Shown: piece by piece, positions 1 through 64,000 of the stretch
How positions within the stretch are numbered: the first letter of the stretch is position 1
How the letters are laid out: the number at the start of each line of letters is the position of its first letter
DNA from: an uncultured Gammaproteobacteria bacterium
GTDB taxonomy: Bacteria > Patescibacteriota > Microgenomatia > Levybacterales > UBA12049
DNA length: 64,000 nucleotides
Reading direction: 5' to 3'
Assembly (NCBI GenBank): GCA_965230895.1
Contig: OZ246394.1
Coordinates: 1,249,887 to 1,313,886, forward strand
Notes under the pieces: model-generated
Told to the model about the DNA's origin: nothing
Seen by the model: only the letters and a program-made list of their open reading frames with translations
Database searches by the model: none
Translations under genes and position numbers: made by a program

Positions 1-1343
1 TTTGTTATACCCATGATATCCTCAGTTACCTGAGCCTTGTTTTCCACAAGCTTCTCAATCTTTTCCACACCGTGAATTATTGTTGTATGATCTCGTCCCC
101 CAAGAAGGTTTCCAATCTCGACTAGCGTGAGCTTCAACTCTTTATGGATAAGGTACATAGTTACCTGTCTAGCTTTCACTAATGCAGCATTTCTCTTTGG
201 ACCTTTTAATTGTGTCGGTTTAATTTTATAGAAATTACAGACAATATCGATAATATCATCGGCATGAAGATGTCTCCTCTTCTCTTCGACCATATTCCCA
301 AGAGCTTTTTCGGCAAGTTCGATCGTAACTTGCTGATCGGCAGTAGTTGCTTGGGTAATTACTCGAAGGAGTAATCCTTCAAGGCTTCTTGTGTCCTCTG
401 CTCTTTCGGCTAAGAATGAAATAACCTCCGGAGGAAGATTGTGTCCGTATTTTTTAGCTTTAATACCAAGAATTGCAGCTTTAAGCTCAAAGTCAGGAGT
501 TGAAATATCTACTGTTAATCCCCCAGCAAACCTCGATGAAAGTCTCTTTTCCAATCTCTTTATTTCATGAGGTGGTCGATCTGATGATAAACATATTTGT
601 GAACCTTGGTCGATAAGGATATTAAATGTATGGAATAATTCTTCTTGCACACGCTCTTTCCCTTCAATGAACTGGATATCATCAATAAGTAGCAGGAATG
701 CTGATCTGAATCTGCGTTTCATCTTTGCTGTGTCATTTGTACGAATAGCTTCAATTACTTCATTCGTGAACTCTTCACTCGTGACATAAAGAATCTTTTT
801 ACTAGGGTCTTTTTGGTACACATCGTTTGCCACAGCATGCATCAGATGCGTCTTCCCTACACCAACAGGGCCGTAGAGAAAGAGTGGGTTATATGATTGT
901 CCTATGTTTTCTGCCACACGTTGTGCAGAAACAAATGCAAGTTGGTTACTCGCAGACACAGCAAATGATTCAAAAGTAAAATCAGGTCTCACCCTTGGAA
1001 GGTGTCCTATGGCTAATGGTTTCTCTTTTTTCTCATTTTTTTCCTCAGCGACAAAGAGGGGTGAATCATTTTGGACGGTCTTATTTGTGGGGAAAACTTT
1101 GGGGATAAATACAAGAGCTATATCTTCTGATGTTTGTTCTGACAGAATTCTTTTAATATCAGTTGCAAATCTTTTTTGTAGTAGATCTATGATCATTGTT
1201 GACGGAGCGGCTATCGTAGCAATGTTTTCTTCAAGTGATAACAAATATGTATTCTTAAATAACGTATGGAAATTAGCCTGCGAAACTTTTGTCTGCATTT
1301 CAGCTAGCACTATTTTCCATATTTCGTCATTTGTTTTACTCAT
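1..1343 (-). CDS. dnaA: Chromosomal replication initiator DnaA (partial; C-terminal end runs off the window start)
   Basis: My own reverse-strand translation from the ATG at 1343..1341 gives MSKTNDEIWKIVLAEMQ...NPLFLYGPVGVGKTHLMHAVANDVY (AAA+ Walker A). At the window edge the C-terminus reads ...GRDHTTIIHGVEKIEKLVENKAQVTEDIMGITK, which looks like DnaA domain IV. The ORF is not in the supplied track because it is truncated by the window. Confidence 0.9.
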   Translation of the reverse strand, partial: MSKTNDEIWKIVLAEMQTKVSQANFHTLFKNTYLLSLEENIATIAAPSTMIIDLLQKRFATDIKRILSEQTSEDIALVFIPKVFPTNKTVQNDSPLFVAEEKNEKKEKPLAIGHLPRVRPDFTFESFAVSASNQLAFVSAQRVAENIGQSYNPLFLYGPVGVGKTHLMHAVANDVYQKDPSKKILYVTSEEFTNEVIEAIRTNDTAKMKRRFRSAFLLLIDDIQFIEGKERVQEELFHTFNILIDQGSQICLSSDRPPHEIKRLEKRLSSRFAGGLTVDISTPDFELKAAILGIKAKKYGHNLPPEVISFLAERAEDTRSLEGLLLRVITQATTADQQVTIELAEKALGNMVEEKRRHLHADDIIDIVCNFYKIKPTQLKGPKRNAALVKARQVTMYLIHKELKLTLVEIGNLLGGRDHTTIIHGVEKIEKLVENKAQVTEDIMGIT

Positions 1344-1365
1344 AACTTGTTAAGTCATTAAATAT

Positions 1366-1374
1366 TGTGGATAA
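1366..1374. promoter_or_regulatory. Consensus DnaA box (TGTGGATAA = TTATCCACA on the opposite strand) in the dnaA-rpmH divergent spacer
   Basis: Exact 9-mer match to the canonical DnaA box, 23 bp upstream of the dnaA start codon. Likely a dnaA autoregulation site or part of oriC. Confidence 0.6.
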
Positions 1375-1422
1375 CTTTTTGTCAAGTAAGAACAGCCAAT
1401 CTCGCGAAAATCTACGAAGTAA

Positions 1423-1451
1423 TTGTTAACAATTCATAAGTATGCTATACT
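1423..1451 (+). promoter_or_regulatory. Putative sigma-70 promoter for the rpmH operon (TTGTTA-17 nt-TATACT)
   Basis: The -35/-10 hexamers sit at the canonical 17-nt spacing. The -10 ends 8 nt before the first ATG of rpmH, implying a leaderless or near-leaderless transcript. Confidence 0.4.
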
Positions 1452-1458
1452 TAGGCTC

Positions 1459-1596
1459 ATGGAAAAAATGAATCTCAAAGCCAGTAAGATTAAGCGCCGA
1501 AGAAAGCACGGCTTTTTGGCACGAATGAAGACAAATGATGGCCAAAAAATGATAAAGCGACGTCGAGACCAAGGTCGAAAAACATTAGCTGTTTAA
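1459..1596 (+). CDS. rpmH: 50S ribosomal protein L34
   Basis: My translation gives MEKMNLKASKIKRRRKHGFLARMKTNDGQKMIKRRRDQGRKTLAV, which has the HGF(R/L)ARM L34 signature. It holds the canonical position upstream of rnpA. The start could instead be the second ATG at 1468. Confidence 0.85.
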   Translation: MEKMNLKASKIKRRRKHGFLARMKTNDGQKMIKRRRDQGRKTLAV

Positions 1597-1601
1597 CCTT
1601 C

Positions 1602-1943
1602 ATGCTTTCTCAATCATTCCGGTTACCTTCTACAATACGCTTCTCACATGCAAAGTTTGTCAAAACACCATTGTTTAGTGTTCGCTATGCAATAAATAAT
1701 CAAGATGTCAGTAGATTTGGCTTTGTTGTGAGAAAGTCTGTCGATAAACGATCTGTCTATAGAAATAGAATCCGTCGAATCTTTCGATCATGTATAGAAC
1801 AAAACTTGAATACAATAGTTCCTGGATATGACATGCTTTTTTTCTTGGAAAAAGGTATAATGGACAAATCGCAAACGGATTTATGTCAAATACTACTGCA
1901 GCTATTGGAAGAACGAAAGCTTTTGAAACAAGGAACATCTTAA
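1602..1943 (+). CDS. rnpA: Ribonuclease P protein component
   Basis: Contains the VRKSVDKRSVYRNRIRRIFR motif (RNR-box of RnpA). Sits in the conserved rpmH-rnpA-yidD-yidC order. Confidence 0.8.
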   Translation: MLSQSFRLPSTIRFSHAKFVKTPLFSVRYAINNQDVSRFGFVVRKSVDKRSVYRNRIRRIFRSCIEQNLNTIVPGYDMLFFLEKGIMDKSQTDLCQILLQLLEERKLLKQGTS

Positions 1944-2137
1944 TCGCTTTAATCTCTGGATACCAAAAATTTGTTTCTCCCCTGCTCCATCAATTACTTG
2001 GTCTCAAAACTGCTTGTCGATCTGTCCCAACATGTTCAGAATACGCACAAGAATCAATTCGTACCCACGGAGCAGTAAAAGGTGTGGTATTATCTGTACG
2101 TAGGCTGATCAATTGCCAACCATTTTTTAAGATATGA
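1883..2137 (+). CDS. yidD: Membrane protein insertion efficiency factor YidD
   Basis: Contains ISGYQKFVSPLL...CRSVPTCSEYAQESI..HG..KG, which is the YidD signature. Overlaps rnpA by about 60 nt; the true start is uncertain. Confidence 0.75.
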   Translation: MSNTTAAIGRTKAFETRNILIALISGYQKFVSPLLHQLLGLKTACRSVPTCSEYAQESIRTHGAVKGVVLSVRRLINCQPFFKI

Positions 2138-2955
2138 ATATTTTTGACGCTATATTTTTACAACCATTCTTTAATGTCCTTGTCGGCATTTATGAAGTTC
2201 TTAATTCCGCAGGAATTCCTTATGCTTTAGGGTTCTCCATTATTCTTTTAACTATCTTGATTCGTTTTATCTTGTTTCCTTTCATGCAACAAAGTCTTCG
2301 CCAACAGAAAAAGATGCAGGAGTTAATGCCTGAAATCAACAAACTTAAAGAGAAATACAAGAATGATCCTCGAGGAATGCAGATGGAACAAATGGCACTT
2401 TTCAGAGCAAAAGGCGTAAATCCAGCATCTGGATGCTTCCTTCTTCTTCTCCAGCTTCCAATTCTTATCTCCTTATATCATGTCTTATTGAAAGTCGTCC
2501 AAGTTAAGTCACCGGCTGAAATTAATAATTTACTCTATGTGGATTCAATGAAGCTTAATCACCTTTGGGATACTAACTTCTTCGGTTTGGCCCTCGGTAA
2601 AACTCCATCAGAACTTATGACACAGTTTGGACCAGCACTTTTATTAGTAGCAATTGTTACAGGTGCACTTCAATTTATTCAATCAAAGATGATGATGGCT
2701 AAGAAAGCTGACCAGCCAAAATCAACGAAAAAGAATGGAGAACCAGACTTTGCTACTGTTTTCCAAACACAAACACTTTATATCCTTCCAGTCTTTGTTG
2801 GGTTCTTTGCACACACCCTTCCATTTGGTTTATCTTTGTACTGGAATACTTTGACAATTTTTGGTATCATACAGCAATACTTAGTGTCAGGTTGGGGCGG
2901 CCTCTCAGATTGGCTTCCTGGACAGAAGAAGGCACAAGAAAGTAAATATAAATAA
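2134..2955 (+). CDS. yidC: Membrane protein insertase YidC (short form)
   Basis: About 270 aa and polytopic. Conserved operon position after yidD, with the usual basic C-terminus and helical-hairpin region. Confidence 0.8.
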   Translation: MNIFDAIFLQPFFNVLVGIYEVLNSAGIPYALGFSIILLTILIRFILFPFMQQSLRQQKKMQELMPEINKLKEKYKNDPRGMQMEQMALFRAKGVNPASGCFLLLLQLPILISLYHVLLKVVQVKSPAEINNLLYVDSMKLNHLWDTNFFGLALGKTPSELMTQFGPALLLVAIVTGALQFIQSKMMMAKKADQPKSTKKNGEPDFATVFQTQTLYILPVFVGFFAHTLPFGLSLYWNTLTIFGIIQQYLVSGWGGLSDWLPGQKKAQESKYK

Positions 2956-2956
2956 T

Positions 2957-3427
2957 ATGGAACCTATTAAACTTACAGCAGCAGAAAGAAAAGATATTGA
3001 AGCTTTAATCGAAAAGCTTTTTGTTCTTCTCGAAATTGAAGGAACATTTACCCTTGAAGAACATGAGGATATCTTGGATGTTCTTATGGAGACAAAAGAT
3101 TCCGGAATGGTTATCGGATACCACGGAGAAGTTCTTGAATCATTGCAATTGGTTCTTTCACTCGCTGTTGCTAAAAAGCTCGGTAGATTCGTTCGCGTTT
3201 CAATTGAAGTTGATGGTTATAAGAAGAATCGAACTGAATACCTTCACAACCTTGCAATCCAAGTAAAGGAAAAAGCACTTTCCGAAAATAAGGAACAAGT
3301 ATTATCAAATCTTAAGTCATGGGAACGACGAATCGTTCACCTTTACCTCCAAAGTGATGAACAAGTCGCCTCAGAGTCTGAAGGTGAAGGAAAAGATCGC
3401 GTTCTCGTTGTTCGACCTCGCGACTAA
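2957..3427 (+). CDS. khpB: Jag/KhpB RNA-binding protein (Jag_N-KH-R3H)
   Basis: Conserved position after yidC. The C-terminal RIVHLYLQ...RVLVVRP is R3H-like. Confidence 0.75.
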   Translation: MEPIKLTAAERKDIEALIEKLFVLLEIEGTFTLEEHEDILDVLMETKDSGMVIGYHGEVLESLQLVLSLAVAKKLGRFVRVSIEVDGYKKNRTEYLHNLAIQVKEKALSENKEQVLSNLKSWERRIVHLYLQSDEQVASESEGEGKDRVLVVRPRD

Positions 3428-4787
3428 GATAGAATCTGTCCTCCTTGCCCTACTCTTTCTTTTTCTTCCCACACAGCTTGGAAAACATTTTTGGCCGCAA
3501 TTTTCACTAGTGAACGGCATTCGTGTTGATTATCTCTCTCCTACCATTTATTTCACTGACATACTTATTGGATTACTGTTTTTGAGTACCATAGGCCGAT
3601 TATTTCTTCGATTGAGGAAATCATCTGATGATTCTGAAACTGCTCCTTTCATGAAATTGTTGATTCTTTTTCGTCATTGGAAAGCTGTAGTACTCTTTTT
3701 CATACTTTTTCTTTTCCTCACACTCAATATAATGCAAGCTGAAAGATCGACAGTAAGTCTGTACTATGGCATTAAAGTTTTAGAGTTTGCCTTTCTTGGA
3801 TATTATATTGCTTTGCATATAAAAAGACTTTCTCAATTGCGATTAATTGCGGTCCTTCTCTCAATCGGAGTTTTCTTCGAATCATTACTCGCAATCCTTC
3901 AATATATAAATCAAGGATCTTTGAATGGATGGCTTTATTTTCTTGGAGAAAGGACATTTAATGGTTCAACTCCAGGAATTGCAAATGCCGCACTTAATGG
4001 AGAGCTAATTCTCCGACCGTATGGTACATTGCCTCATCCTAATGTCCTATCCGGATACTTGCTGCTTAGTTCAATCATTATTTATTTCTTTCAAGTACGA
4101 ATTGCTAAGGGATTCTTGAAATGGTTGGGTGTTTTTATCCTCTTGCTTGGTAGCATTGCTATTCTTTTGAGTTTGAGCCGTGTTGCTATCGGACTTTGGG
4201 TGCTACTTGTTGTGTTTTTTCTGTTCTTTCAGGTGGTTATCCGACTTAGAACGATGCATTCTATTACTTTTGGAGTATTACTTCTTGTTGGTGGGTTTCT
4301 TTTCGCAATTGTTTCTCCACTCGGTCAAAGTCTCATTGATCGGTTTTCTCAAACTTCCCTTCTCGAAGAATCATTTACGCAGCGTAGTGAATTACTACAG
4401 AGTTCTCTCATAATTATTCAGAACCATCCACTTCTCGGTGTTGGACTTGGCAATTTTATTCCTGCACTTGCTCCACTGCAGGATCCGCTTTCGATTGGAC
4501 TCTATCTCCAGCCAGTTCATACAATTTATCTGCTGATTGCAAGTGAAACCGGATTCATAGGCTTACTTTGCTTTATCTTTTTGATTGTGGCCACATTGAA
4601 ACGACTACGTAAAAAAAGAACTTCAACTCCCCTCTTTCGATCAGAATTTTTAGTGTTCACTCTCCTACTTTCATTGATCCTCACGATTGGACTATTTGAT
4701 CACTACTTCATCTCACTCCAGCAAGGACAACTCCTCTTTGCCATTATTCTTGGACTTTGTTGGACCTCCTTATCGACCTCTTCATAA
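3354..4787 (+). CDS. Polytopic membrane protein, O-antigen ligase/polymerase (Wzy_C)-like
   Basis: About 10 predicted TM helices. HPLLGVGLGNF...PVHTIYLLIASETGFIGL resembles the Wzy_C/O-antigen ligase loop. The start codon is uncertain: as drawn it overlaps jag by 74 nt. Confidence 0.55.
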   Translation: MMNKSPQSLKVKEKIAFSLFDLATKIESVLLALLFLFLPTQLGKHFWPQFSLVNGIRVDYLSPTIYFTDILIGLLFLSTIGRLFLRLRKSSDDSETAPFMKLLILFRHWKAVVLFFILFLFLTLNIMQAERSTVSLYYGIKVLEFAFLGYYIALHIKRLSQLRLIAVLLSIGVFFESLLAILQYINQGSLNGWLYFLGERTFNGSTPGIANAALNGELILRPYGTLPHPNVLSGYLLLSSIIIYFFQVRIAKGFLKWLGVFILLLGSIAILLSLSRVAIGLWVLLVVFFLFFQVVIRLRTMHSITFGVLLLVGGFLFAIVSPLGQSLIDRFSQTSLLEESFTQRSELLQSSLIIIQNHPLLGVGLGNFIPALAPLQDPLSIGLYLQPVHTIYLLIASETGFIGLLCFIFLIVATLKRLRKKRTSTPLFRSEFLVFTLLLSLILTIGLFDHYFISLQQGQLLFAIILGLCWTSLSTSS

Positions 4788-4805
4788 TCCTGCTATACTC
4801 TTCTC

Positions 4806-5348
4806 ATGCAATTGGTTCTTCCTTCAGAACAATATAAAAATAGCTTTCTTGAAGCTTTAGAGGAATACCATCAGACGAAGTCTAATGATCGGTTGGATAT
4901 TTACGAATTGTCTGTCTTGAATCTTCAGTCAAACTTCTCTCAATATATTAAAGGTCTCCAGGAAAAATCCGAAGGAAAGCATCTTCCAAAAGGTTATGTA
5001 CCTCAAACTGATTATTGGCTTGTTGAAGGAAATGACCTCATTGGTCGAGTTTCCCTTCGCCACTCTCTTACTCCTCATCTTCTCCGAGAAGGTGGACATA
5101 TTGGTTATGACATCCGACCATCGAAACGGCGAATGGGGTATGGGAAGAAACTTTTAGCACTCGCCTTGCCAAAAGCTAAAGAACTTGGATTGGAGAAAGT
5201 ACTTATCACCTGTGACGAAACCAATATCGGGTCAAAAAAGATTATTGAATCAAATGGCGGGATTTTTGAAAATAGTGTAGAGATGGCAGAAGGAAAACCA
5301 CGAAAACTTCGATATTGGATTACTCTGGCAAATATCCCGACTTCTTAA
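4806..5348 (+). CDS. GNAT-family N-acetyltransferase
   Basis: Contains GHIGYDIRPSKRRMGYGKKLL, the R/Q-x-x-G-x-G/A acetyl-CoA binding motif, in a beta-strand context typical of GNAT folds. Confidence 0.6.
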   Translation: MQLVLPSEQYKNSFLEALEEYHQTKSNDRLDIYELSVLNLQSNFSQYIKGLQEKSEGKHLPKGYVPQTDYWLVEGNDLIGRVSLRHSLTPHLLREGGHIGYDIRPSKRRMGYGKKLLALALPKAKELGLEKVLITCDETNIGSKKIIESNGGIFENSVEMAEGKPRKLRYWITLANIPTS

Positions 5349-6004
5349 AAGATTTGGGAGTCAAAGTGAAAACACTTTTGCTCACACTGAAGTTTCACTA
5401 ATTACTTTGGGCGGCAGACTCATCCGAGAGTGAGTCTTCTATGTTTGAAACATTGATACGCACCGCTTCAAAGACCTTCCTTTCAAGAGCTTTGACTCCC
5501 CTTCTTGACAATCCCTTCTCCCGGTGTCAACATTCTTTGTATACGCCGCCTCCTTTAGCAAGGAGATATTTCCCGTTTTTAGACTTGATAAGTCCTGCAA
5601 CAATTTCCCGCTGAAGTATTCTCATATGAGCTATTGTACCAAAAACTTCGGAGATTATAGCTTTCTTTTTTCAGTATCTGCTTAGGTATTAAGAGCATCT
5701 ACTGCCAGTGATAAATTATTCTTTGGGGATCGGAAAAAGAGCTTTTTGGTGTGCAAAAGTGGTTTTCATACTCCCCTTTCACGGAGTTCCTGTTGAGACA
5801 TTAGAAAAATCCGCGAACATTCAAAAACAAGGAATGTATTCTTATTTTTTTCATTTTCTACAGGACAATCCAAATCAAGCATTTCTACGAAAAATACACG
5901 AGCAGTGAACTCAAAATTATATAGTTTAGACGTTTCTTGTAGCTTTAAAAATGCTTCCAACTGATAGCAAAATGGGATCTATGCTTATGTGAAAAGCCAC
6001 ATTT

Positions 6005-8767
6005 ATGGAAGAGTTCTTAACTCTTTTCCCCAAGCATTTTGCAAAGGCTCTAGGAGGTAGTATATTATTAAAGAGCATGGAGCAAAAGCACCCGCTAATG
6101 GTTACAAATGAAGAGTCTTCTCAACTCCCCCTTCTGATTGTCGATAAGAAAGGAATGATTGGTGATGCTTTACAGAGAAAGTTTCGAGAACAGTTTCTTA
6201 CCGTTTTTGTCTCTGCTGCACCACAGGAAGTTCATGAAAACATCATAGGTGTCCATTGGCGTAAACGTCTCCCGACTATTCCTGATAATCTGTATTCTCA
6301 TATCTTTGTGATCTACAATGGCGAAAAAGAGCTATTGGATATGCTTCCAGGCTTTGTTCAAAAAGCGAGAGAATCAAAAGGAAAAGTTATTGTCATCACT
6401 TCCCTCTTATATAGTTCCATTAAGCTTTTCGCTTACCTTCAGCATCAAGCATTTCAAGATATAAAGATTGTATTGTATGGTGAAACATTTGGACCACAAA
6501 GTACAGAGGTGAACGAAATGAACTTTCTTCTTGAACAGGTCAAAAATTATGGAAGGATTGAGCTCGCAAATGCTGGATTGAATAAGCTTTTTCCAGTTCT
6601 TATTGAGGATGTCATTGAAGTTGTACATGCCACAGCCTTTGCAAATCAATATCATCATCGGCTCGTTTTTGCTTTTTCCCATCATCCTTTCACACAGGTT
6701 TCGGTAGCGAGACTTCTGCAGAAGATAGATCCTCTTTTAAAAACGGATTTTAAAAAAGGTAAGCAGGGTGCTCGAGAGTATTATATTCCTCAAGGTGGAG
6801 TCTATTATTTCCAAGATTATGATTTAGAGAAGCGATTACGGTCACTTGATTTATCACGTACAGAAGGAAGGATACCCGTCCCACAGAAGAAAACAAAACT
6901 TCGTCTTCCTGACCCTGAAGCTAATAGAAGAAGATTGATTCTTGTTGGTACATTGCTCAGTGCTTTGTTCATTGCACCAATAATCATAACGCTTTTCTTT
7001 GCACTCATTGGCGCTGGGTTCCTCTCGTTGTCTTTCTCACAAGCCGAACAAGGGAAGTTTGATAGGGCAGAGCAGACTGCTTCTTTTGCACAGTCATCTC
7101 TGCATGCTGCAAATGAACTTATTCCTGGACTTGTTTTGATTTCTTCCATTGCTCCTGCCCAACATGTCCAGTTGAAAAATACAGTGACAATAGGGGAGGA
7201 AGTTGCTGAAGCTGAAGGAGAAATTCTCCATGCACTCGTCATCATGAAGAATATTTATGAGAAAAAAAGCCTTGATCCTAAAAATGATTTTTATCGAGCG
7301 CTCGCTACAGTGAAGAATACATTAATTACAGTTCAGAAGATGGAGGCAGAAGAGCAACTTCCTGCTCCTGTCCTTGAGAGGTTAAAGAAATATAATGGAG
7401 TGCTCCAACTGGTTGAAGGAACAATTGATACTTGGCCTACGTTGCTTGGTTTTGAGGGAAAAAGAACCTATCTTGTTCTCTTCCAGAATAATATGGAGTT
7501 ACGTCCTGGCGGGGGATTCATTGGCTCATATGGCATTGTGACTGTCCAGAATGGGCAAATGGATAAGATGCAAATAAATGATGTCTATGATGCTGATGGA
7601 CAATTAAAACAAAAGATTGATCCGCCATATGGCTTAAAGCGATATTTGGGTGCGAGTAATTGGTTCCTGCGAGATAGCAATTTTGATGTTGATTACCCAA
7701 GAAACGCAGTCCAGGCTGCTCAATTCTTAAAACTTGAAACAGGGCAAAGTGTCGATGGAGTCATTGCTATTGATACCTCGTTCTTGAAAAATATTATCGG
7801 AGCTTTAGGTTCGGTAACGGTTCCTGATTATGAAGAAACTGTAACCGCTGACACGTTTTATCTCATGACTCAAAATCATGCTGAGAAGGATTTCTTTCCA
7901 GGATCTCGGCAGAAAAAAGACTTCCTCCGAAGTCTTTCGAATGCTTTGCTAGTAGAGTTGTTTGAGAAAAAGAACTTCTCATACGAAAAAATGCTTCTCG
8001 CGGTAGAAACTTCAATCCAACAAAAACATCTTATGTTTGCCTTTCCAGATGAAGGATTGCAAACGGTCTTTGCAGTGAATGGGTTATCTTCGACTGTCAA
8101 AGATGGGAGAGTAGGGGACAAGAATACGTTTTTGGACTTCTTCAGTGTCTTTGATGCAAATGTAGGGACAAATAAATCTAATTATTATTTGAAACGCTCT
8201 ATGATTCAACAAGTTGCTTTTGATGGTGCTGGTGGACTGCAGGTGACCGCAGAAGTATCTTATGTAAATGCAAGTAAAGACGGAAGTTTGTATGGTGGAA
8301 ATTATAATAATTTTGTTCGCTTTCTCATTCCAGATAGTGCTGTATTGCAGGATGTTTCAATTGACAATGTTTCACGTGAGACAATTCCTGCAATCACGGA
8401 TTCATCGATTTATCGTTCTGAGGATTTCATCCAACCGAGCGGCTTGGAAATTGAGCAAACAGAAGTTCTTGGAAAAAAGTCTATTGGATTTTTCTTTATA
8501 GTTCCTCCGGGGCAAACTAAGAATATTAAACTAACCTATACAATTCCTGAAGCCGTAAACTTGCGGGATTCTTCCTTCAAATATAGTATGCGCTTATTCA
8601 AGCAGCCAGGAGCGGGTGAGGATCCGTATACATTATATATAACGTATCCAAGTGGCTTCAAACCAATAGCAGGGGAGAACAGTGCAAATGATTTAGGTGG
8701 GAAGTTGGTCTATGACCTTAAGTTTAATAAGGATACGGATATTAATGTAGGTTTCTCGAAGAGATAA
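6005..8767 (+). CDS. DUF4012-domain envelope protein with a ~300-aa N-terminal cytoplasmic domain and a single TM segment
   Basis: The LRPGGGFIGSYG motif and surrounding region match the DUF4012 pattern. There is a TM helix at about aa 305-335. The N-terminal domain contains LLIVDKKGMIGDAL, weakly reminiscent of a Rossmann GxxGxxG. Confidence 0.6.
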   Translation: MEEFLTLFPKHFAKALGGSILLKSMEQKHPLMVTNEESSQLPLLIVDKKGMIGDALQRKFREQFLTVFVSAAPQEVHENIIGVHWRKRLPTIPDNLYSHIFVIYNGEKELLDMLPGFVQKARESKGKVIVITSLLYSSIKLFAYLQHQAFQDIKIVLYGETFGPQSTEVNEMNFLLEQVKNYGRIELANAGLNKLFPVLIEDVIEVVHATAFANQYHHRLVFAFSHHPFTQVSVARLLQKIDPLLKTDFKKGKQGAREYYIPQGGVYYFQDYDLEKRLRSLDLSRTEGRIPVPQKKTKLRLPDPEANRRRLILVGTLLSALFIAPIIITLFFALIGAGFLSLSFSQAEQGKFDRAEQTASFAQSSLHAANELIPGLVLISSIAPAQHVQLKNTVTIGEEVAEAEGEILHALVIMKNIYEKKSLDPKNDFYRALATVKNTLITVQKMEAEEQLPAPVLERLKKYNGVLQLVEGTIDTWPTLLGFEGKRTYLVLFQNNMELRPGGGFIGSYGIVTVQNGQMDKMQINDVYDADGQLKQKIDPPYGLKRYLGASNWFLRDSNFDVDYPRNAVQAAQFLKLETGQSVDGVIAIDTSFLKNIIGALGSVTVPDYEETVTADTFYLMTQNHAEKDFFPGSRQKKDFLRSLSNALLVELFEKKNFSYEKMLLAVETSIQQKHLMFAFPDEGLQTVFAVNGLSSTVKDGRVGDKNTFLDFFSVFDANVGTNKSNYYLKRSMIQQVAFDGAGGLQVTAEVSYVNASKDGSLYGGNYNNFVRFLIPDSAVLQDVSIDNVSRETIPAITDSSIYRSEDFIQPSGLEIEQTEVLGKKSIGFFFIVPPGQTKNIKLTYTIPEAVNLRDSSFKYSMRLFKQPGAGEDPYTLYITYPSGFKPIAGENSANDLGGKLVYDLKFNKDTDINVGFSKR

Positions 8768-9937
8768 TTACTTCTTTAGTGCTTCAATTCCAGGGAGTGT
8801 ACCATTCTCTATAAATTCCAACATTGCTCCTCCACCAGTAGAAATATGTGTAATCTTTTCTAAATATTCTTTCTTTGCAAGAGCTGCAAGTGTGTCTCCT
8901 CCTCCTACAACTGAAACAGCATTCTCGTTTTGTGTGATAGCGTAATAAAGGAAATCAGTTCCACGTTTGAATTCTTGGTTTTCTATGTATCCAACTGGGC
9001 CATTCCAAATAATTGTCTTCGCTTCATTGATAACTGCTCCAAAATCAGCTTGCGTTTCTGGTCCAATATCAAGTGCAAGATCTTTCGCTGATAGGTTTTC
9101 TACCTTTTTAACTTCACTTTCTTCGCTATCCAAGTCATCTCCAACGACAACATCTTGAGGGATTAGCAATTGCGTGTGTTCCTTTTTTGCATAATCTAAA
9201 AGTTCTTTCGCAAGCGCTACATCTTCTGAAGACACGAGACTCTTTCCTGTCTTTAATCCATCAGCGGCAAGGAATGTATTTGCTAGCCCTCCGCCCAAGA
9301 TGACATAATCTGCAACACTTGTCAGTTTTTTTATAACCTTTATCTTTGAAGATATCTTCTTCCCACCAATGATAGCTACAAATGGCTTTTGAGGATGCTT
9401 CATTACTTTATCTAAAATACTTACTTCTTTTTTAAGAAGAAGTCCACCATATGCAGGCAGAACGGTTGGGAGTCCAACAACTGAAACTGATTTTCTATGC
9501 GACACGCCAAACCCATCATTTACGTAAGCATCCCCGTATGACGCAAGTTGTTGGAGGAATTCTGGATCATTACCTTTTTCTCCAGGATAGAAGCGTATAT
9601 TCTCAAGCAACACAATTTCATTTTCCTTTTGATCTTTTAATTGGGAATCATCATTTTGGAAGTCATCAACTAAAACTACTTTATAATCAGGCAGATATTG
9701 ATGAAGGCGTTTTGCCACAGGGGCAAGGGAATCTGCTGAACTTCGTTTCTCCGGGTCACCGAGGTGCGCCATAAGGATAAGCTTATTTTGCTTTTTAAGA
9801 AGGTGTTCGATTGTCGGGATTGATTGCTTAATTCTGACGTCATCCGCGATGGAGTGGTTTGGATTTAACGTGACATTGAAGTCTACTCGAAGAAGAATTC
9901 TTTTATTAGATAAATTAACCTCATCAATATACTTCAT
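8768..9937 (-). CDS. pgk: Phosphoglycerate kinase
   Basis: N-terminus reads MKYIDEVNLSNKRILLRVDFNV and the C-terminus reads TGGGAMLEFIENGTLPGIEAL. Both are PGK signatures. Confidence 0.9.
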   Translation of the reverse strand: MKYIDEVNLSNKRILLRVDFNVTLNPNHSIADDVRIKQSIPTIEHLLKKQNKLILMAHLGDPEKRSSADSLAPVAKRLHQYLPDYKVVLVDDFQNDDSQLKDQKENEIVLLENIRFYPGEKGNDPEFLQQLASYGDAYVNDGFGVSHRKSVSVVGLPTVLPAYGGLLLKKEVSILDKVMKHPQKPFVAIIGGKKISSKIKVIKKLTSVADYVILGGGLANTFLAADGLKTGKSLVSSEDVALAKELLDYAKKEHTQLLIPQDVVVGDDLDSEESEVKKVENLSAKDLALDIGPETQADFGAVINEAKTIIWNGPVGYIENQEFKRGTDFLYYAITQNENAVSVVGGGDTLAALAKKEYLEKITHISTGGGAMLEFIENGTLPGIEALKK

Positions 9938-10025
9938 ATAATTCTCATCTACAGTATAGCATTATTTGTGCATTTGCAAGCCCTTAAGATTTGCTAATTT
10001 TCTCTAAAATAGCTACAATACACCC

Positions 10026-11333
10026 ATGAACGCATCGGTTCTAGAAGCTTCATATCCAATTACGTTTCAGCAGAAAGAAGCAGAAAAGCTGGGCGAGTAT
10101 TTGCGCCAACGCCAATCTGTAAACCTTATCGGTATGAAACGTGTCGGGATCAGTAATTTTCTTCGCTTTTTTCTCAATCACACAGATATTATTCCTACTT
10201 ACATCAGTAAAAACGAGCACCATTTATTCATCCCCGTTGACCTCAATGACCTCGTAGAACAAGAGATTTATCCGTTCTGGACGTTGACCCTTAAACGGAT
10301 TGTTGATGTCTCTGCGCAATCAGATTTAGCTCCCGAAGTGAAAGAGAAGATTAATGAGCTGTTTTTAAAGAGTATTCAGTTTCAGGACTTATTTATTGTT
10401 ATTGATAATATTCGTCATGCCTTGGTCTTAATAGGTGAAAGCGGAATGTATCCCACAATCTTCTTCCTAAGATTCGATCGACTTAAGGATAAATTTAATT
10501 CATCATTTTTTGATAATCTTCAAGGTTTGCGTGATGCAACGAATGAAAATTTGACATATGTCTTTACAAGCTACCGAAGTCTCATGAGTATTTTCCCTGG
10601 AGCGCGAGCGAATCTTTCTGTCTTTTCTCAAACCATGTTTGCTAAGCCTGCAAGTGATAGTGATATGAGGGTTGTATATGATGCGTACAGACAGCGGTAT
10701 AAGTTGGCTTTGCAGCCACCAGTTGAACAAGCTTTCTTTGAAGCAATAGGTGGATATATGCAGTATCTTCAACTTGGTTTGATTCATCTTAATGAAGTTC
10801 AGAGAAAGAAATTGCAATCAAAAGAAGATATTATGCATACACTTCTTTCTGACGAGCGGATTATGCTTCAATCTGAAGAGTTATGGGAAAGCCTTTTTCT
10901 TGAGGAGCAAAAGGTGCTTTCTCAAGTTGTGAAGAAGCAATCTCTCAGTGATGAGGATCGGGAGAAAGGGAAGTATCTTTGGGAAACAGGATTCCTCTTT
11001 GAAGAAAGGGGAGGCCTTCGTGTCTTTAGTCCATTGTTTGAGGCTTTTATCCTTCAACTTGAGGAAGAAGAAACAAAAAAGAAGAAAACAGCACATCTTA
11101 CGAAGAAAGAGCATTTACTTTTTACGCTCCTTAAGGAGCAAATGGGAGAGATTGTTGAGCGTGAAAATATTGTTGAAGTTGTGTGGCCGGAATCGCAAGA
11201 ATTTGGAGTTTCAGACTGGGCAATAGACCGGTTGGTTGCGAGGGTCCGTTTAAAACTTCGCGATCAAGATACACGTTATGAAATCCAAACCATACGCACA
11301 CGCGGCTATAAATTAACTCCCCTTAAAGATTAA
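10026..11333 (+). CDS. Transcriptional regulator: N-terminal ATPase-like domain (degenerate P-loop) plus C-terminal OmpR/PhoB-type winged helix
   Basis: The C-terminal ~100 aa (LTKKEHLLFTLL...VVWPE...DRLVARVRLKL...IRTRGYKL) matches trans_reg_C. The N-terminus has a Walker-A-like LIGMKRVGIS with Lys replaced, and a Walker-B-like LFIVIDN. Confidence 0.5.
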   Translation: MNASVLEASYPITFQQKEAEKLGEYLRQRQSVNLIGMKRVGISNFLRFFLNHTDIIPTYISKNEHHLFIPVDLNDLVEQEIYPFWTLTLKRIVDVSAQSDLAPEVKEKINELFLKSIQFQDLFIVIDNIRHALVLIGESGMYPTIFFLRFDRLKDKFNSSFFDNLQGLRDATNENLTYVFTSYRSLMSIFPGARANLSVFSQTMFAKPASDSDMRVVYDAYRQRYKLALQPPVEQAFFEAIGGYMQYLQLGLIHLNEVQRKKLQSKEDIMHTLLSDERIMLQSEELWESLFLEEQKVLSQVVKKQSLSDEDREKGKYLWETGFLFEERGGLRVFSPLFEAFILQLEEEETKKKKTAHLTKKEHLLFTLLKEQMGEIVERENIVEVVWPESQEFGVSDWAIDRLVARVRLKLRDQDTRYEIQTIRTRGYKLTPLKD

Positions 11334-11373
11334 CTTATTTCTTCGAGTCTCTAACCGTGTTATAATTAGCCTC

Positions 11374-13650
11374 ATGGACAAGGTGTACAACCATAAAGAA
11401 TTTGAAGAAAATATCTATAAGCTTTGGGAAGAGCGAGGCTACTTTAAGCCAGAAGTTAATCCTGATGGAGAGCCTTATACAATTATTCTTCCACCTCCGA
11501 ATGCTAATGGTGATCTTCATTTCGGTCATGCAATGTTTGTCATTGAAGATATCCTCATTCGACATCATCGTATGAAAGGTTATTCTGCTCTATGGCTCCC
11601 GGGTTCTGATCATGCAGGGACTGAAACGCAATTCGTTTTTGAAAAAAAACTGCAGGAGCTTGGTAAATCGCGTTTAGATTATGCACGAAATGATCTTTAT
11701 CAGATGATCTGGGATTACGTTCAAGAGAATAGGGGAGGAATTGATAAACAACTCAAGCGATTAGGCTTTTCCTTAGATTGGTCTCGCTCCAAATTTACAT
11801 TGGATCCTGATATCGTACAGATAGTGAAACAAACATTTCGTCAAATGCATAAGGATAGGTTAGTGTATAGAGATTATCGTTTGGTCAACTATTGCACAAG
11901 AGATGGCACGTCATTCTCAGATCTTGAGGTTGTCCACGATGAGCGCCCAAATCCTTTGTATTACATCAAATATGGACCGTTAACATTAGCTACGACTCGT
12001 CCTGAAACAAAATTTGGAGATACTGCTGTTGCTGTGAACCCAGAAGATGATCGGTATAAAGAATATGTAGGCAAAGAGATTGAGATTGAAACTGTGCTTG
12101 GCAAAGCAAAAATTAAAGTAGTTGCTGATGAATCAGTTGATCCGAAGTTTGGAACTGGAGTTGTGAAGATCACTCCTGCACATGATTTTAATGATTTTGA
12201 AACGGGGAAACGCCACAATCTTGAGATGCGTCAGGTTATTGGTTTTGATGGCAAAATGAATCACCATGCAGGTAAGTTTGAAGGCCTTTATGTAAAGCAA
12301 GCTCGTAAAGCTATTGTGGAAGAAATGCAAGAAAAGGGACTTCTCGTAAAGGTGGACGAGAACTATGTCTCTCGAATAGGTGTCTGCTATAAATGCAAAA
12401 CCGTGCTTGAGCCACTTCCACTCGAACAATGGTACATTAAAGTTAAACCGTTGATTGAGAATGCTAATAAATCTGTAGATAAAGGCTTTGTGAAGATTTA
12501 TCCTGGTAATTACACTAATATACTTAAGCAATGGTACGCTGGGCTGCGGGATTGGAATATCTCTCGCCAAAATGTCTGGGGAATCCAGATCCCGGTTTGG
12601 TATGAAGTTTTAGATGAAAGTGCCTTTACGGTCTCTTTTATAAATACAAAAAAAGAACCGCAGCAAGGTAACTTAAAAGAACTTCTGAAAGATCATTCGT
12701 GGGAGGAGATCGAAGCTGGATTACAAAAGGTTGTGGCTCCAATCACAGCAAATGTTGTTTTTGAAGATGAAAAGGAGGAAGGGAAGCATTACCTTCCTGA
12801 AACAGACACATTTGATACGTGGTTCTCTTCAGGACAGTGGCCGTATGTCACATTAAAAACGTCTCACCCAGGCGATTTTGAGAAATTTTATCCAACTTCA
12901 GTGATGGAAACAGGATATGACATCCTTCGAGCTTGGGTCTCAAGAATGCTTCTTTTGGGACTATATGTAGCAAATGGTAAACATGAGACAAATGAGGCTA
13001 AACTCAAGGAAACAGTTCCATTTAAAGATGTTGTCCTGCATGGCTTGGTCAATGATCCTTTAGGGAAGAAGATGAGTAAATCGAAGGGCAATGTTGTTAA
13101 TCCTTTGCAGGTTGCCGATGAATATGGCGCAGATGCCGTCCGTATGGCGTTAGTTTACGGTACAGCCCTTGGAAATGATCAAGCTATGTCATATGCCAAA
13201 CTTGATGCAATGCGCAAGTTTACGAACAAGATTTGGAATATGGCGCGTTTCATTGAAATGAAACGAGAAGATGGAGGATTCTCATATGACGATAGCCTCC
13301 TTGAGCTGCAGAATCTCCAAAATCAGACTTTACACGACAATGATTCCGAATGGGTTGAGAAGGCTGCCGCATTCGTTTCAGAGCTCGATAAATATTTAAA
13401 TTCGTATCAATTTAATCTTGCTGCAGAGCGTCTTTATGAGTTTATCTGGCATGAGTTCGCTGATAAATACATAGAAGATGTAAAGAACAGAATAGATGTC
13501 AGCTCATTTAGTGTTCTCAGCTCTTTATTTATTGTTCAGTTAAAGCTGCTCCATCCTTTCATGCCATTTTTAACAGAGGCAATATTTCAGAAGCTAATAG
13601 GGGAGACAAAATCAATTATGATTGCATCTTGGCCTTCAAAAACCTCTTAA
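11374..13650 (+). CDS. valS: Valyl-tRNA synthetase (compact form, no C-terminal coiled coil)
   Basis: PPPNANGDLHFGHA (HIGH) and KMSKSKGN (KMSKS) are present. LWLPGSDHAGTETQ is typical of ValRS. An extended -10 TGTTATAAT lies 7 nt upstream of the ATG. Confidence 0.85.
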   Translation: MDKVYNHKEFEENIYKLWEERGYFKPEVNPDGEPYTIILPPPNANGDLHFGHAMFVIEDILIRHHRMKGYSALWLPGSDHAGTETQFVFEKKLQELGKSRLDYARNDLYQMIWDYVQENRGGIDKQLKRLGFSLDWSRSKFTLDPDIVQIVKQTFRQMHKDRLVYRDYRLVNYCTRDGTSFSDLEVVHDERPNPLYYIKYGPLTLATTRPETKFGDTAVAVNPEDDRYKEYVGKEIEIETVLGKAKIKVVADESVDPKFGTGVVKITPAHDFNDFETGKRHNLEMRQVIGFDGKMNHHAGKFEGLYVKQARKAIVEEMQEKGLLVKVDENYVSRIGVCYKCKTVLEPLPLEQWYIKVKPLIENANKSVDKGFVKIYPGNYTNILKQWYAGLRDWNISRQNVWGIQIPVWYEVLDESAFTVSFINTKKEPQQGNLKELLKDHSWEEIEAGLQKVVAPITANVVFEDEKEEGKHYLPETDTFDTWFSSGQWPYVTLKTSHPGDFEKFYPTSVMETGYDILRAWVSRMLLLGLYVANGKHETNEAKLKETVPFKDVVLHGLVNDPLGKKMSKSKGNVVNPLQVADEYGADAVRMALVYGTALGNDQAMSYAKLDAMRKFTNKIWNMARFIEMKREDGGFSYDDSLLELQNLQNQTLHDNDSEWVEKAAAFVSELDKYLNSYQFNLAAERLYEFIWHEFADKYIEDVKNRIDVSSFSVLSSLFIVQLKLLHPFMPFLTEAIFQKLIGETKSIMIASWPSKTS

Positions 13651-13692
13651 CTAGACAGATTTTGCTCTATGTGATAGAGTCAAATTCGACAA

Positions 13693-14115
13693 ATGAAACA
13701 TAAAATAACTGAAACAGCAACTAAAGCTATTGCTTTATTCCCGAGGAATATCCGATCTATTACCGATTTTCAATTTTCAAAAACGAATAGCCAGCACTTG
13801 AAAGTTGGCATTGTAAGCTCGTTATCCCTTTTTCTTTTAGCTTTAATCTTCCTTCAAGGAGTTACTCTTTGGTACAACATGCAACAGCGAGAAGTGTATA
13901 CTGATGAACGTGTCCATATCGAAAAAGAAATTGCTTATTGGGAGGCAATTGCGGACAAATATCAAGGCTACAGAGATGTATATTATAGAATTGCTTCTCT
14001 TCAATATAAAGTGGGGAACGTTGCAGCTTCGCAAGAATATGTTAAAAAAGCTTTAGAGTTGGATCCTAATTTCCCAGAGGGACATGTACTCGGAGCAAAA
14101 GTGGGGTTAGAATAA
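13693..14115 (+). CDS. Small membrane-anchored TPR-like protein
   Basis: One predicted TM helix followed by a TPR-like helix pair (YYRIASLQYKVGNVAASQEYVKKALELDPNFPEGH). Confidence 0.35.
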   Translation: MKHKITETATKAIALFPRNIRSITDFQFSKTNSQHLKVGIVSSLSLFLLALIFLQGVTLWYNMQQREVYTDERVHIEKEIAYWEAIADKYQGYRDVYYRIASLQYKVGNVAASQEYVKKALELDPNFPEGHVLGAKVGLE

Positions 14116-14814
14116 TTATTCTTTTTTCTCTTCAGCATCTTCAGCTGGAGCTTCAGATGAACTTTCTTCGCTTGATTCGCCTTCTTTAATTTCGCCTTCT
14201 TCTCCTTCAGCTGTTTCACCTTCAGCACCTTCTTCTGCTTCAGGCTCTGGTTCCTCTTCAATAACTAATTCATTAATCTTAACAACTGTTTGAGAAGGAT
14301 CAGTGAGGATTGTTACATCATCTGATACTTTAAGATCACCAACAGTTATTTGATCTCCAACAGCAGCAAGTTCTTCAACATTGATCTCAACATTCTCAGG
14401 AAGATTTGCTGGTAATGCTTCAACCTCAACTTCATTTGTACTTTGGAGCATAATTCCTGCTTTTTCAGTAACAGCTTGAGCTTCACCTGTTACAACGACA
14501 GGGATCATAGCTTTAACCTTAACCTTCAAATTAACTTGGTAGAAATCTACATGAAGAGGAAAGTCGAGATCAAAATTCTTGTGCATGCTCTTAACCAAAA
14601 CTGGCTTTGTCTTTCCATCAAAAGTAAGATCAATTAAACCTGTATCACCAGCTTCTTTGTATACTTTTTGAAAGTCAGAAAGCTTTACTTGGATAGACTT
14701 TGATTCGAGGCCTTTACCATAAACATTTGCAGGAAGAATACCTTCTCGGCGGAGTTTTTTAACCTTTTTTCCCAATACTGTTCTTGATTCAGCATTTAGC
14801 TGTGGGTTTTTCAT
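14116..14814 (-). CDS. rplY: 50S ribosomal protein L25/general stress protein Ctc with a long acidic C-terminal tail
   Basis: MKNPQLNAESRTVLGKKVKKLRREGILPANVYGKG is the L25 N-terminal signature. The start was re-set to the internal ATG at 14814. About 60 aa of Glu/Gly/Ala/Ser-rich tail. Confidence 0.8.
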   Translation of the reverse strand: MKNPQLNAESRTVLGKKVKKLRREGILPANVYGKGLESKSIQVKLSDFQKVYKEAGDTGLIDLTFDGKTKPVLVKSMHKNFDLDFPLHVDFYQVNLKVKVKAMIPVVVTGEAQAVTEKAGIMLQSTNEVEVEALPANLPENVEINVEELAAVGDQITVGDLKVSDDVTILTDPSQTVVKINELVIEEEPEPEAEEGAEGETAEGEEGEIKEGESSEESSSEAPAEDAEEKKE

Positions 14815-14928
14815 AATAGTTATTCTATAACAACTTGTATTGTTATACAAGAGTCGAAAGAAGTGTAACAAATATCGTCTACCATGTCAAACTATGGGGT
14901 CGTTTGTTTCCTGTATAATGGAGAAGAT

Positions 14929-15405
14929 ATGCGTATTTTAGGTATAGATCCTGGTGTGGGTCGAATGGGTTGGGGAGTTGTTGACGTCCAAGGCGGGAAG
15001 GTCAAAGCTATCGATTATGGATGCCTTGAGACTCCCAAAGAACACGCATTAGAGCAGAGGATAGAATCACTCTACAATACTGTTATCCAAATAATTCACG
15101 CACATAAACCTGAAGCTCTGGCAATTGAGTCGTTATTCTTTAATAAGAATGTAACAACAGCGATAGCAGTGGGGCAGGCGAGGGGAGTCGTTCTTCTTGC
15201 TGCAGCACAAAATAAATTGCCGATAACTTCGTATACTCCACAACAAGTGAAATCAGGAATCACTGGCTACGGTAAAGCAGATAAGCTTCAAGTAGGGAAT
15301 ATGATAAAAATGGTTTTGCATTTACAGAGCATCCCAAAACCTGATGATACCGCTGATGCCTTAGCTATTGCAGTGACGCATGCGTTTTCATATAAAATGA
15401 AATAA
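14929..15405 (+). CDS. ruvC: Holliday junction resolvase RuvC
   Basis: MRILGIDPGVGRMGWGVV contains the catalytic Asp at the RuvC N-terminus. The start was set at the ATG at 14929. Confidence 0.85.
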   Translation: MRILGIDPGVGRMGWGVVDVQGGKVKAIDYGCLETPKEHALEQRIESLYNTVIQIIHAHKPEALAIESLFFNKNVTTAIAVGQARGVVLLAAAQNKLPITSYTPQQVKSGITGYGKADKLQVGNMIKMVLHLQSIPKPDDTADALAIAVTHAFSYKMK

Positions 15406-15407
15406 AT

Positions 15408-16001
15408 ATGTTTGATCTTGGGTTTTTGCTTCAAATTGCTGCAATCATACTTCTTATCATTTGGAGGTTTTATTGGCATGTTACTGAACAATCTACGGAA
15501 CGATCCAAACCTAAAACGAAAGAGTCTTACTCGTTTTTCCATAAGAAGAATTTAAGCAAAATACTGACAATTGGTGCGTTCATTCCTGTAACTTTCCAAC
15601 TTTTAGGTCTTTCTTTATTCCCTTTTACAACCGAGTATGCATTGCTGCAGCTCGCCGGATTTGGAATCGTTCTCGTAGGATGGCTAATTGCAATAAGAGG
15701 GAGATATGATCTTGGGACAAATTGGGCAAGAAGTTATGACTATCAGGTAAAAGAGAAGCAAGAACTTGTTACCTCAGGAATTTATAAATATATCCGACAT
15801 CCGATTTATAGTGGCATTGCACTTATGTTCATTGGGTCTGAATTGATAGTCCAAAGCTATATGGTCATCGTTTATATTTTGCTTTATATAGGAGCTTATA
15901 TTCAAGCATCATGGGAAGAAAAATTGCTCATAAAACATTTTGGTCAGAAGTATATTAACTATATGAAAAGCTCAAAACGCTTTATTCCATGGATTGTTTA
16001 G
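15408..16001 (+). CDS. Isoprenylcysteine carboxyl methyltransferase (ICMT/PEMT)-family membrane methyltransferase
   Basis: 4-5 TM helices and YKYIRHPIYSGIALMFIG, the RHPxY-hyd-G signature of ICMT/PEMT. Confidence 0.6.
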   Translation: MFDLGFLLQIAAIILLIIWRFYWHVTEQSTERSKPKTKESYSFFHKKNLSKILTIGAFIPVTFQLLGLSLFPFTTEYALLQLAGFGIVLVGWLIAIRGRYDLGTNWARSYDYQVKEKQELVTSGIYKYIRHPIYSGIALMFIGSELIVQSYMVIVYILLYIGAYIQASWEEKLLIKHFGQKYINYMKSSKRFIPWIV

Positions 16002-16897
16002 CGAAATAAGGAAGCAAATAGTTCCATTAATAATCGGAAGAATTGAAGTAGCAACTCAATAAATCCACCTTGATTTCCTCCACCTCCTCCAGGGTTTTCG
16101 ATATCATATCCAGGGGTTGGCTCGATTGTTGGGGAGGTATCAATACCATCAATTGGAGAAATGCTAGGGCTATTTGTGATATCTGGATCTCCAGTCGGTA
16201 CACTAGTTACAGAAGGTGCTATTGTCGGACATGATCCAAGACAACCTGGATTGGGGACGGTCGGATTTGCAGTAGGTTGGATAGGGAGGCTAATTGTCGG
16301 CTGTATGCCTGACCCCACATCATCTTTTGCAAAATCTTGCGTCCAATATGATCCACTTTTTGCAATCCCAGTATAAACAAGTTCTGGGTCAAGCATATTT
16401 TCATTATGTCCAGGTGATTCTTTCCATTGATTAAATATTGTTGTGGCATCACTTGCAGTGTTCATCGCAATGTTCTCTGCATCGTACGAAGATCCACACT
16501 CGGCTGCTCTTTGAGCTGGTGTTCGATTGAGAGAATCTGTGTGCTCAAGGTAATTCTTTGCAGACATGTCTTTACTAAGCCAAGCTGCCATACGATTAAG
16601 ATTTTCTGAAGCGATAAGTACAGGCAAATTATTTTGTTGTCGATATGTATTTACAAGGTCGAGAAGTTTTGTTTCTTCACTGTCGAGAAAATAATCTTCA
16701 GCCGCCACCTGACAGCTTGCTAGTTGTGCTCTGCTTCTGATGTCCTGACTCTTTTGTAACTCGTTTACGACTACAAACAGGATTAATAGCAAAAGTATGA
16801 CAGAAGAGGCCACTATAGCAGAATATTGTTTAAACCATGGTGTTTTCTTAGAGAGGGATCTTTTTGTCGGTTTTTTTATATGCTTCGGCTTAGCCAT
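15998..16897 (-). CDS. Membrane-anchored CAP (CRISP/Ag5/PR-1, YkwD-like) domain protein with Pro/Thr-rich and Gly-rich C-terminus
   Basis: NQWKESPGHNENMLDPELVYTGIA and LVNTYRQQNNLPVL are CAP-domain motifs. N-terminal TM helix. C-terminal PT-rich linker plus GGGGGNQGG. Confidence 0.65.
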   Translation of the reverse strand: MAKPKHIKKPTKRSLSKKTPWFKQYSAIVASSVILLLLILFVVVNELQKSQDIRSRAQLASCQVAAEDYFLDSEETKLLDLVNTYRQQNNLPVLIASENLNRMAAWLSKDMSAKNYLEHTDSLNRTPAQRAAECGSSYDAENIAMNTASDATTIFNQWKESPGHNENMLDPELVYTGIAKSGSYWTQDFAKDDVGSGIQPTISLPIQPTANPTVPNPGCLGSCPTIAPSVTSVPTGDPDITNSPSISPIDGIDTSPTIEPTPGYDIENPGGGGGNQGGFIELLLQFFRLLMELFASLFR

Positions 16898-16971
16898 ATC
16901 TCTATTATGTAAAGATTCTCCATGCGTTGTAAACAGGTAATTCTCTGTTATAATCGTGGTACTTTCTGCCT

Positions 16972-17547
16972 ATGATAGGAACACTTAAAGGAATAATTGA
17001 ATATAGAGAAGACCCTGCGCTTATTGTCGATGTTCATGGCGTGGGATATCGAGTCTTTGTCCCAACTTCTGTACTTTCTCAAGTCAACGGAACTGGCTCT
17101 GAAATAAAATTGTTTACACATACTCATGTCCGTGAAGATCTGCTTGAACTTTACGGATTCACTGATCCTTCTGACCTCAAACTTTTTGAATACCTTATCG
17201 GTGTCTCAGGTGTTGGTTGCAGAACTGCGCTTGGTATTTTCTCCGTTGGATCTAAAAGTGCAATTATCCAGGCAATTAGTAAAGGCGATGTTGCTTTCTT
17301 TACTTCAGTTCCTCGGCTTGGAAAGAAAAATGGACAGAAGATCATTATTGAATTGAAGAATAAAATCGGCGCAACGGGAGATCTTGATCTCTCTTCATCT
17401 GCTGATGGCGATCCGGAATTGTTAGCAGCCTTGAAAACATTTGGTTTCTCAGCATCTGAAGCGCAAGATGCTATTCAAGCTTTAAATGGTAAAGGTGAGA
17501 CCGTTGAGGAAAAGGTCCGTTTGGCATTAAAGTATTTAGGAAAATAA
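16972..17547 (+). CDS. ruvA: Holliday junction DNA helicase RuvA
   Basis: MIGTLKGII...[13 protein letters not shown] is the RuvA OB-fold start, followed by HhH domains and a C-terminal domain III. Promoter-like TTGTAA-16-TGtTATAAT upstream. Confidence 0.85.
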
Positions 17548-17548
17548 T

Positions 17549-18577
17549 ATGGACAATCCAACAATTATTAAAGAGGAAACTGCAACTCCTGAAGAAGAGG
17601 TGATGTTTACATCACTTCGGGCTGGTTCTTGGTCCGAATTTCATGGACAAAGTGGTGTAAAGCAATCACTCCAAATCGCAATTGAAGCTGCAACAAAGCG
17701 TGAAGAGGCAATAGAGCATATCTTGCTTTATGGTCCTCCAGGGCTTGGCAAAACTTCACTTGCTCATATTGTTGCGAAAGAAATGAAAGCAAACATCCGT
17801 GTTACTACTGGTCCAGCTCTAGAAAGGGCAGGGGATTTGGCTTCAATTTTAACGAATCTTGAAAAAGGCGATATCCTTTTTATTGACGAAATTCACCGTT
17901 TAAACAAGTCGGTTGAAGAGACGATGTATCCCGCGATGGAGGATTACGCCCTGGATATTGTTCTTGGGAAAGGACCTTCAGCGAGAACGATGCGGTTGGA
18001 TTTACCGCAATTTACTATCATCGGAGCCACTACCAGAGCGGGCATGTTGTCTGCACCATTGCGTGACCGATTTGGAGTTGTCCATCGTTTAAACTTTTAT
18101 GAACCAAAGGAACTTGGGAAGATTATTCATGGTGCAGCAAAGAAGCTAAATATAGAAGTGGACGTTGAAAGTATTGAAGAAATTGCAAGGAGAGCTCGAG
18201 GCACTCCTCGTATTGCTTTAAAGATTCTAAAGCGTGTTCGTGACTATGCTCAAGTTAAAGGGAAAGGGCATATTGATAAGCGAGCAACAGATCAAGCCTT
18301 GGCTATGTTAGAGGTTGATGAGAAGGGTCTTGACCATTTGGACATTAAATTCCTCAAAGCCATCATAGAGAAGCACTCAGGCGGTCCAGTGGGTATCGAA
18401 ACAATTGCTGCAACGATATCTGAAGATAGCGGGACATTAGAAGATTTGGTTGAACCATATCTCCTTCAATTAGGGTTTCTCAAAAGGACATCCCGAGGGA
18501 GAGTCGCGACACCCGCAGCGTATATGCATATTGGTTTGATACATCCCGATAAGGGAGAACAAGACAAACTCCTATGA
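17549..18577 (+). CDS. ruvB: Holliday junction DNA helicase RuvB
   Basis: [18 protein letters not shown] (Walker A), DEIHRL (Walker B) and sensor motifs. Confidence 0.92.
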
Positions 18578-18587
18578 TATTATTGAA

Positions 18588-20354
18588 ATGATGAAGCGAT
18601 TGGTTTTCTTCTTTGCCTTATTATTCTCATTCATCTTTGTTCCACTTGCACATGCTGATGAAGGTTGGATTATAGATAATTTCCAAGCAGATATTGCTGT
18701 ACAAGAATCGGGTGAAGTCCGAGTTGTGGAAACCCTTGATGTTGATTTTAAAGATCTAGACAAGCATGGTATTTATCGTGATATTCCATTTGAGTACGAA
18801 TCCAATGGAGAACTGACATATACAAATATCGATATTGCTAGTGTCTTACAAGATGATAAAAAAGCGAAATACGATACCTCTGTTACTGACGGGTATATCA
18901 GAGTAAAGATCGGTGATCCAGATGAAACAATTTCTGGAAGGCATATCTATGTTATTACCTATACAGCAAGAGGTGTTTTGCGAGGATTTCAAGATCATGA
19001 CGAACTCTATTGGAATATAACCGGTAATCAATGGGGAGTTCCAATTTCTCACGTCGAAGCTGTCGTTACGCTCCCGAAAGAAGAAATAACTAGGATTACA
19101 TGCTTTGAAGGTTTTGCGGGTTCTACAGCAATTTGTGATGCCAAAAGAGAATCTTCTCAGCTTGCTCGATTTACAACATTTGGAGAATTAGGAGCTGGAC
19201 AAGGTTTGACAGTTGTTGTCGGTTATACAAGAGGAATTGTTCCCATACTTACAGTTGAGCGTCCAAAAACATTCTTTGAAAAGCTTATTGAATGGCCTTC
19301 TTTGGCCACAATTGCGATAATCCTTTTTGCCGGGATAGTGACTGTGTTATACCGTTGGTTCAGGCATGGTCGAGATTATTGGTTTGCTCAAAACATATTT
19401 GGAAAGAAAGGAGAACAAGGAAACCTCAAACCGATTGGGGCACATGAAACACTTACTGTTGAATTTACGCCGCCTGAAAAACTTCGTCCTGCAGAGATGG
19501 GTGTCTTGATGGATGAGCGGGCTGACACAAATGACGTTGTCGCGACAATTATTGATCTTGCGACTCGTGGCTACTTAACCATAACTGAAATCCCTAAAAA
19601 GTGGGTATTTGGAAAAGTTGACTATACACTTGCAAAGAAAGTAAAAGACGATAAGGATCTCCTTAACTATGAGAAAAAGTTGCTCCACAATCTCTTTAAA
19701 ACAGGCAACGAAGTTAAAATGTCTGATCTTAAAACTACTTTTTATGATGAGCTCCAGGAAGTAAAAAAAGAACTATACAAAGACGTAGTAGAAAAAGGGT
19801 TATTTCCTACTGATCCAGAAAAGGTTCGAGGAAATTATTTGGGAATTGGAATTGTGCTCACGATTGCCTGCTTCTTTGGCATATTTATTAGTATAGGAGC
19901 TGATCTTGTATTTGGAGCAGATATTGCATTGGGAGGCGTTGTTGTTGGTTTGTTACTTATGTTTATGTCTACACATATGCCAAGAAGAACAGCTTATGGT
20001 CGGGAGCTATATCGTCGTGTTCGTGGATATCAGTTATTTATTAATACTGCAGAAAAGCATCGTCAAGTTTTCTTTGAAAAGAGAAATATGTTTAACGAAG
20101 TTCTTCCATATGCGATTGCGTTTAGCTTGACTGAAAAGTTTGCAAAGCAGATGAAAAATATCGGTATTGAACCGAAGACAACAGGTTGGTATAGCGGTGT
20201 CCATCCAATTCATGCTGGGACATTTGGAGCAAGTATGAATAGTTTTTCAAATTCGATGTCTTCTGCCATTGCTTCAACTCCTTCAAGTAGTGGAGGGTTT
20301 TCTGGTGGTTCCTCGGGTGGAGGATTTGGTGGTGGAGGTGGTGGAAGCTGGTAA
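18588..20354 (+). CDS. DUF2207-family membrane protein with Gly-rich C-terminal tail
   Basis: Signal peptide, extracellular domain, TM helices, and the C-terminus SGGFSGGSSGGGFGGGGGGSW that is typical of DUF2207 proteins. Confidence 0.6.
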   Translation: MMKRLVFFFALLFSFIFVPLAHADEGWIIDNFQADIAVQESGEVRVVETLDVDFKDLDKHGIYRDIPFEYESNGELTYTNIDIASVLQDDKKAKYDTSVTDGYIRVKIGDPDETISGRHIYVITYTARGVLRGFQDHDELYWNITGNQWGVPISHVEAVVTLPKEEITRITCFEGFAGSTAICDAKRESSQLARFTTFGELGAGQGLTVVVGYTRGIVPILTVERPKTFFEKLIEWPSLATIAIILFAGIVTVLYRWFRHGRDYWFAQNIFGKKGEQGNLKPIGAHETLTVEFTPPEKLRPAEMGVLMDERADTNDVVATIIDLATRGYLTITEIPKKWVFGKVDYTLAKKVKDDKDLLNYEKKLLHNLFKTGNEVKMSDLKTTFYDELQEVKKELYKDVVEKGLFPTDPEKVRGNYLGIGIVLTIACFFGIFISIGADLVFGADIALGGVVVGLLLMFMSTHMPRRTAYGRELYRRVRGYQLFINTAEKHRQVFFEKRNMFNEVLPYAIAFSLTEKFAKQMKNIGIEPKTTGWYSGVHPIHAGTFGASMNSFSNSMSSAIASTPSSSGGFSGGSSGGGFGGGGGGSW

Positions 20355-20356
20355 GT

Positions 20357-20785
20357 ATGAAGCAGGGATTCGATTATCCGGGCGTAACAATTGTTTACTT
20401 CTGCCATGATGGCAAAGGCAATTTTATATTTGGAAAACGGACTGAAAATGCAAGAGATGAACAAGGTCGTTGGGATATTGGAGCAGGCGGTCTAGACTTC
20501 GGTCTGACAGTTGAGGAGACGCTTATAAAAGAGATTAAAGAGGAGTATTGTACTGATGTTCTGGAATATGAATTTTTAGGCTATCGAGATGTCCATCGAA
20601 ATCATGAAGGGAAGAAAACGCATTGGATTGCTTTGGATTTTAAAGTACTTATTGATCCGGAGAAGATTGGAGTGGGGGAGCCCCATAAGTTTTCTGCTGT
20701 CCGTATGTTCTCTTTGGATAAACTCCCTAATCCGTTACATTCCCAATTTCCTCATGCATTAAAGAAATACCGCCATAAGCTTTAA
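20357..20785 (+). CDS. NUDIX hydrolase
   Basis: GAGGLDFGLTVEETLIKEIKEE fits the NUDIX box GX5EX7REUXEEXGU. Confidence 0.6.
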   Translation: MKQGFDYPGVTIVYFCHDGKGNFIFGKRTENARDEQGRWDIGAGGLDFGLTVEETLIKEIKEEYCTDVLEYEFLGYRDVHRNHEGKKTHWIALDFKVLIDPEKIGVGEPHKFSAVRMFSLDKLPNPLHSQFPHALKKYRHKL

Positions 20786-23136
20786 AGGCTCAGGTGGAGT
20801 ATTTCCTGGAAGAATGGATTATACGTTACAAACATCTGCAGCAAGATTATAAAGATTATTGTACTGATCAAAAAGATATTGCCTCTTTTAATTGAATGCC
20901 ATCCAAAAGCAATAACGATAAGTAAATGAGAATAAATAATGCTATTAAAGATAATAGTTCGTGCCTGCTCAACCGGATATATGCCGAGAAGATAGTGATA
21001 AAAGAAGAACATAAATTCAGCAAGTGCTAATCCGATAAATCCAATCAAATAAAGTCGATCAAAGCTTAAGAGCTTTGAATTTGGATCTCTTGGCTTCATT
21101 GATAAGACACTTCTATCGCGACTTCCTGTTGCCAACGCAAGCGCAGGAATACTGTCCGTAATAAGGTTGATCCATAGAATTTGGGTAGGAAGTAAGGGTA
21201 GTGGCAAGTTAAAAAATGTTGCAAAGAAAACAAGGAGAATCTTTGCTAAGTTTCCTGAGATGAGGTAAAGAATTGCATTGACAATATTTTTATAGATAAT
21301 TCTTCCTTCTTCAACTGCTTTAACAAGTGTTGCGAAGTTATCATCAGCGAGAATGATGTCTGAAGCCTCTTTCGCTACATCTGTGCCAGTCTTACCCATA
21401 GAAACTCCTACATCGGCCTTCTTGAGTGCTAGAGCGTCATTGACACCATCTCCAGTTACTCCAACTATCATCCCTTGGTTCTGTAATAATGTTGCGATTC
21501 TCAGTTTTTGTTCAGGCTTAGTCCTCGCAAAAATTCTCGTTTTTAACAGAATAGAGGAAAGCTCCTCATCTGTTAGCTTTTCAAGCTCTTCACCTGTCAT
21601 CACATCTTCATCTTTGTCTATGAGGCTGACTTCTTTTGCCAGCGTTAAAGCAGTAAATTCATTGTCACCTGTAACCATGCTGACACGAATTCCTGCCGCA
21701 TGAGCTTTCTCTATAGCTTCTTTTGTTTCAAGTCGTGGAGGATCATACATCGCCATGAGGCCAAGAAAAATTAACTCTGATTCAAGACTCTCTCTCTTTT
21801 TATTTGCAATGTGTGTAGCCCGTTTATAGGCAAATCCAATTGTCCGAAGTCCAGCCTTGGCGAATGTCTCAAACTGCTTTGTAACTTTTGTACGCTCTGC
21901 ATCTGAAATTTTGCATTTTGCTAAAACAAACTCAGGTGCACCACGAACAAAAGCGTATTCGTGTTCCTCGTGATGCCAAAGTGTTGTAATTGTTTTTGTC
22001 TGAGAGTCAAAGACATATTCATCAAGAATTTTTCCGCCTTCTGTCTTGGCTAATGCTTCATGGTTTTTTGCCCAGGCGAGCATCGCTCCATCGGTTTGGT
22101 CTCCAATGATGTCGTATTCATTATTTGCTTTCTCGACAAGAGAAGCTGTATTTCCCAAGAGACACGATCGTACAAAAAAATGAAGAGAATCTTTATTAAG
22201 TAGCCATGTATCTCTCACTTTCATCTTGTTCTGGGTTATGGTTCCTGTTTTATCAGTGAGGATAATTTGAATAGCCCCAAGCGTTTCAATTGCAGCCATT
22301 TTTCGTACAATTGCATGCCTCTTTGCCATACGATTCGTTCCGACTGCAAATGCGATAGTAATGACAGCAGGAAGTCCTTCGGGAATGGCTGCTACGCCGA
22401 TTGTCCCAGCAACTAAAAGGAGCGGAATAAGCTCAGCATTGTGATATAAGCCAGCTGGGATAATGCTTAGTCCTGCAACAAGCGCAAAAACTGCAAGTAA
22501 CTTTGCCATATGATCAAAGCTTTTTTGCAATGGAGTCTTTTCCTCTTTAATTGAAGTTAATGTCTTTGCAATTTGGCCAAATTTGGTTTTCATGCCAATG
22601 CCTTCAATTACAGCAGTTCCTTTACCTTTCGTTATTAATGTCCCCCAATAAATACCCTCACTGAGATTCTTTACGACCGATAAAGATTCTCCAGTAAGAA
22701 TTGACTCATCAACCTCGAGATTGTCTGCATCTAAAAGCTTTCCATCTGCAGGTATTCGATCTCCTTCAGAAAGTATGATAATATCTCCTGGCACAATATC
22801 TTCTGCCAGAATCTGTGCTTCTTTCCCATCTCTTTTGACCCTTGCAATGGGTGCTGCGTACTGTTTAAGCTTCTCTAATGATTTTTCGGCTCTGTACTCT
22901 TGGATAAACCCAAAACAAGCATTAATAATAATTACTGCAAAGATAAATGAACCATCAATTCTATCCCCAATTGTAAAAAAGAACGCACCAGCTACTGCTA
23001 AAATTATATTAATTAGGGTAGGGAATTGCGCTAGAAATATTTTTAGTGCAGATGAAGTTGCGTGGGCAGAAATAACATTCTTTCCCAGTTTGCTTTGAAT
23101 TTCTTTCGCTTCGGAGGAGGACAGTCCGTGATCCAT
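20782..23136 (-). CDS. P-type cation-transporting ATPase (type II, Ca2+/Mg2+-like)
   Basis: DKTGTIT phosphorylation motif, TGDGVNDALALKKADVGVSMG hinge and TGES-like actuator region. About 8-10 TM helices. Confidence 0.9.
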   Translation of the reverse strand: MDHGLSSSEAKEIQSKLGKNVISAHATSSALKIFLAQFPTLINIILAVAGAFFFTIGDRIDGSFIFAVIIINACFGFIQEYRAEKSLEKLKQYAAPIARVKRDGKEAQILAEDIVPGDIIILSEGDRIPADGKLLDADNLEVDESILTGESLSVVKNLSEGIYWGTLITKGKGTAVIEGIGMKTKFGQIAKTLTSIKEEKTPLQKSFDHMAKLLAVFALVAGLSIIPAGLYHNAELIPLLLVAGTIGVAAIPEGLPAVITIAFAVGTNRMAKRHAIVRKMAAIETLGAIQIILTDKTGTITQNKMKVRDTWLLNKDSLHFFVRSCLLGNTASLVEKANNEYDIIGDQTDGAMLAWAKNHEALAKTEGGKILDEYVFDSQTKTITTLWHHEEHEYAFVRGAPEFVLAKCKISDAERTKVTKQFETFAKAGLRTIGFAYKRATHIANKKRESLESELIFLGLMAMYDPPRLETKEAIEKAHAAGIRVSMVTGDNEFTALTLAKEVSLIDKDEDVMTGEELEKLTDEELSSILLKTRIFARTKPEQKLRIATLLQNQGMIVGVTGDGVNDALALKKADVGVSMGKTGTDVAKEASDIILADDNFATLVKAVEEGRIIYKNIVNAILYLISGNLAKILLVFFATFFNLPLPLLPTQILWINLITDSIPALALATGSRDRSVLSMKPRDPNSKLLSFDRLYLIGFIGLALAEFMFFFYHYLLGIYPVEQARTIIFNSIIYSHLLIVIAFGWHSIKRGNIFLISTIIFIILLQMFVTYNPFFQEILHLSL

Positions 23137-23175
23137 CTATATACTAGTTTACCCAACCTTTCTAAAAAAACAAAA

Positions 23176-24741
23176 TTACTTATGTTCATGCCTGGGTCTG
23201 TATTGAAGAGATTCAGCTATATGATGTGGCTGGATATTTTCTAAACCTTCGAGATCTGCTATTGTTCGAGAAAGCTTTATCACTCTATAATATGCTCGAC
23301 CTGATAGCCCTAGCTTGCTGACAGCTGTTCTTAACAATTCTATGCATTCAGGAGAAAGGGGACAGAACTCCTTAATAGATTTGTTATTTAGCTCTGCATT
23401 TGAGGTTATAGCTGTTTCTTGGTACCGCTGCTCCTGGATATTTCTTGCCGTTTGCACTCGTGCTCTCACTGAAGCGGAGTTTTCCACATTTCCACTTTCT
23501 TGTTCAGTCAACTTTTCCACATTTACAGCAGGTATATCTAAATGCAGGTCAATTCGATCTAAAAGAGGGCCCGAAATGCGCTTCTTATACCTTGATATTT
23601 GTGATGGGGAACATGTGCATTGGTGTGTATTATCCCCAAGATATCCACATGGGCATGGATTCTGACTTGCAATGAGCATGCATTTGGCTGGAAAAGTAGT
23701 TTTCCCTTTAGCACGTGATATTGAAACTAACGCATCTTCAATTGGCTGACGTAAGCTTTCGAGAATTATTCGGGGAAACTCCGGGAATTCGTCAAGGAAA
23801 AGAACGCCTCTATGTGCCAACGTTATTTCTCCAGGGCGTGGATTTGATCCTCCACCGATGAGTCCAACAAGTGAAATGGTATGGTGCGGACTTCTAAATG
23901 GTCTTTGATAAATCATTGCGTCTTTGCCTAAAAGTCCTGCAGTACTGTATATTTTTGTTACTTCAAGCATCTCTTCAAAAGATAATCGAGGAAGAATTGA
24001 GGCAAGAGTTCGTGCAAGCAATGTTTTTCCTGCCCCAGGTGGTCCCTTGAAAAGCATATTGTGAGAGCCAGCAGCTGCTATCTCCAAAGCACGCTTCGCT
24101 TGTTGTTGACCTCGAACATCTTTTATATCGTGATCATAAACTTGCTCCGAAATAACTTCTTTAAAGTTTATTGATTGGCTCTTTTCCAGCGGTTGTTGTC
24201 CAGATAAATGAAAGAAGAGCTCTTTTAATGTTGGTACTGAAAGTATTGCAACATCATCGACAATAGCTGCTTCATTTGCGTTTTGCGCTGGTAGGAAAAA
24301 GTGGGTGAGTTTTTGTTGTCGTGCCATTAAAGCGTGGATAAGTGATCCGTTTATTGCTCGCACTCTGCCGTCAAGTGAAAGCTCTCCGCAGAAGAGGAAG
24401 GTCGAGACGTCAACCTGTAATTGGCCTGATGCTATTAAGATCCCTAAAGCAATTGGTAGATCATATGACGGTCCTTCTTTGGGAAGATCTGCGGGTGCTA
24501 AATTAACTGTAATTTTCCGAGCAGGAAAGTCTGCCCCAGAATTTCTAATTGCTGCCCTGACGCGTTCCTTTGCTTCTTCAACAGCTTTATCAGGAAGCCC
24601 TACTATTGTAAAAGATGGAAGACCCTGTGCGGCAATATCTACTTCAACTTCAATTGGAATTGAATCTAAACCAATAATCGCACCAGAAAATATTTTCGCT
24701 ATCACACTATTTATAATATACTTTTCTGCAAAACTTGACAA
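23176..24741 (-). CDS. comM: YifB/ComM family Mg-chelatase-like AAA+ ATPase
   Basis: N-terminal Lon-protease-like ChlI domain (VEVDIAAQGLPSFTIVGLPDKAVEEAKERV), an AAA core (LFKGPPGAGKT), and a C-terminal Mg-chelatase domain. TTG start per the ORF track. Confidence 0.85.
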   Translation of the reverse strand: MSSFAEKYIINSVIAKIFSGAIIGLDSIPIEVEVDIAAQGLPSFTIVGLPDKAVEEAKERVRAAIRNSGADFPARKITVNLAPADLPKEGPSYDLPIALGILIASGQLQVDVSTFLFCGELSLDGRVRAINGSLIHALMARQQKLTHFFLPAQNANEAAIVDDVAILSVPTLKELFFHLSGQQPLEKSQSINFKEVISEQVYDHDIKDVRGQQQAKRALEIAAAGSHNMLFKGPPGAGKTLLARTLASILPRLSFEEMLEVTKIYSTAGLLGKDAMIYQRPFRSPHHTISLVGLIGGGSNPRPGEITLAHRGVLFLDEFPEFPRIILESLRQPIEDALVSISRAKGKTTFPAKCMLIASQNPCPCGYLGDNTHQCTCSPSQISRYKKRISGPLLDRIDLHLDIPAVNVEKLTEQESGNVENSASVRARVQTARNIQEQRYQETAITSNAELNNKSIKEFCPLSPECIELLRTAVSKLGLSGRAYYRVIKLSRTIADLEGLENIQPHHIAESLQYRPRHEHK

Positions 24742-24937
24742 ACATTATTAAATAGTATTATTCTATAGGTGTTGATCGAATGCATAGATCTAACTAGCCA
24801 AAAAAGTTATATTCTAGATATTCATAACTTTTAAGGGACAAGTAAAACCGTTTATCCTTAAAAAAGATAAACAAAAAAGGAAGGTATAGAACGATAGAGT
24901 TCACAAAGTTTTATTGCTTTATATCATTTCAATAGAA

Positions 24938-24966
24938 AGATCTGCCTAAAAAACAGATCTTTTTAT
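24938..24966 (+). terminator. Intrinsic terminator-like hairpin (AGATCTG-cctaaaaaa-CAGATCT followed by TTTTTATTT) inside the comM/dnaG divergent spacer
   Basis: Perfect 7-bp stem, 9-nt loop and a T-run, read directly from the sequence. A sibling hairpin with a near-identical loop lies at 24850..24872. Confidence 0.4.
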
Positions 24967-25034
24967 TTGGGAAAAACGCCTCAATTTTAAAGCCCGCAAG
25001 ACATACCAATACTTCCGTGCTACAATAGCCTCGT

Positions 25035-26795
25035 ATGGACGAAGTTGCTCAAGTAAGAGAAAAAATAGATTTGGCTGCGCTTATTTCTGAATACGTTCCT
25101 CTCAAAAAAGCTGGACGTAACTTTAAATCTCCATGCCCATTCCATACAGAGAAAAGTCCTTCGTTTGTCGTTTCTCCAGAAAGACAGATCTGGCATTGTT
25201 TTGGTTGTGGTAAAGGTGGAGATTGTTATACGTTCCTTATGGAGTATGAACGATTAGAATTTCCCGAAGCACTACGGATGCTAGCAAAGCGGGTAGGTGT
25301 AGAATTGACAAACCGTGGTAAAAGATCCGAAACCACGTCCCAGAAAGAACGACTTTATCAAGCAAATAGTCTTGCAAAAGAGTTTTACCATTATGTTTTG
25401 ATGCAGCACAAAGTAGGGGAGAAGGCGAGAGAATATCTAAGGAATAGAGGTATAACTGAAGCTGTCATGAAAACCTTTATGCTAGGTTTTTCTCCGAGTA
25501 ATGGGAGAGCGCTGTCAGAATATTTGGTAGGGAAGAAAGGGTTTTCAAATGAAGAAATTGTTGCAGCAGGTTTAGCCTACCAACGTGGTCCGAAACCTCA
25601 AGATTTCTTTTGGGGGAGATTGATGTTTCCTTTAATTGATCATAGGGATAATGTAGTCGGATTCTCTGGGAGGATTTTAGATAATAATGATAAGACCTCT
25701 AAATATATTAATACAAGAGAGACGCTCATTTATCATAAAGGTGAACATTTCTATGGACTGTCTGTCACTAAAGATGCAATTCGCAGAACTGACCAAGCAA
25801 TTATTGTTGAAGGAGAATTTGATGTCATATCCTGTTTTGAAAATGGTATATCCAATGTTGTTGGGGTAAAAGGAACAGCTTTAACCGAGAATCAGGTGAA
25901 CTTGCTTGCACGTTTTGCCCAAAAGATTACATTTTGCTTTGATGGAGATAAAGCTGGACAAGAAGCAATTAAGCGGAGTCTGGCTGTTGTCGAGAAAAAG
26001 AATATAACTCCGACGGTTATTGAAATTCCAGGAGGTAAAGATCCTGATGAGGCGCTCAAGAATGAGCCTGGATTATTTAAAAAGGCTGTCAAGGAAGAAA
26101 GTGGCGTCTATGACTTCCTGTTCAAAAAAACCTTTGCTGCTTTCGATAATGAAAGCGCTGAAGGGAAAAAACAGATTTCGGATGCTTTATTGCCATTTTT
26201 AGTTGAGATAAAAAACGAGATTATTAAAGAACATTTTCTGAGGAAGTTGAGTTCAGATCTTGGAACTTCATATGAGAGTATTATTAAAGAGCTGAACAGA
26301 ATGCGTAGAAATGAAGCACCAAGAGTTGAAAAGGTTGAAGAGCCTAAATCGAGAAAGAATAAAGAGGAAGTGCTCGAGGAGTATCTATTTGCGCTGATAA
26401 TTCAGCATTCAACGCCAATTCATATGGCACAACACACTATGCAATCTCTTTCATTAGTCTTTGAAAAGGATCGTGTTTACCAAAAGCTTCTTTCTCTTTT
26501 AAGTAGCGCTTCTGCGGATGGGACGTTCTCATCTAAATCATTTGGAGACACGCTTCCTAAGGAATTATCGTCAAGTTTCGATACAAGCATCTTATATCCG
26601 CTGCCACCTTTTATCGAAGAAAAGCAACATACAGAAGAGATTCATGTTATTACAAAAAAGTTAAAACAGCTCTATGTCCAGAAGCATTTGAAGCAATTAG
26701 CCACGGAAATTCAAGAAAACGATGAAAAAGGAGAAGATACTGACGAATTAAAGAAACGATATTCAGAACTTTCTTCTCAGCTAGAAATAACTTGA
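25035..26795 (+). CDS. dnaG: DNA primase
   Basis: CPFHTEKSPSFVVSPERQIWHCFGCGKGGD is the CHC2 zinc finger. TOPRIM motifs (EGEFDV, DGDKAGQ) are present. TGCTACAAT lies 8 nt upstream of the ATG. Confidence 0.9.
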   Translation: MDEVAQVREKIDLAALISEYVPLKKAGRNFKSPCPFHTEKSPSFVVSPERQIWHCFGCGKGGDCYTFLMEYERLEFPEALRMLAKRVGVELTNRGKRSETTSQKERLYQANSLAKEFYHYVLMQHKVGEKAREYLRNRGITEAVMKTFMLGFSPSNGRALSEYLVGKKGFSNEEIVAAGLAYQRGPKPQDFFWGRLMFPLIDHRDNVVGFSGRILDNNDKTSKYINTRETLIYHKGEHFYGLSVTKDAIRRTDQAIIVEGEFDVISCFENGISNVVGVKGTALTENQVNLLARFAQKITFCFDGDKAGQEAIKRSLAVVEKKNITPTVIEIPGGKDPDEALKNEPGLFKKAVKEESGVYDFLFKKTFAAFDNESAEGKKQISDALLPFLVEIKNEIIKEHFLRKLSSDLGTSYESIIKELNRMRRNEAPRVEKVEEPKSRKNKEEVLEEYLFALIIQHSTPIHMAQHTMQSLSLVFEKDRVYQKLLSLLSSASADGTFSSKSFGDTLPKELSSSFDTSILYPLPPFIEEKQHTEEIHVITKKLKQLYVQKHLKQLATEIQENDEKGEDTDELKKRYSELSSQLEIT

Positions 26796-26901
26796 GAGAA
26801 GAGCTTGTAAATCATAAAAAAATAGAGTATTCTATGTATAACTTCTCAATTGAGAGTTAGAACTTCGAACCACATGATTGAACTGGGTTAAATGCCCCAG
26901 T

Positions 26902-26929
26902 TTGCATGCTTGCGTGAATGTGCTACAAT
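26902..26929 (+). promoter_or_regulatory. Sigma-70-type promoter of rpoD (TTGCAT-16 nt-TGcTACAAT)
   Basis: The hexamers and extended -10 were read directly. The -10 ends 7 nt before the ATG at 26937, consistent with a leaderless transcript. Confidence 0.45.
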
Positions 26930-26936
26930 ATACACT

Positions 26937-28019
26937 ATGTCCCTAAAGTTGTCACCACTATTAACTGATGTTGTTACCTCCGCCAAGAAACGCGGTTATA
27001 TTACACAAGATGAAATCTTAGGAATTTATTCAAAACCTGAAGATCATATTGAAGATCTAGACGCTCTCTACGATAAACTCATGCGTTCAAACATTGATGT
27101 GTTTGAATCAGTAGCTCAACAGCAAGATAATCAAAAACCAATTGAAGACCTTGAGAAAGAACTTGAAGCACTAACAGTTTTGACAGAAGGCTCAGTCAGT
27201 GATCCTGTCAGAATGTACCTTAAAGAAATTGGACGAATCCCACTTCTTAACTTTGATGAAGAAATCGAACTTGCAAAGAGAGTAGAGAATGGTGATGGCA
27301 GAGCAAAACAAAAGCTTATCAATTCTAATCTTCGTTTAGTAGTTTCCATTGCAAAGAAATATATTGGCCGCGGATTATCACTTTTGGATCTTATCCAAGA
27401 AGGTAACCAAGGTCTTATTCGTGCTGTTGAAAAATATGATTGGAGAAGAGGATTTAAGTTCTCAACTTACGCAACATGGTGGATTCGCCAATCTGTGACT
27501 CGTGCGATTGCTGATCAAGCTCGAACAATCCGTATTCCAGTTCATATGGTTGAAAATATCAACCGATTCCTCCGTTCACAAAGGCGATTGATGCAGGAAT
27601 TAGGTCGAGAGCCAACCCCAGAAGAAGTTGCAGCAGTACTTGGTATTGAACCAGATAAAGCACTTGAAATCATTAAGATCTCTCAAAATCCAGCTTCTTT
27701 GGAAGCCCCAGTTGGTGACGAAGAAGATTCACGACTTGGAGATTTCATTCATGATGTTTCGGCACCAACACTTTTTGATTCTGCTTCACGTGAATTATTA
27801 AAAGAACAAGTAGATCAAGTCCTCGGAACGCTCTCTGATCGTGAAAGAAGAGTCTTAAAAGAACGATTTGGTTTGGATGATGGTCGGCCAAAGACACTTG
27901 AAGAAGTTGGCCGTATGTTCCAAGTTACTCGCGAACGTATTCGTCAGATTGAAGCAAAAGCACTCCGAAAGCTTCGACATCCTTCACGCGGTAACAAACT
28001 TCGTGACTACCTCGTTTAG
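26937..28019 (+). CDS. rpoD: RNA polymerase primary sigma factor (sigma-70)
   Basis: Regions 2-4 are present ([37 protein letters not shown]; [30 protein letters not shown]). Start chosen at the ATG at 26937 (the track ORF begins at 26892). Adjacent to dnaG. Confidence 0.9.
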
Positions 28020-28399
28020 GTAAATCTTACTTTTTATTAGGTGAACCGCCTCTTGTTGGTCTATCATCCCTTCGCAGCATAGCTGGTGGCATGCTAGCCG
28101 CTGGTCCTTTTAGCTGCTTTGTCGGTTCAGCAGGGATATGTCCTGCCGATAAAACCTCCCAAGTTATAGCCATTTCTCGAGCTTTATCTCGTGGATACCC
28201 TTCTTTTTCCAATACAATTTGCTTTGTCCAAACGTGGTGAGGGATTCCTCTAAGTAACCGTTCCATGCCAGCATGATACTATGGGTTTAGCTAGAAGTCA
28301 AATGGATCAGCATTAGCAGAACATATTATCGTACAATATCTCGTTTAATTTTCTCATTGAAATTGTTTCTTCGGTATGGTTATATAGAGCTGATAGACA

Positions 28400-29947
28400 A
28401 TGCTCAATGCAATAAAAGCCTTTCTTAACAATGTTTTTCTACTTTTCATAATTTTTATTACCGGTGCTGCAGTGCTCATTTTGGAGGTCACTGCCACACG
28501 AATTCTTACCCCTTATTTCGGAAATACCATTTATACGTTTTCAAGTATTATTAGTGTTATTCTTCTGGCATTGAGTCTGGGATATTTTATGGGTGGTAGG
28601 TTGGCAGATAAGCGTGGAAGTGAATTCTTGTTTTATCAGCTTATTGCTCTTAGTGGATTAAGCGTATTTGTTCTTCATTTAATTAACATTTATATTGTTC
28701 CTCAAGTTGGTACCCAATTATCGTTGCGAGATGGACCTTTAGTTGCTTCCATCCTTCTCTTTTTGCTTCCAGGTCTTCTGCTGGGGATGTTATCTCCACT
28801 TGTTGCGAAACTGCAGAAATTGCGTTTAAAGAAGCAGGGGATTGGTCACATAACCGGTGACGTATTCTTTTGGTCAACGCTTGGGAGTATCGTTGGAAGT
28901 TTGTCTGCTGGGTTCTACTTGATTCCTAATTTTGGTGTTCGAGAAATAATTGTTGGAGTTGGCGTAGCTCTGTTTTCTATCGGTTTATTGGGTATGTTCC
29001 TCCCTCGGCATAAAAACTCTTCTGTCGGAAAAGTTATTGTACTGTTTCTAACACTTCCAATTGTGCATCTAACATTGTTTTCTTTTAACCTAATCCGGGA
29101 GAACCCTGCAGTTGTTTATAGGCAAGAAGGTGTTTATGACAATATTGTTATCTATGATGGGGAATTTTATGGAACTCCTGCACGATTCTTGCAACAGGCT
29201 ACAGATGCTTCTAGTGCAATGTATCTTTCTTCAGATGAGCTCGTTTATGATTATACAAAGTATTATGAAGTGTACAAGTTAATAAATAATAACGCACAGA
29301 ATGCACTTGTCATCGGTGGAGGAGCATATTCCATCCCAAAAGCTTTACTCAGAGATGATCCAAATGTTACAGTTGAAGTCGCTGAGATTGAGCCAGAATT
29401 GTTCCCACTCGGACAGAAATATTTTAGAGTGCCTAACGATCCTCGTCTGCAAAACCATGTGGAAGATGGAAGAAGGCTCTTAATGAATAGCGACAAAAAA
29501 TATGAACTTATATTTAGTGATGCGTTCCATTTCTCAATTCCACCCCATTTAACAACAAAAGAGTTTTTCGAGTTAAGTAAATCGAAGCTAACAACAAACG
29601 GAGTTTTTGTTGCTAATGTTATTGGAAGTCTAAATGAAACATCTCCATCGTTTCTCTTCTCCGAAATAAAGACTTTTCAAAGTGTTTATCCAAATAGTTA
29701 TTTCTTTGCTGTTGATACTCTTGAGAAGAGTTCATTGCAAAATATCATTATGGTTGGATATAACGGTGAAGAAGGTATAGACTTGCTATCTGTAGACACA
29801 ACAGAACCATTTTTGAGCCAGCTTCCAAGTCATTTAATAGATATAAATAAGTACGATCTCTCTTCACATACAATCTTTACCGATGATTATGCTCCAGTAG
29901 AGTATTTTATTAGTAGGAGATTGACTGACAAAACGGAAGAGAATTGA
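28400..29947 (+). CDS. Membrane-anchored spermidine/spermine synthase-like (PABS-fold) protein
   Basis: N-terminal ~6 TM helices. The C-terminal domain has ALVIGGGAYSIPKALL (SAM/dcSAM-binding GxGxG), VEIEPEL and LIFSDAF, which are typical of the aminopropyltransferase fold. Confidence 0.65.
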   Translation: MLNAIKAFLNNVFLLFIIFITGAAVLILEVTATRILTPYFGNTIYTFSSIISVILLALSLGYFMGGRLADKRGSEFLFYQLIALSGLSVFVLHLINIYIVPQVGTQLSLRDGPLVASILLFLLPGLLLGMLSPLVAKLQKLRLKKQGIGHITGDVFFWSTLGSIVGSLSAGFYLIPNFGVREIIVGVGVALFSIGLLGMFLPRHKNSSVGKVIVLFLTLPIVHLTLFSFNLIRENPAVVYRQEGVYDNIVIYDGEFYGTPARFLQQATDASSAMYLSSDELVYDYTKYYEVYKLINNNAQNALVIGGGAYSIPKALLRDDPNVTVEVAEIEPELFPLGQKYFRVPNDPRLQNHVEDGRRLLMNSDKKYELIFSDAFHFSIPPHLTTKEFFELSKSKLTTNGVFVANVIGSLNETSPSFLFSEIKTFQSVYPNSYFFAVDTLEKSSLQNIIMVGYNGEEGIDLLSVDTTEPFLSQLPSHLIDINKYDLSSHTIFTDDYAPVEYFISRRLTDKTEEN

Positions 29948-30516
29948 TAGGCTCTTTTTTATACGTTTTACATTATAATATAGTAATGGACAAAAAAAGC
30001 GCAGCACAAGTTGTTAAATCGCCTATATTTAAACTCATAGCATCTGTTTTAGGCGTAATTTTCTTAATTCTAACCTTTTTTATCACCCTCGCTCCAGATA
30101 CATTCAGTGGATATGGCTATCTCGGAATATTCCTTTTCAATATCTTTAATACGAGTATCCTTATCATGCCAATTCTTCTCGAACGATTTGATCTTTGGGG
30201 TATTATTTTCTTTTCTGCATTAGGTAATATTCCGAATACAAGTGTCAACTACTTAGTAGGGGACACAAGTAAGAGACTGTTTCCCCATAACTCAGTCATT
30301 ACACTACTTAAAAAATGGATGCACAAAAGATATGGCCTTGTGGTTGTCTACCTTATTGCAATTATTCCGCTGCCAATTGATATCAATGGTTTGCTGGCCG
30401 GTTATGTCGGGATTCCATTTAAATGGTACATCTTAGTTAATTTCTTAGGGCGAGCGACTTCTTTTCTTCTCGCCGGCTTAGGAGTTTGGACATTTGCTCA
30501 GGCCATGGGATGGTAA
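29944..30516 (+). CDS. Small polytopic membrane protein (VTT/DedA-like, low confidence)
   Basis: 4-5 hydrophobic helices and a weak VTT-like G-rich re-entrant region. The start may be the ATG at 29986. Confidence 0.4.
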   Translation: MIGSFLYVLHYNIVMDKKSAAQVVKSPIFKLIASVLGVIFLILTFFITLAPDTFSGYGYLGIFLFNIFNTSILIMPILLERFDLWGIIFFSALGNIPNTSVNYLVGDTSKRLFPHNSVITLLKKWMHKRYGLVVVYLIAIIPLPIDINGLLAGYVGIPFKWYILVNFLGRATSFLLAGLGVWTFAQAMGW

Positions 30517-30572
30517 AAGTAAAGGCTGGATTTCTCTCTTCGTTGATGTTAAAATAACCCTTACCGTTACAT

Positions 30573-30645
30573 TCCGCGATAGCTCAGCGGTAGAGCAGGA
30601 AGCTGTTAACTTCAAGGTCCTAGGTTCGAATCCTAGTCGCGGAGC
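30573..30645 (+). tRNA. tRNA-Asn (anticodon GUU)
   Basis: Cloverleaf folded by hand: acceptor stem UCCGCGA/UCGCGGA, D-arm GCUC/GAGC, anticodon loop CUGUUAA (GUU), T-arm CUAGG-UUCGAAU-CCUAG, discriminator G. CCA is not encoded. Confidence 0.85.
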
Positions 30646-30680
30646 AAGATAAAATCGCTTTAATTTGCTATTATTACCAT

Positions 30681-31106
30681 ATGGCTACAATAAATACTTG
30701 GATTAACTTCAATGGTAATGCTGAAGAAGCATTCACTTTTTATAAATCTGTTTTTGGTGGAGAATTCACGAAGGTTATTCGTTTTAAAGATATTGCGAGT
30801 GATGAATTCCCTGTGGCAGAAAAAGAAGAGAATAAAATAATGTATATTGCCTTGCCTATTGGTAGTGCTTTGTTGATAGCCAATGATGTTCCGGAGGTTC
30901 TGGGGCGAGTAGATGAGCATGAGAACCGAAGCAAAATTTTGTTAAGTACGGAAAATAAAGAAGAGGTTGATAGATTGTTTAATGGGCTTTCGGTTGGAGG
31001 AGAAGTAGAGGGGCCTGCGGGAGACAGTCCATGGGGTACATATGCGAGTATGTTTCGAGATAAGTATGGTATAGAGTGGATCATTGAGTTTTCTCCTTCT
31101 AAATAG
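30681..31106 (+). CDS. VOC-superfamily (glyoxalase/PhnB-like) protein
   Basis: About 140 aa with a PhnB/YjdN-like pattern (WINFNGNAEEAFTFYKSVFGGE...IMYIALPIG...DSPWGTYASMFRDKYGIEWII). Confidence 0.6.
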   Translation: MATINTWINFNGNAEEAFTFYKSVFGGEFTKVIRFKDIASDEFPVAEKEENKIMYIALPIGSALLIANDVPEVLGRVDEHENRSKILLSTENKEEVDRLFNGLSVGGEVEGPAGDSPWGTYASMFRDKYGIEWIIEFSPSK

Positions 31107-31111
31107 TTCAA

Positions 31112-31396
31112 ATGATTAAATCATGCCCCAAGGGACATACTTTTGAAAAGACGAGCGATTGTGCAACATGTCCAATTTGCATCTCAAAAGAAATGAATGA
31201 GAAATATGGTCAGGAATTCCCCAAAATTGGAAATCCAGCTCTAAGCGCACTTGACCATGCGGGTATAAATCACTTAGTTGAACTCCCAAAATATACGGAA
31301 AAAGAATTATTGGCTCTTCATGGGTTTGGGCCAAAGGCTTTAGGTATTTTACGTGCCGAGCTTGAAAATAGGGGATTGGCCTTTGCAAAGAAATAG
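31112..31396 (+). CDS. Small protein with an N-terminal zinc ribbon (CPKGH...CATCPIC) and a C-terminal RNA polymerase alpha-CTD-like HhH domain
   Basis: ALSALDHAGINHLVELPKYTEKELLALHGFGPKALGILRAELENRGL resembles the RpoA alpha-CTD (LSVRS.NCLK..GI..VGDL......EL.K..N.G.KSL.EI...L...GL). Four Cys lie in two CxxC-like pairs. Confidence 0.45.
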   Translation: MIKSCPKGHTFEKTSDCATCPICISKEMNEKYGQEFPKIGNPALSALDHAGINHLVELPKYTEKELLALHGFGPKALGILRAELENRGLAFAKK

Positions 31397-31476
31397 CCAC
31401 GCCTTAAAACTCTTCCCCAAAATTTACATTTATACAGTAACCTCGTAATGGAATAATACGCCTTATTTATTAAGTA

Positions 31477-31505
31477 TTGACTTAATTAAGTGCATGCTTT
31501 ATAAT
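31477..31505 (+). promoter_or_regulatory. Sigma-70 promoter for the arsR-like gene (TTGACT-17 nt-TATAAT)
   Basis: Consensus-like hexamers at canonical spacing. The -10 ends 9 nt upstream of the ATG at 31515 (leaderless-type). Confidence 0.45.
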
Positions 31506-31514
31506 AACTTTATT

Positions 31515-31835
31515 ATGGATATGTATTCAGCGTTAGCTGAACCAACTCGAAGAAATATTTTAGAACTGCTCGCAAATAGCGGACAAATGACTGCAACTGA
31601 AATCAGTAATAAGTTTGATGTTAGTGCTCCTGCAATTTCTCAACATCTAAAAGTTCTCAAAGAGGCAAAGCTTGTTGATATGGAGAAGCGGGCTCAACAA
31701 CGTATCTACACGTTAAACCCCGAACCAATGCTTGAGATGGGCAGTTGGTTAGAGAAATTAGCTAAGGTTTGGGAAGAAAGACACGACAGATTAGAGGCTT
31801 TATTAGAGCGAGAAAAAAGAAAGGGGGTGAAATAA
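31515..31835 (+). CDS. ArsR/SmtB-family transcriptional repressor
   Basis: ALAEPTRRNILELLANSGQMTATEISNKFDVSAPAISQHLKVLKEAKLV is the ArsR HTH signature. The start was moved from the track's 31494 to 31515 because of the promoter position. Confidence 0.8.
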   Translation: MDMYSALAEPTRRNILELLANSGQMTATEISNKFDVSAPAISQHLKVLKEAKLVDMEKRAQQRIYTLNPEPMLEMGSWLEKLAKVWEERHDRLEALLEREKRKGVK

Positions 31836-31836
31836 T

Positions 31837-32355
31837 ATGGCGCAAAAAATTCAAGTATGTTTATGGTTTGATAAAGAATGCGAAGAAGCTGTCAACTTGT
31901 ATGTAGATACCTTCAATAACCGACCGCATGCAACCGGGAAAACATCCAAGATCGTTAGTATTAAGCGATACCCAGAAGGAATGGAGGAGGAGCATATGAA
32001 GGGAATGGAAGGAAAGGTTTTAACTGCATTCTTCGAACTTGAAGGTCAAACATTCCAGGCACTTGATGGTGGTCCGTTATTTAAGTTTAACGAGGCTCTT
32101 TCACTTTCAGTGGATTGTGAAGATCAGGAAGAAGTTGATTACTTCTGGAATAAGCTTACAGCCAATGGTGGGGAAGAATCACAATGCGGTTGGTTGAAAG
32201 ATAAATTTGGTCTTTCATGGCAAATTGTCCCTAAGCGATTAGGGGAACTGCTCGAAGATCCTGACCGAGAAAAGGCTGATCGAGCTTTGAAAGCTATGTT
32301 ACAAATGCAGAAGCTTGACGTTCAAAAGCTTGAAGATGCTTTTAATGGCAAATAA
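31837..32355 (+). CDS. VOC-superfamily protein, 3-demethylubiquinone-9 3-methyltransferase-like (PhnB/YjdN family)
   Basis: IQVCLWFDKECEEAVNLYVDTF...GKVLTAFFELEGQTFQALDGGP...DKFGLSWQIVP is the typical PhnB-like pattern. Strong SD (AAGGGGGTGA) 8 nt upstream. Confidence 0.65.
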   Translation: MAQKIQVCLWFDKECEEAVNLYVDTFNNRPHATGKTSKIVSIKRYPEGMEEEHMKGMEGKVLTAFFELEGQTFQALDGGPLFKFNEALSLSVDCEDQEEVDYFWNKLTANGGEESQCGWLKDKFGLSWQIVPKRLGELLEDPDREKADRALKAMLQMQKLDVQKLEDAFNGK

Positions 32356-32395
32356 TCCAAGGGATTAAAACTTAAAAAGAATGGGGGTGAAATAT

Positions 32396-32884
32396 ATGTC
32401 AAAAAATAACTTACAAGTAGATAAGGAAAACAAAGTGACGACAATGGAACGTGTTTTTGATGCTCCACGAGAACTTCTTTGGAAAGCACACGTCGATCCA
32501 GAGTTGATGAAGCAATGGTGGGGACCGAAAGAATATGAAACCATTATTGAAAAACTGGATGTTCGCGAAGGTGGGGAATGGAGAATGATTCACAAAGGAA
32601 AGGATGATCAGGGTAACCCTGCTGAATACGCTTTCTATGGTGAATATAAAGAAATTAAAGAACAAGAATCAATTACATGGACATTTAATTTCGAACCAAT
32701 CGGTCCTGGCCACGAAATAACTGAAACAGTTTATTTTGAAGAAGTTGAAGCTGGAAAAACAAAGCTACGAACAGTTTCTCATTATAAATCTGATGAAGAT
32801 CTTGAAGGAATGGTTCAATCCGGTATGGAGGATGGGGCTGTTGAGTCTTGGGATCGTCTTGAAGAACTTACAACAAAGATGTAA
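32396..32884 (+). CDS. SRPBCC-superfamily protein (AHSA1/Activator-of-Hsp90-ATPase-like)
   Basis: MERVFDAPRELLWKAHVDPELMKQWWGP is the AHSA1-family start. Start set at the ATG at 32396, preceded by SD GGGGGTGA. Commonly partnered with ArsR. Confidence 0.7.
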   Translation: MSKNNLQVDKENKVTTMERVFDAPRELLWKAHVDPELMKQWWGPKEYETIIEKLDVREGGEWRMIHKGKDDQGNPAEYAFYGEYKEIKEQESITWTFNFEPIGPGHEITETVYFEEVEAGKTKLRTVSHYKSDEDLEGMVQSGMEDGAVESWDRLEELTTKM

Positions 32885-32889
32885 TATTT

Positions 32890-32925
32890 ATCCCTCTCCC
32901 TTTCGGGGGAGGGATATCTTTGTTT
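32890..32925 (+). terminator. Rho-independent terminator (GC-rich hairpin ATCCCTCTCCC-tttcg-GGGGAGGGAT followed by a T-rich tract)
   Basis: Read directly from the sequence: a 10-11 bp GC-rich stem with one bulge, followed by ATCTTTGTTT. Immediately 3' of the SRPBCC gene stop. Confidence 0.6.
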
Positions 32926-32941
32926 GGGAAAGGAGGTATAT

Positions 32942-33217
32942 ATGTGTCGCAATATTAAAACACTTTTTAATTTTGACCCACCAGCAACAAAAGAAGAAAT
33001 TGATGCAGCTTCATTGCAGTTCGTGAGAAAGCTTTCGGGATTTAATACGCCATCAAAAGCAAATGAAGAAGCATTTAATCAGGCAATAGGAGAAGTTTCT
33101 GTCATCGCAAGTAAACTCTTGAAAAGTCTAACAACAAATGCTGAACCAAAGAATCGGGAAGAAGAAGCAGAGAAGGCTCACGAGCGTGCGGTAAAAAGAT
33201 TTGGTTTACAAGAATAA
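32942..33217 (+). CDS. DUF2277-family small protein
   Basis: MCRNIKTLFNFDPPATKEEIDAASLQFVRKLSGF matches the DUF2277 N-terminal pattern. SD GGAAAGGAGG upstream. Start set at the ATG at 32942. Confidence 0.55.
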   Translation: MCRNIKTLFNFDPPATKEEIDAASLQFVRKLSGFNTPSKANEEAFNQAIGEVSVIASKLLKSLTTNAEPKNREEEAEKAHERAVKRFGLQE

Positions 33218-33832
33218 TTATCTTTTTCGTCGCCCAAAAAGAAAGATCATAACTCCAATAATCAGTGCAATAACAATGTATTCAACATACTTTGTATATT
33301 GTTGTACTTGCTTCCAATTTTCTCCTAAAGACCAGCCAATACTAATTAAAGCAGTATTCCAGATTGCACTTCCAATACCTGTATAAAGGATAAACTTTTT
33401 TATATCCATCTCTGTGATTCCTGCGGGGACAGAAACAATACTTCGAAGTGTTGGGATGACTCTCCCAAATAAAACAACCTTAGTTCCATACTTCTCAAAC
33501 CACCCCATACTCTTTTTAACATCACTTTTACTTATTCCTAGCCACTTACCATATTTCTCAGATGCAGAGATAACCCTTTTTTCTCCAAGCTTTCTGCTTA
33601 AGTAATAAAGAACGAGTGCTCCTATAATTGAACCTAAAGTAGCAGACAGAATTGCTCCAATATGTGATAATTCACCCTTACTCACTAAAAATCCTGTCAT
33701 TGGAAGGATGAGCTCTGACGGTATCGGTGCAAAAACACTTTCAAGTGCGATAAGCAAAATAATCCCAATATAACCAGTCGATTCAATTACGAAAAGGATA
33801 GTTTCTGTAAAGTTTGAAAGAAATAAATCCAT
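33218..33832 (-). CDS. DedA-family membrane protein
   Basis: FAPIPSELILPMTGFL...YGTKVVLFGRVIPTLRSIVSVPAGI is DedA/SNARE-associated signature spacing. Confidence 0.7.
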   Translation of the reverse strand: MDLFLSNFTETILFVIESTGYIGIILLIALESVFAPIPSELILPMTGFLVSKGELSHIGAILSATLGSIIGALVLYYLSRKLGEKRVISASEKYGKWLGISKSDVKKSMGWFEKYGTKVVLFGRVIPTLRSIVSVPAGITEMDIKKFILYTGIGSAIWNTALISIGWSLGENWKQVQQYTKYVEYIVIALIIGVMIFLFGRRKR

Positions 33833-33880
33833 AGGTTAATTATATAGGAGAAGCGAAATAAACGTTGCAAGAATGATGTA

Positions 33881-35377
33881 ATGCAAAACTTTTTACTGTA
33901 CACTATAAATAAATCTATGGAAATTGTACGTACAGCAATTCTTTATTTTGGTTGGCCTATCCTCATAGCTGGAAGCATATTCCTTTATATTCAAACATAC
34001 CGTTTCTATCGTGATGTCCAGAAAAATGTTTGGGGTAAATTAGTCTTAGCAATGGTAGCGGGCTGGCTCATTACAATGTACAGTCTGGGTATTGTTTCTA
34101 CGGCATTTATGCTTGCAAATCTTCATGAAGGTGTCATTTTTGTTTTGCCTATATTTGGATTATGGTTTTTGACTATGATTCTTGTGGTAAGGACTGTACT
34201 TATTTGGAATAGGGAAGCGGTAAATCTTAACAAGTTCAATTCTCAATTAAAAACCCTTGTTGAAGAGCGGACGAAGGAATTAGAAGATGAAAAAAGTATT
34301 CTTGAGGGAGAACGCCAAAAGCTAGGCTTGGTTATTGCTGGTATTAAAGATGGTGTCTTGGCTGTAGATTTAAATAAAAATATTGTGATGGGTAATGATG
34401 CAATTGCTCAAATGTCTGGATACTATGTTGCGGAATTAATCGGCAAGCCACTTTTCGAAGTTTTTAAATTATTTGAGAAAAATGAACCGATAAATCAGGA
34501 TGAAATATTACCACCTTTTAAAAAAGGTTATGAAGGCTTACTCTCTCATAAAACACAAATTGCATTATTAGGAAATAATACGGAACGATTTGTTGAGATT
34601 ACGGTAAGTCAAATTCGTGAAGGGATGCTTTTAAATGTAGGTTACATCATTTTATTTCATGATATAACCGAACAAGTGAATTTGGATAAAATGAAGCTTG
34701 ATTTTGTTTCAATGGCTGCGCATGAACTTCGGACGCCACTGACTTCCATTAACTCATATCTATCCGTATTAAATGATAAAAAGATCTCTTTGACACAAGA
34801 TGAACAAGCTACCTATCTCCAAAGAATAAGTGCTGCCAGTAATAACTTACGTGATCATGTTGAGAATCTGCTTAATATAACAAAAATTGAACGGAAGGCA
34901 ATGCGATTGAGTCCGAAATCTCTCAATTGGGTTGAATCGGTAAAAGGATTTATTACATCATTATTGGATACTGCAAAACAAAAAGATATTACGATTAATG
35001 TTCAGGAACCACAATCTTTTATCCCAAATGTTTATGCAGATCCTTTACTGACAGAAGAGATTATTAGTAACCTTGTCCAGAATGCCATTAACTTTTCCCC
35101 AGCAGGTTCTTCAGTTGATATAACATTTGAAGAAAAGGATGGATTTGTTATTACGCATATTACTGATACTGGGGAAGGAATTCCTCATGATGCTATACCG
35201 CATCTTTTTACCAAATTTTTCCGTGTTGAGGGGACTTTGGAGCAGGGGAGTAAAGGAACAGGTTTGGGGTTATATATTTCCAAATCAATTGTTGAAATGC
35301 ATAAAGGTAAGATTTGGGTAGAATCAGAAGAGAAGAAGGGCTCGACGTTCTCATTTTCATTGCCAGTATTTAAATAA
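33881..35377 (+). CDS. Sensor histidine kinase (2-3 TM, coiled coil, PAS, HisKA, HATPase_c)
   Basis: FVSMAAHELRTPLTSINSYLSVL is the H-box. N, G1 (DTGEGIP) and G2 (GTGLGL) boxes are present. No response regulator is adjacent. Confidence 0.85.
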   Translation: MQNFLLYTINKSMEIVRTAILYFGWPILIAGSIFLYIQTYRFYRDVQKNVWGKLVLAMVAGWLITMYSLGIVSTAFMLANLHEGVIFVLPIFGLWFLTMILVVRTVLIWNREAVNLNKFNSQLKTLVEERTKELEDEKSILEGERQKLGLVIAGIKDGVLAVDLNKNIVMGNDAIAQMSGYYVAELIGKPLFEVFKLFEKNEPINQDEILPPFKKGYEGLLSHKTQIALLGNNTERFVEITVSQIREGMLLNVGYIILFHDITEQVNLDKMKLDFVSMAAHELRTPLTSINSYLSVLNDKKISLTQDEQATYLQRISAASNNLRDHVENLLNITKIERKAMRLSPKSLNWVESVKGFITSLLDTAKQKDITINVQEPQSFIPNVYADPLLTEEIISNLVQNAINFSPAGSSVDITFEEKDGFVITHITDTGEGIPHDAIPHLFTKFFRVEGTLEQGSKGTGLGLYISKSIVEMHKGKIWVESEEKKGSTFSFSLPVFK

Positions 35378-35397
35378 GACAGTTTGCTATAATTAAT

Positions 35398-36948
35398 TTG
35401 TTCAGCCGTTCCTGGTTGTTTATGAAAAGCTCTACAGCATCACATAGTAAGCTTGAGCAGTACTTCCAAAAGTATCGAGATAATATCGTTGGTGTAAATC
35501 ATCCCTTCAAAAGCCCCTATGGCGAACAAAAAATTCGTTATTTTGATTGGACCGCAAGTGGTCGTTTGTACTCTCCAATTGAAGAAAAGATGCAAATTAT
35601 CTTTGGTCCATTTGTCGCAAATACTCATACAGAAACAACAGAAACTGGAACTGCCATGACGCTCGCGTATCATGTTGCGATGGAGACTATTAAGAAGCAT
35701 GTTCATGCAGATGATAATGATATTCTTATCATGACTGGAACTGGTATGACCGGTGCCATTAGTAAACTGCAACGAATTCTCGGCTTAAAGTTTAGTGATC
35801 AATTAAAAAGACATGCAGCTTTGATGAAAAATTATCCCATGCAAGTTTTTCTTGCAGAAGAGGAAATACCCGTTGTCTTCATAACACATATGGAACATCA
35901 TTCAAATCAAACTTCTTGGGTCGAATCCGATGCTGAAGTTGTGGTTGTACCATCAAATAAAGATGGGGAAGTTGATATCGAAAAATTAGAAGAGTTGTTG
36001 CAACAATACAAGCATAGAAAAATAAAAATCGGTTCATTTACAGCATGTTCCAATGTTACTGGTATCCTGACACCATATCATCAATTGGCTAAAACGATGC
36101 ATAAATATGATGGACTGTGTTTTGTTGATTTCGCAGCATGTGCACCTTATATAGACATAGATATGCATCCCAAAGATTCTGCTGAAAAGCTTGATGCAAT
36201 CTTCTTCTCACCCCATAAATTTCTTGGAGGTCCTGGAACATCTGGTGTTCTGATTTTTAATAAGAAGTTATATCCATCAGATATGCCACCTGATCATCCC
36301 GGTGGAGGAACAGTTGCTTGGACAAATCCTTGGGGGGAACAAAGGTATCATGCCAATCCTGAAGCACGAGAAGATGGAGGAACACCAGGCTTTCTCCAAA
36401 CAATTCGTACGGCATTAGCGATTCAATTAAAAGAACAAATGGGTGTGAAGAATATTCTTGAAAGGGAAGAAGAACTTTTACCAATCTTGTTAAAAGGTTT
36501 GCGAGAGATTGATGGAATCCATGTTCTTGATGATAAAGGAAAGAAGCGATTGGGAATCGTTTCTTTTTATAGTGAAACCATCCACTACAATTTGATTGTG
36601 AAACTGTTAAACGATCGTTTTGGTATGCAAACGAGGGGAGGGTGTTCTTGTGCTGGAACATATGGACATTGTTTATTTGATATTGGACGAGAGCAATCAA
36701 AAGTTATTACGGATAGAATCGATAAAGGCGACCAGTCCACAAAACCAGGATGGGTGAGAGTTTCACTCCATCCAACTCTACAGACTGCCGAAGTTGTAGA
36801 TTTTATACAGGCGATGGAGGAGATATCCAGCCATATAAAAGATTGGGAAAAAGATTACACATATGATACATCATCAAATGAATTTATCCATATAAACGAA
36901 AGCCAAAAAGAAAAGAAAAAGAGAATAAAAGAATGGTTTGAATTATAA
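35398..36948 (+). CDS. Class V aminotransferase/cysteine desulfurase-like PLP enzyme
   Basis: FSPHKFLGGPGTSGVLIFNKKL is the PLP-lysine region of the class V fold. TGMTGAISKL is also present. Confidence 0.8.
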   Translation: MFSRSWLFMKSSTASHSKLEQYFQKYRDNIVGVNHPFKSPYGEQKIRYFDWTASGRLYSPIEEKMQIIFGPFVANTHTETTETGTAMTLAYHVAMETIKKHVHADDNDILIMTGTGMTGAISKLQRILGLKFSDQLKRHAALMKNYPMQVFLAEEEIPVVFITHMEHHSNQTSWVESDAEVVVVPSNKDGEVDIEKLEELLQQYKHRKIKIGSFTACSNVTGILTPYHQLAKTMHKYDGLCFVDFAACAPYIDIDMHPKDSAEKLDAIFFSPHKFLGGPGTSGVLIFNKKLYPSDMPPDHPGGGTVAWTNPWGEQRYHANPEAREDGGTPGFLQTIRTALAIQLKEQMGVKNILEREEELLPILLKGLREIDGIHVLDDKGKKRLGIVSFYSETIHYNLIVKLLNDRFGMQTRGGCSCAGTYGHCLFDIGREQSKVITDRIDKGDQSTKPGWVRVSLHPTLQTAEVVDFIQAMEEISSHIKDWEKDYTYDTSSNEFIHINESQKEKKKRIKEWFEL

Positions 36949-37518
36949 TTATTTTTCAAACATTACCGGGATGACAAGTGGGCCTAATTCTCCTCGAGAG
37001 AAGTCAGGATTAGTTCTTTCAATTACTAGCTTTCCTGCTGATGTTGTTGCTTCTGCTTTGGTAAATACAACTGCTCCTGTGAAAGGAACAAAACTATCTG
37101 TCTTTGTACTTTCGAGTGCTTTAAATGGTTTTAAGAAAAGAATCTTTCCTTTATCATCTTCCAAACGAACCATTAATTGATCTGCATAATACCATCCTCC
37201 GACAGCTTCTCCCGTAACTCTGAATGGACTTGTAACGAGTGTATTTGGCTTTGGCTCAGTTGTTTTAATAACTTCTTTAAGAAGTACGCCATTATATACT
37301 TCTACAAATACTTGCTTCCCTTTTGTGTAACATTCTCGAGGCTTTGACTCGACTACAAGATTGCCTGCTTCGGCACACTCTTCAAATGTTTTTATTTCTG
37401 TAGCAGCTTTGGGTTTGAGATTACCAAGGAGATTCGGGAAGAAAAAGAAGACGCCGACAGCAGCGAGGAGAAGGGTAACAACGAGGGCGATAATTGCGTA
37501 TTTCATGGCAGTATACAA
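36949..37518 (-). CDS. Membrane-anchored Gmad2-like immunoglobulin-fold domain protein
   Basis: N-terminal TM helix. The C-terminal ~110 aa (VTSPFRVTGEAVGGWYYADQLMVRLEDDKGKIL...FTGAVVF...GKLVIERTNP) resembles the Gmad2 domain pattern. Confidence 0.45.
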   Translation of the reverse strand: MYTAMKYAIIALVVTLLLAAVGVFFFFPNLLGNLKPKAATEIKTFEECAEAGNLVVESKPRECYTKGKQVFVEVYNGVLLKEVIKTTEPKPNTLVTSPFRVTGEAVGGWYYADQLMVRLEDDKGKILFLKPFKALESTKTDSFVPFTGAVVFTKAEATTSAGKLVIERTNPDFSRGELGPLVIPVMFEK

Positions 37519-37557
37519 TTATTATAATATAGTTGCCGAAAAATCAATATAGGCGAA

Positions 37558-38295
37558 TCATTTCGCTGGCTGCAGAATTAATTGATCACCGACAATTCCT
37601 ACAATATGATTTCTTTGTTTCGGAAATAATAGGGTGCGTCCAGTTTCGCGAATATACTTCCTAAGTGTCTTAATATTTGGAAGTGTTGATTCATTATATA
37701 TAGCTGGGTCTGCATCCATATTTCCAAACAATTTGTAGATGTCGTTATCTTTAATAGTCTTTGGATATACGGAAAGTTTTGGAAGGAGTTTCCCATATCT
37801 GATTGGGGCACGTTTTGTTTCTTTAGATTGTTGCTCGCTAAATGTATTCCATTTCTTAAACTCTTTTTCAGAAAGATGCATTGTCCCTGTACAGAATTCA
37901 CTGTCACAGATACATGTATGTGTACATGGCGTACAAAAATCTGATGAACTTAATTGGTATGAAATTGTTAATTCTTCTCCTTGAAAGATTTTTCTAAGCG
38001 CAAAAAATAGTGTATGACCTTTATATGTGTAAATCCAACTATTTGGAGTGCATGAATGGTTCACCATATGCGCTCCTGGTTTTCTTAGATTTTCGGGGTA
38101 GAGTGCTGCATAATCGTGATAATAAAGGAGGTATAAACCATCTTTTTCACTTGTATCTTCTTCAGCTATTTTTATTACCTTACCTATATAATCCGCAATA
38201 ACTGTTCCTGGCTTGATTTCTTTCTTTGCAAAAATACCACGCCCTTTTTTCGGAGTCTCTTTAATTTCCCAATACGAACTATCTAGAAGAATCAT
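37558..38295 (-). CDS. SET-domain protein-lysine methyltransferase with Cys-rich post-SET region
   Basis: GRGIFAKKEIKPGTVIADYIG (GxG), HMVNHSCTPN (NHSCxPN signature), GEELTISY (ELxxxY), then the post-SET CTPCTHTCICDSEFCTG. A leaderless-type TACAAT lies 7 nt upstream of the ATG. Confidence 0.8.
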   Translation of the reverse strand: MILLDSSYWEIKETPKKGRGIFAKKEIKPGTVIADYIGKVIKIAEEDTSEKDGLYLLYYHDYAALYPENLRKPGAHMVNHSCTPNSWIYTYKGHTLFFALRKIFQGEELTISYQLSSSDFCTPCTHTCICDSEFCTGTMHLSEKEFKKWNTFSEQQSKETKRAPIRYGKLLPKLSVYPKTIKDNDIYKLFGNMDADPAIYNESTLPNIKTLRKYIRETGRTLLFPKQRNHIVGIVGDQLILQPAK

Positions 38296-38496
38296 GGAGG
38301 CAATTGTACCCTAGTAATTGCGATCGTGGCAAGTGGAACGTATACTGTTATATATGAAGAAGCGGTTACTGATAAAAGATAAAAAATTGCGAGATAAAGT
38401 TAAAGAGGGTAGGGAAGGCGCAAAAAAAGACTTTTTTGAGTTATTAAAGCGCGCTGTAAAGCGCTAGAACACCCTTTAATTATTTCAGACGATGTA

Positions 38497-38976
38497 TTAA
38501 TCATCTTTCTGGACTTCATCATATTCGATCTTGTAAAAGAACTTCCACATACTGAGACCAGACTTCTTTTGTTCTTTGTCGTCAAGGCTTAGCAGATCCC
38601 CATTGTTCATTTCCATTAATTCATAAATACTCCTACACATTCTCCATGCTGTTTTGTAGGTTACTCCTAACTCTTTTTGAACTTGTTTAATAGATATTTC
38701 TCCACGTGTCTGTGTCATAAAAAAAATTGCGAAGAACCATAATCGAAGTGGGGTAGATGACCTTTCAAAAATCGTTCCTCCAAGTGGGTATATATGGTTA
38801 CGGCAGTCTTTACATGCATAGGAAGTCCGATTTTTTATCTTGTAGTGTTTTGTAATTTGCTTACAGCCTTTGCAGTATACTCCTTTTGGGTACTGTAGTT
38901 TTTTGATTTCTTCCAGACATGCCTCGTCATCTGGAAAACTTTGTAGAAAGTCGTGAAAAGAAAATTCTCCTCCCAT
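38497..38976 (-). mobile_element. IS1595-family transposase N-terminal fragment (zinc-ribbon plus HTH only; DDE domain absent), a remnant or domesticated DNA-binding module
   Basis: GVYCKGCKQITKHYKIKNRTSYACKDCRNHIYPLGGTIFERSSTPLRLWFFAIFFMTQTRGEISIKQVQKELGVTYKTAWRMCRSI parallels the IS1595 Tnp N-terminus (C..C...C..C zinc ribbon, PLRTWF...KKG.SAK.L.R.LGV.Y..AW). The ORF stops at 159 aa and no DDE-like frame continues downstream. Confidence 0.6.
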
Positions 38977-39138
38977 AAAATAATGATAATGAAGCTAATT
39001 CCGTGTTGTCAAGGGATAGGGGGTGATATTGCCTATTGACGACTCATCAGGCAATTGTCTATGATGGATTTAATCTAATAAAACTATTAAGCGAATGAGA
39101 ATTTAAGTTATAAGTGCTTTCGCTATAGTGAGGTTAAT

Positions 39139-41454
39139 ATGAAACATAAACTTACTGCCACTCTTGACCATGTAATAACATTTCTACTTTTAATAGTAGC
39201 TGGTGTTACTCCTCTTCTTTTCTTCAATCAAACAACTGAATTCTACGAGATGCCAAAGCTTATCTTTCTAGTTGTTTCCGTACTTGTCTTGACAGGTATG
39301 TGGATTTTTTCTTGGATCTTAAAAGGGAAGGTAATGATTACAAGAACTCCACTGGATATTCCTTTATTAGTACTTTTGGTAGTTGTAGTTGCTTCAGCAT
39401 ACTTCAGCGAATCACGATTCTCAGCAATTTATGGTAATTTCCCTCGAGTTCATGGCTCAGCTGTGGCTTGGGTTACCTATATATTATTGTACTTTGTCAC
39501 GGTTTCTCACCTTCGAAACCTCACTCAAATCAAGACCTTCATGTATACATTGTATGGTAGTGGGTTAGTTGTAGCCTTAATTAGTGTACTTTCATACTTT
39601 GGATTATTCCTTCCAGTTGATTTCGCAAAAGCAGTTAACTTTACTCCAACTGGATCATCATTCTCAACTGTCGCGTTCATGCTTTTGCTCTTACCATTCC
39701 CAGTACTTTCTTTGATAAATCCAAATAAGTATCTTCCAACAGTTCCTGCAGTAGTTTTATCATCAGTATTTGGTATCACTATCGCACTTCTTGGGGGAGT
39801 AGCAACTTATATCGCAATGCTCTTGGTATTCGCACTTGCAGTCTTCGTTTCAAAACCAGCGCAACTTCAAAAGACTGTTGCAATGTTCTTGATCCCAGTT
39901 GCTTTGACAGCTTTGACTTTAGTATTCTCATACGTTCCATTGCCAGGCGGTATGAGTCAAATGCAGGCTAATTTCCCTAAAGAAATCCAACTTCCTTTCG
40001 CAACTTCATGGAAAGTATCAGCATCAGCATTCCGTGACGCACCATTCATCGGAACAGGTCCATCAACATACCTTTTTAACTTCACGTCATACAAGCCATT
40101 GGAGTTCAACCAATTTGACTTCTGGAACTTCTCATTCGACACTGCGTACAATGAATTCTTGCAAGCACTCGGGACCTTGGGTATCCTTGGACTCGTATCA
40201 CTCTTCTTGCTCTGCTTGATCGTTCTTAACTCAGCACGAAAGAACATGTCACTCGACAATGCTGAAGCAACTCAAGATGGTCATGACGGATCACACGAAA
40301 ATGCACATGTCTTACTTCCAGGGTTAGCAATCAGTGGACTTGTAAGTATCGTTCTTCTCGCAATCCATGCAACAACATTGGTCTCAATAGTTGTCACATT
40401 CTTTGTCCTTGCAGCGTTCATGGTTTCACAGAAATCAGTACGGGGTAGAGTAATGAAACTCTCAATGGGTATCAAAGCATCAACTTCAGAGAACAAGCAA
40501 TTTGATCTCTTCCCAGTACTCTTGTTCGTAGCTTTCTTAGTCGCAGCAGTACCAGCGTTGATCCAAACATTCAACACAGCAATGGCAGACTACTATCACA
40601 GACAAGCTTTGGCTCAAGCAAACCAAAACGGTACTAAGACATACGAATATTTGCAAAAGGCTGAATCAGCTAACCCATATATCGACCTCTACAGAGTTGA
40701 TATGGCACAAACTAACTTCGCTCTCGCAAATGCACTCGCAGCACAAAAAGGTCCTAAATCAGCTGACGACAAAGGTACTTTGACTGACGCAGACAAGAAG
40801 ACTATTCAAACACTTCTTTCACAGTCAATCAACGAAAGTAGAGCAAGTGTAGCTTTAAGTCCACGATCATCACGAAACTGGGAAGTACTCGCTTCAATCT
40901 ACCGAAACATCTCAGGAGTTGCACAAAACGCATTAGTATACTCACTTGATAGTTACGGCCGAGCAATCCAAAGAGATCCATTGAATCCAGCACTTCGAGT
41001 TAACGTTGGTGGAATCTACTACTCAATCAAGAACTATGATCTCGCTATCCGATTCTTCTCAGACGCAGCGAACTTGAAGCCAGACTATGCAAATGCATAC
41101 TTCAACTTAGCGATCGCTCTCCGAGATAAGGGTGACTTACAAAACGCTAAAGCAGTTGCAGAACAAGCAGTAAAGATCTTGTCTGAGAACAAAGAAACAG
41201 CTGATTATAAGACAGCATCAACTCTCTTGACTGAACTTAACAAGAAGATCGCTGACTCAGCAGATGAAACTCCAAATCAGGCTTCATCATCAGCTCAGCA
41301 ACAGCCAACAGCTCTTGAGAACCAGAACTTGGAAGACGTAAATGTAGATGGCTTGGACAATGCACCATCAGTTACACCAGCACCAACTGTCCGACCAAAT
41401 CCAGCAGCTAACTTACCACAAGGCATTAACCCAACAGCTGCTCCAAGAAGATAA
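39139..41454 (+). CDS. Large polytopic membrane protein (~12 TM, Wzy_C/O-antigen-ligase-like core) with C-terminal TPR repeats and a low-complexity tail
   Basis: Many hydrophobic helices in the first ~450 aa. TPR motifs (YANAYFNLAIALRDKGDLQNAKAVAEQAVKI; ALVYSLDSYGRAIQRDPLNPALRVNVGGIYY). Gln/Pro/Ala-rich C-terminus. Confidence 0.6.
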   Translation: MKHKLTATLDHVITFLLLIVAGVTPLLFFNQTTEFYEMPKLIFLVVSVLVLTGMWIFSWILKGKVMITRTPLDIPLLVLLVVVVASAYFSESRFSAIYGNFPRVHGSAVAWVTYILLYFVTVSHLRNLTQIKTFMYTLYGSGLVVALISVLSYFGLFLPVDFAKAVNFTPTGSSFSTVAFMLLLLPFPVLSLINPNKYLPTVPAVVLSSVFGITIALLGGVATYIAMLLVFALAVFVSKPAQLQKTVAMFLIPVALTALTLVFSYVPLPGGMSQMQANFPKEIQLPFATSWKVSASAFRDAPFIGTGPSTYLFNFTSYKPLEFNQFDFWNFSFDTAYNEFLQALGTLGILGLVSLFLLCLIVLNSARKNMSLDNAEATQDGHDGSHENAHVLLPGLAISGLVSIVLLAIHATTLVSIVVTFFVLAAFMVSQKSVRGRVMKLSMGIKASTSENKQFDLFPVLLFVAFLVAAVPALIQTFNTAMADYYHRQALAQANQNGTKTYEYLQKAESANPYIDLYRVDMAQTNFALANALAAQKGPKSADDKGTLTDADKKTIQTLLSQSINESRASVALSPRSSRNWEVLASIYRNISGVAQNALVYSLDSYGRAIQRDPLNPALRVNVGGIYYSIKNYDLAIRFFSDAANLKPDYANAYFNLAIALRDKGDLQNAKAVAEQAVKILSENKETADYKTASTLLTELNKKIADSADETPNQASSSAQQQPTALENQNLEDVNVDGLDNAPSVTPAPTVRPNPAANLPQGINPTAAPRR

Positions 41455-41569
41455 ACTTCACTACGAAGTGGAGTTTTCTTCGTTTAAATCCCAATTATAT
41501 TTCCAGTCTGAGCTTGTCGAAGACGTAGTGAAACAGTTACCCTTCGACTTCGCTCAGGGATGATAATTC

Positions 41570-42211
41570 TTATTTGAGGTGTAGTTCGTGGTTTCCATAG
41601 ATGATGAGGACTTCGCCGTCTCGGATGGCTTTAAAAGGTATTTGCTTCGTTTCGAGATACGTAACGACTTCATTTACCGCTTCGGATTCTGGGTGATTTG
41701 ATTGGTAGTGTGGGATGAGAGAATAGGGGACGACATCAAGTCCTTCCCAGATGATTCCTGGTTCATAACCTTGTGGAATTAAATGTAGATCATCGACTAA
41801 ATCGACGCCTTTCATGGTTGGACTGAGTATGCACATGCCAGCGCTGTAGCCGCCATAGACAAGGGCATCTTCCTGCAATAACTGTTTTATAATCTCATCG
41901 GCGCTGCTTTTCTCCATAGCTTTACGGAGGACGAAAGCGTTTCCGCCCCGGACCCAAAGGAGATAATATTTCCTAAGCTCAACCTCCAATTCTGCTTTCT
42001 TCCCAAAGTATTCTTTGAGATCAACTTCTGTGACATCCAGGCCAAAATCTGTGAGTTCTTTGATGTCTTTTTTATTCCTTTCCTTGATCTCTTCTGGCGT
42101 TCGGAAGTCGACAGCATTTGCTATCAGTGCAGCCTTGGTTTTACCACCAAGAAGCTTTAACAATTCATCAGAATGATTCCCAAGTCGATACGAAGAAAGA
42201 TACAACCGCAT
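41570..42211 (-). CDS. Peptidase S51 (dipeptidase E/cyanophycinase-like) family serine peptidase
   Basis: VRGGNAFVL and YGGYSAGMCIL (GxSAG nucleophile elbow) plus a C-terminal His region are consistent with the S51 Ser-His-Glu triad fold. Confidence 0.65.
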   Translation of the reverse strand: MRLYLSSYRLGNHSDELLKLLGGKTKAALIANAVDFRTPEEIKERNKKDIKELTDFGLDVTEVDLKEYFGKKAELEVELRKYYLLWVRGGNAFVLRKAMEKSSADEIIKQLLQEDALVYGGYSAGMCILSPTMKGVDLVDDLHLIPQGYEPGIIWEGLDVVPYSLIPHYQSNHPESEAVNEVVTYLETKQIPFKAIRDGEVLIIYGNHELHLK

Positions 42212-42275
42212 GGATCAATTATAGCAGTGGCGTTTGTAGGAAAGATGTATTCGTTAATATTTTTTTTATGTCATA

Positions 42276-43274
42276 TTGTATAATTATTTGTGCATGAAAT
42301 GGTGGGCGTACATATTACTTGCTATAACAATTCCTCTTTCTGCTCTTTATCTCTATCAGCTCTATGATGACCAAACTTATGCTGGAGCGCCTCTTGCAAA
42401 GACTTCCAATTGTCCTTTTACCTATATAAATCAGCAACGATGTGAGCCAAATGTTGCTCCAAGAAAGCGTGAATATGTCGAATTGCGAAATGACCTTATT
42501 GAATATTTAGATTCAGAAAAAGAAAGCGGCCGATTAATTGATGGTGCTATTTATTTCCGTGATCTGCAGAATGGTCCTGTTATTAGTATTAATTCCCAAG
42601 ATTATTTCATCCCAGCAAGTTTGCTGAAACTTCCTTTGATGGTTACATATTTAAAGAAGGCTGAAACTGATCCAAATCTCCTTCAAAAGAACATTACGAT
42701 TACTAATGAAATGCAGTCTTTGGATCAAAATATCGTTCCTCGACAAGGTGCGCAAGTTGGCAAAACGTATACCCGTGAGCAATTACTTAATCTACTCATC
42801 TCACAATCAGATAACATTTCCTGGAAGGCTTTATTGACGGATCTCCGTGCCAATTATTCAGAAGAAGATTTCGTTGGTACCTTGAGTGATCTCGGTATCG
42901 TCGATCCTCGTAAACAAGATGACCAGCGGTACATTACAACACAAAATTATGCTTCTATTTATCGAATTCTTTACAATTCTTCCTATCTTAACGCCGAAAT
43001 GTCTAACAAGGCATTGTCAATCTTATCCAAATCTGAATTCAAAGATGGTATTGTTTCGGGAGTTCCAAGTAATGTTCAAACAGCTCACAAGTTTGGTGAA
43101 CAAAAAAATGGTAATGAGCAACAACTTCATGATTGTGGAATTGTCTATTATTCCCCAAGTCCATATATCATTTGCGTGATGACCAAAGGAACTGATATTA
43201 ACAATTTAGAAGCAGCTATTCGAACTGTCTCAAAGGATGTTTATACTGAAGTTGAGAAAAGAAATGCGGATTAA
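42276..43274 (+). CDS. Membrane-anchored class-A beta-lactamase-fold serine hydrolase (divergent), paralog 1
   Basis: N-terminal TM helix. SxxK (PASLLK), SDN (SQSDNIS) and K-x-G (HKFGE). No canonical Omega-loop ExxLN. Confidence 0.65.
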   Translation: MYNYLCMKWWAYILLAITIPLSALYLYQLYDDQTYAGAPLAKTSNCPFTYINQQRCEPNVAPRKREYVELRNDLIEYLDSEKESGRLIDGAIYFRDLQNGPVISINSQDYFIPASLLKLPLMVTYLKKAETDPNLLQKNITITNEMQSLDQNIVPRQGAQVGKTYTREQLLNLLISQSDNISWKALLTDLRANYSEEDFVGTLSDLGIVDPRKQDDQRYITTQNYASIYRILYNSSYLNAEMSNKALSILSKSEFKDGIVSGVPSNVQTAHKFGEQKNGNEQQLHDCGIVYYSPSPYIICVMTKGTDINNLEAAIRTVSKDVYTEVEKRNAD

Positions 43275-43276
43275 TA

Positions 43277-44248
43277 ATGAGGAAATTAAATATAATTTTA
43301 GCCATAGTAATTGCTCTTATCATTGGTTTTTTTTCTGGATCGCTCTATCCAAAGCAGAATAATACTGAATGTGAGGGTGATTATACATACATTAACGCAA
43401 GAATTGGGTGTCAGCCAAAAACAGTAATTAGTAAGCATGAATATACAGGTTTAATGCAAGATCTTAATATTTACATTCGAGCCCAAACCGAAGCAAAACA
43501 TGTGAATCTTGTAGCTGTTTATTATCGAGATTTATCAGCTGGACCTACATTTGGGATTGAATCTCAGGAGAAGTTTGCACCAGCAAGCTTACTTAAGGTT
43601 CCACTCCTCTTAACATATTTAAGTTTAGCAGAGACAGATTCAAACCTATTAAAGAAGCAAATTGCTTTTAAAGGTACAACAGATCTCTTAACTCAATCAT
43701 CTTCTGGTTCATCAGTTCTTAAATCAAATAAAGCATATACAATTGATTCATTGCTGTCCAAAATGATTATAGATTCTGACAATCTTTCGTATGTTCTTCT
43801 GGTAAATTCACTGAAAGAACTTTATCCTAAACAATATCCACTGACTGATACTATGCTTGATCTTGGCTTAGTTAATCCGCGGAACCCTTCAGAAGATACT
43901 ATTACTGTCAAAGCTTATGCATCTATTTTTAGGCATCTATATAATAGTAGCTATCTTTCCCCTGAAATGTCAGAAAAAGCATTACAACTTTTATCACAGG
44001 CTGATTATTCAAAAGGCATTGTCGCTGGGGTTCCTACTGGTACCAAAGTTGCCCATAAATTTGGTGAGCGAGGTAATTTACCTAATGATGCTCAACAGCT
44101 TCATGATTGTGGAATTGTCTATTACCCTGATAATCCATATCTTATTTGTATAATGACTCGTGGAGACAATATGCAGGAATTAGAAACTGTCATCAAAACC
44201 ATTTCAGAAAAAGTCTACAAAGAAGTTGATTCCAGAAAGATTAAATAA
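43277..44248 (+). CDS. Membrane-anchored class-A beta-lactamase-fold serine hydrolase (divergent), paralog 2
   Basis: APASLLK, DSDNLS and HKFGERG. Clear paralog of the upstream gene (QQLHDCGIVYY...PYIICVMT is shared). Confidence 0.65.
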   Translation: MRKLNIILAIVIALIIGFFSGSLYPKQNNTECEGDYTYINARIGCQPKTVISKHEYTGLMQDLNIYIRAQTEAKHVNLVAVYYRDLSAGPTFGIESQEKFAPASLLKVPLLLTYLSLAETDSNLLKKQIAFKGTTDLLTQSSSGSSVLKSNKAYTIDSLLSKMIIDSDNLSYVLLVNSLKELYPKQYPLTDTMLDLGLVNPRNPSEDTITVKAYASIFRHLYNSSYLSPEMSEKALQLLSQADYSKGIVAGVPTGTKVAHKFGERGNLPNDAQQLHDCGIVYYPDNPYLICIMTRGDNMQELETVIKTISEKVYKEVDSRKIK

Positions 44249-44310
44249 ATCTTCATTCTGTACTTGTGCCGACAAAGTACCAACGCTCTCAGTACTCGCT
44301 AATTGTTTTT

Positions 44311-47300
44311 TTATTCTAGTGGTGTTGCTGAGGAGAGTTCTTGTGGTTTTTCTATTCCGATTTGCATGATCATTTCTGTCTCTGAGAACGCGATTCCAAC
44401 TGGAACTTCCTTTACAGCATTTGCTGGTGCTTCATCTGTGAGTGCACCTGAAACTCCCAAGAAATATTGTTTACCAACTTCCAAGTTGTTCAATACATTT
44501 GCTTTTCCTCCGATAATGATTGTGACATCTTTACCAGCTTGCGCATCGCTAGCAGCGATACCAACTACTACTGTCTTTGCTTCATCTGTTGCATCAGCAA
44601 TCATTACTTCTTTGGTAGCTGAGATGTAAAGCGCATCTCCTTTTTTAATATCTTCACCAGCCTTTGCTGTGATAGTGATAGCTCCAGCAAGATCGATATT
44701 ACCGCCCACTTTGATGTTTTCTTTGGTCTCAACATTCTTTGCGACGATATTGCCCTTAGTGATCATTGATCCATTCTTGTCGATGATCATCGCGCCGTTG
44801 AAGATATCAAGCAAGTTCGCGAGTGGTGACTTCTGCAAGAACAAGATACCATCTGTTGGTTCTTGGCCATTTTCGATTGGTGAGCCAAAGACACTAATTT
44901 CATTTTCTGTGACAGAGAGTGTACCGCCGACATTGATTCGATCATCAACTGTGAGGACTCCTGCGACATTTGTATCTTCGAGTGTTGTCTTGCCTGTCAC
45001 CATGATATCTCCTGAAATTGTTGTGTCACCGAGATATGATTTGCCGAATGACTTGAATGTATCTTGAACAGTTGCAGTGTACGCAGTAAATTCACCACTG
45101 ATTGTTGCTGTTGCAAAGATTGCATTATCAGTAGGGGATGCAGAATTTGTCGCGATCAACAAGTCAGGTGAAGTAAGATCTTCAGCTGATGGAGTTGGCT
45201 CTGCACTTTCACTTGCTGTTGGAGTAGCAGAAGGTGAACCGACGCCACTTGTTGGAGTAGGGGTAGCTGAGACATTAAGACTTGCGATCAAGTCATCAAG
45301 TCTCTGACTCAAACTAGCGAGATCTGCTGAATTTGATGCATTGTTTATCTCTGCAAGTTGTTGTTCCAAGTTAGCGAGCTGTGCATCAGTTGAAGCAACT
45401 TTGTCTCCAAGGATTGCTGCATTGCTTGCTGCTTCTTCAGCTTTTTGTTGTGCTGCTGCAAGTGCTGCAGCCTTAGATGCTTCTTGTGATTCGAGATTTG
45501 TAAGTCGACTATCAAGTTGGTTTGTCTTTTCTTCGAGACTGATTGCACTTGCTTGAAGTGAACTTATAGCAGTTGTCTTATTTGTGAGACTGTTGTTAAC
45601 AGCCAAGAACGCATCAGCCAATGATCCATTAACAACTTGTCCATCGATCTGCATGTTGGATGGGAGGACGACATCTCCAGTTTCGATTGTCTCTTCATCA
45701 GTAAGGATAGCCAATTTGTTACTTGGATCAGCAAATGTAATATTGACGAATGTCATAACCTTACCAACACCTGTTCCAGTGAAGTCTTCAAGTGCTTTAC
45801 CGATAACTTGTCCTGGCTTCGTTGCTTTCATAGCGATACCAGCAACTGATGAAGAAGTGAGGTAATCGCCCTTTTTGATCTGTCCATTTTCTGTACTCAC
45901 CTTGACTGGGACACGTCCAGCAAGAGCAACTGGTACAGCCTTGCCACCACTGATCATTTGTTCATTTTGTGATAATCTAAAGCCTGGTTTCTCGCTGTAA
46001 ACACCGATTATTGTAGTATCATATGTACCCTCTGATTTCTTAACGTTTTCATCAACATTTTGGTCGATAGAAAGGACGTCACCGGCTTGCAGTGAATCGT
46101 CTTGCGTACCATAATCTTCAGCCAAATCATAGTTGCCGCCGTTGGTTGTAAGTGTTCCAGACAATGTCGCGTTGCCAGTACTGTCGATAGAGAAGAGTTC
46201 TTGGTTTGCTGCATTCTTCCACATGAACTTGTTGGTGTCAATTCCTGTGTAGTCGGATGCCAACTTACTGATAACATCTCCATTGATTCCTTGGATTGAT
46301 CCTGAGAGCAAGTCGAGGAGAGGAGTCTTAACTGATCCTGAAGCTGTAACATCTCCGAATGCTGCTGAACTTGCAGTAAGATCTCCAAGAATATCGAAGT
46401 TACCATTATGAGTCCAAGCGCCGAGGCCAGAGTATTCCGGTACAGCATTTGGATCAGCATAAGCATTAACAACATATACCATGACAGTGGTTTTTCCACT
46501 ATTTGGATCCCAATCTTCCAGAGCTTTACCGACAATAAATCCTTTTTGTGTTGCCTTCATACCTTTACCTGATTCAGCAGATGTCGTAACGAAATCACCG
46601 GTTTGAATTGCAGGAGATGATGCAGAAATCTTTACAGGGACACGGCCATTCAAAGCAATTGGCATCGGTCGATCTGCTTCTTCAATATTATGTCCAATAC
46701 TATTAAAGTCACCTGCATTATCTGGATTTGAAACGATACCAATAGTACTGGATTGATATTCAGAGGTTGTTTTAACAAGTTTTGATACTCTTTCACCATC
46801 TTTAGTTGTGATGTATGTAGATCCTGGAGCTACGATATCACCTGTTTCGATATCATCATCAACTGAATACATTTCCATATAGTCGGCTGCAGGTGTTGAT
46901 GTACAATCTCGGATAAGGACATTGGTCGTTATACCATTTCCATTTTCTCCACAAAGTGCTTCGTCTGAACTGCCGCTTGCAAGGTCAATCATCAATGTGC
47001 CGTTAATATTAACAACACCGTTGGTATTGTTATCAATAGTTTCACCATTCTGGAGTTGGATATCGTTGGTGATATTTGTATTAGAGAACGTCAAACCTGT
47101 GCCTGTACTTGCACCAATTGTAACGTTACCAGCATTTGCTACGGTAAATACTGATGTACCTGAGTCTTTAAGTTCCATGAGTGGTCCAGTTCCAGCGTTG
47201 TTGACAACAAGTGCTGTTCCTGATGTCGTACCATTTACATTGACGATAGGTTGGGTAGTCGAACTACTCGCAACATCAAGTGCTGCTCCTGGAGTGTATG

Positions 47301-50300
47301 TATTGATACCCAATTGTCCTGTTTGTGTTGTACTAGTACTTCCCATTGCAGGATTAACGATATTCCAGTACAAACCATTGCCAATCGGAGTAATGTTATT
47401 GATACCGAAGTCAGACATAACTGTACCAGTCTTACCTACGACGAGACCCTTGATGTAATGGTTATTGTTTGATCCACCAGTACGAGCACCAAATCCGAAC
47501 TTCGTGTTGTCTGGATTGTACAAGTTACGAGTGTAAACGTCTCGGTAGTTGAGAACTGGTTGACCATCGATACGAACAACGATTTCGTTTCCTCGGATGA
47601 TGATATCTGCTTGCTTAAATTGGTTTGTATCGATAGTACCGTTTGGCAACACAGCTACAGCAAGTGGGTTACCAGCACCGCCACCAGTTGTGCATTGTCG
47701 ACCATCGGTAAATGGTCCGTATGTGATACCGATACAATCGTTACCTGAACCAGCACCGTATTCACTGAAGTAGATGATGTAACCCTGGGTCATGCCAGCA
47801 CCGTATTCAGTTGTAGGAACAGCATTTGCATAACTGTAGAACCAAGTACCATCAGCACCTGTACCACCACCAGCTTTGAAGTTAAATTGGATGTGTTCAT
47901 AAGGAAGCTGGTTGAAGTCCCAGTTGATTGAACCATTCTGGTTGTTTGCATTTGATGTAAGTCGAACTCCGTTACCACCACCGACGTATGATGCATTACC
48001 AGAAAGGGTAGGGACTGGATCTGCCTGGCTTCCAGTTGTTGGATCGTTAACACCGTCCCAGTAAGCGAGTGCAGCATTGGTGATAGCTGTATTAAGTGAT
48101 GCCAAACCGATATTACCTGATCCATCGACACCCAAGATACTTGTGAATGCACCAGTTGCTGTTTGTGCTGTTGTTACCTGACTGATTCTCAAACCTGAAA
48201 CATTGGTTGTACCAGAATTAATCGTAAGTGTGTTATCAAGTGATGTTGGTCCGTGCAATGTAAGTGCACCAGTGTTATTTCCGATTGTTGTTGCTGCAGT
48301 TCCAGTACTGTTGATGAGAGTTGTTCCAGTTACAGTAAGTCCGTTACTTGTTACGATTCCGTCACAAGTGAGGTTACCATTTGCATTGAATACTGTACAT
48401 CCAGTTGTACCAGTTCCACCAGCCAATTCGATGTTTCCAGTTGAAACGTTACCGATTCGGATATTTCCGGTTGTTCCAGCATTAATACTGAGTGGAGTAG
48501 CAGCAGTTGTTACGCCAAGAGCAGGAGCATTTCCAGCAAGCGAAATTGTGTTTGAGTTAATGGTGAATGTTCCTGAACCAAATGTGATTGCTCGGTTATT
48601 TGTTGTGTTAATACCAAGTGTTCCAGTTCCAGAAAGATCAAAGATTGGGTTGTTACCAGTTAAGTTAAATGCAGTAGATGCAAAGTTTGATGTTGCACCG
48701 GATACTGTCAAACCACCATTGATTGTTGTTGTACTTCCAGATGCTCCGATTGAAAGGGTAGAAGCGCCGCCACCAATGTTAAGTGTTGATGTTTGTACTG
48801 TGTTAAACAAGTTTACTGTTGTTCCAGAAGTTGCATACAAGTCACCGCCGTTAACGATCAAGTCGCCAGTCATTGTTGTATTACCAGTTCCAAGGAATGA
48901 GTATGATGGGTTAGTTGAACCGTTACCGAATGAGATGTTTTCTGTACCATTTGTTGTGTTGATGTTAATGTAATTGTTTGCACCTTCCTGGATATCAAGA
49001 GCATCTGTATTGTTATCAACCAAGTTTGCAGTGATATCATTTCCAGCACCATTTGCTGTTAATGTAACAGTTGTTCCAGAAGCAGTGATTGCATCTCCAC
49101 CGTCTCCGATGTTTGCGATACCATTTGCAGTGAGTGTACCAGCAACGGTTAATCCATTATTTACTGTTGTTGTGCCAGTTGCTGCACCGAGTGAGACAGT
49201 TGTAGCAGCTCCGCCGATGTTCAATGTAGTAGCAGTTGTGTTGAACAAGTTCGCTGTTGCTTTTGCAGCAGTTAACGTTGATTGAGTAGTTCCATCGATT
49301 GTCAAACCACTTGATGCTGTTACTGCGCCGGTCAATGTAGAAATACCATCAACAGTTAATGTACCGTTTGCCTGTATGTTTCCAGCGTTACTGATACTCA
49401 CACCAGTTGACCCATAACCTCCGCCAACATTTACTGTATCAAATCCTGCAGTTGCACTTGTTGCTGCAATACTTGTTGCGTTAGGGAAGTTGATTGTTGT
49501 TCCTCGGATATTTCCAGTCGCATTTGTTGCGCCCAAAGTGTATGTTGTTGCAGCTCCACCGATATTCAATGTCGTTGCTCCAGTGTTGAAGAGGGAAGCA
49601 GTACCAGCAGTTGTTGTAAGATCTCCACCATTAAGAGCTGCATCTCCACCACTTGTGATGTCACCATTTGCACCGTTGACTGAGAAGTTTGTACCAGCGA
49701 TATCATTTGCACCAATTGAAAGAGCTGTTCCGATATCTGCATTACTGACATCAAGCGCAGTTGTAACATTGCCACTTGGTGTGCCAACGATTCTCAAAGC
49801 GATTGGCAATGCTCGATCGGTGTCTTGGTTTTGGATCAAAACGAGTTGTGTAGGATCTGCTGTCCCAGCGCCATTTGCCCGTGAGATTTCAATGCCACCT
49901 GTTGAACCAGTTGCCGTTGTAACTGTGAACTTAGAATCAGCAGTAGTGTCAGCAAGAGTGAATGCGATATCTTTGTTGTTTGTTGTTGTGATTGCATTGC
50001 CATTGTCATATGCACTTTGGAGACTTTGTGATGCAGCTGCACAAGTAACAACTTGGTTTGAACCATTTGTACAAAGTCCAGTTCCAGTAGCAGTTGTCAA
50101 ACCATTCAATGTTAAGAATGAATCAGCATCTGAAGTGATAGTAACTCCATTTGTTCCTGATGGTGAGAAGTTAGATTGACCATTTGCTGTGAATGTCTGA
50201 CCTGATGCAACTGTCAAACTACTGTTAAATGTTGCTGTTCCTCCAGCTGCACCGATTGCCATTGTTGTAGCAGCGCCACCGATGTTTACTGTTGTTGCGT

Positions 50301-53300
50301 TTGCATTAACCAAATTGAATGTTCCGGCAGTTGTTGTAATATCACCACCATTTACAGCAACGTCTCCAGTAGCAGTGACATTACCAGTTAATGTTGAAGT
50401 TCCATCGACAGTTAAGGTCCCATTTGCTTGGATATTTCCAGTGTTACTGACACTAACTCCAGTTGATCCGTATCCACCACCGATTGAGAGGGAATCAGCA
50501 TTGAATGCTGCTGTCAAAGCAGAGATTGTTGTTGCATTGTTGAAGTTAATTGTTGTTCCTCGGAGGTTTCCAGTCGCGTTGGTTGCACCGATTGTGTATG
50601 CAGTTGCAGCGCCACCCATGTTCAATGTCGTTGCATTTGTATTGAATACTGTTGCCGTACCAGTTCCTGATGTTGTGATGTCGCTTCCATTGACAGCCAA
50701 GTCACCTGATGTTGTGATATTACCAGTTGATCCAGTGATAGAGAAGTTAGTTGCTGATAAGTTGCTTGCACCAAGAGCGATACCAGTTGTGATACTTGCA
50801 TCAGAGACATCAAGTCCAGTTGTAACGCCACCACCACCAGATGATGTAACCTTCAAACCTGTTGGAACAGCTCGATTTGTGTCAGCATTGTCGATCAAGA
50901 TCAATTGTGCAGGATCTGAAGTGCCAGCACCATTAGCTCGTGAGAATGTAGAGAATCCAGTTGATCCATCAGCAGTTGTAACAGCGAAGTTAGAATCAGT
51001 TGCAGTGTCAGCGAGTGTGAATCCGATGTTTCGAGCATCTGTTGTTGTGATAGTGTTACCGTTGTTGTATGCAGTTTGCAAGTTAAGTGAAGATGCATTA
51101 CATGTACCAACATTATTTGATCCATCAAGACAGAGTGTAGTACCAGCAACTGATTGCAAACCAGTCAAGATCAATGTTGAATCAGCATCAGTTGCGAAAG
51201 TAATATCATTTGTACTATTTGGTGAGAATGAAACTGCACCAGCTGTTGTGAATGTACTGTTGTTTCCGACTGTCAAAGCATTTCGGACAGTTGTTGTACC
51301 TGTTGTTGCACCGAGTGTCATTGTTGTTGCAGCTCCACCAACATTCACTGTTGTTGCGGTTGTATTAAACAAGTTCGCTGTTGTCTTTGATGAGATCAAA
51401 TCTGATGTCGATGCACCATTGATTGTAACTCCATTTGATGCTGTAACTGCACCTGTCAATGTAGAAGTTCCGTCAACTGTGAGGTTGCCATTTGCTTGGA
51501 CATCTCCAGCACTTGAAACTGAAACTCCAGTTGAACCATAACCGCCGCCGATTGCAGTTGATGAGATGTTTAATGCTGCTGAATTTGCAGTGATTGATGT
51601 TGCGTTAGGGAAGTTGATTGTTGTACCTCGGATATTTTGTGTTGCATTGGTTGCACCGGTTGTGATACTTGTTGCTGCACTTCCCATTGTTACTGTTGTT
51701 GCATTTGTATCAAAGAGTGAGCCAGTAGTTGCAGTTGTTGAAAGTGTACCGCCATTAACTGCGACGTTTCCAGCAGTTGTGATGTTACCATTCGCTCCTG
51801 AGATAGAGAAGTTACTTGCTGAGACATCATTTGCACCGAGTGAAAGTGCTGTAACGATAGATGCATCTGAGAGATCAAGTGCAGTTGTTACACCAGCGCC
51901 ACCAGTTGATCCGATCTTGAGTCCTGTTGGCAAGATTCGATCAGCATCAGCATTGTCGATCAAGACGAGTTGTGATGGATCAGCAGATCCTGCGCCATTT
52001 GCTCTTGCGAAGACTGTTCCGCCAGTTGAACCATCAGCAGTTGTGATGTTGAAGTTAGCATCAGTTGCAGTGTCAGCCAATGTGAATCCGATGTTTCTGT
52101 TATTTGTTGTAGTGATTGTATTTCCATTGTCATAAGCAGCTTGCAAACTTGCATTTGCTGTCAAATCACATTTAACAACTTGATTTGAACCGTTAACACA
52201 AAGTGTTGGTTGTGCACCTGATGCTGTTGTCAAACCACTGATTGTTAAGAATGAATCAGAATCTGTTGCGATTGTTACACCATTTGTACTGTTAGGGGAG
52301 AATGATACTGCGCCAGTTGTTGTGAGCGCACTATTGTTAGCAACAGTCAAAGCATTTCGGACAGTTGTTGTACCAGTAGTTGCACCGAGTGAAACAGTAG
52401 TTGCTGCGTTACCAATATTCAATGTCGTTGCGTTTGTATTGAATAATGTTGCTGTTGCGAATGTTGTTGTAAGGTCTCCACCATTAAGAGCCAAGTCACC
52501 ACTTGAAGTGATGTTACCAGTCAATGTTGATGCTCCGTCAACTGTCAATGTACCATTTGCTTGGATGTTGCCAGCGTTACTGACACTAACTCCAGTTGAT
52601 CCATATCCGCCACCGATTGTTGCTGCATCGATTGTGAGAGTTGCGCCACTTGCATTCAATGCTGTTGCATTTGGAAGACTGACAGTTTGATTATTAATTG
52701 TTGCTGTACCACTTGCTCCACCGATGTTCAATGTTGTAGCAGCTCCAGCGAAGTTAACAGTCGTTGCAGTTGCATCAACCAAGTTGAATGTTGTCTGGTT
52801 TGTTGAGATAGTTCCACCATTTGCAGCGATTGAACCATTAGTTGAAAGGTTACCGTTACTACCAGTGAGTGAGAAGTTGGTTGCTGTGATGTCATTTGCG
52901 CCAAGTGAAAGTGCATTGACGATTTCAGCATCTGAGAGATCAAGTGCGTTTGTGATTCCACCAGCTGCAGCTTGGACTTTAATACCTGCTGCAACTGCTC
53001 GGTTTGTATCCAAGTTATCAACCAAGATCAATTGGTTTGGATCTGCAGTTCCAGCGCCATTTGCTCGAGTGAATGCTGAGTAACCAGTTGATCCATCAGC
53101 TGTTGTGATAGTGAAGTTACTATCAGTTGTTGTGTCAGCAAGTGTAAATCCGATGTCTCGTGCATCAGTTGTAGCAATTGTGTTTCCAGCATTATATGCA
53201 GCTTGGAGAGAGAATGATGCAGCTGAACATGTACCAACGTTATTTGATCCATCAACACAGAGAGTTGATCCGGCAACTGATTGCAAACCAGTTAATACCA

Positions 53301-56300
53301 ATGTTGAATCAGCATCAGTATTGATTGTGATATCACTTGTACTTGCTGGAGTAAATGATACTGCACCAGTTGAAGTGAGTGAACTGTTGTTACCGATTGA
53401 AAGGTTGTTGTTAACAGTTGTCGTACCAGTTGCTGCGCCGAGTGAAACAGTAGTCGCAGCACCACCAACATTCAATGTTGTTGCTCCTGTGTTGAATAGT
53501 GTTGCAGTACCAGATGTTGTCGTAAGATCTCCACCGTTCAATGCGATGTCTCCAGTTGCAGTAACATTTCCAGTTAATGTGGAAGTGCCATCAACAGTTA
53601 ATGTACCGTTTGCTTGAATGTTACCAGCATTACTGATTGTTGCACCAGTAGAACCGTATCCACCGCCGATTGCAACACTATCAAATGTAGCAGCAGCTTG
53701 TGGAGCAGTGAATGATGTAGCGTTAGCAAAGTTAATTGTTGCGTTTCTGATGTTAGCTGTACCAGTTGTTGCACCGATATTTAATGTCGTTGCAGCACCA
53801 CCAACATTAAGTGTTGTTGCTGTTGTATTGAAGAGGGAAGCAGTTGTTTGATTAGTTGTAAGATCGCCACCATTAACTGCGATATCACCAGCAGTTGTGA
53901 TGTTTCCATTTGAACCAGTGATTGAGAAGTTCGTTGCACTGACATCATTTGCACCGAGTGAGAGAGCGTTAACGATTGATGCATCTGAAAGGTCAAGTGC
54001 AGTTGTCACACCAGCTCCACCAGATGATCCGATTTTCAAACCAACTGGCAAGATTCGATCTGCATCCAAGTTATCGATCAAGACTAATTGTGTTGGATCA
54101 TTTGTACCAGCACCATTTGCTCGAGCAAATACTGAGTAACTTGATGAATTATCAGCTGTTGTTACTGAGAAGTTAGAATCAGTAGCTGTATCAGCCAAAG
54201 TGAATGAGATGTCTCGGTTGTTTGTTGTTGTGATAGTGTTTCCATTGTTGTATGCAGCTTGCAAACCTTGTGACGCTGAGTTACATGTACCAACGTTATT
54301 TGAACCATCGATACAAAGTGCTGTTCCTGTAAGTGACTGCAAACCAGTCAATACCAAAGTTGAATCAGCATCAGTATTGATTGTTACATCGTTTGTACTG
54401 TTAGGGGAGAATGATACTGCACCAGCGGTTGTGAATGTACTGTTGTTTCCAACAGTCAAAGCGTTTCGAACTGTTGTTGTACCAGTTGTTGCACCGAGAT
54501 TAAGAGCTGTAGCAGCACCACCAACATTCAATGTTGTTGCTGTAGTGTTAAACAAGTTCGCTGTTGTTTGTGTTGTGTTGATTGTTCCTGAGTTAGCATT
54601 GATGTTGCCAGTTGCAGTTAATGTACCAGAAACAGTTGCTGCGCCATCAACCCCGAGATTACCATTCATATTGATGTCTCCAGCATTTGTGATTGTTGTA
54701 CCACTTGAACCATAACCGCCACCGATTTGGATACTGTCAAATGTTGCTGCAGCTTGAGGAGCAGTGAATGAAGTTGCATTAGCAAAGTTGATTGTCGCGT
54801 TTCTGATGTTTGCAGTACCAGTAGTTGCTCCGATATTTAATGTGGTAGCAGCGCCACCGACGTTCAATGTCGTTGCATTTGTATTGAACAAGTTAGCTGT
54901 TGTTTGGTTTGTATTGATTGTTCCGGAATTAGCATTGATATTTCCTGAGAATGTACTTGCGCCAGTTCCGAGGAATGAGAATGTTGGATTAGTTATGGTG
55001 TTACCGAATGCAAGATTCTCAGCACCATTTGTTGTGTTCAAGTTAATGTAGTTATTTGAACCTTCCTGGATATCAAGAGCGTTTGCATTACCATCAACAA
55101 CATTTGCAACCAAGTTGTTATTCAATGTTGTTATGCCAGTTCCAGCACCAAGTGCAACTGTTGTAGCAGCACCACCGATGTTGAGTGTCGTAGCAGTTCC
55201 ATTGATCAAGTTAAATGTTCCAGCAGTTGTTGTAAGGTCGCCACCATTCACTGCGATGTCGCTTGCAGCAGTTACATTACCAGTTAATGTTGAAGTACTA
55301 TCAACTGTCAAAGTTCCGTTTGTTTGGATATTTCCAGCATTACTGACTGTCATACCAGTTGAACCGTAACCGCCGCCGACATTTAATGTGTCGATGTTTG
55401 CAGTAGCACCAGTTGCATTGATTACAGTTGCATTTGGAAGTGAGATTGTCGCATTGTTGATTGTTGCTGTTCCAGTGTTTGCACCCAAGTTCAATGTAGT
55501 AGCAGCGCCACCAATATTCAAAGTAGTAGCAGTTCCATTGAAGAGGGAAGCAGTGGTTTGATTTGTTGTAAGATCTCCACCATTAACTGCAACGTCTGCT
55601 GCTGTTGTAACATTACCTGTCAAAGTTGAAGTACCATCGATTGTTAATGTTCCGTTTGCTTGGATATTTCCTGTACTGCCAAGTGTTACACCAGTTGAGC
55701 CGTATCCGCCGCCAGCGTTAACAACATCAAATCCAGCTGTTGCTGAAGTACCATCAATTGTTGTCGCGTTAGGGAAGTTGATTGTTGTTCCTCGGATGTT
55801 ACCAGTTGCTCCAGTTCCACCGATTGTGTATGTGTTTGCAGCGCCGCCGATATTCAATGTCGTAACTCCAGAGTTAAGGAGATTGAATGTTGTTGCACTT
55901 GATGTTACGTCACCACCATTTACTGCAACGTCACCAGCAGTAGTGATGTTACCAGTTGCTCCGATAGTTCCTGAAGTTGAAACATTACCATTAGAACCGG
56001 TTACTGAGAAATTAGTACCAGTGATATCATTTGCACCGAATGAAAGAGCAGTACCGATTTCAGCATCTGATACATCAAGTGCTGTCGTGATGCCACCAGC
56101 AGCTGATTGGATCTTAATACCTGCTGGGACAGCTTCATTTGTATCCAAGTTCTCAACCATTACGAGTTGTGCTGGTGGAGTTGTGTTTGTGCCGTTAGCC
56201 AAACCGAAGTATGAATAGCCAGTTGATCCTGCAGCTGTTGTAACAGTGAAGTTAGAATCAGTTGATGTGTTAGCCAAGTTGAATGCGATGTCTCGTGCGT

Positions 56301-59300
56301 CTGTTGTTGTGATTGTGTTACCACCAGCATATGCGTTTTGGAGACTGAGTGTTGCATTTGCACATTGGACAACATTGTTTCCTCCGTCGAGACAGAGTGG
56401 AGTACCGGTTGTTGTTCCCAAACCATTCAAGATTATTGTTGAATCAGTATCAGTTGTGAAGGTTATGTCATTTGTACTGTCTGGAGCAAATGTACTTGCA
56501 CCATTTGCTGTGAATGATTGACCAGTTGCGACAGTTGCTCCAGCATTGAATGTTGCCAAGCCAGTTGCAGTTGTTGTTCCGTCGATCAAAAGGTCATTCT
56601 TAATGTTTGTTGTACCAGTTGCAGCACCCAAGTTAAGAGCAGTAGCAGCGCCGCCAACATTCAATGTTGTAACGCCAGTGTTCAAGAGATTAAATGTGCC
56701 AGCAGATGAAGTTAAGTCTCCACCGTTAATTGCGACATCACCAGTTGCAGTTACATTTCCGGTTAATGTAGAAGTGCCATCGATTGTTAAGTTGCCATTT
56801 GCTTGGATGTTTCCAGCATTAGAGAGAGTTGCTCCAGTTGATCCATATCCACCACCAACGTTCAATGTATCAAATCCAGCAGTTGCTGAAGTTCCATCGA
56901 TAGTTGTTGCATTAGGGAAGTTGATAGTTGTTCCTCGGATGTTTCCAGTTGCTGATGTTGCACCCAAAGTGTATGTCGTTGCAGCGCCACCGATGTTAAG
57001 CGTTGTAGCATTTGTATTGAACAAGTTAGCTGTTGTTTGGTTTGTAGCCAATGTTCCAGAATTTGCATTGATGTTGCCAGTTGCTGTAATTGTCCCTGAT
57101 GTTGTGATGTTTCCGTTACTGCCAGTGATAGAGAAGTTCGTAGCAGTGACATCATTTGCACCGAGTGATAATGCATTAACAATTTCAGGATCTGAGAGAT
57201 CAAGGGCATTTGTGATACCACCAGCAGCTGATTGGATTCGGATTCCAGCAGCGACAGCTCGATCTGTATCCAAGTTATCAACCAAGATCAATTGTGCAGG
57301 GTCTGAAGTTCCAGCGCCATTTGCTCGTGCGAAGATACTTGTACCAGTTGAACCATCAGCTGTTGTAACTGTGAAGTTAGAATCAGTTGCAGTATTTGTC
57401 AATGTGAATGCGATGTCTCGAGCATCTGTTGTGTCGATTGTATTGCCACCAACATATGCATTTTGGAGATTAAGTGTTGCATTTGCACATTGGACAACAT
57501 TATTTGATCCGTCGAGACAAAGTGCTGTACCAGATGCTGTTCCAAGTCCAGTTAAGATGAATGTTGAATCAGCATCAGTTGCAAAGGTAATGTCATTTGT
57601 ACCGTTTGGTGTGAATGTACTTGTACCGTTTGCTGTCAATGTTTGGCCTGATGGGATAGTTGCGCCACCATTGAATGTTGCCAAACCAGTTGCAGTCAAA
57701 GCATTATTGACTGTTGTTGTTCCAGAACCAGCACCAAGTGAAACAGTTGTTGCAGCGCCACCGATATTCAAAGTAGTAGCAGTTCCGTTAAAGAGGGAAG
57801 CAGTTGTTTGGTTGGTTGTAAGATCTCCACCATTGACCGCTACGTCTGCACCAGCTGTTACATTTCCTGTAAGTGTTGAAACTCCATCGATTGTCAAAGT
57901 TCCATTTGCTTGGATGTTTCCAGTATTTGAAAGGGTAGTGCCAGTTGAACCGTATCCGCCACCGATTTGAATACTATCAAATGTTGCAGCAGCTTGAGGA
58001 GCAGTGAATGACGTAGCGTTAGCAAAATTGATAGTAGCGTTTCGGATGTTTGCAGTACCAGTAGTTGCACCAAGTGTGAGTGAAGTAGCAGCGCCACCAA
58101 TATTCAATGTTGTAGCAGTTGTATTGAACAAGTTACCAGTTGTCTGTGATGTAGCAATTGTTCCTGAATTAGCATTGATGTTGCCAGTGAATGTGCTCGC
58201 ACCAGTTCCTAAGAATGAGTAAGTTGGATTGGTTGTTGTGTTACCGAATGAGATGTTTTCAGCACCGTCAGTTGTGTTGACGTTAATGTAATTGTTTGTA
58301 CCTTGTTGGATATCAAGAGCATTTGCATTGTTATCAACCATGTTGACGTTCAAGTTGTTATTCAATGTCGTTGTACCTGTACCAGCACCGATGTTTACAT
58401 CTGTAGCAGCGCCACCAACGTTAAGTGTTGTAGCATTTGTGTTTGCGATGTTCATTGTACTTGCGCTTGTTGTGATGTCGCCACCATTTACAGCAACATC
58501 ACCAGCAGCTGTTACATTGCCAGTTAGTGTAGAAGTACCATCAATTGTGAGATCTCCGTTTGCTGAGATGTTTCCATTGTTTGCGATAGTAGCACCAGTT
58601 GATCCATAACCTCCACCGACATTCACTGCATCAACATTTGCAGTAGCTCCAGTTGCATTGATTGCAGTTGCATTTGGAAGTGAGAGCGTAGCATTGTTAA
58701 TTGTTGCTGTACCACTGTTTGCACCGATGTTCACAGTTGTAGCAGCTCCACCAACGTTCAATGTTGTAGCATTTGCATTGAAGACATTTGCAGTTCCAGC
58801 AGTTGTTGTAAGTGAACCGCCGTTAACTGCAACGTTTCCAGCAGTTGTGATGTTTCCGTTACTACCAGTGATAGAGAAGTTAGTCGCAGTTACATCATTT
58901 GCTCCGAGAGATAATGCGTTAACGATTTCAGGATCTGAAAGATCAAGAGCATTCGTGATTCCACCAGCTGCAGCTTGGATCTTGATGCCAGCAGCAACAG
59001 CTCGGTCTGTGTCCAAGTTATCAACCAAGATCAATTGTGCAGGGTCTGAAGTTCCAGCGCCATTTGCTCGAGTGAATGTTGAGTAGCCAGTTGAACCATC
59101 AGCTGTTGTAACTGAGAAATTACTGTCAGTTGTTGTGTTAGCCAACGTGAATGCGATGTCTCGAGCATCTGTTGTATTGATTGTATTTCCACCATTGTAT
59201 GCAGATTGCAATGTTGTTGTGTTCGCTGAACACTTTGTAACGTTGTTACTACCATCAACACAGAGTTGTGAACCAGCTGTTACTGGGGTTGTAAGGCCTG

Positions 59301-62300
59301 AGATGTTCAAGAATGAATCAGTATCAGTTGTGATGTTGATGTCATTAGTGCCATCAGGTGAGAAGTTAGATTGGCCATTTGCATTGAATGTTTGACCAGT
59401 TGCGACAGTTGCACCAGCATTTGCAGTGATCAAGCCAGTAGCAGTCAGCGCATTGTTAACAGTTGTTGTGCCAGTACTTGCACCGAGTGAAACAGTTGTT
59501 GCAGCGTTACCGATATTCAATGTAGTTGCAGTTGCATTGAAGAGGGAAGCAGTTGTTTGGTTTGTAGTGATGTCTCCGCCATTAACTGCGATGTCTCCAC
59601 CTGCTGTTACATTACCAGTTAATGTTGATATACCATCAACAGTTAGTGTACCGTTTGCTTGGATGTTTCCAGTGTTACTGATTGAGACTCCAGTTGAACC
59701 GTATCCACCGCCGATTGCTGTTGATGCAAATGTCGCAGCAGCATTTGGAGCAGTGAATGATGTAGCATTACCGAAGTTAACTGTTGCATTGTTGATGTTT
59801 GCAGTACCAGTAGTTGCACCGATATTTACTGATGTAGCAGCACCTCCAACGTTCAATGTTGTTGCATTTGCATTGAAGACATTTGCAGTTCCAGCAGTTG
59901 TTGTAAGTGAACCACCGTTAACTGCAACGTTTCCTGCTGTTGTGATGTTACCATTTGAACCATCGATAGAGAAGTTAGTAGCAGTGACATTATTTGCACC
60001 GAGTGAGAGCGCATTCACGATTTCAGCGTCAGAGAGATCGATTGCATTGGTGATTGTTCCAGCAGCTGATTGGATCTTAAGACCTGCTGCGAGTGTTTCA
60101 TTTGCGTCATTATTTTCGATCAAGACCAATTGTCCAGCAGGAGCAGCATTTGAGCCATCAGCCAAACCGAAGTATGAATAGCCAGTTGATCCAGCTGCTG
60201 TTGTGACTGTGAAGTTAGCATCAGTTGTTGTGTTATCAAGTGTGAAGTCGATATCTCGGCCATCAGTTGTAACGATTTCATTGCCACCATCATATGCACC
60301 TTGCAACGTAACTGCTGCAGTTGAACAGATAACGATGTTGTTACTACCATCAATACAAATGTTATCTCCAGCAGCAGTTGTAAGACCTGAAACATTCAAG
60401 AATGAATCAGCATCAGTTGTGATGTTGATGTCATTTGTCCCGTCAGGAGAGAATGTTGATTGACCATTTGCTGAGAATGTCTGACCAGTCGCAACAGTTG
60501 CACCAGCATTAAATGTTGCGAGACCAGTTGATGTTGTTGTTCCATCGATAAGCAAATTGTTGTTAACATTTGTAGTTCCAGAACCAGCACCGATGTTAAC
60601 TGAAGTACCAGCACCAGCGATGTTAACTGTAGTTGCAGTTGCATTGAAGAGGGAAGCAGTTGTCTGACTTGTTGTGATGTCGCCTCCGTTAACTGCGAGA
60701 TCAGCACCAGCAGTGACGTTTCCAGTCAATGTTGAAGTACCATCAACAGTTAATGTGCCGTTTGCTTGGATGTTTCCACCATTTGAAAGGGTAGTACCAG
60801 TTGAACCATAACCGCCACCAATTTGGATTGAATCAAATGTAGCAGCAGCTTGAGGAGCAGTAAATGATGTTGCATTCGCAAAGTTGATTGTTGCATTTCG
60901 GATGTTAGCTGTACCAGTTGTTGCGCCGATATTAAGAGTTGCAGCAGCACCACCAACATTAAGCGTAGTAGCAGTTGTGTTGAACAAGTTACCAGTTGTT
61001 TGTGTTGTAGCCAATGTTCCAGAGTTAGCATTGATGTTTCCAGTAGCAGTGATAGTTCCACCAGTTGAAACGTTTCCGTTAGAACCGGTTACTGAGAAGT
61101 TAGTTCCAGTGATATCATTTGCACCGAATGAGAGAGCAGTACCAATTTCAGCATCACTTACATCAAGCGCTGTTGTGATACCGCCAGCAGCTGATTGGAT
61201 TCGGATTCCAGCTGCGATTGCTTCATTGGTATCGTTATTTTCAATCAATACCAATTGATTTGCAGGAGCAGCATTTGAGCCATCAGCCAAACCGAAGTAT
61301 GAGTATCCAGTTGAACCAGCAGCTGTAGTAACAGTGAAGTTACTGTCAGTAGCTGTATCAGCCAAAGTAAATCCGATGTTTCGGTTGTTTGTTGTTGTGA
61401 TAGTGTTTCCAGCATCGTATGCAGATTGCAATGTTCCAGCAGTTGTTGTACAAACAACGACATTGTTACTGCCATCGAGACAGAGGTTATCGCCAGTACC
61501 AGTTCCCAAACCGTTCAATGTGAAGAATGAATCAGCATCAGTGTTGAATGTTATACCGTTTGTGCTGTCAGGGGAGAAGGTTGACTGGCCGTTTGCTGTG
61601 AATGTTTCGCCAGTTGCGACAGTTGCGCCGCCATTAAGTGTAGCCAAATCATCAACTGTCAAAGCGTTGTTCACTGTTGTTGTTCCTGATCCAGCACCGA
61701 TATTAACTGAAGTTGCAGCTCCGGCTACATTTACTGTTGTAGCATTTGTATTAAAGACATTTGCAGTTCCAGCTGTTGTTGTAACATCTCCACCATTTAC
61801 AGCGACATCACCAGCAGTTGTAACATCTCCAGTTAATGTAGAAGTACCATCAACTGTGAGGTTGCCATTTGCTTGGATGTTACCAGTGTTACTGATACTA
61901 ACTCCAGTTGAACCGTAACCGCCACCGATTGTTGTACTATCAAGTGATGCAGCTGCGAGACTTGCATCTATTGTTGTAGCGTTAGGGAAGTTGATAGTTG
62001 TTCCTCGGATAGTTCCAGTTGCTGAAGTTCCGCCGATTGTGTAAGCAGTGGTTGCGCCACCAACATTGAGTGTCGTTACTCCAGTGTTGAGGAGATTGAA
62101 TGTACCAGCAGAGGATGTTAAGTCACCACCGTTTACAGCAATGTCACCAGTAGTTGTTACGTTGCCAGTTAATGTTGAAGTTCCATCGATAACCAAATTA
62201 CCATTTGCTGAGATGTTACCGTTATTTGCAAGTGTTGTACCAGTAGAACCATAACCGCCACCAACTGCGATTGAATCAAATGTCGCAGCTGCATTTGGAG

Positions 62301-64000
62301 CGGTGAATGAAGTTGCATTAGCGAAGTTGATTGTCGCGTTGTTGATGTTTGCAGTACCAGTTGTCGCGCCTATGTTCACTGAAGTAGCAGCACCACCAAC
62401 ATTCAATGTAGTTGCGTTTGTATTGAAGACATTTGCAGTTGCATTTGTTGTTGAGAGTGTACCGCCATTTGCAGCGACATTTCCTGATGTTGTGATGTTG
62501 CCAGTTGCAGTGATTGTACCGTTTGTTGAAACGTTTCCGTTAGAACCGATTACTGAGAAGTTTGTTCCTGTGATGTCATTTGCACCAAATGCCAATGCAG
62601 TTCCGATTTCAGCATCTGAGACATCAATTGCAGTAGTAATTCCGCCAGCAGCTGATTGGATTCGAAGGCCAGTTGCCAATGCTTCATTAGCGTCTGCGTT
62701 TTCGATCATTACTAATTGAGCTGGGTTCGTTGTATTTGTACCATCAGCCAAACCGAAGTATGAAGATCCAGTTGATCCTGCATTTGTGATAACTGAGAAG
62801 TTCGCATCAGTTGTTGTATTTTCGAGAGTGAATGAGATGTCTCGTCCGTCTGTTGAATTGATAGTGTTTCCGCCGTTGTATGCAGATTGCAATGTGATTG
62901 AAGCAGCAGAACATTTAACGATGTTGTCTGAACCATCAATACAAATGGTACTTCCAGTTGCAGTTTGGAGACCTGAAACGTTCAAGAATGAATCAGCATC
63001 TGTTTGGATGTTTACGTCATTTGTTCCTGATGGAGCAAATGTTGCTGAACCACTTGCATTGAATGCTTGTCCAGATGAAACTGTTGCGCCGCCATTGAAT
63101 GTAGACAAACCTGTTGCTGTTGTCGTCCCACCGATTGTGACATTATTATTAATTGCAGTTGTTCCAGTATTTGCACCGATATTCAATGTTGTTGCAGCAC
63201 CTGCAAAGTTAACTGTAGTAGCAGTTGTGTTGAAGAGGTTAGTTGTTGTTTGGTTGGTTGCGATTGTGCCACCGTTTGCATTGATTGTTCCACCAGTTGT
63301 TACGTTACCCGTTAATGTAGAAGTTCCATCAATTGTGAGACTTCCATTTGATTGGATATCTCCATTAGCTGAAAGGGTAGTGCCAGTTGAACCATAACCA
63401 CCACCGATTGCATTGGATGCAAATGTTGCAGCAGCATTTGGAGCAGTAAATGAAGTTGCATTCGCAAAGTTGATTGTAGAGTTGTTGATGTTTGCAGTGC
63501 CAGTTGCTGCACCGATGTTAACAGTTGTAGCAGCACCACCAACATTCAAAGTTGTAGCGTTTGTATTAAAGACATTTCCAGTTGATTGTGTTGTTGCCAA
63601 TGTTCCTGAATTTGCATTGATATTTCCTGTTGCTGTAATTGTTCCAGCAGTTGCAACATTACCACTCGCACCAGTGACTGAGAAGTTAGTTCCAGTGATA
63701 TCATTTGCACCGAATGAAAGTGCAGTACCGATTTCAGCATCGCTGACATCGATTGCAGTAGTAATACCGCCAGCAGCTGATTGGATTCGGAGACCAGTTG
63801 CCAATGCTTCATCAGTGTCCAAGTTTTCAACCAAAACTAATTGGTTTGGTGAAGTTGTATTTGTACCATTTGCCAAACCAAAGTATGAGTATCCAGTTGA
63901 ACCAGCAGCTGATGTTACTGAGAAGTTTGCATCAGTTGTTGTATTTGTCAAAGTGAATGCGATATCTCGGCCATCTGTTGTGTTAATTGTATTGCCGCCA
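44311..64000 (-). CDS. Giant (>6,560 aa, 5' end beyond the window) Thr/Gly/Asn/Ala-rich tandem-repeat surface or adhesin-like protein with a non-repetitive C-terminal region
   Basis: A single uninterrupted minus-strand ORF of 19.7 kb runs off the window end. My translation of 63952..64000 continues the repeat (GGNTINTTDGRDIAFTLTNTT), so there is no start in the window. There are at least 16 GGGYGSTG motifs, about 12 L-C-x-DGSNNV-x-x-C motifs, and a unit period of about 330-480 aa built from ~110-aa sub-repeats. The C-terminal ~1,400 aa holds a jelly-roll-like segment, two paralogous ~135-aa modules, a coiled coil and a Pro/Thr linker. Confidence 0.85.
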   Translation of the reverse strand, partial: GGNTINTTDGRDIAFTLTNTTTDANFSVTSAAGSTGYSYFGLANGTNTTSPNQLVLVENLDTDEALATGLRIQSAAGGITTAIDVSDAEIGTALSFGANDITGTNFSVTGASGNVATAGTITATGNINANSGTLATTQSTGNVFNTNATTLNVGGAATTVNIGAATGTANINNSTINFANATSFTAPNAAATFASNAIGGGYGSTGTTLSANGDIQSNGSLTIDGTSTLTGNVTTGGTINANGGTIATNQTTTNLFNTTATTVNFAGAATTLNIGANTGTTAINNNVTIGGTTTATGLSTFNGGATVSSGQAFNASGSATFAPSGTNDVNIQTDADSFLNVSGLQTATGSTICIDGSDNIVKCSAASITLQSAYNGGNTINSTDGRDISFTLENTTTDANFSVITNAGSTGSSYFGLADGTNTTNPAQLVMIENADANEALATGLRIQSAAGGITTAIDVSDAEIGTALAFGANDITGTNFSVIGSNGNVSTNGTITATGNITTSGNVAANGGTLSTTNATANVFNTNATTLNVGGAATSVNIGATTGTANINNATINFANATSFTAPNAAATFDSIAVGGGYGSTGTTLANNGNISANGNLVIDGTSTLTGNVTTTGDIAVNGGDLTSSAGTFNLLNTGVTTLNVGGATTAYTIGGTSATGTIRGTTINFPNATTIDASLAAASLDSTTIGGGYGSTGVSISNTGNIQANGNLTVDGTSTLTGDVTTAGDVAVNGGDVTTTAGTANVFNTNATTVNVAGAATSVNIGAGSGTTTVNNALTVDDLATLNGGATVATGETFTANGQSTFSPDSTNGITFNTDADSFFTLNGLGTGTGDNLCLDGSNNVVVCTTTAGTLQSAYDAGNTITTTNNRNIGFTLADTATDSNFTVTTAAGSTGYSYFGLADGSNAAPANQLVLIENNDTNEAIAAGIRIQSAAGGITTALDVSDAEIGTALSFGANDITGTNFSVTGSNGNVSTGGTITATGNINANSGTLATTQTTGNLFNTTATTLNVGGAAATLNIGATTGTANIRNATINFANATSFTAPQAAATFDSIQIGGGYGSTGTTLSNGGNIQANGTLTVDGTSTLTGNVTAGADLAVNGGDITTSQTTASLFNATATTVNIAGAGTSVNIGAGSGTTNVNNNLLIDGTTTSTGLATFNAGATVATGQTFSANGQSTFSPDGTNDINITTDADSFLNVSGLTTAAGDNICIDGSNNIVICSTAAVTLQGAYDGGNEIVTTDGRDIDFTLDNTTTDANFTVTTAAGSTGYSYFGLADGSNAAPAGQLVLIENNDANETLAAGLKIQSAAGTITNAIDLSDAEIVNALSLGANNVTATNFSIDGSNGNITTAGNVAVNGGSLTTTAGTANVFNANATTLNVGGAATSVNIGATTGTANINNATVNFGNATSFTAPNAAATFASTAIGGGYGSTGVSISNTGNIQANGTLTVDGISTLTGNVTAGGDIAVNGGDITTNQTTASLFNATATTLNIGNAATTVSLGASTGTTTVNNALTATGLITANAGATVATGQTFNANGQSNFSPDGTNDINITTDTDSFLNISGLTTPVTAGSQLCVDGSNNVTKCSANTTTLQSAYNGGNTINTTDARDIAFTLANTTTDSNFSVTTADGSTGYSTFTRANGAGTSDPAQLILVDNLDTDRAVAAGIKIQAAAGGITNALDLSDPEIVNALSLGANDVTATNFSITGSNGNITTAGNVAVNGGSLTTTAGTANVFNANATTLNVGGAATTVNIGANSGTATINNATLSLPNATAINATGATANVDAVNVGGGYGSTGATIANNGNISANGDLTIDGTSTLTGNVTAAGDVAVNGGDITTSASTMNIANTNATTLNVGGAATDVNIGAGTGTTTLNNNLNVNMVDNNANALDIQQGTNNYINVNTTDGAENISFGNTTTNPTYSFLGTGASTFTGNINANSGTIATSQTTGNLFNTTATTLNIGGAATSLTLGATTGTANIRNATINFANATSFTAPQAAATFDSIQIGGGYGSTGTTLSNTGNIQANGTLTIDGVSTLTGNVTAGADVAVNGGDLTTNQTTASLFNGTATTLNIGGAATTVSLGAGSGTTTVNNALTATGLATFNGGATIPSGQTLTANGTSTFTPNGTNDITFATDADSTFILTGLGTASGTALCLDGSNNVVQCANATLNLQNAYVGGNTIDTTDARDIAFTLTNTATDSNFTVTTADGSTGTSIFARANGAGTSDPAQLILVDNLDTDRAVAAGIRIQSAAGGITNALDLSDPEIVNALSLGANDVTATNFSITGSNGNITTSGTITATGNINANSGTLATNQTTANLFNTNATTLNIGGAATTYTLGATSATGNIRGTTINFPNATTIDGTSATAGFDTLNVGGGYGSTGATLSNAGNIQANGNLTIDGTSTLTGNVTATGDVAINGGDLTSSAGTFNLLNTGVTTLNVGGAATALNLGAATGTTNIKNDLLIDGTTTATGLATFNAGATVATGQSFTANGASTFAPDSTNDITFTTDTDSTIILNGLGTTTGTPLCLDGGNNVVQCANATLSLQNAYAGGNTITTTDARDIAFNLANTSTDSNFTVTTAAGSTGYSYFGLANGTNTTPPAQLVMVENLDTNEAVPAGIKIQSAAGGITTALDVSDAEIGTALSFGANDITGTNFSVTGSNGNVSTSGTIGATGNITTAGDVAVNGGDVTSSATTFNLLNSGVTTLNIGGAANTYTIGGTGATGNIRGTTINFPNATTIDGTSATAGFDVVNAGGGYGSTGVTLGSTGNIQANGTLTIDGTSTLTGNVTTAADVAVNGGDLTTNQTTASLFNGTATTLNIGGAATTLNLGANTGTATINNATISLPNATVINATGATANIDTLNVGGGYGSTGMTVSNAGNIQTNGTLTVDSTSTLTGNVTAASDIAVNGGDLTTTAGTFNLINGTATTLNIGGAATTVALGAGTGITTLNNNLVANVVDGNANALDIQEGSNNYINLNTTNGAENLAFGNTITNPTFSFLGTGASTFSGNINANSGTINTNQTTANLFNTNATTLNVGGAATTLNIGATTGTANIRNATINFANATSFTAPQAAATFDSIQIGGGYGSSGTTITNAGDINMNGNLGVDGAATVSGTLTATGNINANSGTINTTQTTANLFNTTATTLNVGGAATALNLGATTGTTTVRNALTVGNNSTFTTAGAVSFSPNSTNDVTINTDADSTLVLTGLQSLTGTALCIDGSNNVGTCNSASQGLQAAYNNGNTITTTNNRDISFTLADTATDSNFSVTTADNSSSYSVFARANGAGTNDPTQLVLIDNLDADRILPVGLKIGSSGGAGVTTALDLSDASIVNALSLGANDVSATNFSITGSNGNITTAGDIAVNGGDLTTNQTTASLFNTTATTLNVGGAATTLNIGATTGTANIRNATINFANATSFTAPQAAATFDSVAIGGGYGSTGATISNAGNIQANGTLTVDGTSTLTGNVTATGDIALNGGDLTTTSGTATLFNTGATTLNVGGAATTVSLGAATGTTTVNNNLSIGNNSSLTSTGAVSFTPASTSDITINTDADSTLVLTGLQSVAGSTLCVDGSNNVGTCSAASFSLQAAYNAGNTIATTDARDIGFTLADTTTDSNFTITTADGSTGYSAFTRANGAGTADPNQLILVDNLDTNRAVAAGIKVQAAAGGITNALDLSDAEIVNALSLGANDITATNFSLTGSNGNLSTNGSIAANGGTISTNQTTFNLVDATATTVNFAGAATTLNIGGASGTATINNQTVSLPNATALNASGATLTIDAATIGGGYGSTGVSVSNAGNIQANGTLTVDGASTLTGNITSSGDLALNGGDLTTTFATATLFNTNATTLNIGNAATTVSLGATTGTTTVRNALTVANNSALTTTGAVSFSPNSTNGVTIATDSDSFLTISGLTTASGAQPTLCVNGSNQVVKCDLTANASLQAAYDNGNTITTTNNRNIGFTLADTATDANFNITTADGSTGGTVFARANGAGSADPSQLVLIDNADADRILPTGLKIGSTGGAGVTTALDLSDASIVTALSLGANDVSASNFSISGANGNITTAGNVAVNGGTLSTTATTGSLFDTNATTVTMGSAATSITTGATNATQNIRGTTINFPNATSITANSAALNISSTAIGGGYGSTGVSVSSAGDVQANGNLTVDGTSTLTGAVTASNGVTINGASTSDLISSKTTANLFNTTATTVNVGGAATTMTLGATTGTTTVRNALTVGNNSTFTTAGAVSFSPNSTNDITFATDADSTLILTGLQSVAGTTLCLDGSNNVGTCNASSLNLQTAYNNGNTITTTDARNIGFTLADTATDSNFAVTTADGSTGFSTFSRANGAGTSDPAQLILIDNADTNRAVPTGLKVTSSGGGGVTTGLDVSDASITTGIALGASNLSATNFSITGSTGNITTSGDLAVNGSDITTSGTGTATVFNTNATTLNMGGAATAYTIGATNATGNLRGTTINFNNATTISALTAAFNADSLSIGGGYGSTGVSVSNTGNIQANGTLTVDGTSTLTGNVTATGDVAVNGGDITTTAGTFNLVNANATTVNIGGAATTMAIGAAGGTATFNSSLTVASGQTFTANGQSNFSPSGTNGVTITSDADSFLTLNGLTTATGTGLCTNGSNQVVTCAAASQSLQSAYDNGNAITTTNNKDIAFTLADTTADSKFTVTTATGSTGGIEISRANGAGTADPTQLVLIQNQDTDRALPIALRIVGTPSGNVTTALDVSNADIGTALSIGANDIAGTNFSVNGANGDITSGGDAALNGGDLTTTAGTASLFNTGATTLNIGGAATTYTLGATNATGNIRGTTINFPNATSIAATSATAGFDTVNVGGGYGSTGVSISNAGNIQANGTLTVDGISTLTGAVTASSGLTIDGTTQSTLTAAKATANLFNTTATTLNIGGAATTVSLGAATGTTTVNNGLTVAGTLTANGIANIGDGGDAITASGTTVTLTANGAGNDITANLVDNNTDALDIQEGANNYININTTNGTENISFGNGSTNPSYSFLGTGNTTMTGDLIVNGGDLYATSGTTVNLFNTVQTSTLNIGGGASTLSIGASGSTTTINGGLTVSGATSNFASTAFNLTGNNPIFDLSGTGTLGINTTNNRAITFGSGTFTINSNTISLAGNAPALGVTTAATPLSINAGTTGNIRIGNVSTGNIELAGGTGTTGCTVFNANGNLTCDGIVTSNGLTVTGTTLINSTGTAATTIGNNTGALTLHGPTSLDNTLTINSGTTNVSGLRISQVTTAQTATGAFTSILGVDGSGNIGLASLNTAITNAALAYWDGVNDPTTGSQADPVPTLSGNASYVGGGNGVRLTSNANNQNGSINWDFNQLPYEHIQFNFKAGGGTGADGTWFYSYANAVPTTEYGAGMTQGYIIYFSEYGAGSGNDCIGITYGPFTDGRQCTTGGGAGNPLAVAVLPNGTIDTNQFKQADIIIRGNEIVVRIDGQPVLNYRDVYTRNLYNPDNTKFGFGARTGGSNNNHYIKGLVVGKTGTVMSDFGINNITPIGNGLYWNIVNPAMGSTSTTQTGQLGINTYTPGAALDVASSSTTQPIVNVNGTTSGTALVVNNAGTGPLMELKDSGTSVFTVANAGNVTIGASTGTGLTFSNTNITNDIQLQNGETIDNNTNGVVNINGTLMIDLASGSSDEALCGENGNGITTNVLIRDCTSTPAADYMEMYSVDDDIETGDIVAPGSTYITTKDGERVSKLVKTTSEYQSSTIGIVSNPDNAGDFNSIGHNIEEADRPMPIALNGRVPVKISASSPAIQTGDFVTTSAESGKGMKATQKGFIVGKALEDWDPNSGKTTVMVYVVNAYADPNAVPEYSGLGAWTHNGNFDILGDLTASSAAFGDVTASGSVKTPLLDLLSGSIQGINGDVISKLASDYTGIDTNKFMWKNAANQELFSIDSTGNATLSGTLTTNGGNYDLAEDYGTQDDSLQAGDVLSIDQNVDENVKKSEGTYDTTIIGVYSEKPGFRLSQNEQMISGGKAVPVALAGRVPVKVSTENGQIKKGDYLTSSSVAGIAMKATKPGQVIGKALEDFTGTGVGKVMTFVNITFADPSNKLAILTDEETIETGDVVLPSNMQIDGQVVNGSLADAFLAVNNSLTNKTTAISSLQASAISLEEKTNQLDSRLTNLESQEASKAAALAAAQQKAEEAASNAAILGDKVASTDAQLANLEQQLAEINNASNSADLASLSQRLDDLIASLNVSATPTPTSGVGSPSATPTASESAEPTPSAEDLTSPDLLIATNSASPTDNAIFATATISGEFTAYTATVQDTFKSFGKSYLGDTTISGDIMVTGKTTLEDTNVAGVLTVDDRINVGGTLSVTENEISVFGSPIENGQEPTDGILFLQKSPLANLLDIFNGAMIIDKNGSMITKGNIVAKNVETKENIKVGGNIDLAGAITITAKAGEDIKKGDALYISATKEVMIADATDEAKTVVVGIAASDAQAGKDVTIIIGGKANVLNNLEVGKQYFLGVSGALTDEAPANAVKEVPVGIAFSETEMIMQIGIEKPQELSSATPLE
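48800..64000 (-). repeat. In-frame hierarchical tandem DNA repeats (about 1.0-1.4 kb units) inside the giant gene
   Basis: Near-identical nucleotide blocks recur (for example ...ggttgaaccgtatccgccaccgat..., ...gcagcgccaccgatattcaatgt...). The mirror-image plus-strand pseudo-ORFs (VVAAPP.FNVVA...) repeat at the same period. Boundaries are approximate. Confidence 0.7.

Follow-up and report, generated by a model that had tools for sequence, protein, structure and literature searches.

The gene at positions 37558..38295 of the window (the whole stretch of DNA analyzed, 64 kb in length) encodes an intact SET-domain protein-lysine methyltransferase, and the identity of its catalytic core is established by profile, motif and fold. 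The reading that we favor for the whole protein is that of a soluble, cytoplasmic lysine methyltransferase whose substrate is most likely an endogenous, nucleic-acid-associated protein; to this reading, taken as a whole, we assign a probability of roughly 0.6. A first-pass annotation, made from the sequence alone, had described a SET enzyme with a cysteine-rich post-SET region that might serve either as an effector or as a regulator of the bacterium's own nucleoid proteins. The description of the enzyme stands, whereas the effector option has not gained positive evidence. That annotation did not include a conserved C-terminal tail, an additional CCHH tetrad, or the existence of a large CPR family that is already labelled in NCBI. 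The features discussed below are as follows.

37558..38295, minus strand: complete coding sequence of the 245-aa SET-domain protein, from the ORF list (stop codon at 37558-37560)
37954..38244, minus strand: SET catalytic domain, residues 18-114 (GRG 18-20, Y36, NHSCTPN 79-85, EELTISY 107-113)
37876..37935, minus strand: predicted zinc-binding post-SET, residues 121-140, aligning to the MLL1 post-SET PCNCGAKKC
37561..37875, minus strand: family-specific basic tail, residues 141-245
38303..38332, minus strand: sigma-70-type promoter of leaderless layout (TTGCCA, 18 nt, TACAAT; 10/12 matches)

The catalytic core and the post-SET region

The Pfam SET profile (PF00856) matches the protein over profile positions 1-105, that is, in full, with 69.9 bits and E=2.9e-19; this is far above the gathering score of 22.4. 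The predicted structure contains the SET β-fold with its pseudoknot, which begins approximately 9 residues after the N-terminus, and the agreement of profile, motifs and fold bears out the earlier claim of a bacterial SET-domain protein. Likewise, the three SET signatures that had been recognized in the sequence (GxG, NHSCxPN and ELxxxY) align with the same motifs in MLL1 and are conserved throughout the family. Specifically, G18, G20, N79, C82, P84, E107, E108 and Y113 are invariant across 44 aligned sequences, and N79, C82, E107 and Y113 are kept in all 64 of 64 related loci. Overall, the catalytic core is nearest to the eukaryotic histone H3K4 enzymes of the SET1/MLL type. At the position two residues before the invariant tyrosine, the alignment shows Ile in this protein, Ile or Val in the family and Tyr in MLL1; we take this to be the Phe/Tyr-switch position of MLL1, G9a and DIM-5, where a non-aromatic residue would be compatible with mono-, di- or trimethylation.

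The cysteine-rich post-SET cluster reported earlier is also recovered, matching the MLL1 sequence PCNCGAKKC. Its canonical cysteines (C128-x-C130-x4-C135), together with C82, are conserved in 64 of 64 loci, and these three residues and the cysteine of the NHSC motif probably form the post-SET zinc site. Adjoining them is an extra tetrad of C121, C124, H126 and H140 (C-x2-C-x-H...H) that is intact in 54 of the 64 loci; the three most divergent members have other residues at all four positions. The conservation of this tetrad, and its loss as a set, suggest an additional structural zinc site that is interleaved with the post-SET residues. The protein contains six cysteines in total (C82, C121, C124, C128, C130 and C135), and all of them are conserved in the family.

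Across the 64 loci there is little or no variation at any of the catalytic and zinc residues, as expected if purifying selection maintains an active enzyme, and we consider it very likely that the protein is an active SET methyltransferase. In such an enzyme SAM would bind at the pseudoknot formed by GxG and NHSCxPN, the target lysine would come to lie beside the invariant Tyr113 in a channel that the zinc-stabilized post-SET closes, and methyl groups would pass from SAM to a protein lysine, as in the closest structural relatives. It is also worth considering that the protein might not be a protein-lysine methyltransferase at all and that its SET fold acts on a small molecule or on another residue, for which BurB and the histidine methyltransferase SETD3 offer comparisons; this strikes us as very improbable.

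The basic tail and the comparison with SET1/MLL enzymes

Behind the post-SET lies a tail of a kind that sets this family apart. In the predicted structure it comprises a helix (143-158), an extended segment (159-207) that is placed confidently, a second helix (208-218) and a small β-sheet (222-242); a Pfam search returned no match for the tail, and a fold search returned no match to known structures. Throughout the family the tail is basic, with a mean net charge of +7.7 and a pI of 9.7, and the SET/post-SET core is slightly acidic (net charge -3.2, pI 6.2). Residues 157-176 have a pLDDT of approximately 91 in the full-length model and approximately 70 when modelled without the SET core, a fall that suggests, at the level of the models, that this segment packs on the core. 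The tail as a whole would lie against the catalytic core, where it probably docks the substrate or nucleic acid.

When a profile of the tail was searched against 1.84 billion representatives, 121 proteins matched, essentially all of them either proteins of about 190-260 aa in which the match lies behind a SET domain, or fragments. The idea that the tail is a free-standing domain used elsewhere was rejected on these grounds, as truncated fragments aside it always followed this SET domain; three matches in repeat proteins were spurious. By the same search, the architecture of post-SET, CCHH tetrad and basic tail is met only in this CPR family.

The placement of the tail invites the speculation that it regulates the enzyme to which it belongs, with a K/E-T-K-R motif (residues 158-162) acting as pseudosubstrate or automethylation site within the lysine channel and so gating activity. 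The motif resembles the R-T-K context of H3K4, which is the site methylated by the closest solved relatives. Consistent with such a role, the segment 157-176 is placed confidently only with the SET core present, and T160 and K161 are conserved in at least 90% of the closer homologues. The arrangement can be likened to the autoregulatory loop of Clr4 and to NUE, which automethylates (PMC10117894), and it would be compatible with the reading that we favor, to which it adds a mechanism. However, the lysine at position 161 is not universal in the wider family: only 44 of 64 loci have it, 5 have Arg, and others have Pro, Glu or Gln. We regard gating by the tail as rather unlikely.

It is informative to set the protein beside the SET1/MLL class (KMT2; human MLL1, PDB 2w5y/7w6a; yeast Set1, 6ven), with which it shares a similar catalytic SET and post-SET module. 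The differences lie largely outside that module. SET1/MLL enzymes have N-SET/WIN flanks, whereas the present protein has none and starts just ahead of the SET fold; conversely, MLL1 has neither the extra C-x2-C-x-H...H tetrad nor the basic tail of approximately 105 residues, and it carries Tyr where this family carries Ile or Val. The KMT2 class also depends on WDR5-RbBP5-ASH2L and has histone H3K4 as its substrate; the bacterium that carries the SET gene is not known to have nucleosomes or WRAD partners. Given that N-SET/WIN flanks and other Pfam domains are lacking, we do not classify the protein as a member of KMT2 but as KMT2-like in its core only.

Family distribution, localization and probable substrate

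A homology search of 5.8 billion proteins returned 579 homologues. The best 120 of these 579 are 238-322 aa in length, nearly all of them about 240-255 aa, and align across 95-100% of the query with 51-68% identity. Homologues with a name are called "SET domain-containing protein", or else "hypothetical protein" or "uncharacterized protein", and come from Candidatus Levybacteria, Parcubacteria and one MAG labelled Methylomirabilota; the first of these names is one that relatives already carry in NCBI. An identical protein (P0001) is found on a 1.61-Mb NCBI contig and in several Logan assemblies. A separate scan with two peptide patterns, covering one genome per GTDB species and not meant as a census, gave 66 loci. 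Those with credible labels are all CPR, with 35-67% identity, and include Levy-, Roizman-, Curtiss-, Woese- (among them the complete genome CP011214), Davies- and Gottesmanbacteria, as well as Microgenomates, Parcubacteria/Paceibacteria and "Patescibacteria group". Outside the CPR by label there are one Methylomirabilota bin and one Desulfobacteraceae bin, both of which may be mis-binned. Many MAG records that contain this CPR-type gene are titled "uncultured Gammaproteobacteria bacterium"; these titles are probably placeholders or mis-binned labels, and the taxonomy that they imply is therefore not trustworthy.

Two forms of the protein exist: a long form of about 245 aa, mainly in Levybacteria-like genomes, the source genome included, and a short form, about 194 aa in length and with its end near residue 190, in the other Microgenomates classes. 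The closest relative (locus L006) is 67% identical and has local synteny in common with the window. Taken together, the family is a sizeable, uncharacterized, CPR-restricted SET subfamily with a probable extra zinc site and a private basic tail. Some genomes hold two family copies, as with L012 and L024 from one Levyibacteriota MAG, and in locus L059 a second SET ORF of 125 aa (628..1005) lies approximately 0.5 kb upstream of a family member. The 64-kb window itself contains no SET paralogue.

Neither a signal peptide nor a membrane segment is present in the protein (KD hydropathy over 19 residues reaches 0.6 at most), in keeping with the earlier remark that no secretion signal was obvious; nothing resembles the hydrophobic segment of a signal peptide. 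Pfam searches identified no other domain in it, including ankyrin or host-interaction domains. The NCBIfam equivalog model for AnkI/LegAS4 (NF043024) scores 16.7 bits over only 28 residues, compared with a cut-off of 550, and there are no secretion-system genes among the neighbors of the SET gene in the window and in the related loci.

These observations bear most directly on the proposal that the enzyme is an effector, that is, that an episymbiont delivers it into a bacterial, archaeal or eukaryotic host to methylate the chromatin or other proteins of that host. CPR bacteria are generally regarded as host-attached, the nearest relatives of the catalytic core are eukaryotic histone H3K4 enzymes, and the two family copies of some genomes could be seen in the same light. 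Furthermore, the characterized bacterial SET proteins covered in a review are mostly secreted nucleomodulins (PMC10117894). These include Legionella RomA/LegAS4, Chlamydia NUE/cpnSET, Burkholderia BtSET and Bacillus anthracis BaSET, which pathogens of eukaryotes export by T3SS or T4SS and which carry an NLS or ankyrin repeats (PMC10117894). The present protein differs from them in failing the LegAS4 equivalog model by a wide score difference, in showing no export signal of the Sec type (neither a hydrophobic N-terminus nor any hydrophobic segment, with the SET fold already beginning some 9 residues in), in lacking ankyrin or other host-interaction domains, and in belonging to a broadly conserved CPR family whose full-length conservation is high across distant lineages. 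Nor are secretion-system genes linked to the gene. Full-length identities of 50-68% across many CPR lineages fit a vertically kept housekeeping gene better than an effector, and delivery into a host, perhaps by a contact-dependent route not yet recognized, seems to us unlikely.

An endogenous substrate is, in contrast, what the distribution, the conservation and the lack of export features make most likely: a stand-alone, vertically maintained gene of the Microgenomates is more readily reconciled with such a substrate than with a host histone. The most likely target would be an abundant nucleic-acid-associated protein of the cell itself, belonging to the nucleoid or to the ribosome and translation, rather than a histone of a host. 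Between the two options raised by the first-pass annotation, action on the organism's own proteins thus appears to fit better. There are useful models for this in Methanosarcina mazei Go1-SET and Chlamydia cpnSET, which act on their own DNA-binding proteins, MC1-alpha and Hc1, respectively (PMC10117894). Both are small prokaryotic SET proteins that stand alone, and for both a chromatin protein of the organism itself has been proposed as the substrate; by analogy, drawn here from their descriptions only, a role of the Go1-SET/cpnSET type is the functional model that we favor; the basic tail, the cytoplasmic features and the vertical-looking conservation lend it circumstantial support.

Experimental work on bacterial SET proteins has almost all concerned secreted effectors of pathogens, and our literature search found no paper that names both SET domains and Patescibacteria. 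A conserved CPR enzyme with SET and post-SET and without export features points to endogenous lysine methylation in ultra-small, host-dependent bacteria. In addition, the family is a prokaryotic one with a catalytic core nearest to the eukaryotic KMT2 enzymes, which makes it relevant to the debate on how SET methyltransferases originated. One can imagine a more specific and more doubtful scenario, to which we give only a modest chance, in which a SET1/MLL-like writer has been passed down vertically in the Microgenomates and, equipped with a two-zinc post-SET and a private basic docking tail, places methyl-lysine marks on nucleoid or ribosomal proteins of the cell itself, perhaps with the K-T-K motif of the tail as a pseudosubstrate gate. 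Were it true, bacteria would have a SET methylation system of the housekeeping kind, and one prokaryotic lineage would possess the complete SET and post-SET module that one otherwise associates with eukaryotic histone methyltransferases. Until its substrate is found, the enzyme is of limited practical value.

Expression signals and genomic neighborhood

The claim that the promoter is of the native leaderless type holds up. The -10 box of the SET gene ends 7 nt upstream of the ATG, and the intervening bases, TGCCTCC, contain no Shine-Dalgarno sequence. This layout is enriched at the gene starts of the window, in that a -10 hexamer with at least 5 of 6 matches lies 5-8 nt before the start in 12 of 39 long ORFs, compared with 2.4% of ATG triplets (binomial p=7e-11), and an SD-like motif precedes only 2 of the 39. 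As the leaderless layout is typical of the genome, the SET gene uses the organism's own expression signals. Its base composition (GC 35.1%, GC3 25.2%) is within approximately 1.5 SD of the window's other genes. Carriage on a mobile element was considered and rejected; the flanks hold only short, AT-rich chance repeats, and the GC content is not deviant.

To compare neighborhoods, ORFs were called in the 64 related loci and the four neighbors on each side were clustered. No neighbor is conserved among these loci, and the best family, found in only 8 of the 64 and at mixed offsets, was rejected as an operon partner; genomic context hence yields no functional clue. Within the window, the adjacent genes are unrelated: a Gmad2-like Ig-domain protein is encoded downstream of the SET gene, and the other neighbors include an aminotransferase, a PAS histidine kinase and a membrane protein of the Wzy_C/TPR type. 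Directly upstream (38497..38976, minus strand) is a gene for a 159-aa protein that matches Zn_ribbon_IS1595 (PF12760, E=1.7e-8); it has the zinc-ribbon domain of IS1595 transposases only, without the transposase core, and a leaderless-type promoter of its own (TTGACA, 18 nt, TATCAT). Counting the window, only 4 of the 64 loci have it beside the SET gene. A defense system was likewise rejected, as PADLOC gave no match for the SET protein or for the downstream neighbor at 36949..37518; for the upstream zinc-ribbon protein it gave a marginal match to ZorE (E=0.0017, 15.8 bits).

Some RNA-related genes recur near the SET gene: 4 loci encode a cold-shock-domain protein directly downstream of it, and in its vicinity 7 loci encode a DEAD-box helicase and 6 a CxxC zinc-ribbon/RGG protein. 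This recurrence (L041, L045, L043, L012 and others) is too weak for a call of linkage. Elsewhere, the last 20 kb of the window is filled by a giant ORF (44311..63951, minus strand; 6546 codons, TTG start), neither half of which has a credible Pfam domain; the only match, of 20 residues to UBA_RAD5A, is probably spurious.

Divergent from the SET gene is a Lys/Arg-rich ORF of 37 aa (38354..38467, plus strand; MKKRLLIKDKKLRDKVKEGREGAKKDFFELLKRAVKR), which has a promoter with a -35 box TTGCGA, a 17-nt spacer and a -10 box TATACT ending 7 nt before the ATG. The ORF has no Pfam match and is not a called gene in public assemblies. As a linked substrate of the methyltransferase it was rejected as an inconsistent partner, since all but 3 of the 64 loci lack it in the neighborhood of the SET gene. 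In the closest relative, L006, the ORF occupies the same position with 86% amino acid identity, and its nucleotide differences are distributed 5/2/10 over the three codon positions, a coding-like pattern; in L018 a version that is 49% identical lies 4 kb away from the SET gene.

Follow-up and report, generated by a model that had tools for sequence, protein, structure and literature searches.

Within the window, the 64-kb stretch of DNA analysed here, a 159-aa open reading frame (ORF) encodes the zinc ribbon and helix–turn–helix (HTH) of an IS1595-family transposase with no catalytic DDE domain behind them, and a gene for a SET-domain methyltransferase lies beyond it on the same strand. Is such a half-transposase the debris of an insertion sequence (IS), or a host gene in its own right? 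The first-pass annotation proposed either an IS scar that had brought in the SET gene or a domesticated DNA-binding module co-transcribed with it. We report that the short gene belongs to a conserved family fixed beside a different partner, the divergent gene for a Wzy_C-TPR membrane protein, and that it has kept upstream the left inverted repeat of the ancestral element (Table 1). In the explanation that we favor, with rather more confidence than doubt, an immobilised IS left end has been retained and most likely supplies both a transcription factor and its operator, by which the module would control its own expression and probably that of Wzy_C-TPR.

Table 1. Features of the short-gene locus, in window coordinates
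Feature	Coordinates	Strand	Description
SET-domain gene	37558..38295	-	245 aa, PF00856 E 2.9e-19; neighbour, outside the conserved module
SET promoter-like site	38303..38332	-	TTGCCA-18-TACAAT; -10 box ends 7 nt before SET ATG
Tiny-gene promoter-like site	38318..38346	+	TTGCGA-17-TATACT; -10 box ends 7 nt before ATG
Tiny gene	38354..38467	+	37 aa, very basic, MKKRLLIKDKKLRDKVKEGREGAKKDFFELLKRAVKR; convergent to short gene; by homology IS-derived
Short IS1595-derived gene	38497..38976	-	159 aa; DDE-less
Short protein layout			N-terminal helix pair; Cys4 zinc ribbon aa 33-60; HTH aa 77-123; conserved tail W144, F147, E151
Short-gene promoter-like site	38983..39012	-	TTGACA-18-TATCAT, 11/12 matches; -10 box ends 6 nt before ATG
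Element, by homology from the IS left inverted repeat	38990..39033	-	tip GGCAAT 39033..39028, 9 extra nt, core TATCCCTTGAC 39018..39008, then ACACGGAATTAGC
Wzy_C-TPR promoter-like site, divergent	39036..39065	+	TTGACG-18-TATGAT; -35 box is the invariant CGTCAA
Wzy_C-TPR gene	39139..41454	+	771-aa membrane protein, O-antigen ligase/polymerase-like PF04932 plus C-terminal TPR

Profile searches bear out the earlier description of the protein as an IS1595 N-terminus. Residues 15–60 match Pfam Zn_ribbon_IS1595 (PF12760) at E 1.7e-8 and 34.7 bits (cutoff 25.4), and residues 73–131 resemble NCBIfam transpos_IS1595 at E 2.2e-14 and 53.8 bits, below its 75-bit cutoff, the match spanning only profile positions 2–53 of 215, where the model of the transposase begins with its HTH. 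Across 33 aligned short-protein homologues, the four cysteines (C35, C38, C55, and C58) and a GVTYKTAWR helix are invariant, and the three tail residues are invariant or nearly so. An AF2 model reaches a pLDDT of 84–93 for residues 11–120 and falls below 50 for residues 133–159. Foldseek with this model returned nothing at E <= 0.001, the likenesses it did find, to the FtsK gamma winged helix (probability 0.96, E 0.29) and the NudC zinc ribbon, being confined to sub-domains and not significant, and a profile of the protein found no sequence match among solved structures in the PDB. Judged by profile and homology, the zinc ribbon and HTH together are a sequence-specific DNA-binding domain.

The DDE domain is absent from the locus and from the rest of the window, and the ORF stops short in all homologues. 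A tblastn search with the C-terminal parts of 70 full-length relatives gave nothing better than E 0.22 in any frame of positions 37000..39200, ruling out a DDE domain hidden behind a frameshift there; the best such match elsewhere in the window (E 0.001) is attributable to chance, since 70 queries were used. As whole proteins, all 70 match the window once each, at the short ORF. The suspicion that the truncation was a frameshift artefact can also be laid aside, the same stop and tail being conserved across hundreds of independent assemblies.

A search of ∼5.8 billion proteins yielded 254 homologues of the short protein, which among the matches listed are 151–175 aa long, cover the whole query, and are 49–84% identical to it; the family numbers at least 250 clusters. 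Under 50% clustering, its members with full-length coverage collapse to ∼5–7 representatives among 18,079 N-terminal relatives, and by this measure the family is a compact clade. Strong purifying selection on the gene is indicated by dN/dS values of 0.04–0.15 for the closest pairs (Nei–Gojobori, with synonymous sites near saturation) and by identities of 0.65, 0.76, and 0.43 at the three codon positions, the third being least conserved. A neighbour-joining tree built on 133 N-terminal columns places 47 short proteins on one side of a single bipartition (bootstrap 90/100) and 72 full-length plus 7 sporadically truncated relatives on the other. Truncated copies from other phyla (L012, L017, L033, and others) thus fall outside the short family in the tree, and the nearest full-length relative is the element L008, from the Patescibacteria (CPR). 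On this phylogeny the short family is monophyletic, with a single origin. Matches in a plasmid collection were N-terminal only (43–45% identity) and to annotated full-length IS1595 transposases, the best of which has different ends.

Traces of how the catalytic part was lost are still legible. Four family members (P0088, P0041, P0053, and P0101) keep a remnant of the first-D motif (VEIDEpYvGeK) ahead of the tail, and the tail itself, (K/R)W.FFNK.E.KV, can be aligned to the GKWTLLKQIKENV helix lying ahead of the second D in full-length proteins; together, these suggest a route of internal deletion and truncation followed by further erosion.

To learn what accompanies the short gene, we compared six members at 52–84% identity, three more, and 20 metagenome loci found through the DNA motif described below. 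In every lineage with enough sequence (∼25 examined), the short gene is adjacent to and divergent from Wzy_C-TPR (758–800 aa, 56–96% identical across lineages), and the order is always Wzy_C-TPR, motif, short gene, and then a tiny convergent gene. The outer neighbours vary, on the short-gene side among SET, 2-hydroxyacid dehydrogenase (2-Hacid_dh), GAPDH, LapA-like, tRNA, and unknown genes, and beyond Wzy_C-TPR among peptidase S51, GH130 enzymes, and a 546-aa protein, with giant ORFs frequent. Wzy_C-TPR is the presumed regulatory target of the short protein; some of the adjacency could stem from a small 3.4-kb block being inherited as a unit and not from selected linkage. Homologues of the three genes carry the names Saccharimonadales, “Patescibacteria group,” and Levybacteria. 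The closest genome record (L007, CAZDOJ010000001.1), whose short protein is 84% and Wzy_C-TPR 96% identical to those of the window, is labelled “uncultured Gammaproteobacteria,” probably a taxonomic mislabel, since homologues of all three genes otherwise bear the names of Patescibacteria lineages.

Upstream of the short gene lies a near-invariant element, GGCAAT-N9-TATCCCTTGACAACACG. This upstream region can be aligned gaplessly across 22 lineages. CGTCAATAGG.AAT and TATCCCTTGACAACACG are invariant in it, though synonymous sites in the coding sequence are saturated, and 17 of the lineages have GTCAATA at a distance of 64 nt from the ATG. Conservation of this cis-element at the short gene's own and the divergent promoter extends beyond the promoter hexamers in all 22: TAGG.AAT, TATCCC, and ACACG around the -35 boxes are invariant, and they are identical to the ancestral inverted repeat identified below. 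The core, allowing up to one mismatch, occurs a single time in the 64 kb, and the composite pattern with its flanking CGTCAATA was found only upstream of short-family genes, again once in the window.

Promoters were taken as promoter-like sites from a consensus scan, which placed four in the region (for the short, Wzy_C-TPR, tiny, and SET genes) and found no terminator-like site there. The -10 box of the short gene ends so near the ATG that its mRNA is probably leaderless. On the other side, the -35 box of Wzy_C-TPR begins two bases outside the tip of the element, and across lineages TAnnnT-type -10 boxes occupy a fixed position. The element is, on this sequence pattern, a candidate operator for the short protein. 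Its invariant hexamers are also good sigma-70 boxes, and the conservation could partly be a matter of promoter strength rather than of an operator; IS1595 transposases with differing inverted repeats share an invariant HTH recognition helix, which also weighs against the operator reading.

The provenance of the element is seen in the closest full-length IS1595 relatives, to which the first 125 aa of the short protein are 45–58% identical. In these the core, as TTATCCCTTGACA, stands in the corresponding position ahead of the transposase gene, and three full-length CPR elements (L008, L011, and L016) have the same promoter and spacing as the short gene. In 22 full-length loci a second, inverted core lies 1.4–4.5 kb away (2.0–2.9 kb in 19 of the 22); the terminal inverted repeats (IRs) are ∼25 bp long, GGTAATTATCCCTTGACAGTAGGTA, and perfect 8-bp target site duplications (TSDs) are present in 14 of the 22, with repeats offset by one base in three more. 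The IS1595 family is marked by an N-terminal zinc finger, a C-terminal DDE_Tnp_IS1595 domain, and an 8-bp TSD (PMC8101967), and by these published hallmarks the full-length relatives classify as bona fide members (PMC8101967). Since full-length elements with 8-bp TSDs bear this sequence as the IR at either terminus, we identify the element upstream of the short gene as the ancestral left IR (IRL) together with the transposase promoter that it contains. Short-family copies differ in having nine additional bases between the GGCAAT tip and TATCCC.

The closest full-length relatives are apparently an unnamed IS1595 subgroup. Its elements are 2.0–2.9 kb long, occur in metagenome-assembled genomes of Acidobacteriota, Chloroflexota, and CPR (L019, L036 at 7846..9869, L050, L051, L053, L070, L073, L074, L084, and others), and hold an inward-facing TTGACA promoter box in both IRs. 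The transposase gene is accompanied by a convergent passenger, often a Trypsin_2-like peptidase, and the C-termini of the peptidase passengers carry a DFExALKK motif, FTKEDFEAALKKVSRK, that recurs in the tiny protein discussed below.

Measured against these elements, the window locus is alike in its N-terminal homology, in an upstream region corresponding to their IRL with promoter and spacing, and in its small convergent ORF, and unlike in nearly everything that mobility requires. Besides the DDE domain, it lacks a right IR (IRR): none was found in the window at up to one mismatch to the core, nor any relic of one upstream of the tiny genes across lineages. The far side has no second copy of the flank CGTCAATA, which an 8-bp target duplication would have left. 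Neither multiple copies nor variable insertion sites were seen, the short gene having a single match in the window and the same syntenic locus in all lineages examined, and the locus differs further in the 9-nt insertion in its IR and in the purifying selection on the gene as a 159-aa protein. By sequence, then, the features of mobility have been lost. The check for IS1595 inverted repeats flanking the ORF, which the first-pass annotation had suggested, turned up only AT-rich pairs at chance level. One pair, 37574-37597 with 39053-39076 (75% complementary), was discarded, one arm being in SET and the other in a promoter conserved in lineages that have no SET. A possible IRR relic at 38299..38317 on the forward strand, GGCAATTGTACCCTAGTAA (GGCAATT..., 13 of 19 positions IR-like, in right-end orientation), was likewise rejected; it sits just upstream of the tiny-gene promoter and overlaps the SET -10 box, and its resemblance to the IR is probably due to chance, as it is not conserved in other lineages.

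The spacer that the first-pass annotation placed between the short gene and SET exists, at 201 bp (38296..38496) and with SET beyond it on the same strand, but it is not empty: it holds two promoter-like sites and the tiny gene. All 23 lineages examined have this gene, encoded on the opposite strand immediately past the short gene; its product is 37–50 aa long and has the consensus M.KKRL.IKDKKLKE..KK.GRK.AKKDFFELLKRA. Purifying selection is evident from dN/dS values of 0.04–0.3, with the third codon position least conserved, and in several lineages a TATACT-like box stands just ahead of the ATG. The tiny protein has at least 400 homologues (∼38–79 aa), many encoded on contigs shared with the short protein, and no match in Pfam or NCBIfam. 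Some gene callers miss the gene, which is uncalled in L001, L113, and L114.

Full-length CPR elements, too, encode small ORFs that a profile of the tiny protein recognises as homologous and that converge on the transposase gene. Those in L008, L052, and L066 (E 5e-10 to 9e-9) are found at the 3′ end of the transposase gene or no more than ∼110 nt from it, and the one in L079 (E 7e-11) is ∼1.8 kb downstream; weaker matches occupy the same position in more than 10 non-CPR elements. Searched against whole passenger proteins, the profile gave nothing significant, and it was positional and six-frame analysis that produced the informative matches. From these homologies the tiny gene was already part of the ancestral IS, and is thus IS-derived.

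We propose the following history. An IS1595-family element would have inserted, tip outwards, just upstream of Wzy_C-TPR in an ancestor of a Patescibacteria clade, and the DDE domain, the passenger region, and the right IR would then have disappeared. Selection would have kept the left IR with the transposase promoter, the zinc-ribbon and HTH half of the transposase, and the gene for the small basic convergent protein. The N-terminal domain of a transposase exists to bind the element's inverted repeats, and the 159-aa protein may still recognise the ancestral IR (GGCAAT...TATCCCTTGAC), which overlaps and abuts its own leaderless promoter. Such binding would let the protein autoregulate, and its probable influence on Wzy_C-TPR follows from where the site lies, between about -38 and -65 of the divergent Wzy_C-TPR promoter; a transposase/IR pair would so have become a transcription factor/operator pair. 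Binding to that sequence, its effect on transcription, and whatever part the tiny protein plays are inferences. A stronger version, in which the whole IS regulatory cassette (IR with promoter, zinc-ribbon/HTH protein, and basic accessory protein) was co-opted and long kept as a dedicated controller of Wzy_C-TPR, taken as the gene of a cell-envelope glycan enzyme, is a serious possibility, though we lean slightly against it.

That the gene is a domesticated DNA-binding module, one of the two readings first offered, agrees with its membership of a monophyletic family of constant length, with homology to a transposase coupled to catalytic and terminal losses, with syntenic orthologues of single origin, and with purifying selection. 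Known systems offer partial parallels. InsA of IS1 is an N-terminal zinc-finger and HTH product that binds the inverted repeats of IS1, repressing the promoter located in the IRL; the short protein is a similar transposase N-terminus whose presumed site is also an IR holding its own promoter, whereas InsA comes from an active mobile IS of an unrelated family and the short gene is immobilised, stripped of its catalytic part, and fixed beside a host gene. Nuclease-dead TnpB-derived repressors are bacterial domestications of transposon proteins as regulators. They share with the present case a repurposed transposon DNA-targeting protein at a fixed host locus beside its presumed target, but they are RNA-guided, whereas here a protein-only zinc-ribbon/HTH binder is predicted, with its ancestral DNA site kept.

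Among other explanations, the best to survive is that the short protein, perhaps with the tiny protein, is a host-retained transposition repressor or immunity factor that binds the ends of related active IS1595 elements and so stops them from transposing or being transcribed, its position beside Wzy_C-TPR being a historical accident. Truncated or N-terminal transposase derivatives are classical inhibitors, as with IS1 InsA and the Tn5 inhibitor; both the short protein and the tiny ORF were parts of the ancestral IS, and CPR genomes do contain related full-length elements (L008, L011, L016, L066, L070, and L079). We nonetheless consider it unlikely, because the module occupies one locus with an invariant shared promoter region in ∼25 lineages, the window contains no full-length copy, and the 9-nt insertion in the retained IR, together with an invariant flank that serves as the Wzy_C-TPR -35 box, points to a local regulatory role.

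A DNA-binding function outside transcription, for example of a nucleoid or segregation type and exercised with the tiny protein, would accord with the highly basic character of that peptide and with the weak likeness of the HTH to the FtsK gamma winged helix. The structural matches fall short of significance, however, and conserved candidate sites are limited to the promoter region of the gene itself, the pattern having no other site in the 20 metagenome loci; we judge this function improbable.

The SET gene deserves closer attention, since the first-pass annotation made it central. SETMAR of primates joins a SET domain to a domesticated Hsmar1 transposase that has retained binding to its terminal inverted repeats (PMC9062482). 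The present locus is comparable in that a transposase DNA-binding module, kept after mobility was lost, lies physically beside a SET methyltransferase, and it differs in having separate genes and promoters with another gene between them, in the restriction of the arrangement to one sub-clade, and in the transposase family. A partnership in which the short protein, co-transcribed with SET, would target the methyltransferase as in SETMAR could appeal to the adjacency of the two genes on one strand, in the window and in the sub-clade with short proteins at least 67% identical, and to the lack of a terminator-like site between them. Yet the convergent tiny gene, with a promoter of its own, intervenes, and SET has its own leaderless promoter (TACAAT, 7 nt, ATG), conserved in the window, L001, L113, and L114; these make co-transcription of the short gene and SET unlikely, and the conserved partner is instead the divergent Wzy_C-TPR. 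Nor do the two genes co-occur family-wide. SET and Gmad2 follow the module only in that sub-clade, most lineages have no SET here, and SET evolves faster (67% identity, against 84% and 96% for its neighbours). SET is itself a large CPR family (575 matches), widespread and vertically inherited. We accordingly give a SET partnership very little credence.

Least credible of all, and contradicted by the evidence, is the idea that the ORF is a pseudogene, an IS remnant in decay left by some recent insertion or deletion through which SET arrived, for although the catalytic domain and right IR are missing and SET lies immediately beyond, the length, stop, and tail are constant throughout the family under the selection documented above, genuinely truncated copies elsewhere fall outside it, homologue identities of 50–84% exclude assembly duplicates of one sequence, and lineages at 52–63% identity keep the order of Wzy_C-TPR, short, and tiny genes without SET, from which it follows that the short gene pre-dates its juxtaposition with SET.

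Domestication of a transposase DNA-binding domain with its cognate end sequence is a textbook route to eukaryotic regulators. To our knowledge it has rarely been documented in bacteria, and our literature search found no paper on bacterial domestication of an IS1595 N-terminus or on the function of PF12760. Here all stages can be seen in sequence, from active elements with IRs and TSDs, through intermediates with a first-D remnant, to the short form now fixed. Since the ancestral inverted repeat gives the cis-site in advance, the regulator hypothesis is directly testable. If the stronger, whole-cassette version is true, a bacterial transposase/IR pair has become a transcription factor/operator pair, and an IS1595 subgroup encodes a conserved accessory micro-protein that was previously undescribed. 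For annotation, hundreds of CPR “transposase” entries are really conserved host genes, and the analysis identifies both a conserved gene of 37–45 aa overlooked by several gene callers and an IS1595 subgroup with a small accessory ORF. The linkage to Wzy_C-TPR, with genes for giant surface proteins close by, is a hint that the module may control envelope glycans in these ultra-small, episymbiotic bacteria.

Several further features of the locus and its surroundings may interest annotators. In L113 and L114, the gap between the tiny gene and SET is larger and contains, at 5650..5900 on the minus strand, two conserved hydrophobic ORFs of ∼27–30 aa (e.g. MVKVFFPWKAMLVISIVLS...) that are absent from the window. 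A giant ORF at 44311..63951 on the minus strand encodes 6546 aa and is essentially Pfam-free, its sole match being one short UBA_RAD5A-like segment; in relatives, giant ORFs near the same Wzy_C-TPR locus encode 3000 to 16,617 aa (L004 and L091). Two tandem forward-strand genes, 42276..43274 and 43277..44248, weakly resemble the NCBIfam bla_class_A model of class-A beta-lactamases at E 1e-16 and 4e-21, far below its cutoff, and probably encode serine hydrolases or PBP-like proteins. Rfam, at the gathering threshold, gives just one match in the window, a single tRNA gene at 30573..30644 on the forward strand.

Follow-up and report, generated by a model that had tools for sequence, protein, structure and literature searches.

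The minus strand of the window (the whole 64,000-nucleotide stretch of contig OZ246394.1 that was analysed) encodes, at 44311..63999, a giant protein of at least 6,562 residues, in which a long modular repeat region is followed by a distinct C-terminal region with domains of phage type. We lean, with modest confidence, towards a fibrous cell-surface protein of a CPR bacterium made from parts of phage-tail-fibre type, which would be anchored at its N-terminus, folded from its C-terminus, self-cleaving, and provided with a lectin-like domain near the tip. Its most likely function is that of a very long surface filament for attachment to other cells. What is new here is the C-terminal part of about 1,300 residues, for which a lectin-like domain, a coiled coil, a cement-like tail and assembly domains of the self-cleaving type are predicted. 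The literature searched contains no paper in which CPR, Patescibacteria or Saccharibacteria are mentioned along with a G2 domain or with an intramolecular chaperone.

The reading frame comprises 6,562 codons and one stop (44311-44313), and is otherwise open to the window edge, where its 5′ end is cut, as the initial annotation had described. The list of ORFs places its start at TTG 63951, which corresponds to residue 17, a Leu. This codon lies within the first X module (described below), and the module reaches the window edge, so the codon is internal and the true start is located beyond the window. An exact search of the genome contigs with the terminal 60 bases of the window gave no match. 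The bias to Thr, Gly, Asn, Ala and Ser pointed out earlier was recovered (T 18.3%, G 13.1%, A 13.0%, N 11.4%, S 7.9%). The same holds for the reported lack of an LPXTG motif and of a C-terminal transmembrane helix: the LPXTG-like motif ([LN]Px[TSA][GNAS]) is absent throughout the 6,562 residues, as is any hydrophobic stretch, the highest 19-residue Kyte-Doolittle mean being 1.31. Codon usage is strongly biased, with ATC accounting for 0.80 of the Ile codons versus 0.24 in neighbouring genes. The GC3 of the gene is 0.28 versus 0.31 for the neighbours, and the GC at codon position 2 is 0.55 versus 0.35. A codon bias with unchanged GC3 would fit a native, well-translated gene. Horizontal transfer, which the raised GC of the gene might suggest, was rejected, since the GC excess is wholly at codon position 2 and GC3 is near that of the neighbours. 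The interval in which the two convergent genes end (44249-44310) was searched for an intrinsic terminator, and none was found.

The repeat region covers residues 1-5120 (48640..63999, minus strand) and was delimited by HMM module maps, motif positions and DNA repeat families. HMM mapping resolved it into 12 X modules of 115 residues, 15 partial g and 16 full G modules (about 108 residues for G), 11 H modules of 67 residues, which form a Cys hairpin, and three Q modules (ALDIQ) of 62 residues. The canonical super-unit, present 12 times, has the order X-g-G-H and a length of 343-375 residues. The initial annotation had put the number of units at 15 or more and assigned GGGYGSTG and a Cys pair to every one of them, and this has to be corrected: the exact motif occurs 15 times (16 as GGGYGS[ST]G), while Cys pairs of the LCxDGSNNVxxC type number 11 in this region and the super-units 12. 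These repeats were missed by Tandem Repeats Finder because their period exceeds 500 nt. The G module matches PHROG 4527, annotated as short tail fiber (E 1e-5). The profile of the repeat unit found only chance-level matches among PDB sequences, and a Foldseek search of the repeat-unit model against the PDB returned no match. In the AF2 model of one unit (pLDDT 75), the chain is extended and nearly without intrachain secondary structure.

The final residues of the protein, approximately 1,440, constitute a distinct multi-domain region and not a repeat fibre. The C-terminal part had been taken for further fibre, a view that we abandon, as the last ~860 residues resemble an assembly cassette, in which two gp12-type domains precede a coiled coil and the tail is cement-like. 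The region opens with a transition segment (residues 5121-5255; 48235..48639, minus strand), which is beta-rich, non-repetitive, possesses one Cys pair (5201/5212) and is conserved in part in the relatives P0004, P0010 and P0029. It is followed by domain A (residues 5256-5585; 47245..48234, minus strand), probably of the concanavalin-A-like lectin/LamG type, with a core at about 5300-5540. The match of this domain to Pfam 3keto-disac_hyd (PF06439; E 2.4e-4, 21.6 bits) is under the cut-off of 26.8, whereas seven of ten homologues match Lectin_L-type_dom (PF18483), with a best E of 3.6e-6. Its profile against the PDB gave weak matches to legume lectin, SHBG and neurexin LamG (E 0.03-0.4), and a block with 43 invariant columns is common to the giant protein and nine relatives. 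Domain A is the part predicted to bind a ligand, and in the mature fibre it would lie close to the tip. The beta-rich linker that comes next (residues 5586-5705; 46885..47244, minus strand) is conserved in P0013, P0020, P0021 and L006 and runs up to TSTPAA|DYMEMY, where the first autocleavage is predicted.

Two chaperone domains of the phi29 gp12 type (Peptidase G2-like) are arranged in tandem. Domain B1 includes residues 5706-5860 (46420..46884, minus strand) and would act as an intramolecular chaperone, with cleavage predicted before D5706 (codon 46882-46884). Its paralogue, domain B2, includes residues 5958-6100 (45700..46128, minus strand), with cleavage predicted before D5958 (DLAEDY; codon 46126-46128). 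None of the 26 B-domain sequences departs from Asp at alignment position 15 and Glu at position 18 (D15 and E18), and the D and E of the D-Y-M-E of B1 fall in these columns (alignment A4). The profile of the 26 sequences places D15 and E18 on D692 and E695 of gp12, in a weak match (E 0.04), and the crystallised cleavage product of gp12, chain 3gqh_A, starts exactly at the Asp aligned with D15. These residues would be the catalytic pair of a gp12-type chaperone; the catalytic Asp and Glu of gp12 were reportedly described by Xiang and coworkers in 2009 and are said to be given also in MEROPS. The B domain takes its best structural match from the gp12 auto-chaperone and shares the fold of the gp12 fragment. 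Eight of the 26 members of the B family match the Pfam Peptidase_G2 IMC family (PF11962; best E 4.4e-7), although the C-terminal 1,595 residues of the giant protein do not (E ≤ 1), and B2 alone reached only the XM1_gp53 minor capsid family, with 23.3 bits, under the cut-off of 27. Matches of the B domain in BFVD are phage proteins described as preneck appendage and IMC auto-processing proteins. More than 30 relatives were found, and nearly all have the B domain some 100-500 residues before the C-terminus.

Other searches with the C-terminal 1,595 residues gave no match of Peptidase_S74 (PF13884), which was not matched by the repeat unit either, and no Pfam or NCBIfam match of a YadA-type beta-barrel anchor; NCBIfam returned coiled-coil noise only, and the C-terminal region had no match among PDB sequences.

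Downstream of B2, a coiled coil of about 114 residues (6127-6240; 45280..45621, minus strand) is indicated by AF2, by heptads and by Pfam and NCBIfam matches of the coiled-coil type. AF2 models it as a single long helix (model residues 213-326; DSSP segments 213-308 and 312-326), with pLDDT of ~70-93 over most of its length, dropping toward the end, and 73% of the a/d positions are hydrophobic in one heptad phase. A Pro/Ser/Thr-rich linker (residues 6241-6290; 45130..45279, minus strand; AF2 pLDDT <50) leads to domain C (residues 6291-6435; 44695..45129, minus strand), which is conserved, beta-rich and without an assigned fold, and aligns with P0001, P0010, P0025, P0027, L006 and L007. The C-terminus is formed by domain D (residues 6436-6562; 44314..44694, minus strand), which is capsid-cement-like, has no D-x-A-E motif and is conserved in L006, L007, L008, L016, L021 and P0195. 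Its match to Pfam Phage_cement_2 (E 1.8e-4, 22.2 bits) is under the cut-off of 24, and it also matches PHROG 122, head decoration (E 0.019). The comparison of D with B by hhalign was weak (E 1e-3, probability 20%), and AF2 gave no confident model of C or D.

The closest locus belongs to Candidatus Levyibacteriota, with 79% identity on B2 and 55% over 930 residues. A scan for loci, for which an alignment of six B-domain sequences was used because the full alignment is too diverse, revealed the C-terminal cassette at at least 536 loci in species-representative genomes, mostly Patescibacteria (CPR), the best being from Levyibacteriota, Patescibacteria group, Amesbacteria, Saccharibacteria and others. 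The protein homologues compared are at most about 1.75 times as long as the query, a range outside which full-length giants fall. Protein matches of the giant are named Patescibacteria, Berkelbacteria, Pacebacteria and Uhrbacteria, and the RpoD cluster of the window has a Levyibacteriota member; the host lineage is thus probably Levyibacteriota (CPR), judging by these similarities. Flanking and relative genes from CPR genomes agree with the CPR-like origin proposed earlier; the small genome size proposed with it is uncertain, considering that three housekeeping proteins of the window, LeuRS, RpoD and ComM, have exact copies on an NCBI contig of 1,610,123 bp. In many full-length relatives the N-terminus is a Sec signal or one membrane helix, and an INFQGRL-type domain was also seen in relatives. 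On the basis of these N-termini, the surface and attachment role suggested in the initial annotation, with an N-terminal anchor, is plausible. Two smaller relatives, P0155 and P0040, present related repeat units followed by Peptidase_S74 (55-58 bits versus a cut-off of 22); P0155, which has an N-terminal signal peptide, shares 48-50% identity with the units of the giant protein. Some relatives carry Mtd_N, and an RVT_1 gene lies ~6 kb from P0002. For the giant gene itself, the role of a target of an Mtd-like diversity-generating retroelement was rejected, as the window contains neither a template repeat nor a reverse transcriptase: positions 1-44310 have no DNA similarity to the giant gene and the window has no ORF with RT motifs.

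Four alternative explanations were weighed against a cellular fibre. That the ORF is an assembly error, in which a repeat was collapsed or joined chimerically, or else a pseudogene in decay, is highly improbable. Such an origin would be suggested by the short-read Logan contigs, all of which end within the gene (44851, 44863 and 45981), and by the many database relatives that are fragments on contigs of 1-3 kb. Three independent short-read contigs match positions 40213-45981 of the window at 100% identity. Against an artefact, 19.7 kb of frame run without interruption, the modules follow a regular order, and the repeat copies have 60-85% DNA identity, with every spacing a multiple of 3 and a longest exact repeat of 59 nt, hence they can be placed by reads. 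Synonymous divergence between units also far exceeds non-synonymous divergence (pN 0.17-0.28 versus pS 0.50-0.61; dN/dS about 0.2-0.35). Diverged repeats under purifying selection therefore indicate a real giant repetitive gene, as had been claimed, and not an assembly collapse. The gene might instead encode the tail fibre of a prophage, a phage-like particle or a tailocin and not a part of the cell surface, which we regard as improbable. This would agree with the PHROG match of the G module, with the frequency of B domains in phage proteins, with the Peptidase_S74 or Mtd_N domains of relatives, and with P0167, which ends in a B domain and has an N-terminus that we take to be of the type typical of phage fibres; the upstream side of the gene lies beyond the window, and an IS1595-type transposase remnant is found at 38497-38976. 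On the other hand, the remaining 44 kb of the window, downstream of the gene, are cellular throughout (PGK, LeuRS, DnaG, RpoD, histidine kinase and beta-lactamase-like genes), Sec signals or membrane anchors are found at the N-termini of relatives with the same cassette, and the GC3 of the gene is like that of the host genes. Moreover, P0002 and P0004 adjoin ATP synthase genes in conserved chromosomal synteny, with phage genes absent within 10 kb.

The other two alternatives concern structure. The initial annotation had likened the segments that flank the repeat units to a fibre of the beta-helix or beta-solenoid type, and a repeat region that forms a monomeric adhesin of this type, similar to filamentous haemagglutinin or autotransporter passenger domains and with the C-terminal domains as a mere folding cap, has little probability. 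It is favoured by the T/N/G/A-rich composition with alternating hydrophobic residues, and by source annotations of some fragment homologues as beta strand repeat-containing protein or bactofilin family. Nevertheless, AF2 normally gives intrachain strands to monomeric solenoids, and none were modelled in the unit despite pLDDT of 75-89 within the G modules. Short periodicity of the solenoid type is absent from the hydrophobic and Gly autocorrelations of the giant protein, which are all weak (≤0.18), with the clearest lags at 112 and 862 residues, and chaperones of two separate trimer-specific families, S74 and G2-like, accompany the units. The repeats are thus probably not a monomeric beta-solenoid. 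It is also unlikely, if less so, that B and D stay uncleaved and act as a decoration-like, non-covalent trimeric anchor or binding knob, with the C-terminus either attached to the own wall or S-layer of the cell or serving as the receptor-binding tip. The Pfam matches to Phage_cement_2 and XM1_gp53 point in this direction, as do the conservation of D at the extreme C-terminus in spite of its lack of D-x-A-E and the lack of another anchor motif in the giant protein. However, the best structural match is the gp12 auto-chaperone and not a decoration protein, relatives already have N-terminal anchors, and a purely structural knob would need neither the Asp nor the Glu that are invariant in the 26 B domains and fall on the gp12 cleavage site.

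For the favoured self-cleaving surface fibre, we propose the following course of assembly. Export would use the Sec route, with an N-terminal signal or anchor in the membrane, encoded outside the window, as suggested by the relatives. The cassette, with its two tandem gp12-type chaperone domains, the ~114-residue coiled coil, C and the cement-like D, would emerge last, and folding would start at this end, where the last ~860 residues, whose domains are identified above, may bring three chains into register. The repeat region of ~5,100 residues would then zip toward the N-terminus into an intertwined, probably homotrimeric, beta-structured fibre, in which a disulphide hairpin may staple each super-unit. 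Autocleavage is predicted at D5706 and/or D5958, on the immediate N-terminal side of this Asp, which is invariant in D-x-A/M-E; the sites align with that of gp12, the chemistry is presumed, and the reaction would free the chaperone cassette. The mature fibre would end soon after the lectin-like domain (residues ~5300-5540), whose ligand may be a glycan of a host or partner cell. Phage fibres measure about 0.05 nm per residue, a value that would give this fibre a length of some 300 nm, which is of the order of the cell size.

The pre-neck appendage (tailspike) gp12 of the Bacillus phage phi29 (MEROPS G2, PF11962; PDB 3gqh, 6qz9) has an auto-chaperone as its C-terminal domain and loses it by cleavage once folding is complete (PMC3357383, PMC4690869). 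That virion protein has 854 residues and one chaperone domain at its very end, while in the giant protein two copies of the chaperone domain stand in tandem and a further ~460 residues (coiled coil, C and D) come after them. The giant is, in addition, a cellular and probably exported protein of at least 6,562 residues, whose own B domains are under Pfam detection. Release of the phi29 chaperone requires ATP, which is not available outside the cell; such ATP-dependent release could not operate on the giant protein if, as is probable, it is exported. Fibres with S74 (K1F endosialidase, T5 pb1 and bacterial tail fiber domain-containing proteins) follow the same logic, with a C-terminal self-cleaving trimerisation chaperone behind the receptor-binding tip (PMC4690869). 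The S74 fold is helical and tentacled, whereas the chaperone fold of the giant protein is beta-stranded and gp12-like, and no S74 domain was detected in it. Decoration and cement proteins (DUF2190 Phage_cement_2, XM1 gp53, and the capsid-stabilising proteins of HFTV1 and TW1) have a small beta fold like B and D, with weak Pfam matches, but are stand-alone capsid binders of ~130-160 residues, while the giant protein embeds the fold at the end of a fibre.

Giant proteins are known from other bacteria. Vampirococcus lugosii, a CPR bacterium with a reduced genome, has giant membrane-associated proteins of 1,392-4,163 residues, proposed for host recognition and attachment, with WD40, PKD, DUF11, integrin and fibronectin-type domains (PMC8080830). 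Phage-fibre repeats and auto-chaperones are not among their reported features, and the giant of OZ246394.1 is at least 1.6 times longer. For the giants of Omnitrophota, SecA-like domains and antiparallel beta-helices with alpha helices on either side have been described (bioRxiv 10.1101/2023.11.21.568195). These proteins and the grappling-hook protein GhpA of Aureispira (PDB 9flp, 5,898 residues) resemble ours as giant bacterial proteins, which are linked to predatory or cell-contact lifestyles and are frequently fragmented in metagenome assemblies, but have no meaningful homology to it, the match to GhpA being at chance level (E 0.04 over 43 residues).

To our knowledge, little is known about how ultrasmall CPR recognise and attach to their hosts, beyond type IV pili and a few adhesins of cultivated Saccharibacteria. 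The giant protein offers a concrete, testable attachment candidate, in which the predicted binding domain, the maturation sites and the assembly cassette are separable, and the cassette marks its family in at least 536 species-level genomes. It would place the assembly chemistry of phage fibres in a cellular, probably exported protein of about eight times the size of the phage counterpart, and bears on the folding of very long beta-structured fibres and on gene flow between phages and CPR.

A subset of the relatives has the same fibre type fused to a cytoplasmic MerR-type DNA-binding domain. A wider and speculative proposal, which we consider doubtful at present, is that the CPR as a group took over the phage tail-fibre kit (repeat modules, lectin-type tip, and self-cleaving chaperones of the gp12 or S74 type) for cell-anchored, trimeric host-capture fibres as long as the cell, with the MerR-fused subset as contact sensors wired to transcription. 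If true, these fused fibres would have a parallel in MyRF of eukaryotes, a transcription factor of the membrane whose release is brought about by a chaperone-cleavage domain of phage type.

The giant gene occupies window positions 44311–63999 on the minus strand and encodes 6,562 residues followed by a single stop codon (44311–44313), with no other stop up to the window edge. The initial annotation had reported a frame open to the edge without a start, a bias to Thr, Gly, Asn, Ala and Ser, and the absence of an LPXTG motif and of a C-terminal transmembrane helix, and translation agreed in all these respects. The protein contains T 18.3%, G 13.1%, A 13.0%, N 11.4% and S 7.9%; its 6,562 residues include no LPXTG-like motif and no membrane-helix-like stretch (maximum 19-residue hydropathy 1.31). 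The TTG at 63951, called as the start by the ORF listing, is residue 17 from the window edge, a Leu inside the first X repeat module; since this module runs to the edge, the TTG is internal and the actual start codon is to be found upstream of the window.

The gene is not an assembly artefact. Its DNA repeat copies share 60–85% identity, all spacings are multiples of three, and the longest exact internal repeat is 59 nt. In seven aligned units pS (0.50–0.61) greatly exceeds pN (0.17–0.28), giving a dN/dS of about 0.2–0.35. Three independent short-read contigs (SRR14271359, SRR14271365 and SRR14271366), which end within the giant gene, are 100% identical to window 40213–45981. An artefact behind the long ORF is thus extremely improbable. 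The GC content of the gene is about 0.43, against 0.38, and the excess lies wholly at codon position 2 (0.55 vs 0.35; GC3 0.28 vs 0.31). Codon choice (44314–63999) is more biased than in the neighbours, as for Ile ATC (0.80 vs 0.24) and Asn AAC (0.50 vs 0.28), and G-ending codons are avoided with GC3 remaining similar. This strong bias fits a native, efficiently translated gene and suggests translational selection on a very long gene; other causes could also produce it.

The repeat region comprises residues 1–5120 (window 48640–63999, minus strand). HMMs made from the protein's own sequence divided it into five module types: X (115 aa, 12 copies, beginning LQxAY, the first cut by the window edge); g, a partial G module (~70–95 aa, 15 copies); full G (~108 aa, 16 copies, beginning GGGYGS[ST]G); H (67 aa, 11 copies, with the Cys pair at its end); and Q (62 aa, 3 copies, ALDIQxGxNNYIN). 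The canonical super-unit, X-g-G-H, spans 343–375 aa, and longer units contain either an additional G or a G-Q-g insertion. Of the earlier description of at least 15 units, each with GGGYGSTG and a Cys pair, the motif count holds (15 exact, or 16 if either S or T is permitted), but the repeats contain only 11 Cys pairs of the LCxDGSNNVxxC type. Pfam and NCBIfam models did not recognize the repeat unit, and PHROGs gave one match, on the G module, to family 4527 'short tail fiber protein' (E 1e-5). An AlphaFold2 model of one unit, built from 21 aligned units and homologues, had a mean pLDDT of 75 (80–89 in G modules) and, by DSSP, almost no secondary structure apart from a beta-hairpin made by the Cys pair; nothing comparable was found in a Foldseek search of the model or a PDB sequence-profile search. 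A fairly confident yet extended chain of this kind suggests an intertwined oligomeric fibre modelled as a monomer.

The C-terminal ~1,440 residues are not repeat fibre. Domain A (aa 5256–5585) is common to nine relatives at 39–68% identity and presents a sub-threshold match to 3-keto-disaccharide hydrolase (E 2.4e-4). Seven of ten domain A homologues match a legume-lectin beta-barrel domain (best 3.6e-6), and the profile matches legume lectin, sex-hormone-binding globulin and neurexin LamG domains weakly in PDB. A concanavalin-A-like lectin fold is assigned with moderate confidence on these sequence matches. Domains B1 (aa 5706–5860) and B2 (aa 5958–6100; AlphaFold2 pLDDT ~90) are paralogues, and an alignment of 26 B domains has the invariant columns D, E, G, S, L, G, P, G, D, G and A. 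The profile reaches gp12, the pre-neck appendage of Bacillus phage phi29, by sequence (E 0.04), with the invariant D-x-A-E aligned on '...TWS-DFAEYF...' of gp12; the structure 3gqh_A starts exactly at the aligned Asp, residue 692 of the 854-aa chain 6qz9_A. According to PMC3357383 and PMC4690869, the C-terminal domain of gp12 is an intramolecular chaperone that is required for trimer folding and afterwards cleaved off. The closest structural relative of the chaperone domain of the giant protein is gp12. The Pfam family PF11962 ('Peptidase_G2, IMC autoproteolytic cleavage domain') is matched by 8 of the 26 B domains (best 4.4e-7) and by neither B1 nor B2 of the giant protein, which therefore is not a plain member of this family, its B domains being of the gp12 type (G2) in fold and D-x-A-E motif. 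Against the BFVD viral library the B-domain model matched phage proteins down to E 2e-13, among them a 'preneck appendage protein' and an 'intramolecular chaperone auto-processing domain' protein. After B2 follow a helix (aa 6127–6240; pLDDT ~70–93 over most of it, lower towards the end) with 73% hydrophobic a/d positions in one heptad phase, a Pro/Ser/Thr linker, the conserved domain C and, at the terminus, domain D. The latter bears a weak resemblance to phage cement proteins (Phage_cement_2, E 1.8e-4, below the Pfam cut-off), with other weak matches to PHROG 122 'head decoration' and, by hhalign, to B (E 1e-3, probability 20%). AlphaFold2 gave no usable model of domains C and D.

An alignment-based scan of one genome per species revealed at least 536 B-domain loci. 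Among the matches listed, the best is a Candidatus Levyibacteriota MAG (B2 identity 79%; ORF 55% over giant aa 5624–6551), and others are from Amesbacteria, Daviesbacteria, Collierbacteria, Woesebacteria, Shapirobacteria, Saccharibacteria, Parcubacteria, Paceibacteria and Moraniibacteriota. Many third-party MAGs with such loci bear the label 'Gammaproteobacteria', which seems doubtful where the genome is, for example, a 0.9-Mb chromosome. The B domain lies ~100–500 aa from the C-terminus in almost all of >30 relatives. The C-terminal modules recur, among the matches listed, in proteins of 800–2,400 aa with Patescibacteria or Berkelbacteria as source names; these lengths are apparently bounded, since homologue searches of this type listed no match exceeding its query more than about 1.75-fold (2,431 aa from a query of 1,395 aa, 659 aa from one of 377 aa), so short queries cannot reveal giant relatives. 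The repeat-unit profile found 1,879 cluster representatives (E ≤ 1e-3) among 1.84 billion proteins, from genes that are often fragmented; the longest of the best 150 has 4,611 aa, which makes the giant protein (at least 6,562 aa) the longest member observed. At the N-terminus many full-length relatives have either a Sec signal or one membrane helix, and an 'INFQGRL...' domain often comes next. The genes of the relatives P0002 and P0004 are neighbours of ATP synthase genes in conserved synteny, and no phage gene was found within 10 kb. These two different genomes share a conserved series of 5–6 unannotated genes (~240–390 aa) that separates the ATP synthase operon from the fibre gene (L004, the locus of P0004, 4640–9893; L005, the locus of P0002, 3122–9753) and may encode accessory or paralogous surface proteins. 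Two other relatives, P0155 (897 aa, with a signal peptide and units 48–50% identical to those of the giant protein) and P0040 (620 aa, with related units), end in a Peptidase_S74 chaperone scoring above the cut-off; the repeat type is therefore coupled to two unrelated trimer-specific chaperones.

The domain identities, the alignment of D-x-A-E with the gp12 cleavage site, the conservation of the C-terminal cassette across CPR genomes and the export signals of relatives were shown. We lean slightly towards a full mechanism in which the giant protein is an exported trimeric fibre with an autocleaved C-terminal chaperone cassette and a lectin-like tip, working as a phage tail fibre or tailspike with an intramolecular chaperone would. 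The protein would be exported and anchored through its N-terminus, beyond the window; the cassette, last to emerge, would put three chains in register; and the repeat region would fold from C to N into an intertwined fibre to which each super-unit contributes one disulphide hairpin. Self-cleavage of the chain ahead of D5706 and/or D5958 would remove 605–857 residues, leaving the lectin-like domain ~120 residues from the new C-terminus as a glycan-binding tip. T4 and T5 fibres measure about 0.05 nm per residue, which by analogy would give this fibre a length of about 300 nm. Extracellular release of the cassette poses a problem, since the phi29 chaperone requires ATP for its release and none is available outside the cell.

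That the C-terminus stays uncleaved, as a decoration-protein-like knob or anchor, is less probable but deserves some weight, given a fold common to capsid cement proteins and a domain D without the D-x-A-E motif; the invariant D/E pair aligned on the gp12 site argues for cleavage. A prophage or tailocin fibre is unlikely: the module families are phage-like and the DNA upstream of the gene is outside the window, but the window's neighbour genes are cellular, relatives have export signals and chromosomal synteny, and GC3 (0.28 vs 0.31) also stands against it. Equally improbable is a monomeric beta-solenoid, and the beta-helix or beta-solenoid fibre of the initial annotation is not upheld, in view of the extended unit model, a periodicity signal that is weak and lacks any strong short period (it is clearest at lags of 112 and 862 aa) and the association with trimer-specific chaperones.

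Other candidates were rejected: an S74 fibre (no S74 domain by Pfam in the C-terminal region or repeat unit), an LPXTG adhesin (no motif, the hydropathy maximum being 1.31), a trimeric autotransporter (no Pfam or NCBIfam match for such an anchor in the C-terminal region) and a demonstrable retroelement target (nothing of the diversity-generating type within the 64-kb window). Giant surface proteins are already known in CPR; those of Vampirococcus (up to 4,163 aa) are described with other domains (PMC8080830), and the giant genes of Omnitrophota are unrelated. Neither the G2 domain nor an intramolecular chaperone was mentioned together with CPR, Patescibacteria or Saccharibacteria in the literature searched. 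Eukaryotic MyRF is a cellular precedent for a phage-type chaperone-cleavage domain (PMC8326128). The giant protein offers a widely distributed, experimentally tractable candidate for CPR host attachment.

A MerR/HTH_17 DNA-binding domain (42.6 bits in P0176, cut-off 28.2) stands at the start of several giant relatives of up to 4,486 aa (P0010, P0014, P0176, P0214 and P0272), and P0010, P0014, P0214 and P0272 have a B domain near the C-terminus. Reminiscent of MyRF, their domain order suggests putative transcription factors tethered to the membrane and bearing a giant extracellular fibre. At ~6 kb downstream of P0002 (2,421 aa) is an RVT_1 reverse-transcriptase gene (L005, 23459–24343), and Mtd_N domains occur in other relatives; diversity-generating retroelements may target some members of the family.

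The other 44 kb of the window are ordinary bacterial chromosome, with genes for RNase P protein, YidC, PGK, LeuRS, RuvABC, DnaG, RpoD, a histidine kinase, Wzy-type proteins and two beta-lactamase-like proteins. The latter, tandem paralogues of the Beta-lactamase2 family (42276–43274 and 43277–44248, plus strand; E 2e-32 and 1e-35), are convergent with the giant gene at its 3′ end, and the 62-bp gap has no terminator-like hairpin. A peptidase S51 gene lies at 41570–42211 (minus). Two Wzy_C (O-antigen ligase/polymerase-type) membrane proteins (39139–41454, fused to C-terminal TPR repeats, and 3354–4787, both plus) may have to do with surface glycan, or with the glycosylation of proteins, close to the fibre gene. 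A 159-aa ORF (38497–38976, minus), about 5 kb away from the giant gene, has no domain but the zinc ribbon of an IS1595-type transposase (E 1.7e-8) and probably represents what is left of a transposase. Also present are a 245-aa SET-domain (lysine methyltransferase-type) protein (37558–38295, minus; E 2.9e-19), a 920-aa DUF4012 protein (6005–8767, plus; E 6.6e-30) and a single tRNA gene (30573–30644, plus; 67 bits), the sole Rfam match in 64 kb. Exact copies of the window's LeuRS, RpoD and ComM-like proteins are on record on an NCBI contig of 1,610,123 bp; this makes the genome a large one among CPR bacteria, with the giant gene accounting for about 1.2% of it.

What the first reader, a model, noticed from the sequence alone, without database searches (positions are those of the whole stretch)
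44311..48800. Non-repetitive C-terminal region of the giant protein: jelly-roll-like segment, duplicated ~135-aa module, coiled coil, PT linker
The C-terminal ~1,400 aa differ from the repeats in three ways. (i) A ~230-aa segment (AYWDGVND...IRGNEIVVRIDGQPV...FGFGARTGG) has the look of a ConA/LamG-like jelly roll. (ii) Two paralogous modules share the pattern [AE]DY..., ETGD[IV]V, IG[IV][VY]S, PVAL[NA]GRVPVK[IV]S, KGD[FY][LV]T[ST]S, G[IM](K)AT, IGKALEDxxxxxGxxxVM. I cannot place this pattern in a named family. (iii) A heptad coiled coil (LTNLESQEASKAAALAAAQQKAEEAAS...LANLEQQLAEI) is followed by a Pro/Thr linker. A duplicated distal module plus a coiled coil suggests a receptor-binding tip or intramolecular-chaperone-like end, as in fibre proteins.
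Basis: partly seen in the sequence, partly recalled or inferred. Interest (0 to 1): 0.6.

Follow-up and report, generated by a model that had tools for sequence, protein, structure and literature searches.

The report
Phage-tailspike-like maturation cassette ending giant protein
The last ~1,250 residues of a >6,500-residue protein from an ultrasmall (Patescibacteria-type) bacterium are built from phage tail-fibre parts: a sugar-binding lectin fold, two copies of the self-cleaving "auto-chaperone" domain known from phage phi29's tail spike, a coiled coil and a capsid-cement-like end domain. This suggests how such giant surface fibres fold and mature.

Summary
The giant minus-strand ORF (44311 to beyond 64000) ends in this order:
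- an L-type-lectin jelly roll
- two paralogous ~140-aa modules (35% identity, E 1e-21)
- a ~115-aa single-register heptad coiled coil
- a Ser/Thr/Pro linker

The "unplaceable" module can be placed. A 41-sequence profile hits the phi29 gp12 C-terminal auto-chaperone (PDB 3gqh, E 2.7e-5). The module's invariant Asp falls on residue 1 of that cleaved fragment (D692), and its Glu falls on E695. An AF2 model (pLDDT 92.8) has gp12 structures 3suc and 3gqh as top PDB fold hits, followed by phage capsid cement proteins.

The family is very large: 32,235 clusters at 50% identity. Tandem copies about 120 aa apart are common. D-x-A-E is nearly invariant.

A syntenic relative keeps module B and everything after it at 79-96% identity. 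It lacks the lectin region, and its module A is only 46% identical.

Best reading: trimerising, probably self-cleaving maturation modules behind a swappable lectin "specificity" segment. Cleavage itself is inferred, not shown. I rate this a new variant of a known kind, of moderate interest.

The parts
44311..64000 (-). Giant ORF, longer than 6,563 aa. The N-terminus lies beyond the window edge; the stop codon is at 44311-44313.
   Evidence: There is no stop upstream up to base 63999. The repeat region has no credible Pfam hit.
47392..48084 (-). L-type (legume-like) lectin jelly-roll domain, ct 240-470
   Evidence: AF2 pLDDT 84.6. Foldseek PDB top hits are ERGIC-53, VIP36, Emp47p and SraP, E 3e-10, TMq 0.65-0.69. 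Pfam hits are sub-threshold. Absent from the syntenic relative L001.
46888..47391 (-). Beta-rich Gly/Thr/Asn stalk between the lectin and module A (ct 471-638). It has two Cys residues just upstream of module A.
   Evidence: No Pfam or PHROG hit. Sequence read directly. Residues 570-638 are 51% identical to L001.
46447..46887 (-). Module A, a gp12-D4-like auto-chaperone/autoproteolysis domain (ct 639-785). The D640-Y-M-E643 motif is at 46873-46884. The predicted scissile bond is A639|D640.
   Evidence: 157.5 bits to the module HMM. 35% identical to module B, E 1e-21. The profile hits 3gqh with Asp on D692 and Glu on E695. Pfam Phage_cement_2 0.02.
46129..46446 (-). ~106-aa beta-rich spacer between the modules (ct 786-891)
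   Evidence: No family hit. 79% identical to L001. Across the family the inter-module gap has a median of 120 aa.
45721..46128 (-). Module B, a gp12-D4-like domain (ct 892-1027). The D892-L-A-E895 motif is at 46117-46128. The predicted scissile bond is Y891|D892.
   Evidence: AF2 pLDDT 92.8. Foldseek PDB top hits are 3suc and 3gqh_A. BFVD hits include phage 'preneck appendage protein barrel' and tail-fibre proteins, TMq 0.73-0.78. Pfam XM1_gp53 9.5e-5. 96% identical to L001.
45274..45630 (-). Heptad coiled coil, ct 1058-1176
   Evidence: A single register with 71% hydrophobic a/d positions. Weak Pfam/NCBIfam coiled-coil hits. Homologues' equivalent segments weakly match trimeric coiled coils: coronavirus HR1, reovirus sigma-1, EibD.
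45115..45273 (-). Ser/Thr/Pro/Ala-rich linker, ct 1177-1229
   Evidence: Composition S 20%, T 18%, P 16%, A 14% over ct 1177-1225.
44722..45114 (-). Beta-rich segment preceding the terminal domain, ct 1230-1360
   Evidence: Conserved in 8 homologues. 94% identical to L001. No family hit.
44362..44721 (-). C-terminal phage-cement-like beta domain (ct 1361-1480), without the D-x-A-E motif
   Evidence: Pfam Phage_cement_2 24.5 bits (cut-off 24), phrog_4368 1e-11, phrog_122 head decoration 8e-4. Weak hit to the phi29 gp8.5 base, 6qyy. hhalign to the module profile is only suggestive.

Best explanation
The region is the C-terminal assembly-and-maturation end of a giant fibre-like protein. The protein is presumably a trimeric cell-surface fibre of a Patescibacteria/Saccharimonadia-type bacterium, and this end is built from phage tail-fibre parts.

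Domain order: fibre repeats, L-type lectin domain, short stalk, gp12-D4-like module A, ~106-aa spacer, module B, coiled coil, Ser/Thr/Pro linker, beta segment, cement-protein-like end domain.

Proposed mechanism:
1. Three chains are brought into register by the coiled coil and by the trimer-forming D4-like and cement-like beta domains.
2. Folding of the long beta-rich fibre then propagates from this end, as in phi29 gp12 and Dpo31.
3. Each D4-like module then probably cuts the chain just before its invariant Asp (A639|D640 and Y891|D892), using the conserved Glu three residues later.
4. The lectin domain is left close to the new C-terminus as the glycan-binding, species-specific part.

Shown here: domain identities, alignment of the motif to the gp12 cleavage site, family-wide conservation of that motif, and the mosaic conservation pattern.

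Inferred: trimer formation, cleavage, surface location, and lectin function.
For: - Profile A1 hits gp12 D4 (3gqh, E 2.7e-5) with Asp on residue 1 of the released fragment. In full-length gp12 (6qz9) this gives D692 and E695. The uncleaved 'pre-mature' crystal form 3suc carries Gln at the Glu position. Dpo31 D4 (28nb) reads DYAEYF.
- Literature: gp12 D4 is cleaved off after folding (PMC3357383). Dpo31 D4 starts at Asp664, acts as an auto-chaperone and is lost from the mature protein (PMC13317679).
- Fold: top PDB hits are 3suc and 3gqh_A, then trimeric capsid cement proteins. BFVD phage tail-fibre and 'preneck appendage barrel' proteins match at TMq 0.73-0.78 and 30-39% identity.
- 12 of 41 family members hit Pfam Peptidase_G2. 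P0062 passes the cut-off over the module's N-terminus.
- Motif conservation: D in 158/160, A in 153/164 and E in 161/164 module instances. In tandem proteins the motif is present in 144/146 first copies and 137/146 second copies.
- Lectin fold.
- The syntenic relative keeps ct 786-1496 at 79-96% identity, lacks the lectin segment, and has a module A only 46% identical.
- In Atu_ph07 the module sits at the extreme C-terminus of a protein encoded near a 4,449-aa structural protein.
Against: - Neither window module hits Pfam Peptidase_G2 directly at E<=10.
- The modules are internal and tandem, not terminal. 466 aa follow module B.
- In relatives the post-module tails carry apparently functional domains (H_lectin plus SH3_3 in P0041, K1-lyase_C in P0001). 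That fits poorly with a discarded chaperone.
- gp12 release is ATP-dependent (my recollection of Xiang et al. 2009). This would not work outside the cell, and the ATP-site residues were not checked.
- No multimer model was made, so trimerisation is inferred from relatives.
- The N-terminus, and hence export or anchoring, is outside the window.
Confidence: 0.6

Rival explanations
1. The modules and the terminal domain are permanent, non-cleaving trimer 'clamps'. Structurally they are phage cement/decoration-protein-like beta domains that stay in the mature fibre and hold the three chains together. On this view the D-x-A-E strand is conserved for structural reasons, and the tail beyond them is a working part of the fibre.
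For: - The same models and profiles also hit non-proteolytic trimeric capsid cement proteins: XM1_gp53 9.5e-5, Phage_cement_2, and the BB1, HFTV1, TW1, Sf11 and phi29 gp8.5 structures.
- The modules are internal and are followed by conserved domains that look functional.
- The P22 tailspike shows that an auto-chaperone domain can remain uncleaved (PMC4690869).
Against: - The near-invariance of the exact gp12 catalytic pair at the exact domain boundary is hard to explain by structure alone.
- The cement-like third domain of the same protein lacks the motif.
- The best sequence and fold hits are the cleaving gp12 and Dpo31 domains, not cement proteins.
Confidence: 0.3
2. One reading: the duplicated modules plus coiled coil form the distal receptor-binding tip of the fibre.
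For: - They sit near the C-terminus, which is where phage fibres bind receptors.
- The beta-barrel fold could in principle bind ligands.
- Some relatives have lectin or SH3 domains in the tail.
Against: - Module B and the tail are the most conserved part between syntenic relatives (86-96%), while the lectin segment is what is replaced.
- The module core is conserved over 32,235 clusters.
- Homology points to a folding/processing domain.
Confidence: 0.07

Closest known systems
Phage phi29 gp12 pre-neck appendage, C-terminal auto-chaperone domain D4 (Pfam Peptidase_G2 PF11962; MEROPS G2; PDB 3gqh, 3gqk, 3suc), and Dpo31 D4 of marine podovirus Carin-1 (PDB 28nb)
   Same: - Same N-terminal D-Phi-A-E-x-aromatic motif: gp12 DFAEYF, Dpo31 DYAEYF, module A DYMEMY, module B DLAEDY.
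- The motif is in register with the gp12 S691|D692 cleavage site.
- Same beta fold; these are the top PDB hits.
- Same position downstream of a beta-rich fibre and a binding domain.
   Different: - About 140 aa instead of 163-228.
- The window modules do not reach the Pfam model.
- Two copies in tandem, both internal, followed by a 466-aa tail.
- Cellular rather than phage genomic context.
- ATP site and cleavage are untested.
Phage capsid cement/decoration proteins (Pfam Phage_cement_2/DUF2190 PF09956, XM1_gp53 PF23982, Phage_cement PF22758; phi29 gp8.5 base 6qyy; TW1, BB1 and HFTV1 structures)
   Same: - Shared beta fold and weak sequence similarity for all three domains.
- The terminal domain just reaches the PF09956 cut-off.
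   Different: - Those are small stand-alone capsid-binding trimers.
- Here the domains are embedded in a giant fibre.
- Two of them carry the gp12 catalytic motif.
Peptidase_S74 / ICA intramolecular chaperone of endosialidase K1F, T5 pb1 and MYRF
   Same: Same functional idea: a C-terminal trimeric chaperone that self-cleaves after the fibre has folded (PMC4690869).
   Different: Different fold and chemistry (Ser-Lys dyad, helical body). No S74 hit in any scan. It is an analogue, not a relative.
L-type lectin domains (ERGIC-53, VIP36, Emp46/47p, legume lectins, SraP L-lectin module of a staphylococcal serine-rich adhesin)
   Same: Same jelly-roll fold, TMq 0.65-0.69, E ~1e-9 to 1e-10. SraP shows the fold used in a bacterial surface adhesin.
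   Different: Only 11-20% identity. Pfam scores are below cut-off. Ca2+ and sugar-binding residues were not mapped.

Membership tests
Peptidase_G2 / gp12-D4 auto-chaperone (PF11962, MEROPS G2) | Match to the Pfam PF11962 model at or above its gathering score | tested here: not met
   No PF11962 hit for either window module at E<=10. 12 of 41 family members hit at E<=0.1 (best 2.6e-5), and homologue P0062 scores 27.3 bits against a cut-off of 25 over the module N-terminus. The window modules therefore belong to a divergent sister branch, not to the Pfam family as drawn.
Peptidase_G2 / gp12-D4 auto-chaperone (PF11962, MEROPS G2) | Asp at P1' of the self-cleavage site and Glu three residues later (gp12 D692/E695), located at the N-terminal boundary of the domain | tested here: met
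   The profile alignment puts the invariant Asp on residue 1 of 3gqh_A and on D692 of 6qz9_A, and the Glu on E695. 3suc has Gln there. Window residues are D640/E643 and D892/E895. The motif is nearly invariant in 194 instances. The catalytic role of these residues is from my own knowledge of Xiang et al. 2009 and MEROPS; that paper is not held in the library.
Peptidase_G2 / gp12-D4 auto-chaperone (PF11962, MEROPS G2) | Fold of gp12 D4 | tested here: met
Peptidase_G2 / gp12-D4 auto-chaperone (PF11962, MEROPS G2) | Single copy at the extreme C-terminus of the fibre, removed on maturation | tested here: not met
   There are two copies, at ct 639-785 and ct 892-1027, with 466 aa following the second. 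Tandem internal copies are common in this branch: 140 of the 146 best representatives have two.
Peptidase_G2 / gp12-D4 auto-chaperone (PF11962, MEROPS G2) | Autocatalytic cleavage, trimer formation, and ATP-dependent release | not testable with these tools
   There was no multimer prediction, no access to coordinates for mapping ATP-site residues, and no biochemistry.
Phage cement proteins (PF09956 Phage_cement_2 / DUF2190) | Match to the Pfam model at or above its gathering score | tested here: met
   The terminal domain (ct ~1361-1428) scores 24.5 bits against a cut-off of 24 when scanned as a 267-aa piece, but 22.3 bits in the longer query, so it is borderline. Modules A and B are sub-threshold only.
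Phage cement proteins (PF09956 Phage_cement_2 / DUF2190) | Small stand-alone protein that decorates a capsid | tested here: not met
   The domain is the end of a protein longer than 6,563 aa, in a cellular gene neighbourhood.
Peptidase_S74 / ICA chaperone of endosialidase | Pfam match and Ser-Lys dyad at the cleavage site | tested here: not met
   No hit in any Pfam or NCBIfam scan of the region.
L-type (legume-like) lectin domain | Concanavalin-A-like jelly-roll fold closest to L-type lectins | tested here: met
   Foldseek PDB top 50 is dominated by ERGIC-53, VIP36, Emp46/47p, legume lectin domains and SraP, with E down to 3e-10.
L-type (legume-like) lectin domain | Pfam match above cut-off, and conserved Ca2+/sugar-binding residues | tested here: inconclusive
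   Lectin_leg-like scores 17.6 bits (cut-off 24) and Lectin_L-type 16.3 (cut-off 78.3). The PDB sequence search gives only weak legume-lectin and LamG hits. Binding-site residues were not mapped.

The most novel reading that the evidence does not exclude
Ultrasmall epibiotic bacteria have domesticated the phage tail-spike maturation system into a two-stage, ATP-independent, extracellular self-processing cassette. The two D4-like modules, set at a fixed ~120-aa spacing, would fold and cut in sequence. This would template a multi-thousand-residue trimeric fibre from its C-terminus, expose a swappable lectin tip, and release (or keep non-covalently bound) a coiled-coil/cement-like fragment with its own function. 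The branch comprises more than 30,000 sequence clusters, is largely invisible to Pfam's Peptidase_G2 model, and would amount to a general assembly principle for giant prokaryotic surface fibres.
Probability: 0.25. Interest if true: 0.65.

Novelty: new variant of a known kind. Interest (0 to 1): 0.5.

Why it matters
Giant proteins of Patescibacteria are mostly unannotated. Adhesins with glycan-binding domains are known to be needed for the epibiotic lifestyle of cultivated Saccharibacteria (PMC10633639).

Recognising a gp12-type auto-chaperone/self-cleavage cassette and a lectin domain at the end of such a protein has three consequences:
- It gives a concrete, testable model for how a protein longer than 6,500 aa folds, namely C-terminally nucleated trimerisation followed by autoprocessing.
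- It points to which part carries target specificity: the lectin segment, which is replaced between related species.
- It shows that a very large domain family (32,235 clusters at 50% identity) sits just outside current Pfam coverage, so many "hypothetical" fibre proteins could be annotated from it.

As I recall it, Xiang et al. (2009) already suggested that bacterial adhesins might mature like gp12. This locus is a candidate example, not a new principle.

Tried and rejected
- S74/ICA-type chaperone: no hits.
- Direct Pfam and NCBIfam scans of the whole 1,496 aa gave only sub-threshold or coiled-coil noise. The identification needed a family profile.
- hhalign of the terminal-domain profile (A3) against the module profile (A1) gave only probability 17%, E 1.5e-3 over 40 columns. 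Homology of the third domain to the modules therefore rests on shared Pfam cement hits, not on a direct match.
- A possible natural gene split at the cleavage site (P0078, which starts MSTSGSYDVAEDF) turned out to be a probable frameshift of one long ORF. It gives no evidence either way.
- The search for related loci with alignment A1 failed because no stretch was conserved enough.
- The primary gp12 paper (Xiang 2009; PMID 19450535, PMC2692858) is not held. PMC6542822 has no text on cleavage.
- Organism name could not be fixed. Window proteins are found on a 1.61-Mb contig with no name and on unnamed Logan contigs. Several close relatives carry the record title 'uncultured Gammaproteobacteria', which I suspect is a placeholder. 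Named relatives are Patescibacteria, Saccharimonadia, Minisyncoccota and Magasanikbacteria.
- Rfam and tRNA scans added only a tRNA-Asn.
- A coiled coil after the last module is not a family-wide feature: only 10 of 146 by my strict heuristic.
- The 'IETGDVV' echo after module B is not significant.

Full report
**Observation**

The finding lies in the last 1,496 codons ("ct" numbering; ct residue i starts at base 48801-3(i-1)) of a minus-strand ORF. The ORF ends at 44311 and is still open at base 63999, so the protein is longer than 6,563 aa and its N-terminus is outside the window.
- The two modules are ct 639-785 and ct 892-1027. They align at 35% identity over 146 residues, E 1e-21, and have no other copy in the window.
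- A single heptad register runs through ct 1066-1176 with 71% hydrophobic a/d positions. It is the only such stretch in the region.
- ct 1177-1225 is S/T/P/A-rich.
It just reaches the Pfam Phage_cement_2 cut-off (24.5 against 24 bits) and hits phrog_4368 at 1e-11.

**Jelly roll**

Pfam gives only sub-threshold matches, all to ConA-like families (3keto-disac_hyd 7.8e-5, Lectin_leg-like, Lectin_L-type). The PDB sequence search gives weak legume-lectin and LamG hits. An AF2 model on a 14-sequence alignment (pLDDT 84.6) finds L-type lectins at the top of the PDB: ERGIC-53, VIP36, Emp46/47p, the M. jannaschii legume-lectin domain, and the L-lectin module of the staphylococcal adhesin SraP, with E down to 3e-10 and TMq 0.65-0.69. 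The fold assignment is solid. Sugar binding is inferred.

**The duplicated module**

A search with the C-terminal 1,257 aa found 62 relatives, mostly partial proteins from Patescibacteria/Saccharimonadia MAGs. A local HMM showed the module in nearly all that cover this part, once or twice per protein.

A 41-sequence alignment (A1) has an invariant Asp and a >=90% conserved Ala and Glu at its N-terminus. Searched against PDB sequences, the A1 profile gave these results:
- It hits the phi29 gp12 C-terminal fragment 3gqh at E 2.7e-5, full-length gp12 6qz9 at 1e-4, the "pre-mature" gp12 3suc at 2.4e-3, and Dpo31 "chaperon domain D4" 28nb at 2.9e-3.
- The invariant Asp aligns with residue 1 of the released gp12 fragment, which is D692 in full-length numbering. 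The Glu aligns with E695.
- The uncleaved crystal form 3suc has Gln at the Glu position.
- Dpo31 D4 reads DYAEYF, gp12 reads DFAEYF, module A reads DYMEMY and module B reads DLAEDY.

[quoted passage not shown] It also states that Dpo31 D4 (Asp664-Lys828) is a gp12-like trimeric auto-chaperone missing from the mature spike (PMC13317679). The catalytic role of D692/E695 and the ATP-dependent release are from my own recollection of Xiang et al. 2009, which the library does not hold.

Fold evidence agrees:
- The AF2 model of module B has pLDDT 92.8.
- Its first two Foldseek PDB hits are 3suc and 3gqh_A. Trimeric capsid cement/decoration proteins follow: Borrelia BB1, HFTV1, phi29 gp8.5 base, Sf11, TW1, Pam3.
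- In the viral predicted-structure library it matches phage proteins, some named "preneck appendage protein barrel" or tail fibre, at TMq 0.73-0.78 and 30-39% identity.
- Scanning the 41 family members individually, 12 hit Pfam Peptidase_G2, 11 hit XM1_gp53 minor capsid protein, 8 hit Phage_cement_2 and 4 hit Phage_cement.
- Homologue P0062 passes the Peptidase_G2 cut-off exactly over the module's N-terminus.

The module is therefore a divergent branch lying between Peptidase_G2 and the phage cement families. The two window copies themselves do not reach the Pfam model.

**Family-level picture**

- The profile finds 32,235 clusters (50% identity) at E<=1e-3 and 25,667 at E<=1e-10 among 1.84 billion representatives.
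- Of the 146 best-scoring proteins retrieved, 140 have two copies and 6 have three. This list favours multi-copy proteins because their scores add up.
- The gap between copies is tightly set (median 120 aa, interquartile range 114-122). The tail after the last copy has a median of 250 aa.
- The D-x-A-E motif is present in 144/146 first copies and 137/146 second copies. In 194 instances overall, Asp is present in 158/160 alignable cases and Glu in 161/164.
- Modules A and B are each closer to their own subtype in other proteins (52-60% and 45-71%) than to each other. The pair is therefore an old, shuffled arrangement, not a local duplication.
- Cultured phages rarely carry this branch. Only the jumbo phages Atu_ph07 and Phosso matched. 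In Atu_ph07 the module sits at the extreme C-terminus of a 607-aa protein encoded near a 4,449-aa structural protein.

**Context and mosaicism**

The neighbourhood is cellular: histidine kinase, aminotransferase, O-antigen-ligase/TPR protein, S51 peptidase, and two beta-lactamase-family genes. The window's proteins occur on a 1.61-Mb contig.

The closest genomic relative, L001 on a 1.32-Mb contig, is syntenic at ~80% nucleotide identity, including the downstream gene. Its protein compares as follows:
- ct 786-1496 is kept at 79-96% amino-acid identity: spacer 79%, module B 96%, coiled coil 87%, linker 91%, beta segment 94%, terminal domain 86%.
- Module A is only 46% identical.
- ct 153-568, which includes the whole lectin domain, has no counterpart and is replaced by unrelated sequence.

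So the variable, presumably specificity-determining part is the lectin segment. Module B and everything after it form a conserved unit.

**Mechanism**

By homology with gp12 and Dpo31, I propose the following sequence:
1. The coiled coil and the trimer-forming beta domains bring three chains into register at the C-terminus.
2. This nucleates folding of the upstream beta-rich fibre.
3. Each D4-like module then probably cleaves before its Asp (A639|D640 and Y891|D892).
4. The lectin domain is left ~180 residues from the new C-terminus. This mirrors the gp12 order of attachment, beta-helix, binding domain, then auto-chaperone.

Steps shown here: domain identities, motif register, motif conservation, mosaic conservation. 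Steps inferred: trimer formation, cleavage, extracellular location, glycan binding.

**Caveats**

- The modules are internal and tandem.
- Tails in relatives carry H-type lectin, SH3_3 or K1-lyase_C domains, so the tail may be functional rather than discarded.
- ATP dependence would be a problem outside the cell.

The main rival, at about 0.3, is that these domains are permanent, non-cleaving trimer clamps akin to capsid cement proteins. The receptor-binding-tip reading of the modules is unlikely (about 0.07) given their conservation.

**Comparison and novelty**

The domain kinds are all known: gp12-type auto-chaperone, cement-protein fold, L-type lectin, coiled coil. What differs from the described systems:
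- a tandem, internal arrangement with fixed spacing
- placement in a giant cellular protein of an ultrasmall bacterium
- the size of this branch outside current Pfam coverage

Full-text searches found no paper linking Patescibacteria proteins to tail-spike auto-chaperones.

I rate this as a new variant of a known kind, interest about 0.5. It is useful and testable, and it was anticipated in principle by the gp12 work.

Noticed in passing
Homologues P0015, P0017, P0028, P0051, P0062 (not in the window): These proteins of ~1,450-2,000 aa carry the same module and start with tandem phage-integrase N-terminal SAM-like domains (Phage_int_SAM_1/4/5, E 1e-15 to 1e-20). A DNA-binding-type domain fused to a fibre protein is an odd combination.
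   Followed up: no
window ~46417-48577 compared with L001: A syntenic relative (~80% nt identity on both sides and in the downstream gene) has unrelated sequence in place of the lectin domain and a divergent module A. This looks like a replaced 'specificity' segment inside an otherwise conserved giant gene.
   Followed up: partly
window 44001-64000 compared with 30001-40000 and 42001-44000: The giant gene has 42-44% GC, against 36-39% in most flanking genes. The 40001-42000 bin is also high, at 43.7%.
   Followed up: no
window 42276-43274 (+) and 43277-44248 (+): Two tandem paralogous Beta-lactamase2-family (PF13354) genes lie immediately downstream of the giant gene's 3' end and converge on it. 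A Peptidase_S51 gene is at 41570-42211 (-). The pair is conserved next to the giant gene in other assemblies.
   Followed up: no
window 37558-38295 (-) and 38497-38976 (-): A SET-domain protein (E 2.9e-19) lies next to an ORF that has only the IS1595 transposase zinc-ribbon.
   Followed up: no
window 48001-63999 (-), repeat region of the giant ORF: The only Pfam 'hit' is a repeated 20-residue match to UBA_RAD5A (no stretch passing on its own). It is almost certainly a compositional or repeat artefact. The ~5,000-aa repeat region is otherwise unannotatable with Pfam.
   Followed up: no
L019 5940-6040 (homologue P0078): A 292-aa 'gene' starting right at the module (MSTSGSYDVAEDF) follows an 1,898-aa Kelch/CBM protein. 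The module frame stays open upstream of its ATG, so this looks like a frameshifted single ORF rather than a natural split at the cleavage site.
   Followed up: yes
L001-L007, L013, L014 record titles: Several MAGs that carry close relatives of this Patescibacteria-type protein are titled 'uncultured Gammaproteobacteria bacterium'. One is a 1.32-Mb single contig. This is probably placeholder or incorrect taxonomy in the records.
   Followed up: no
window 30573-30645 (+): tRNA-Asn (GTT), the only RNA gene detected in the window.
   Followed up: yes
window ~45667-45687 (-), ct 1039-1045: Directly after module B the sequence 'IETGDVV' echoes the start of module A ('IETGDIV'). The similarity is not statistically significant (E 0.66).
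   Followed up: yes
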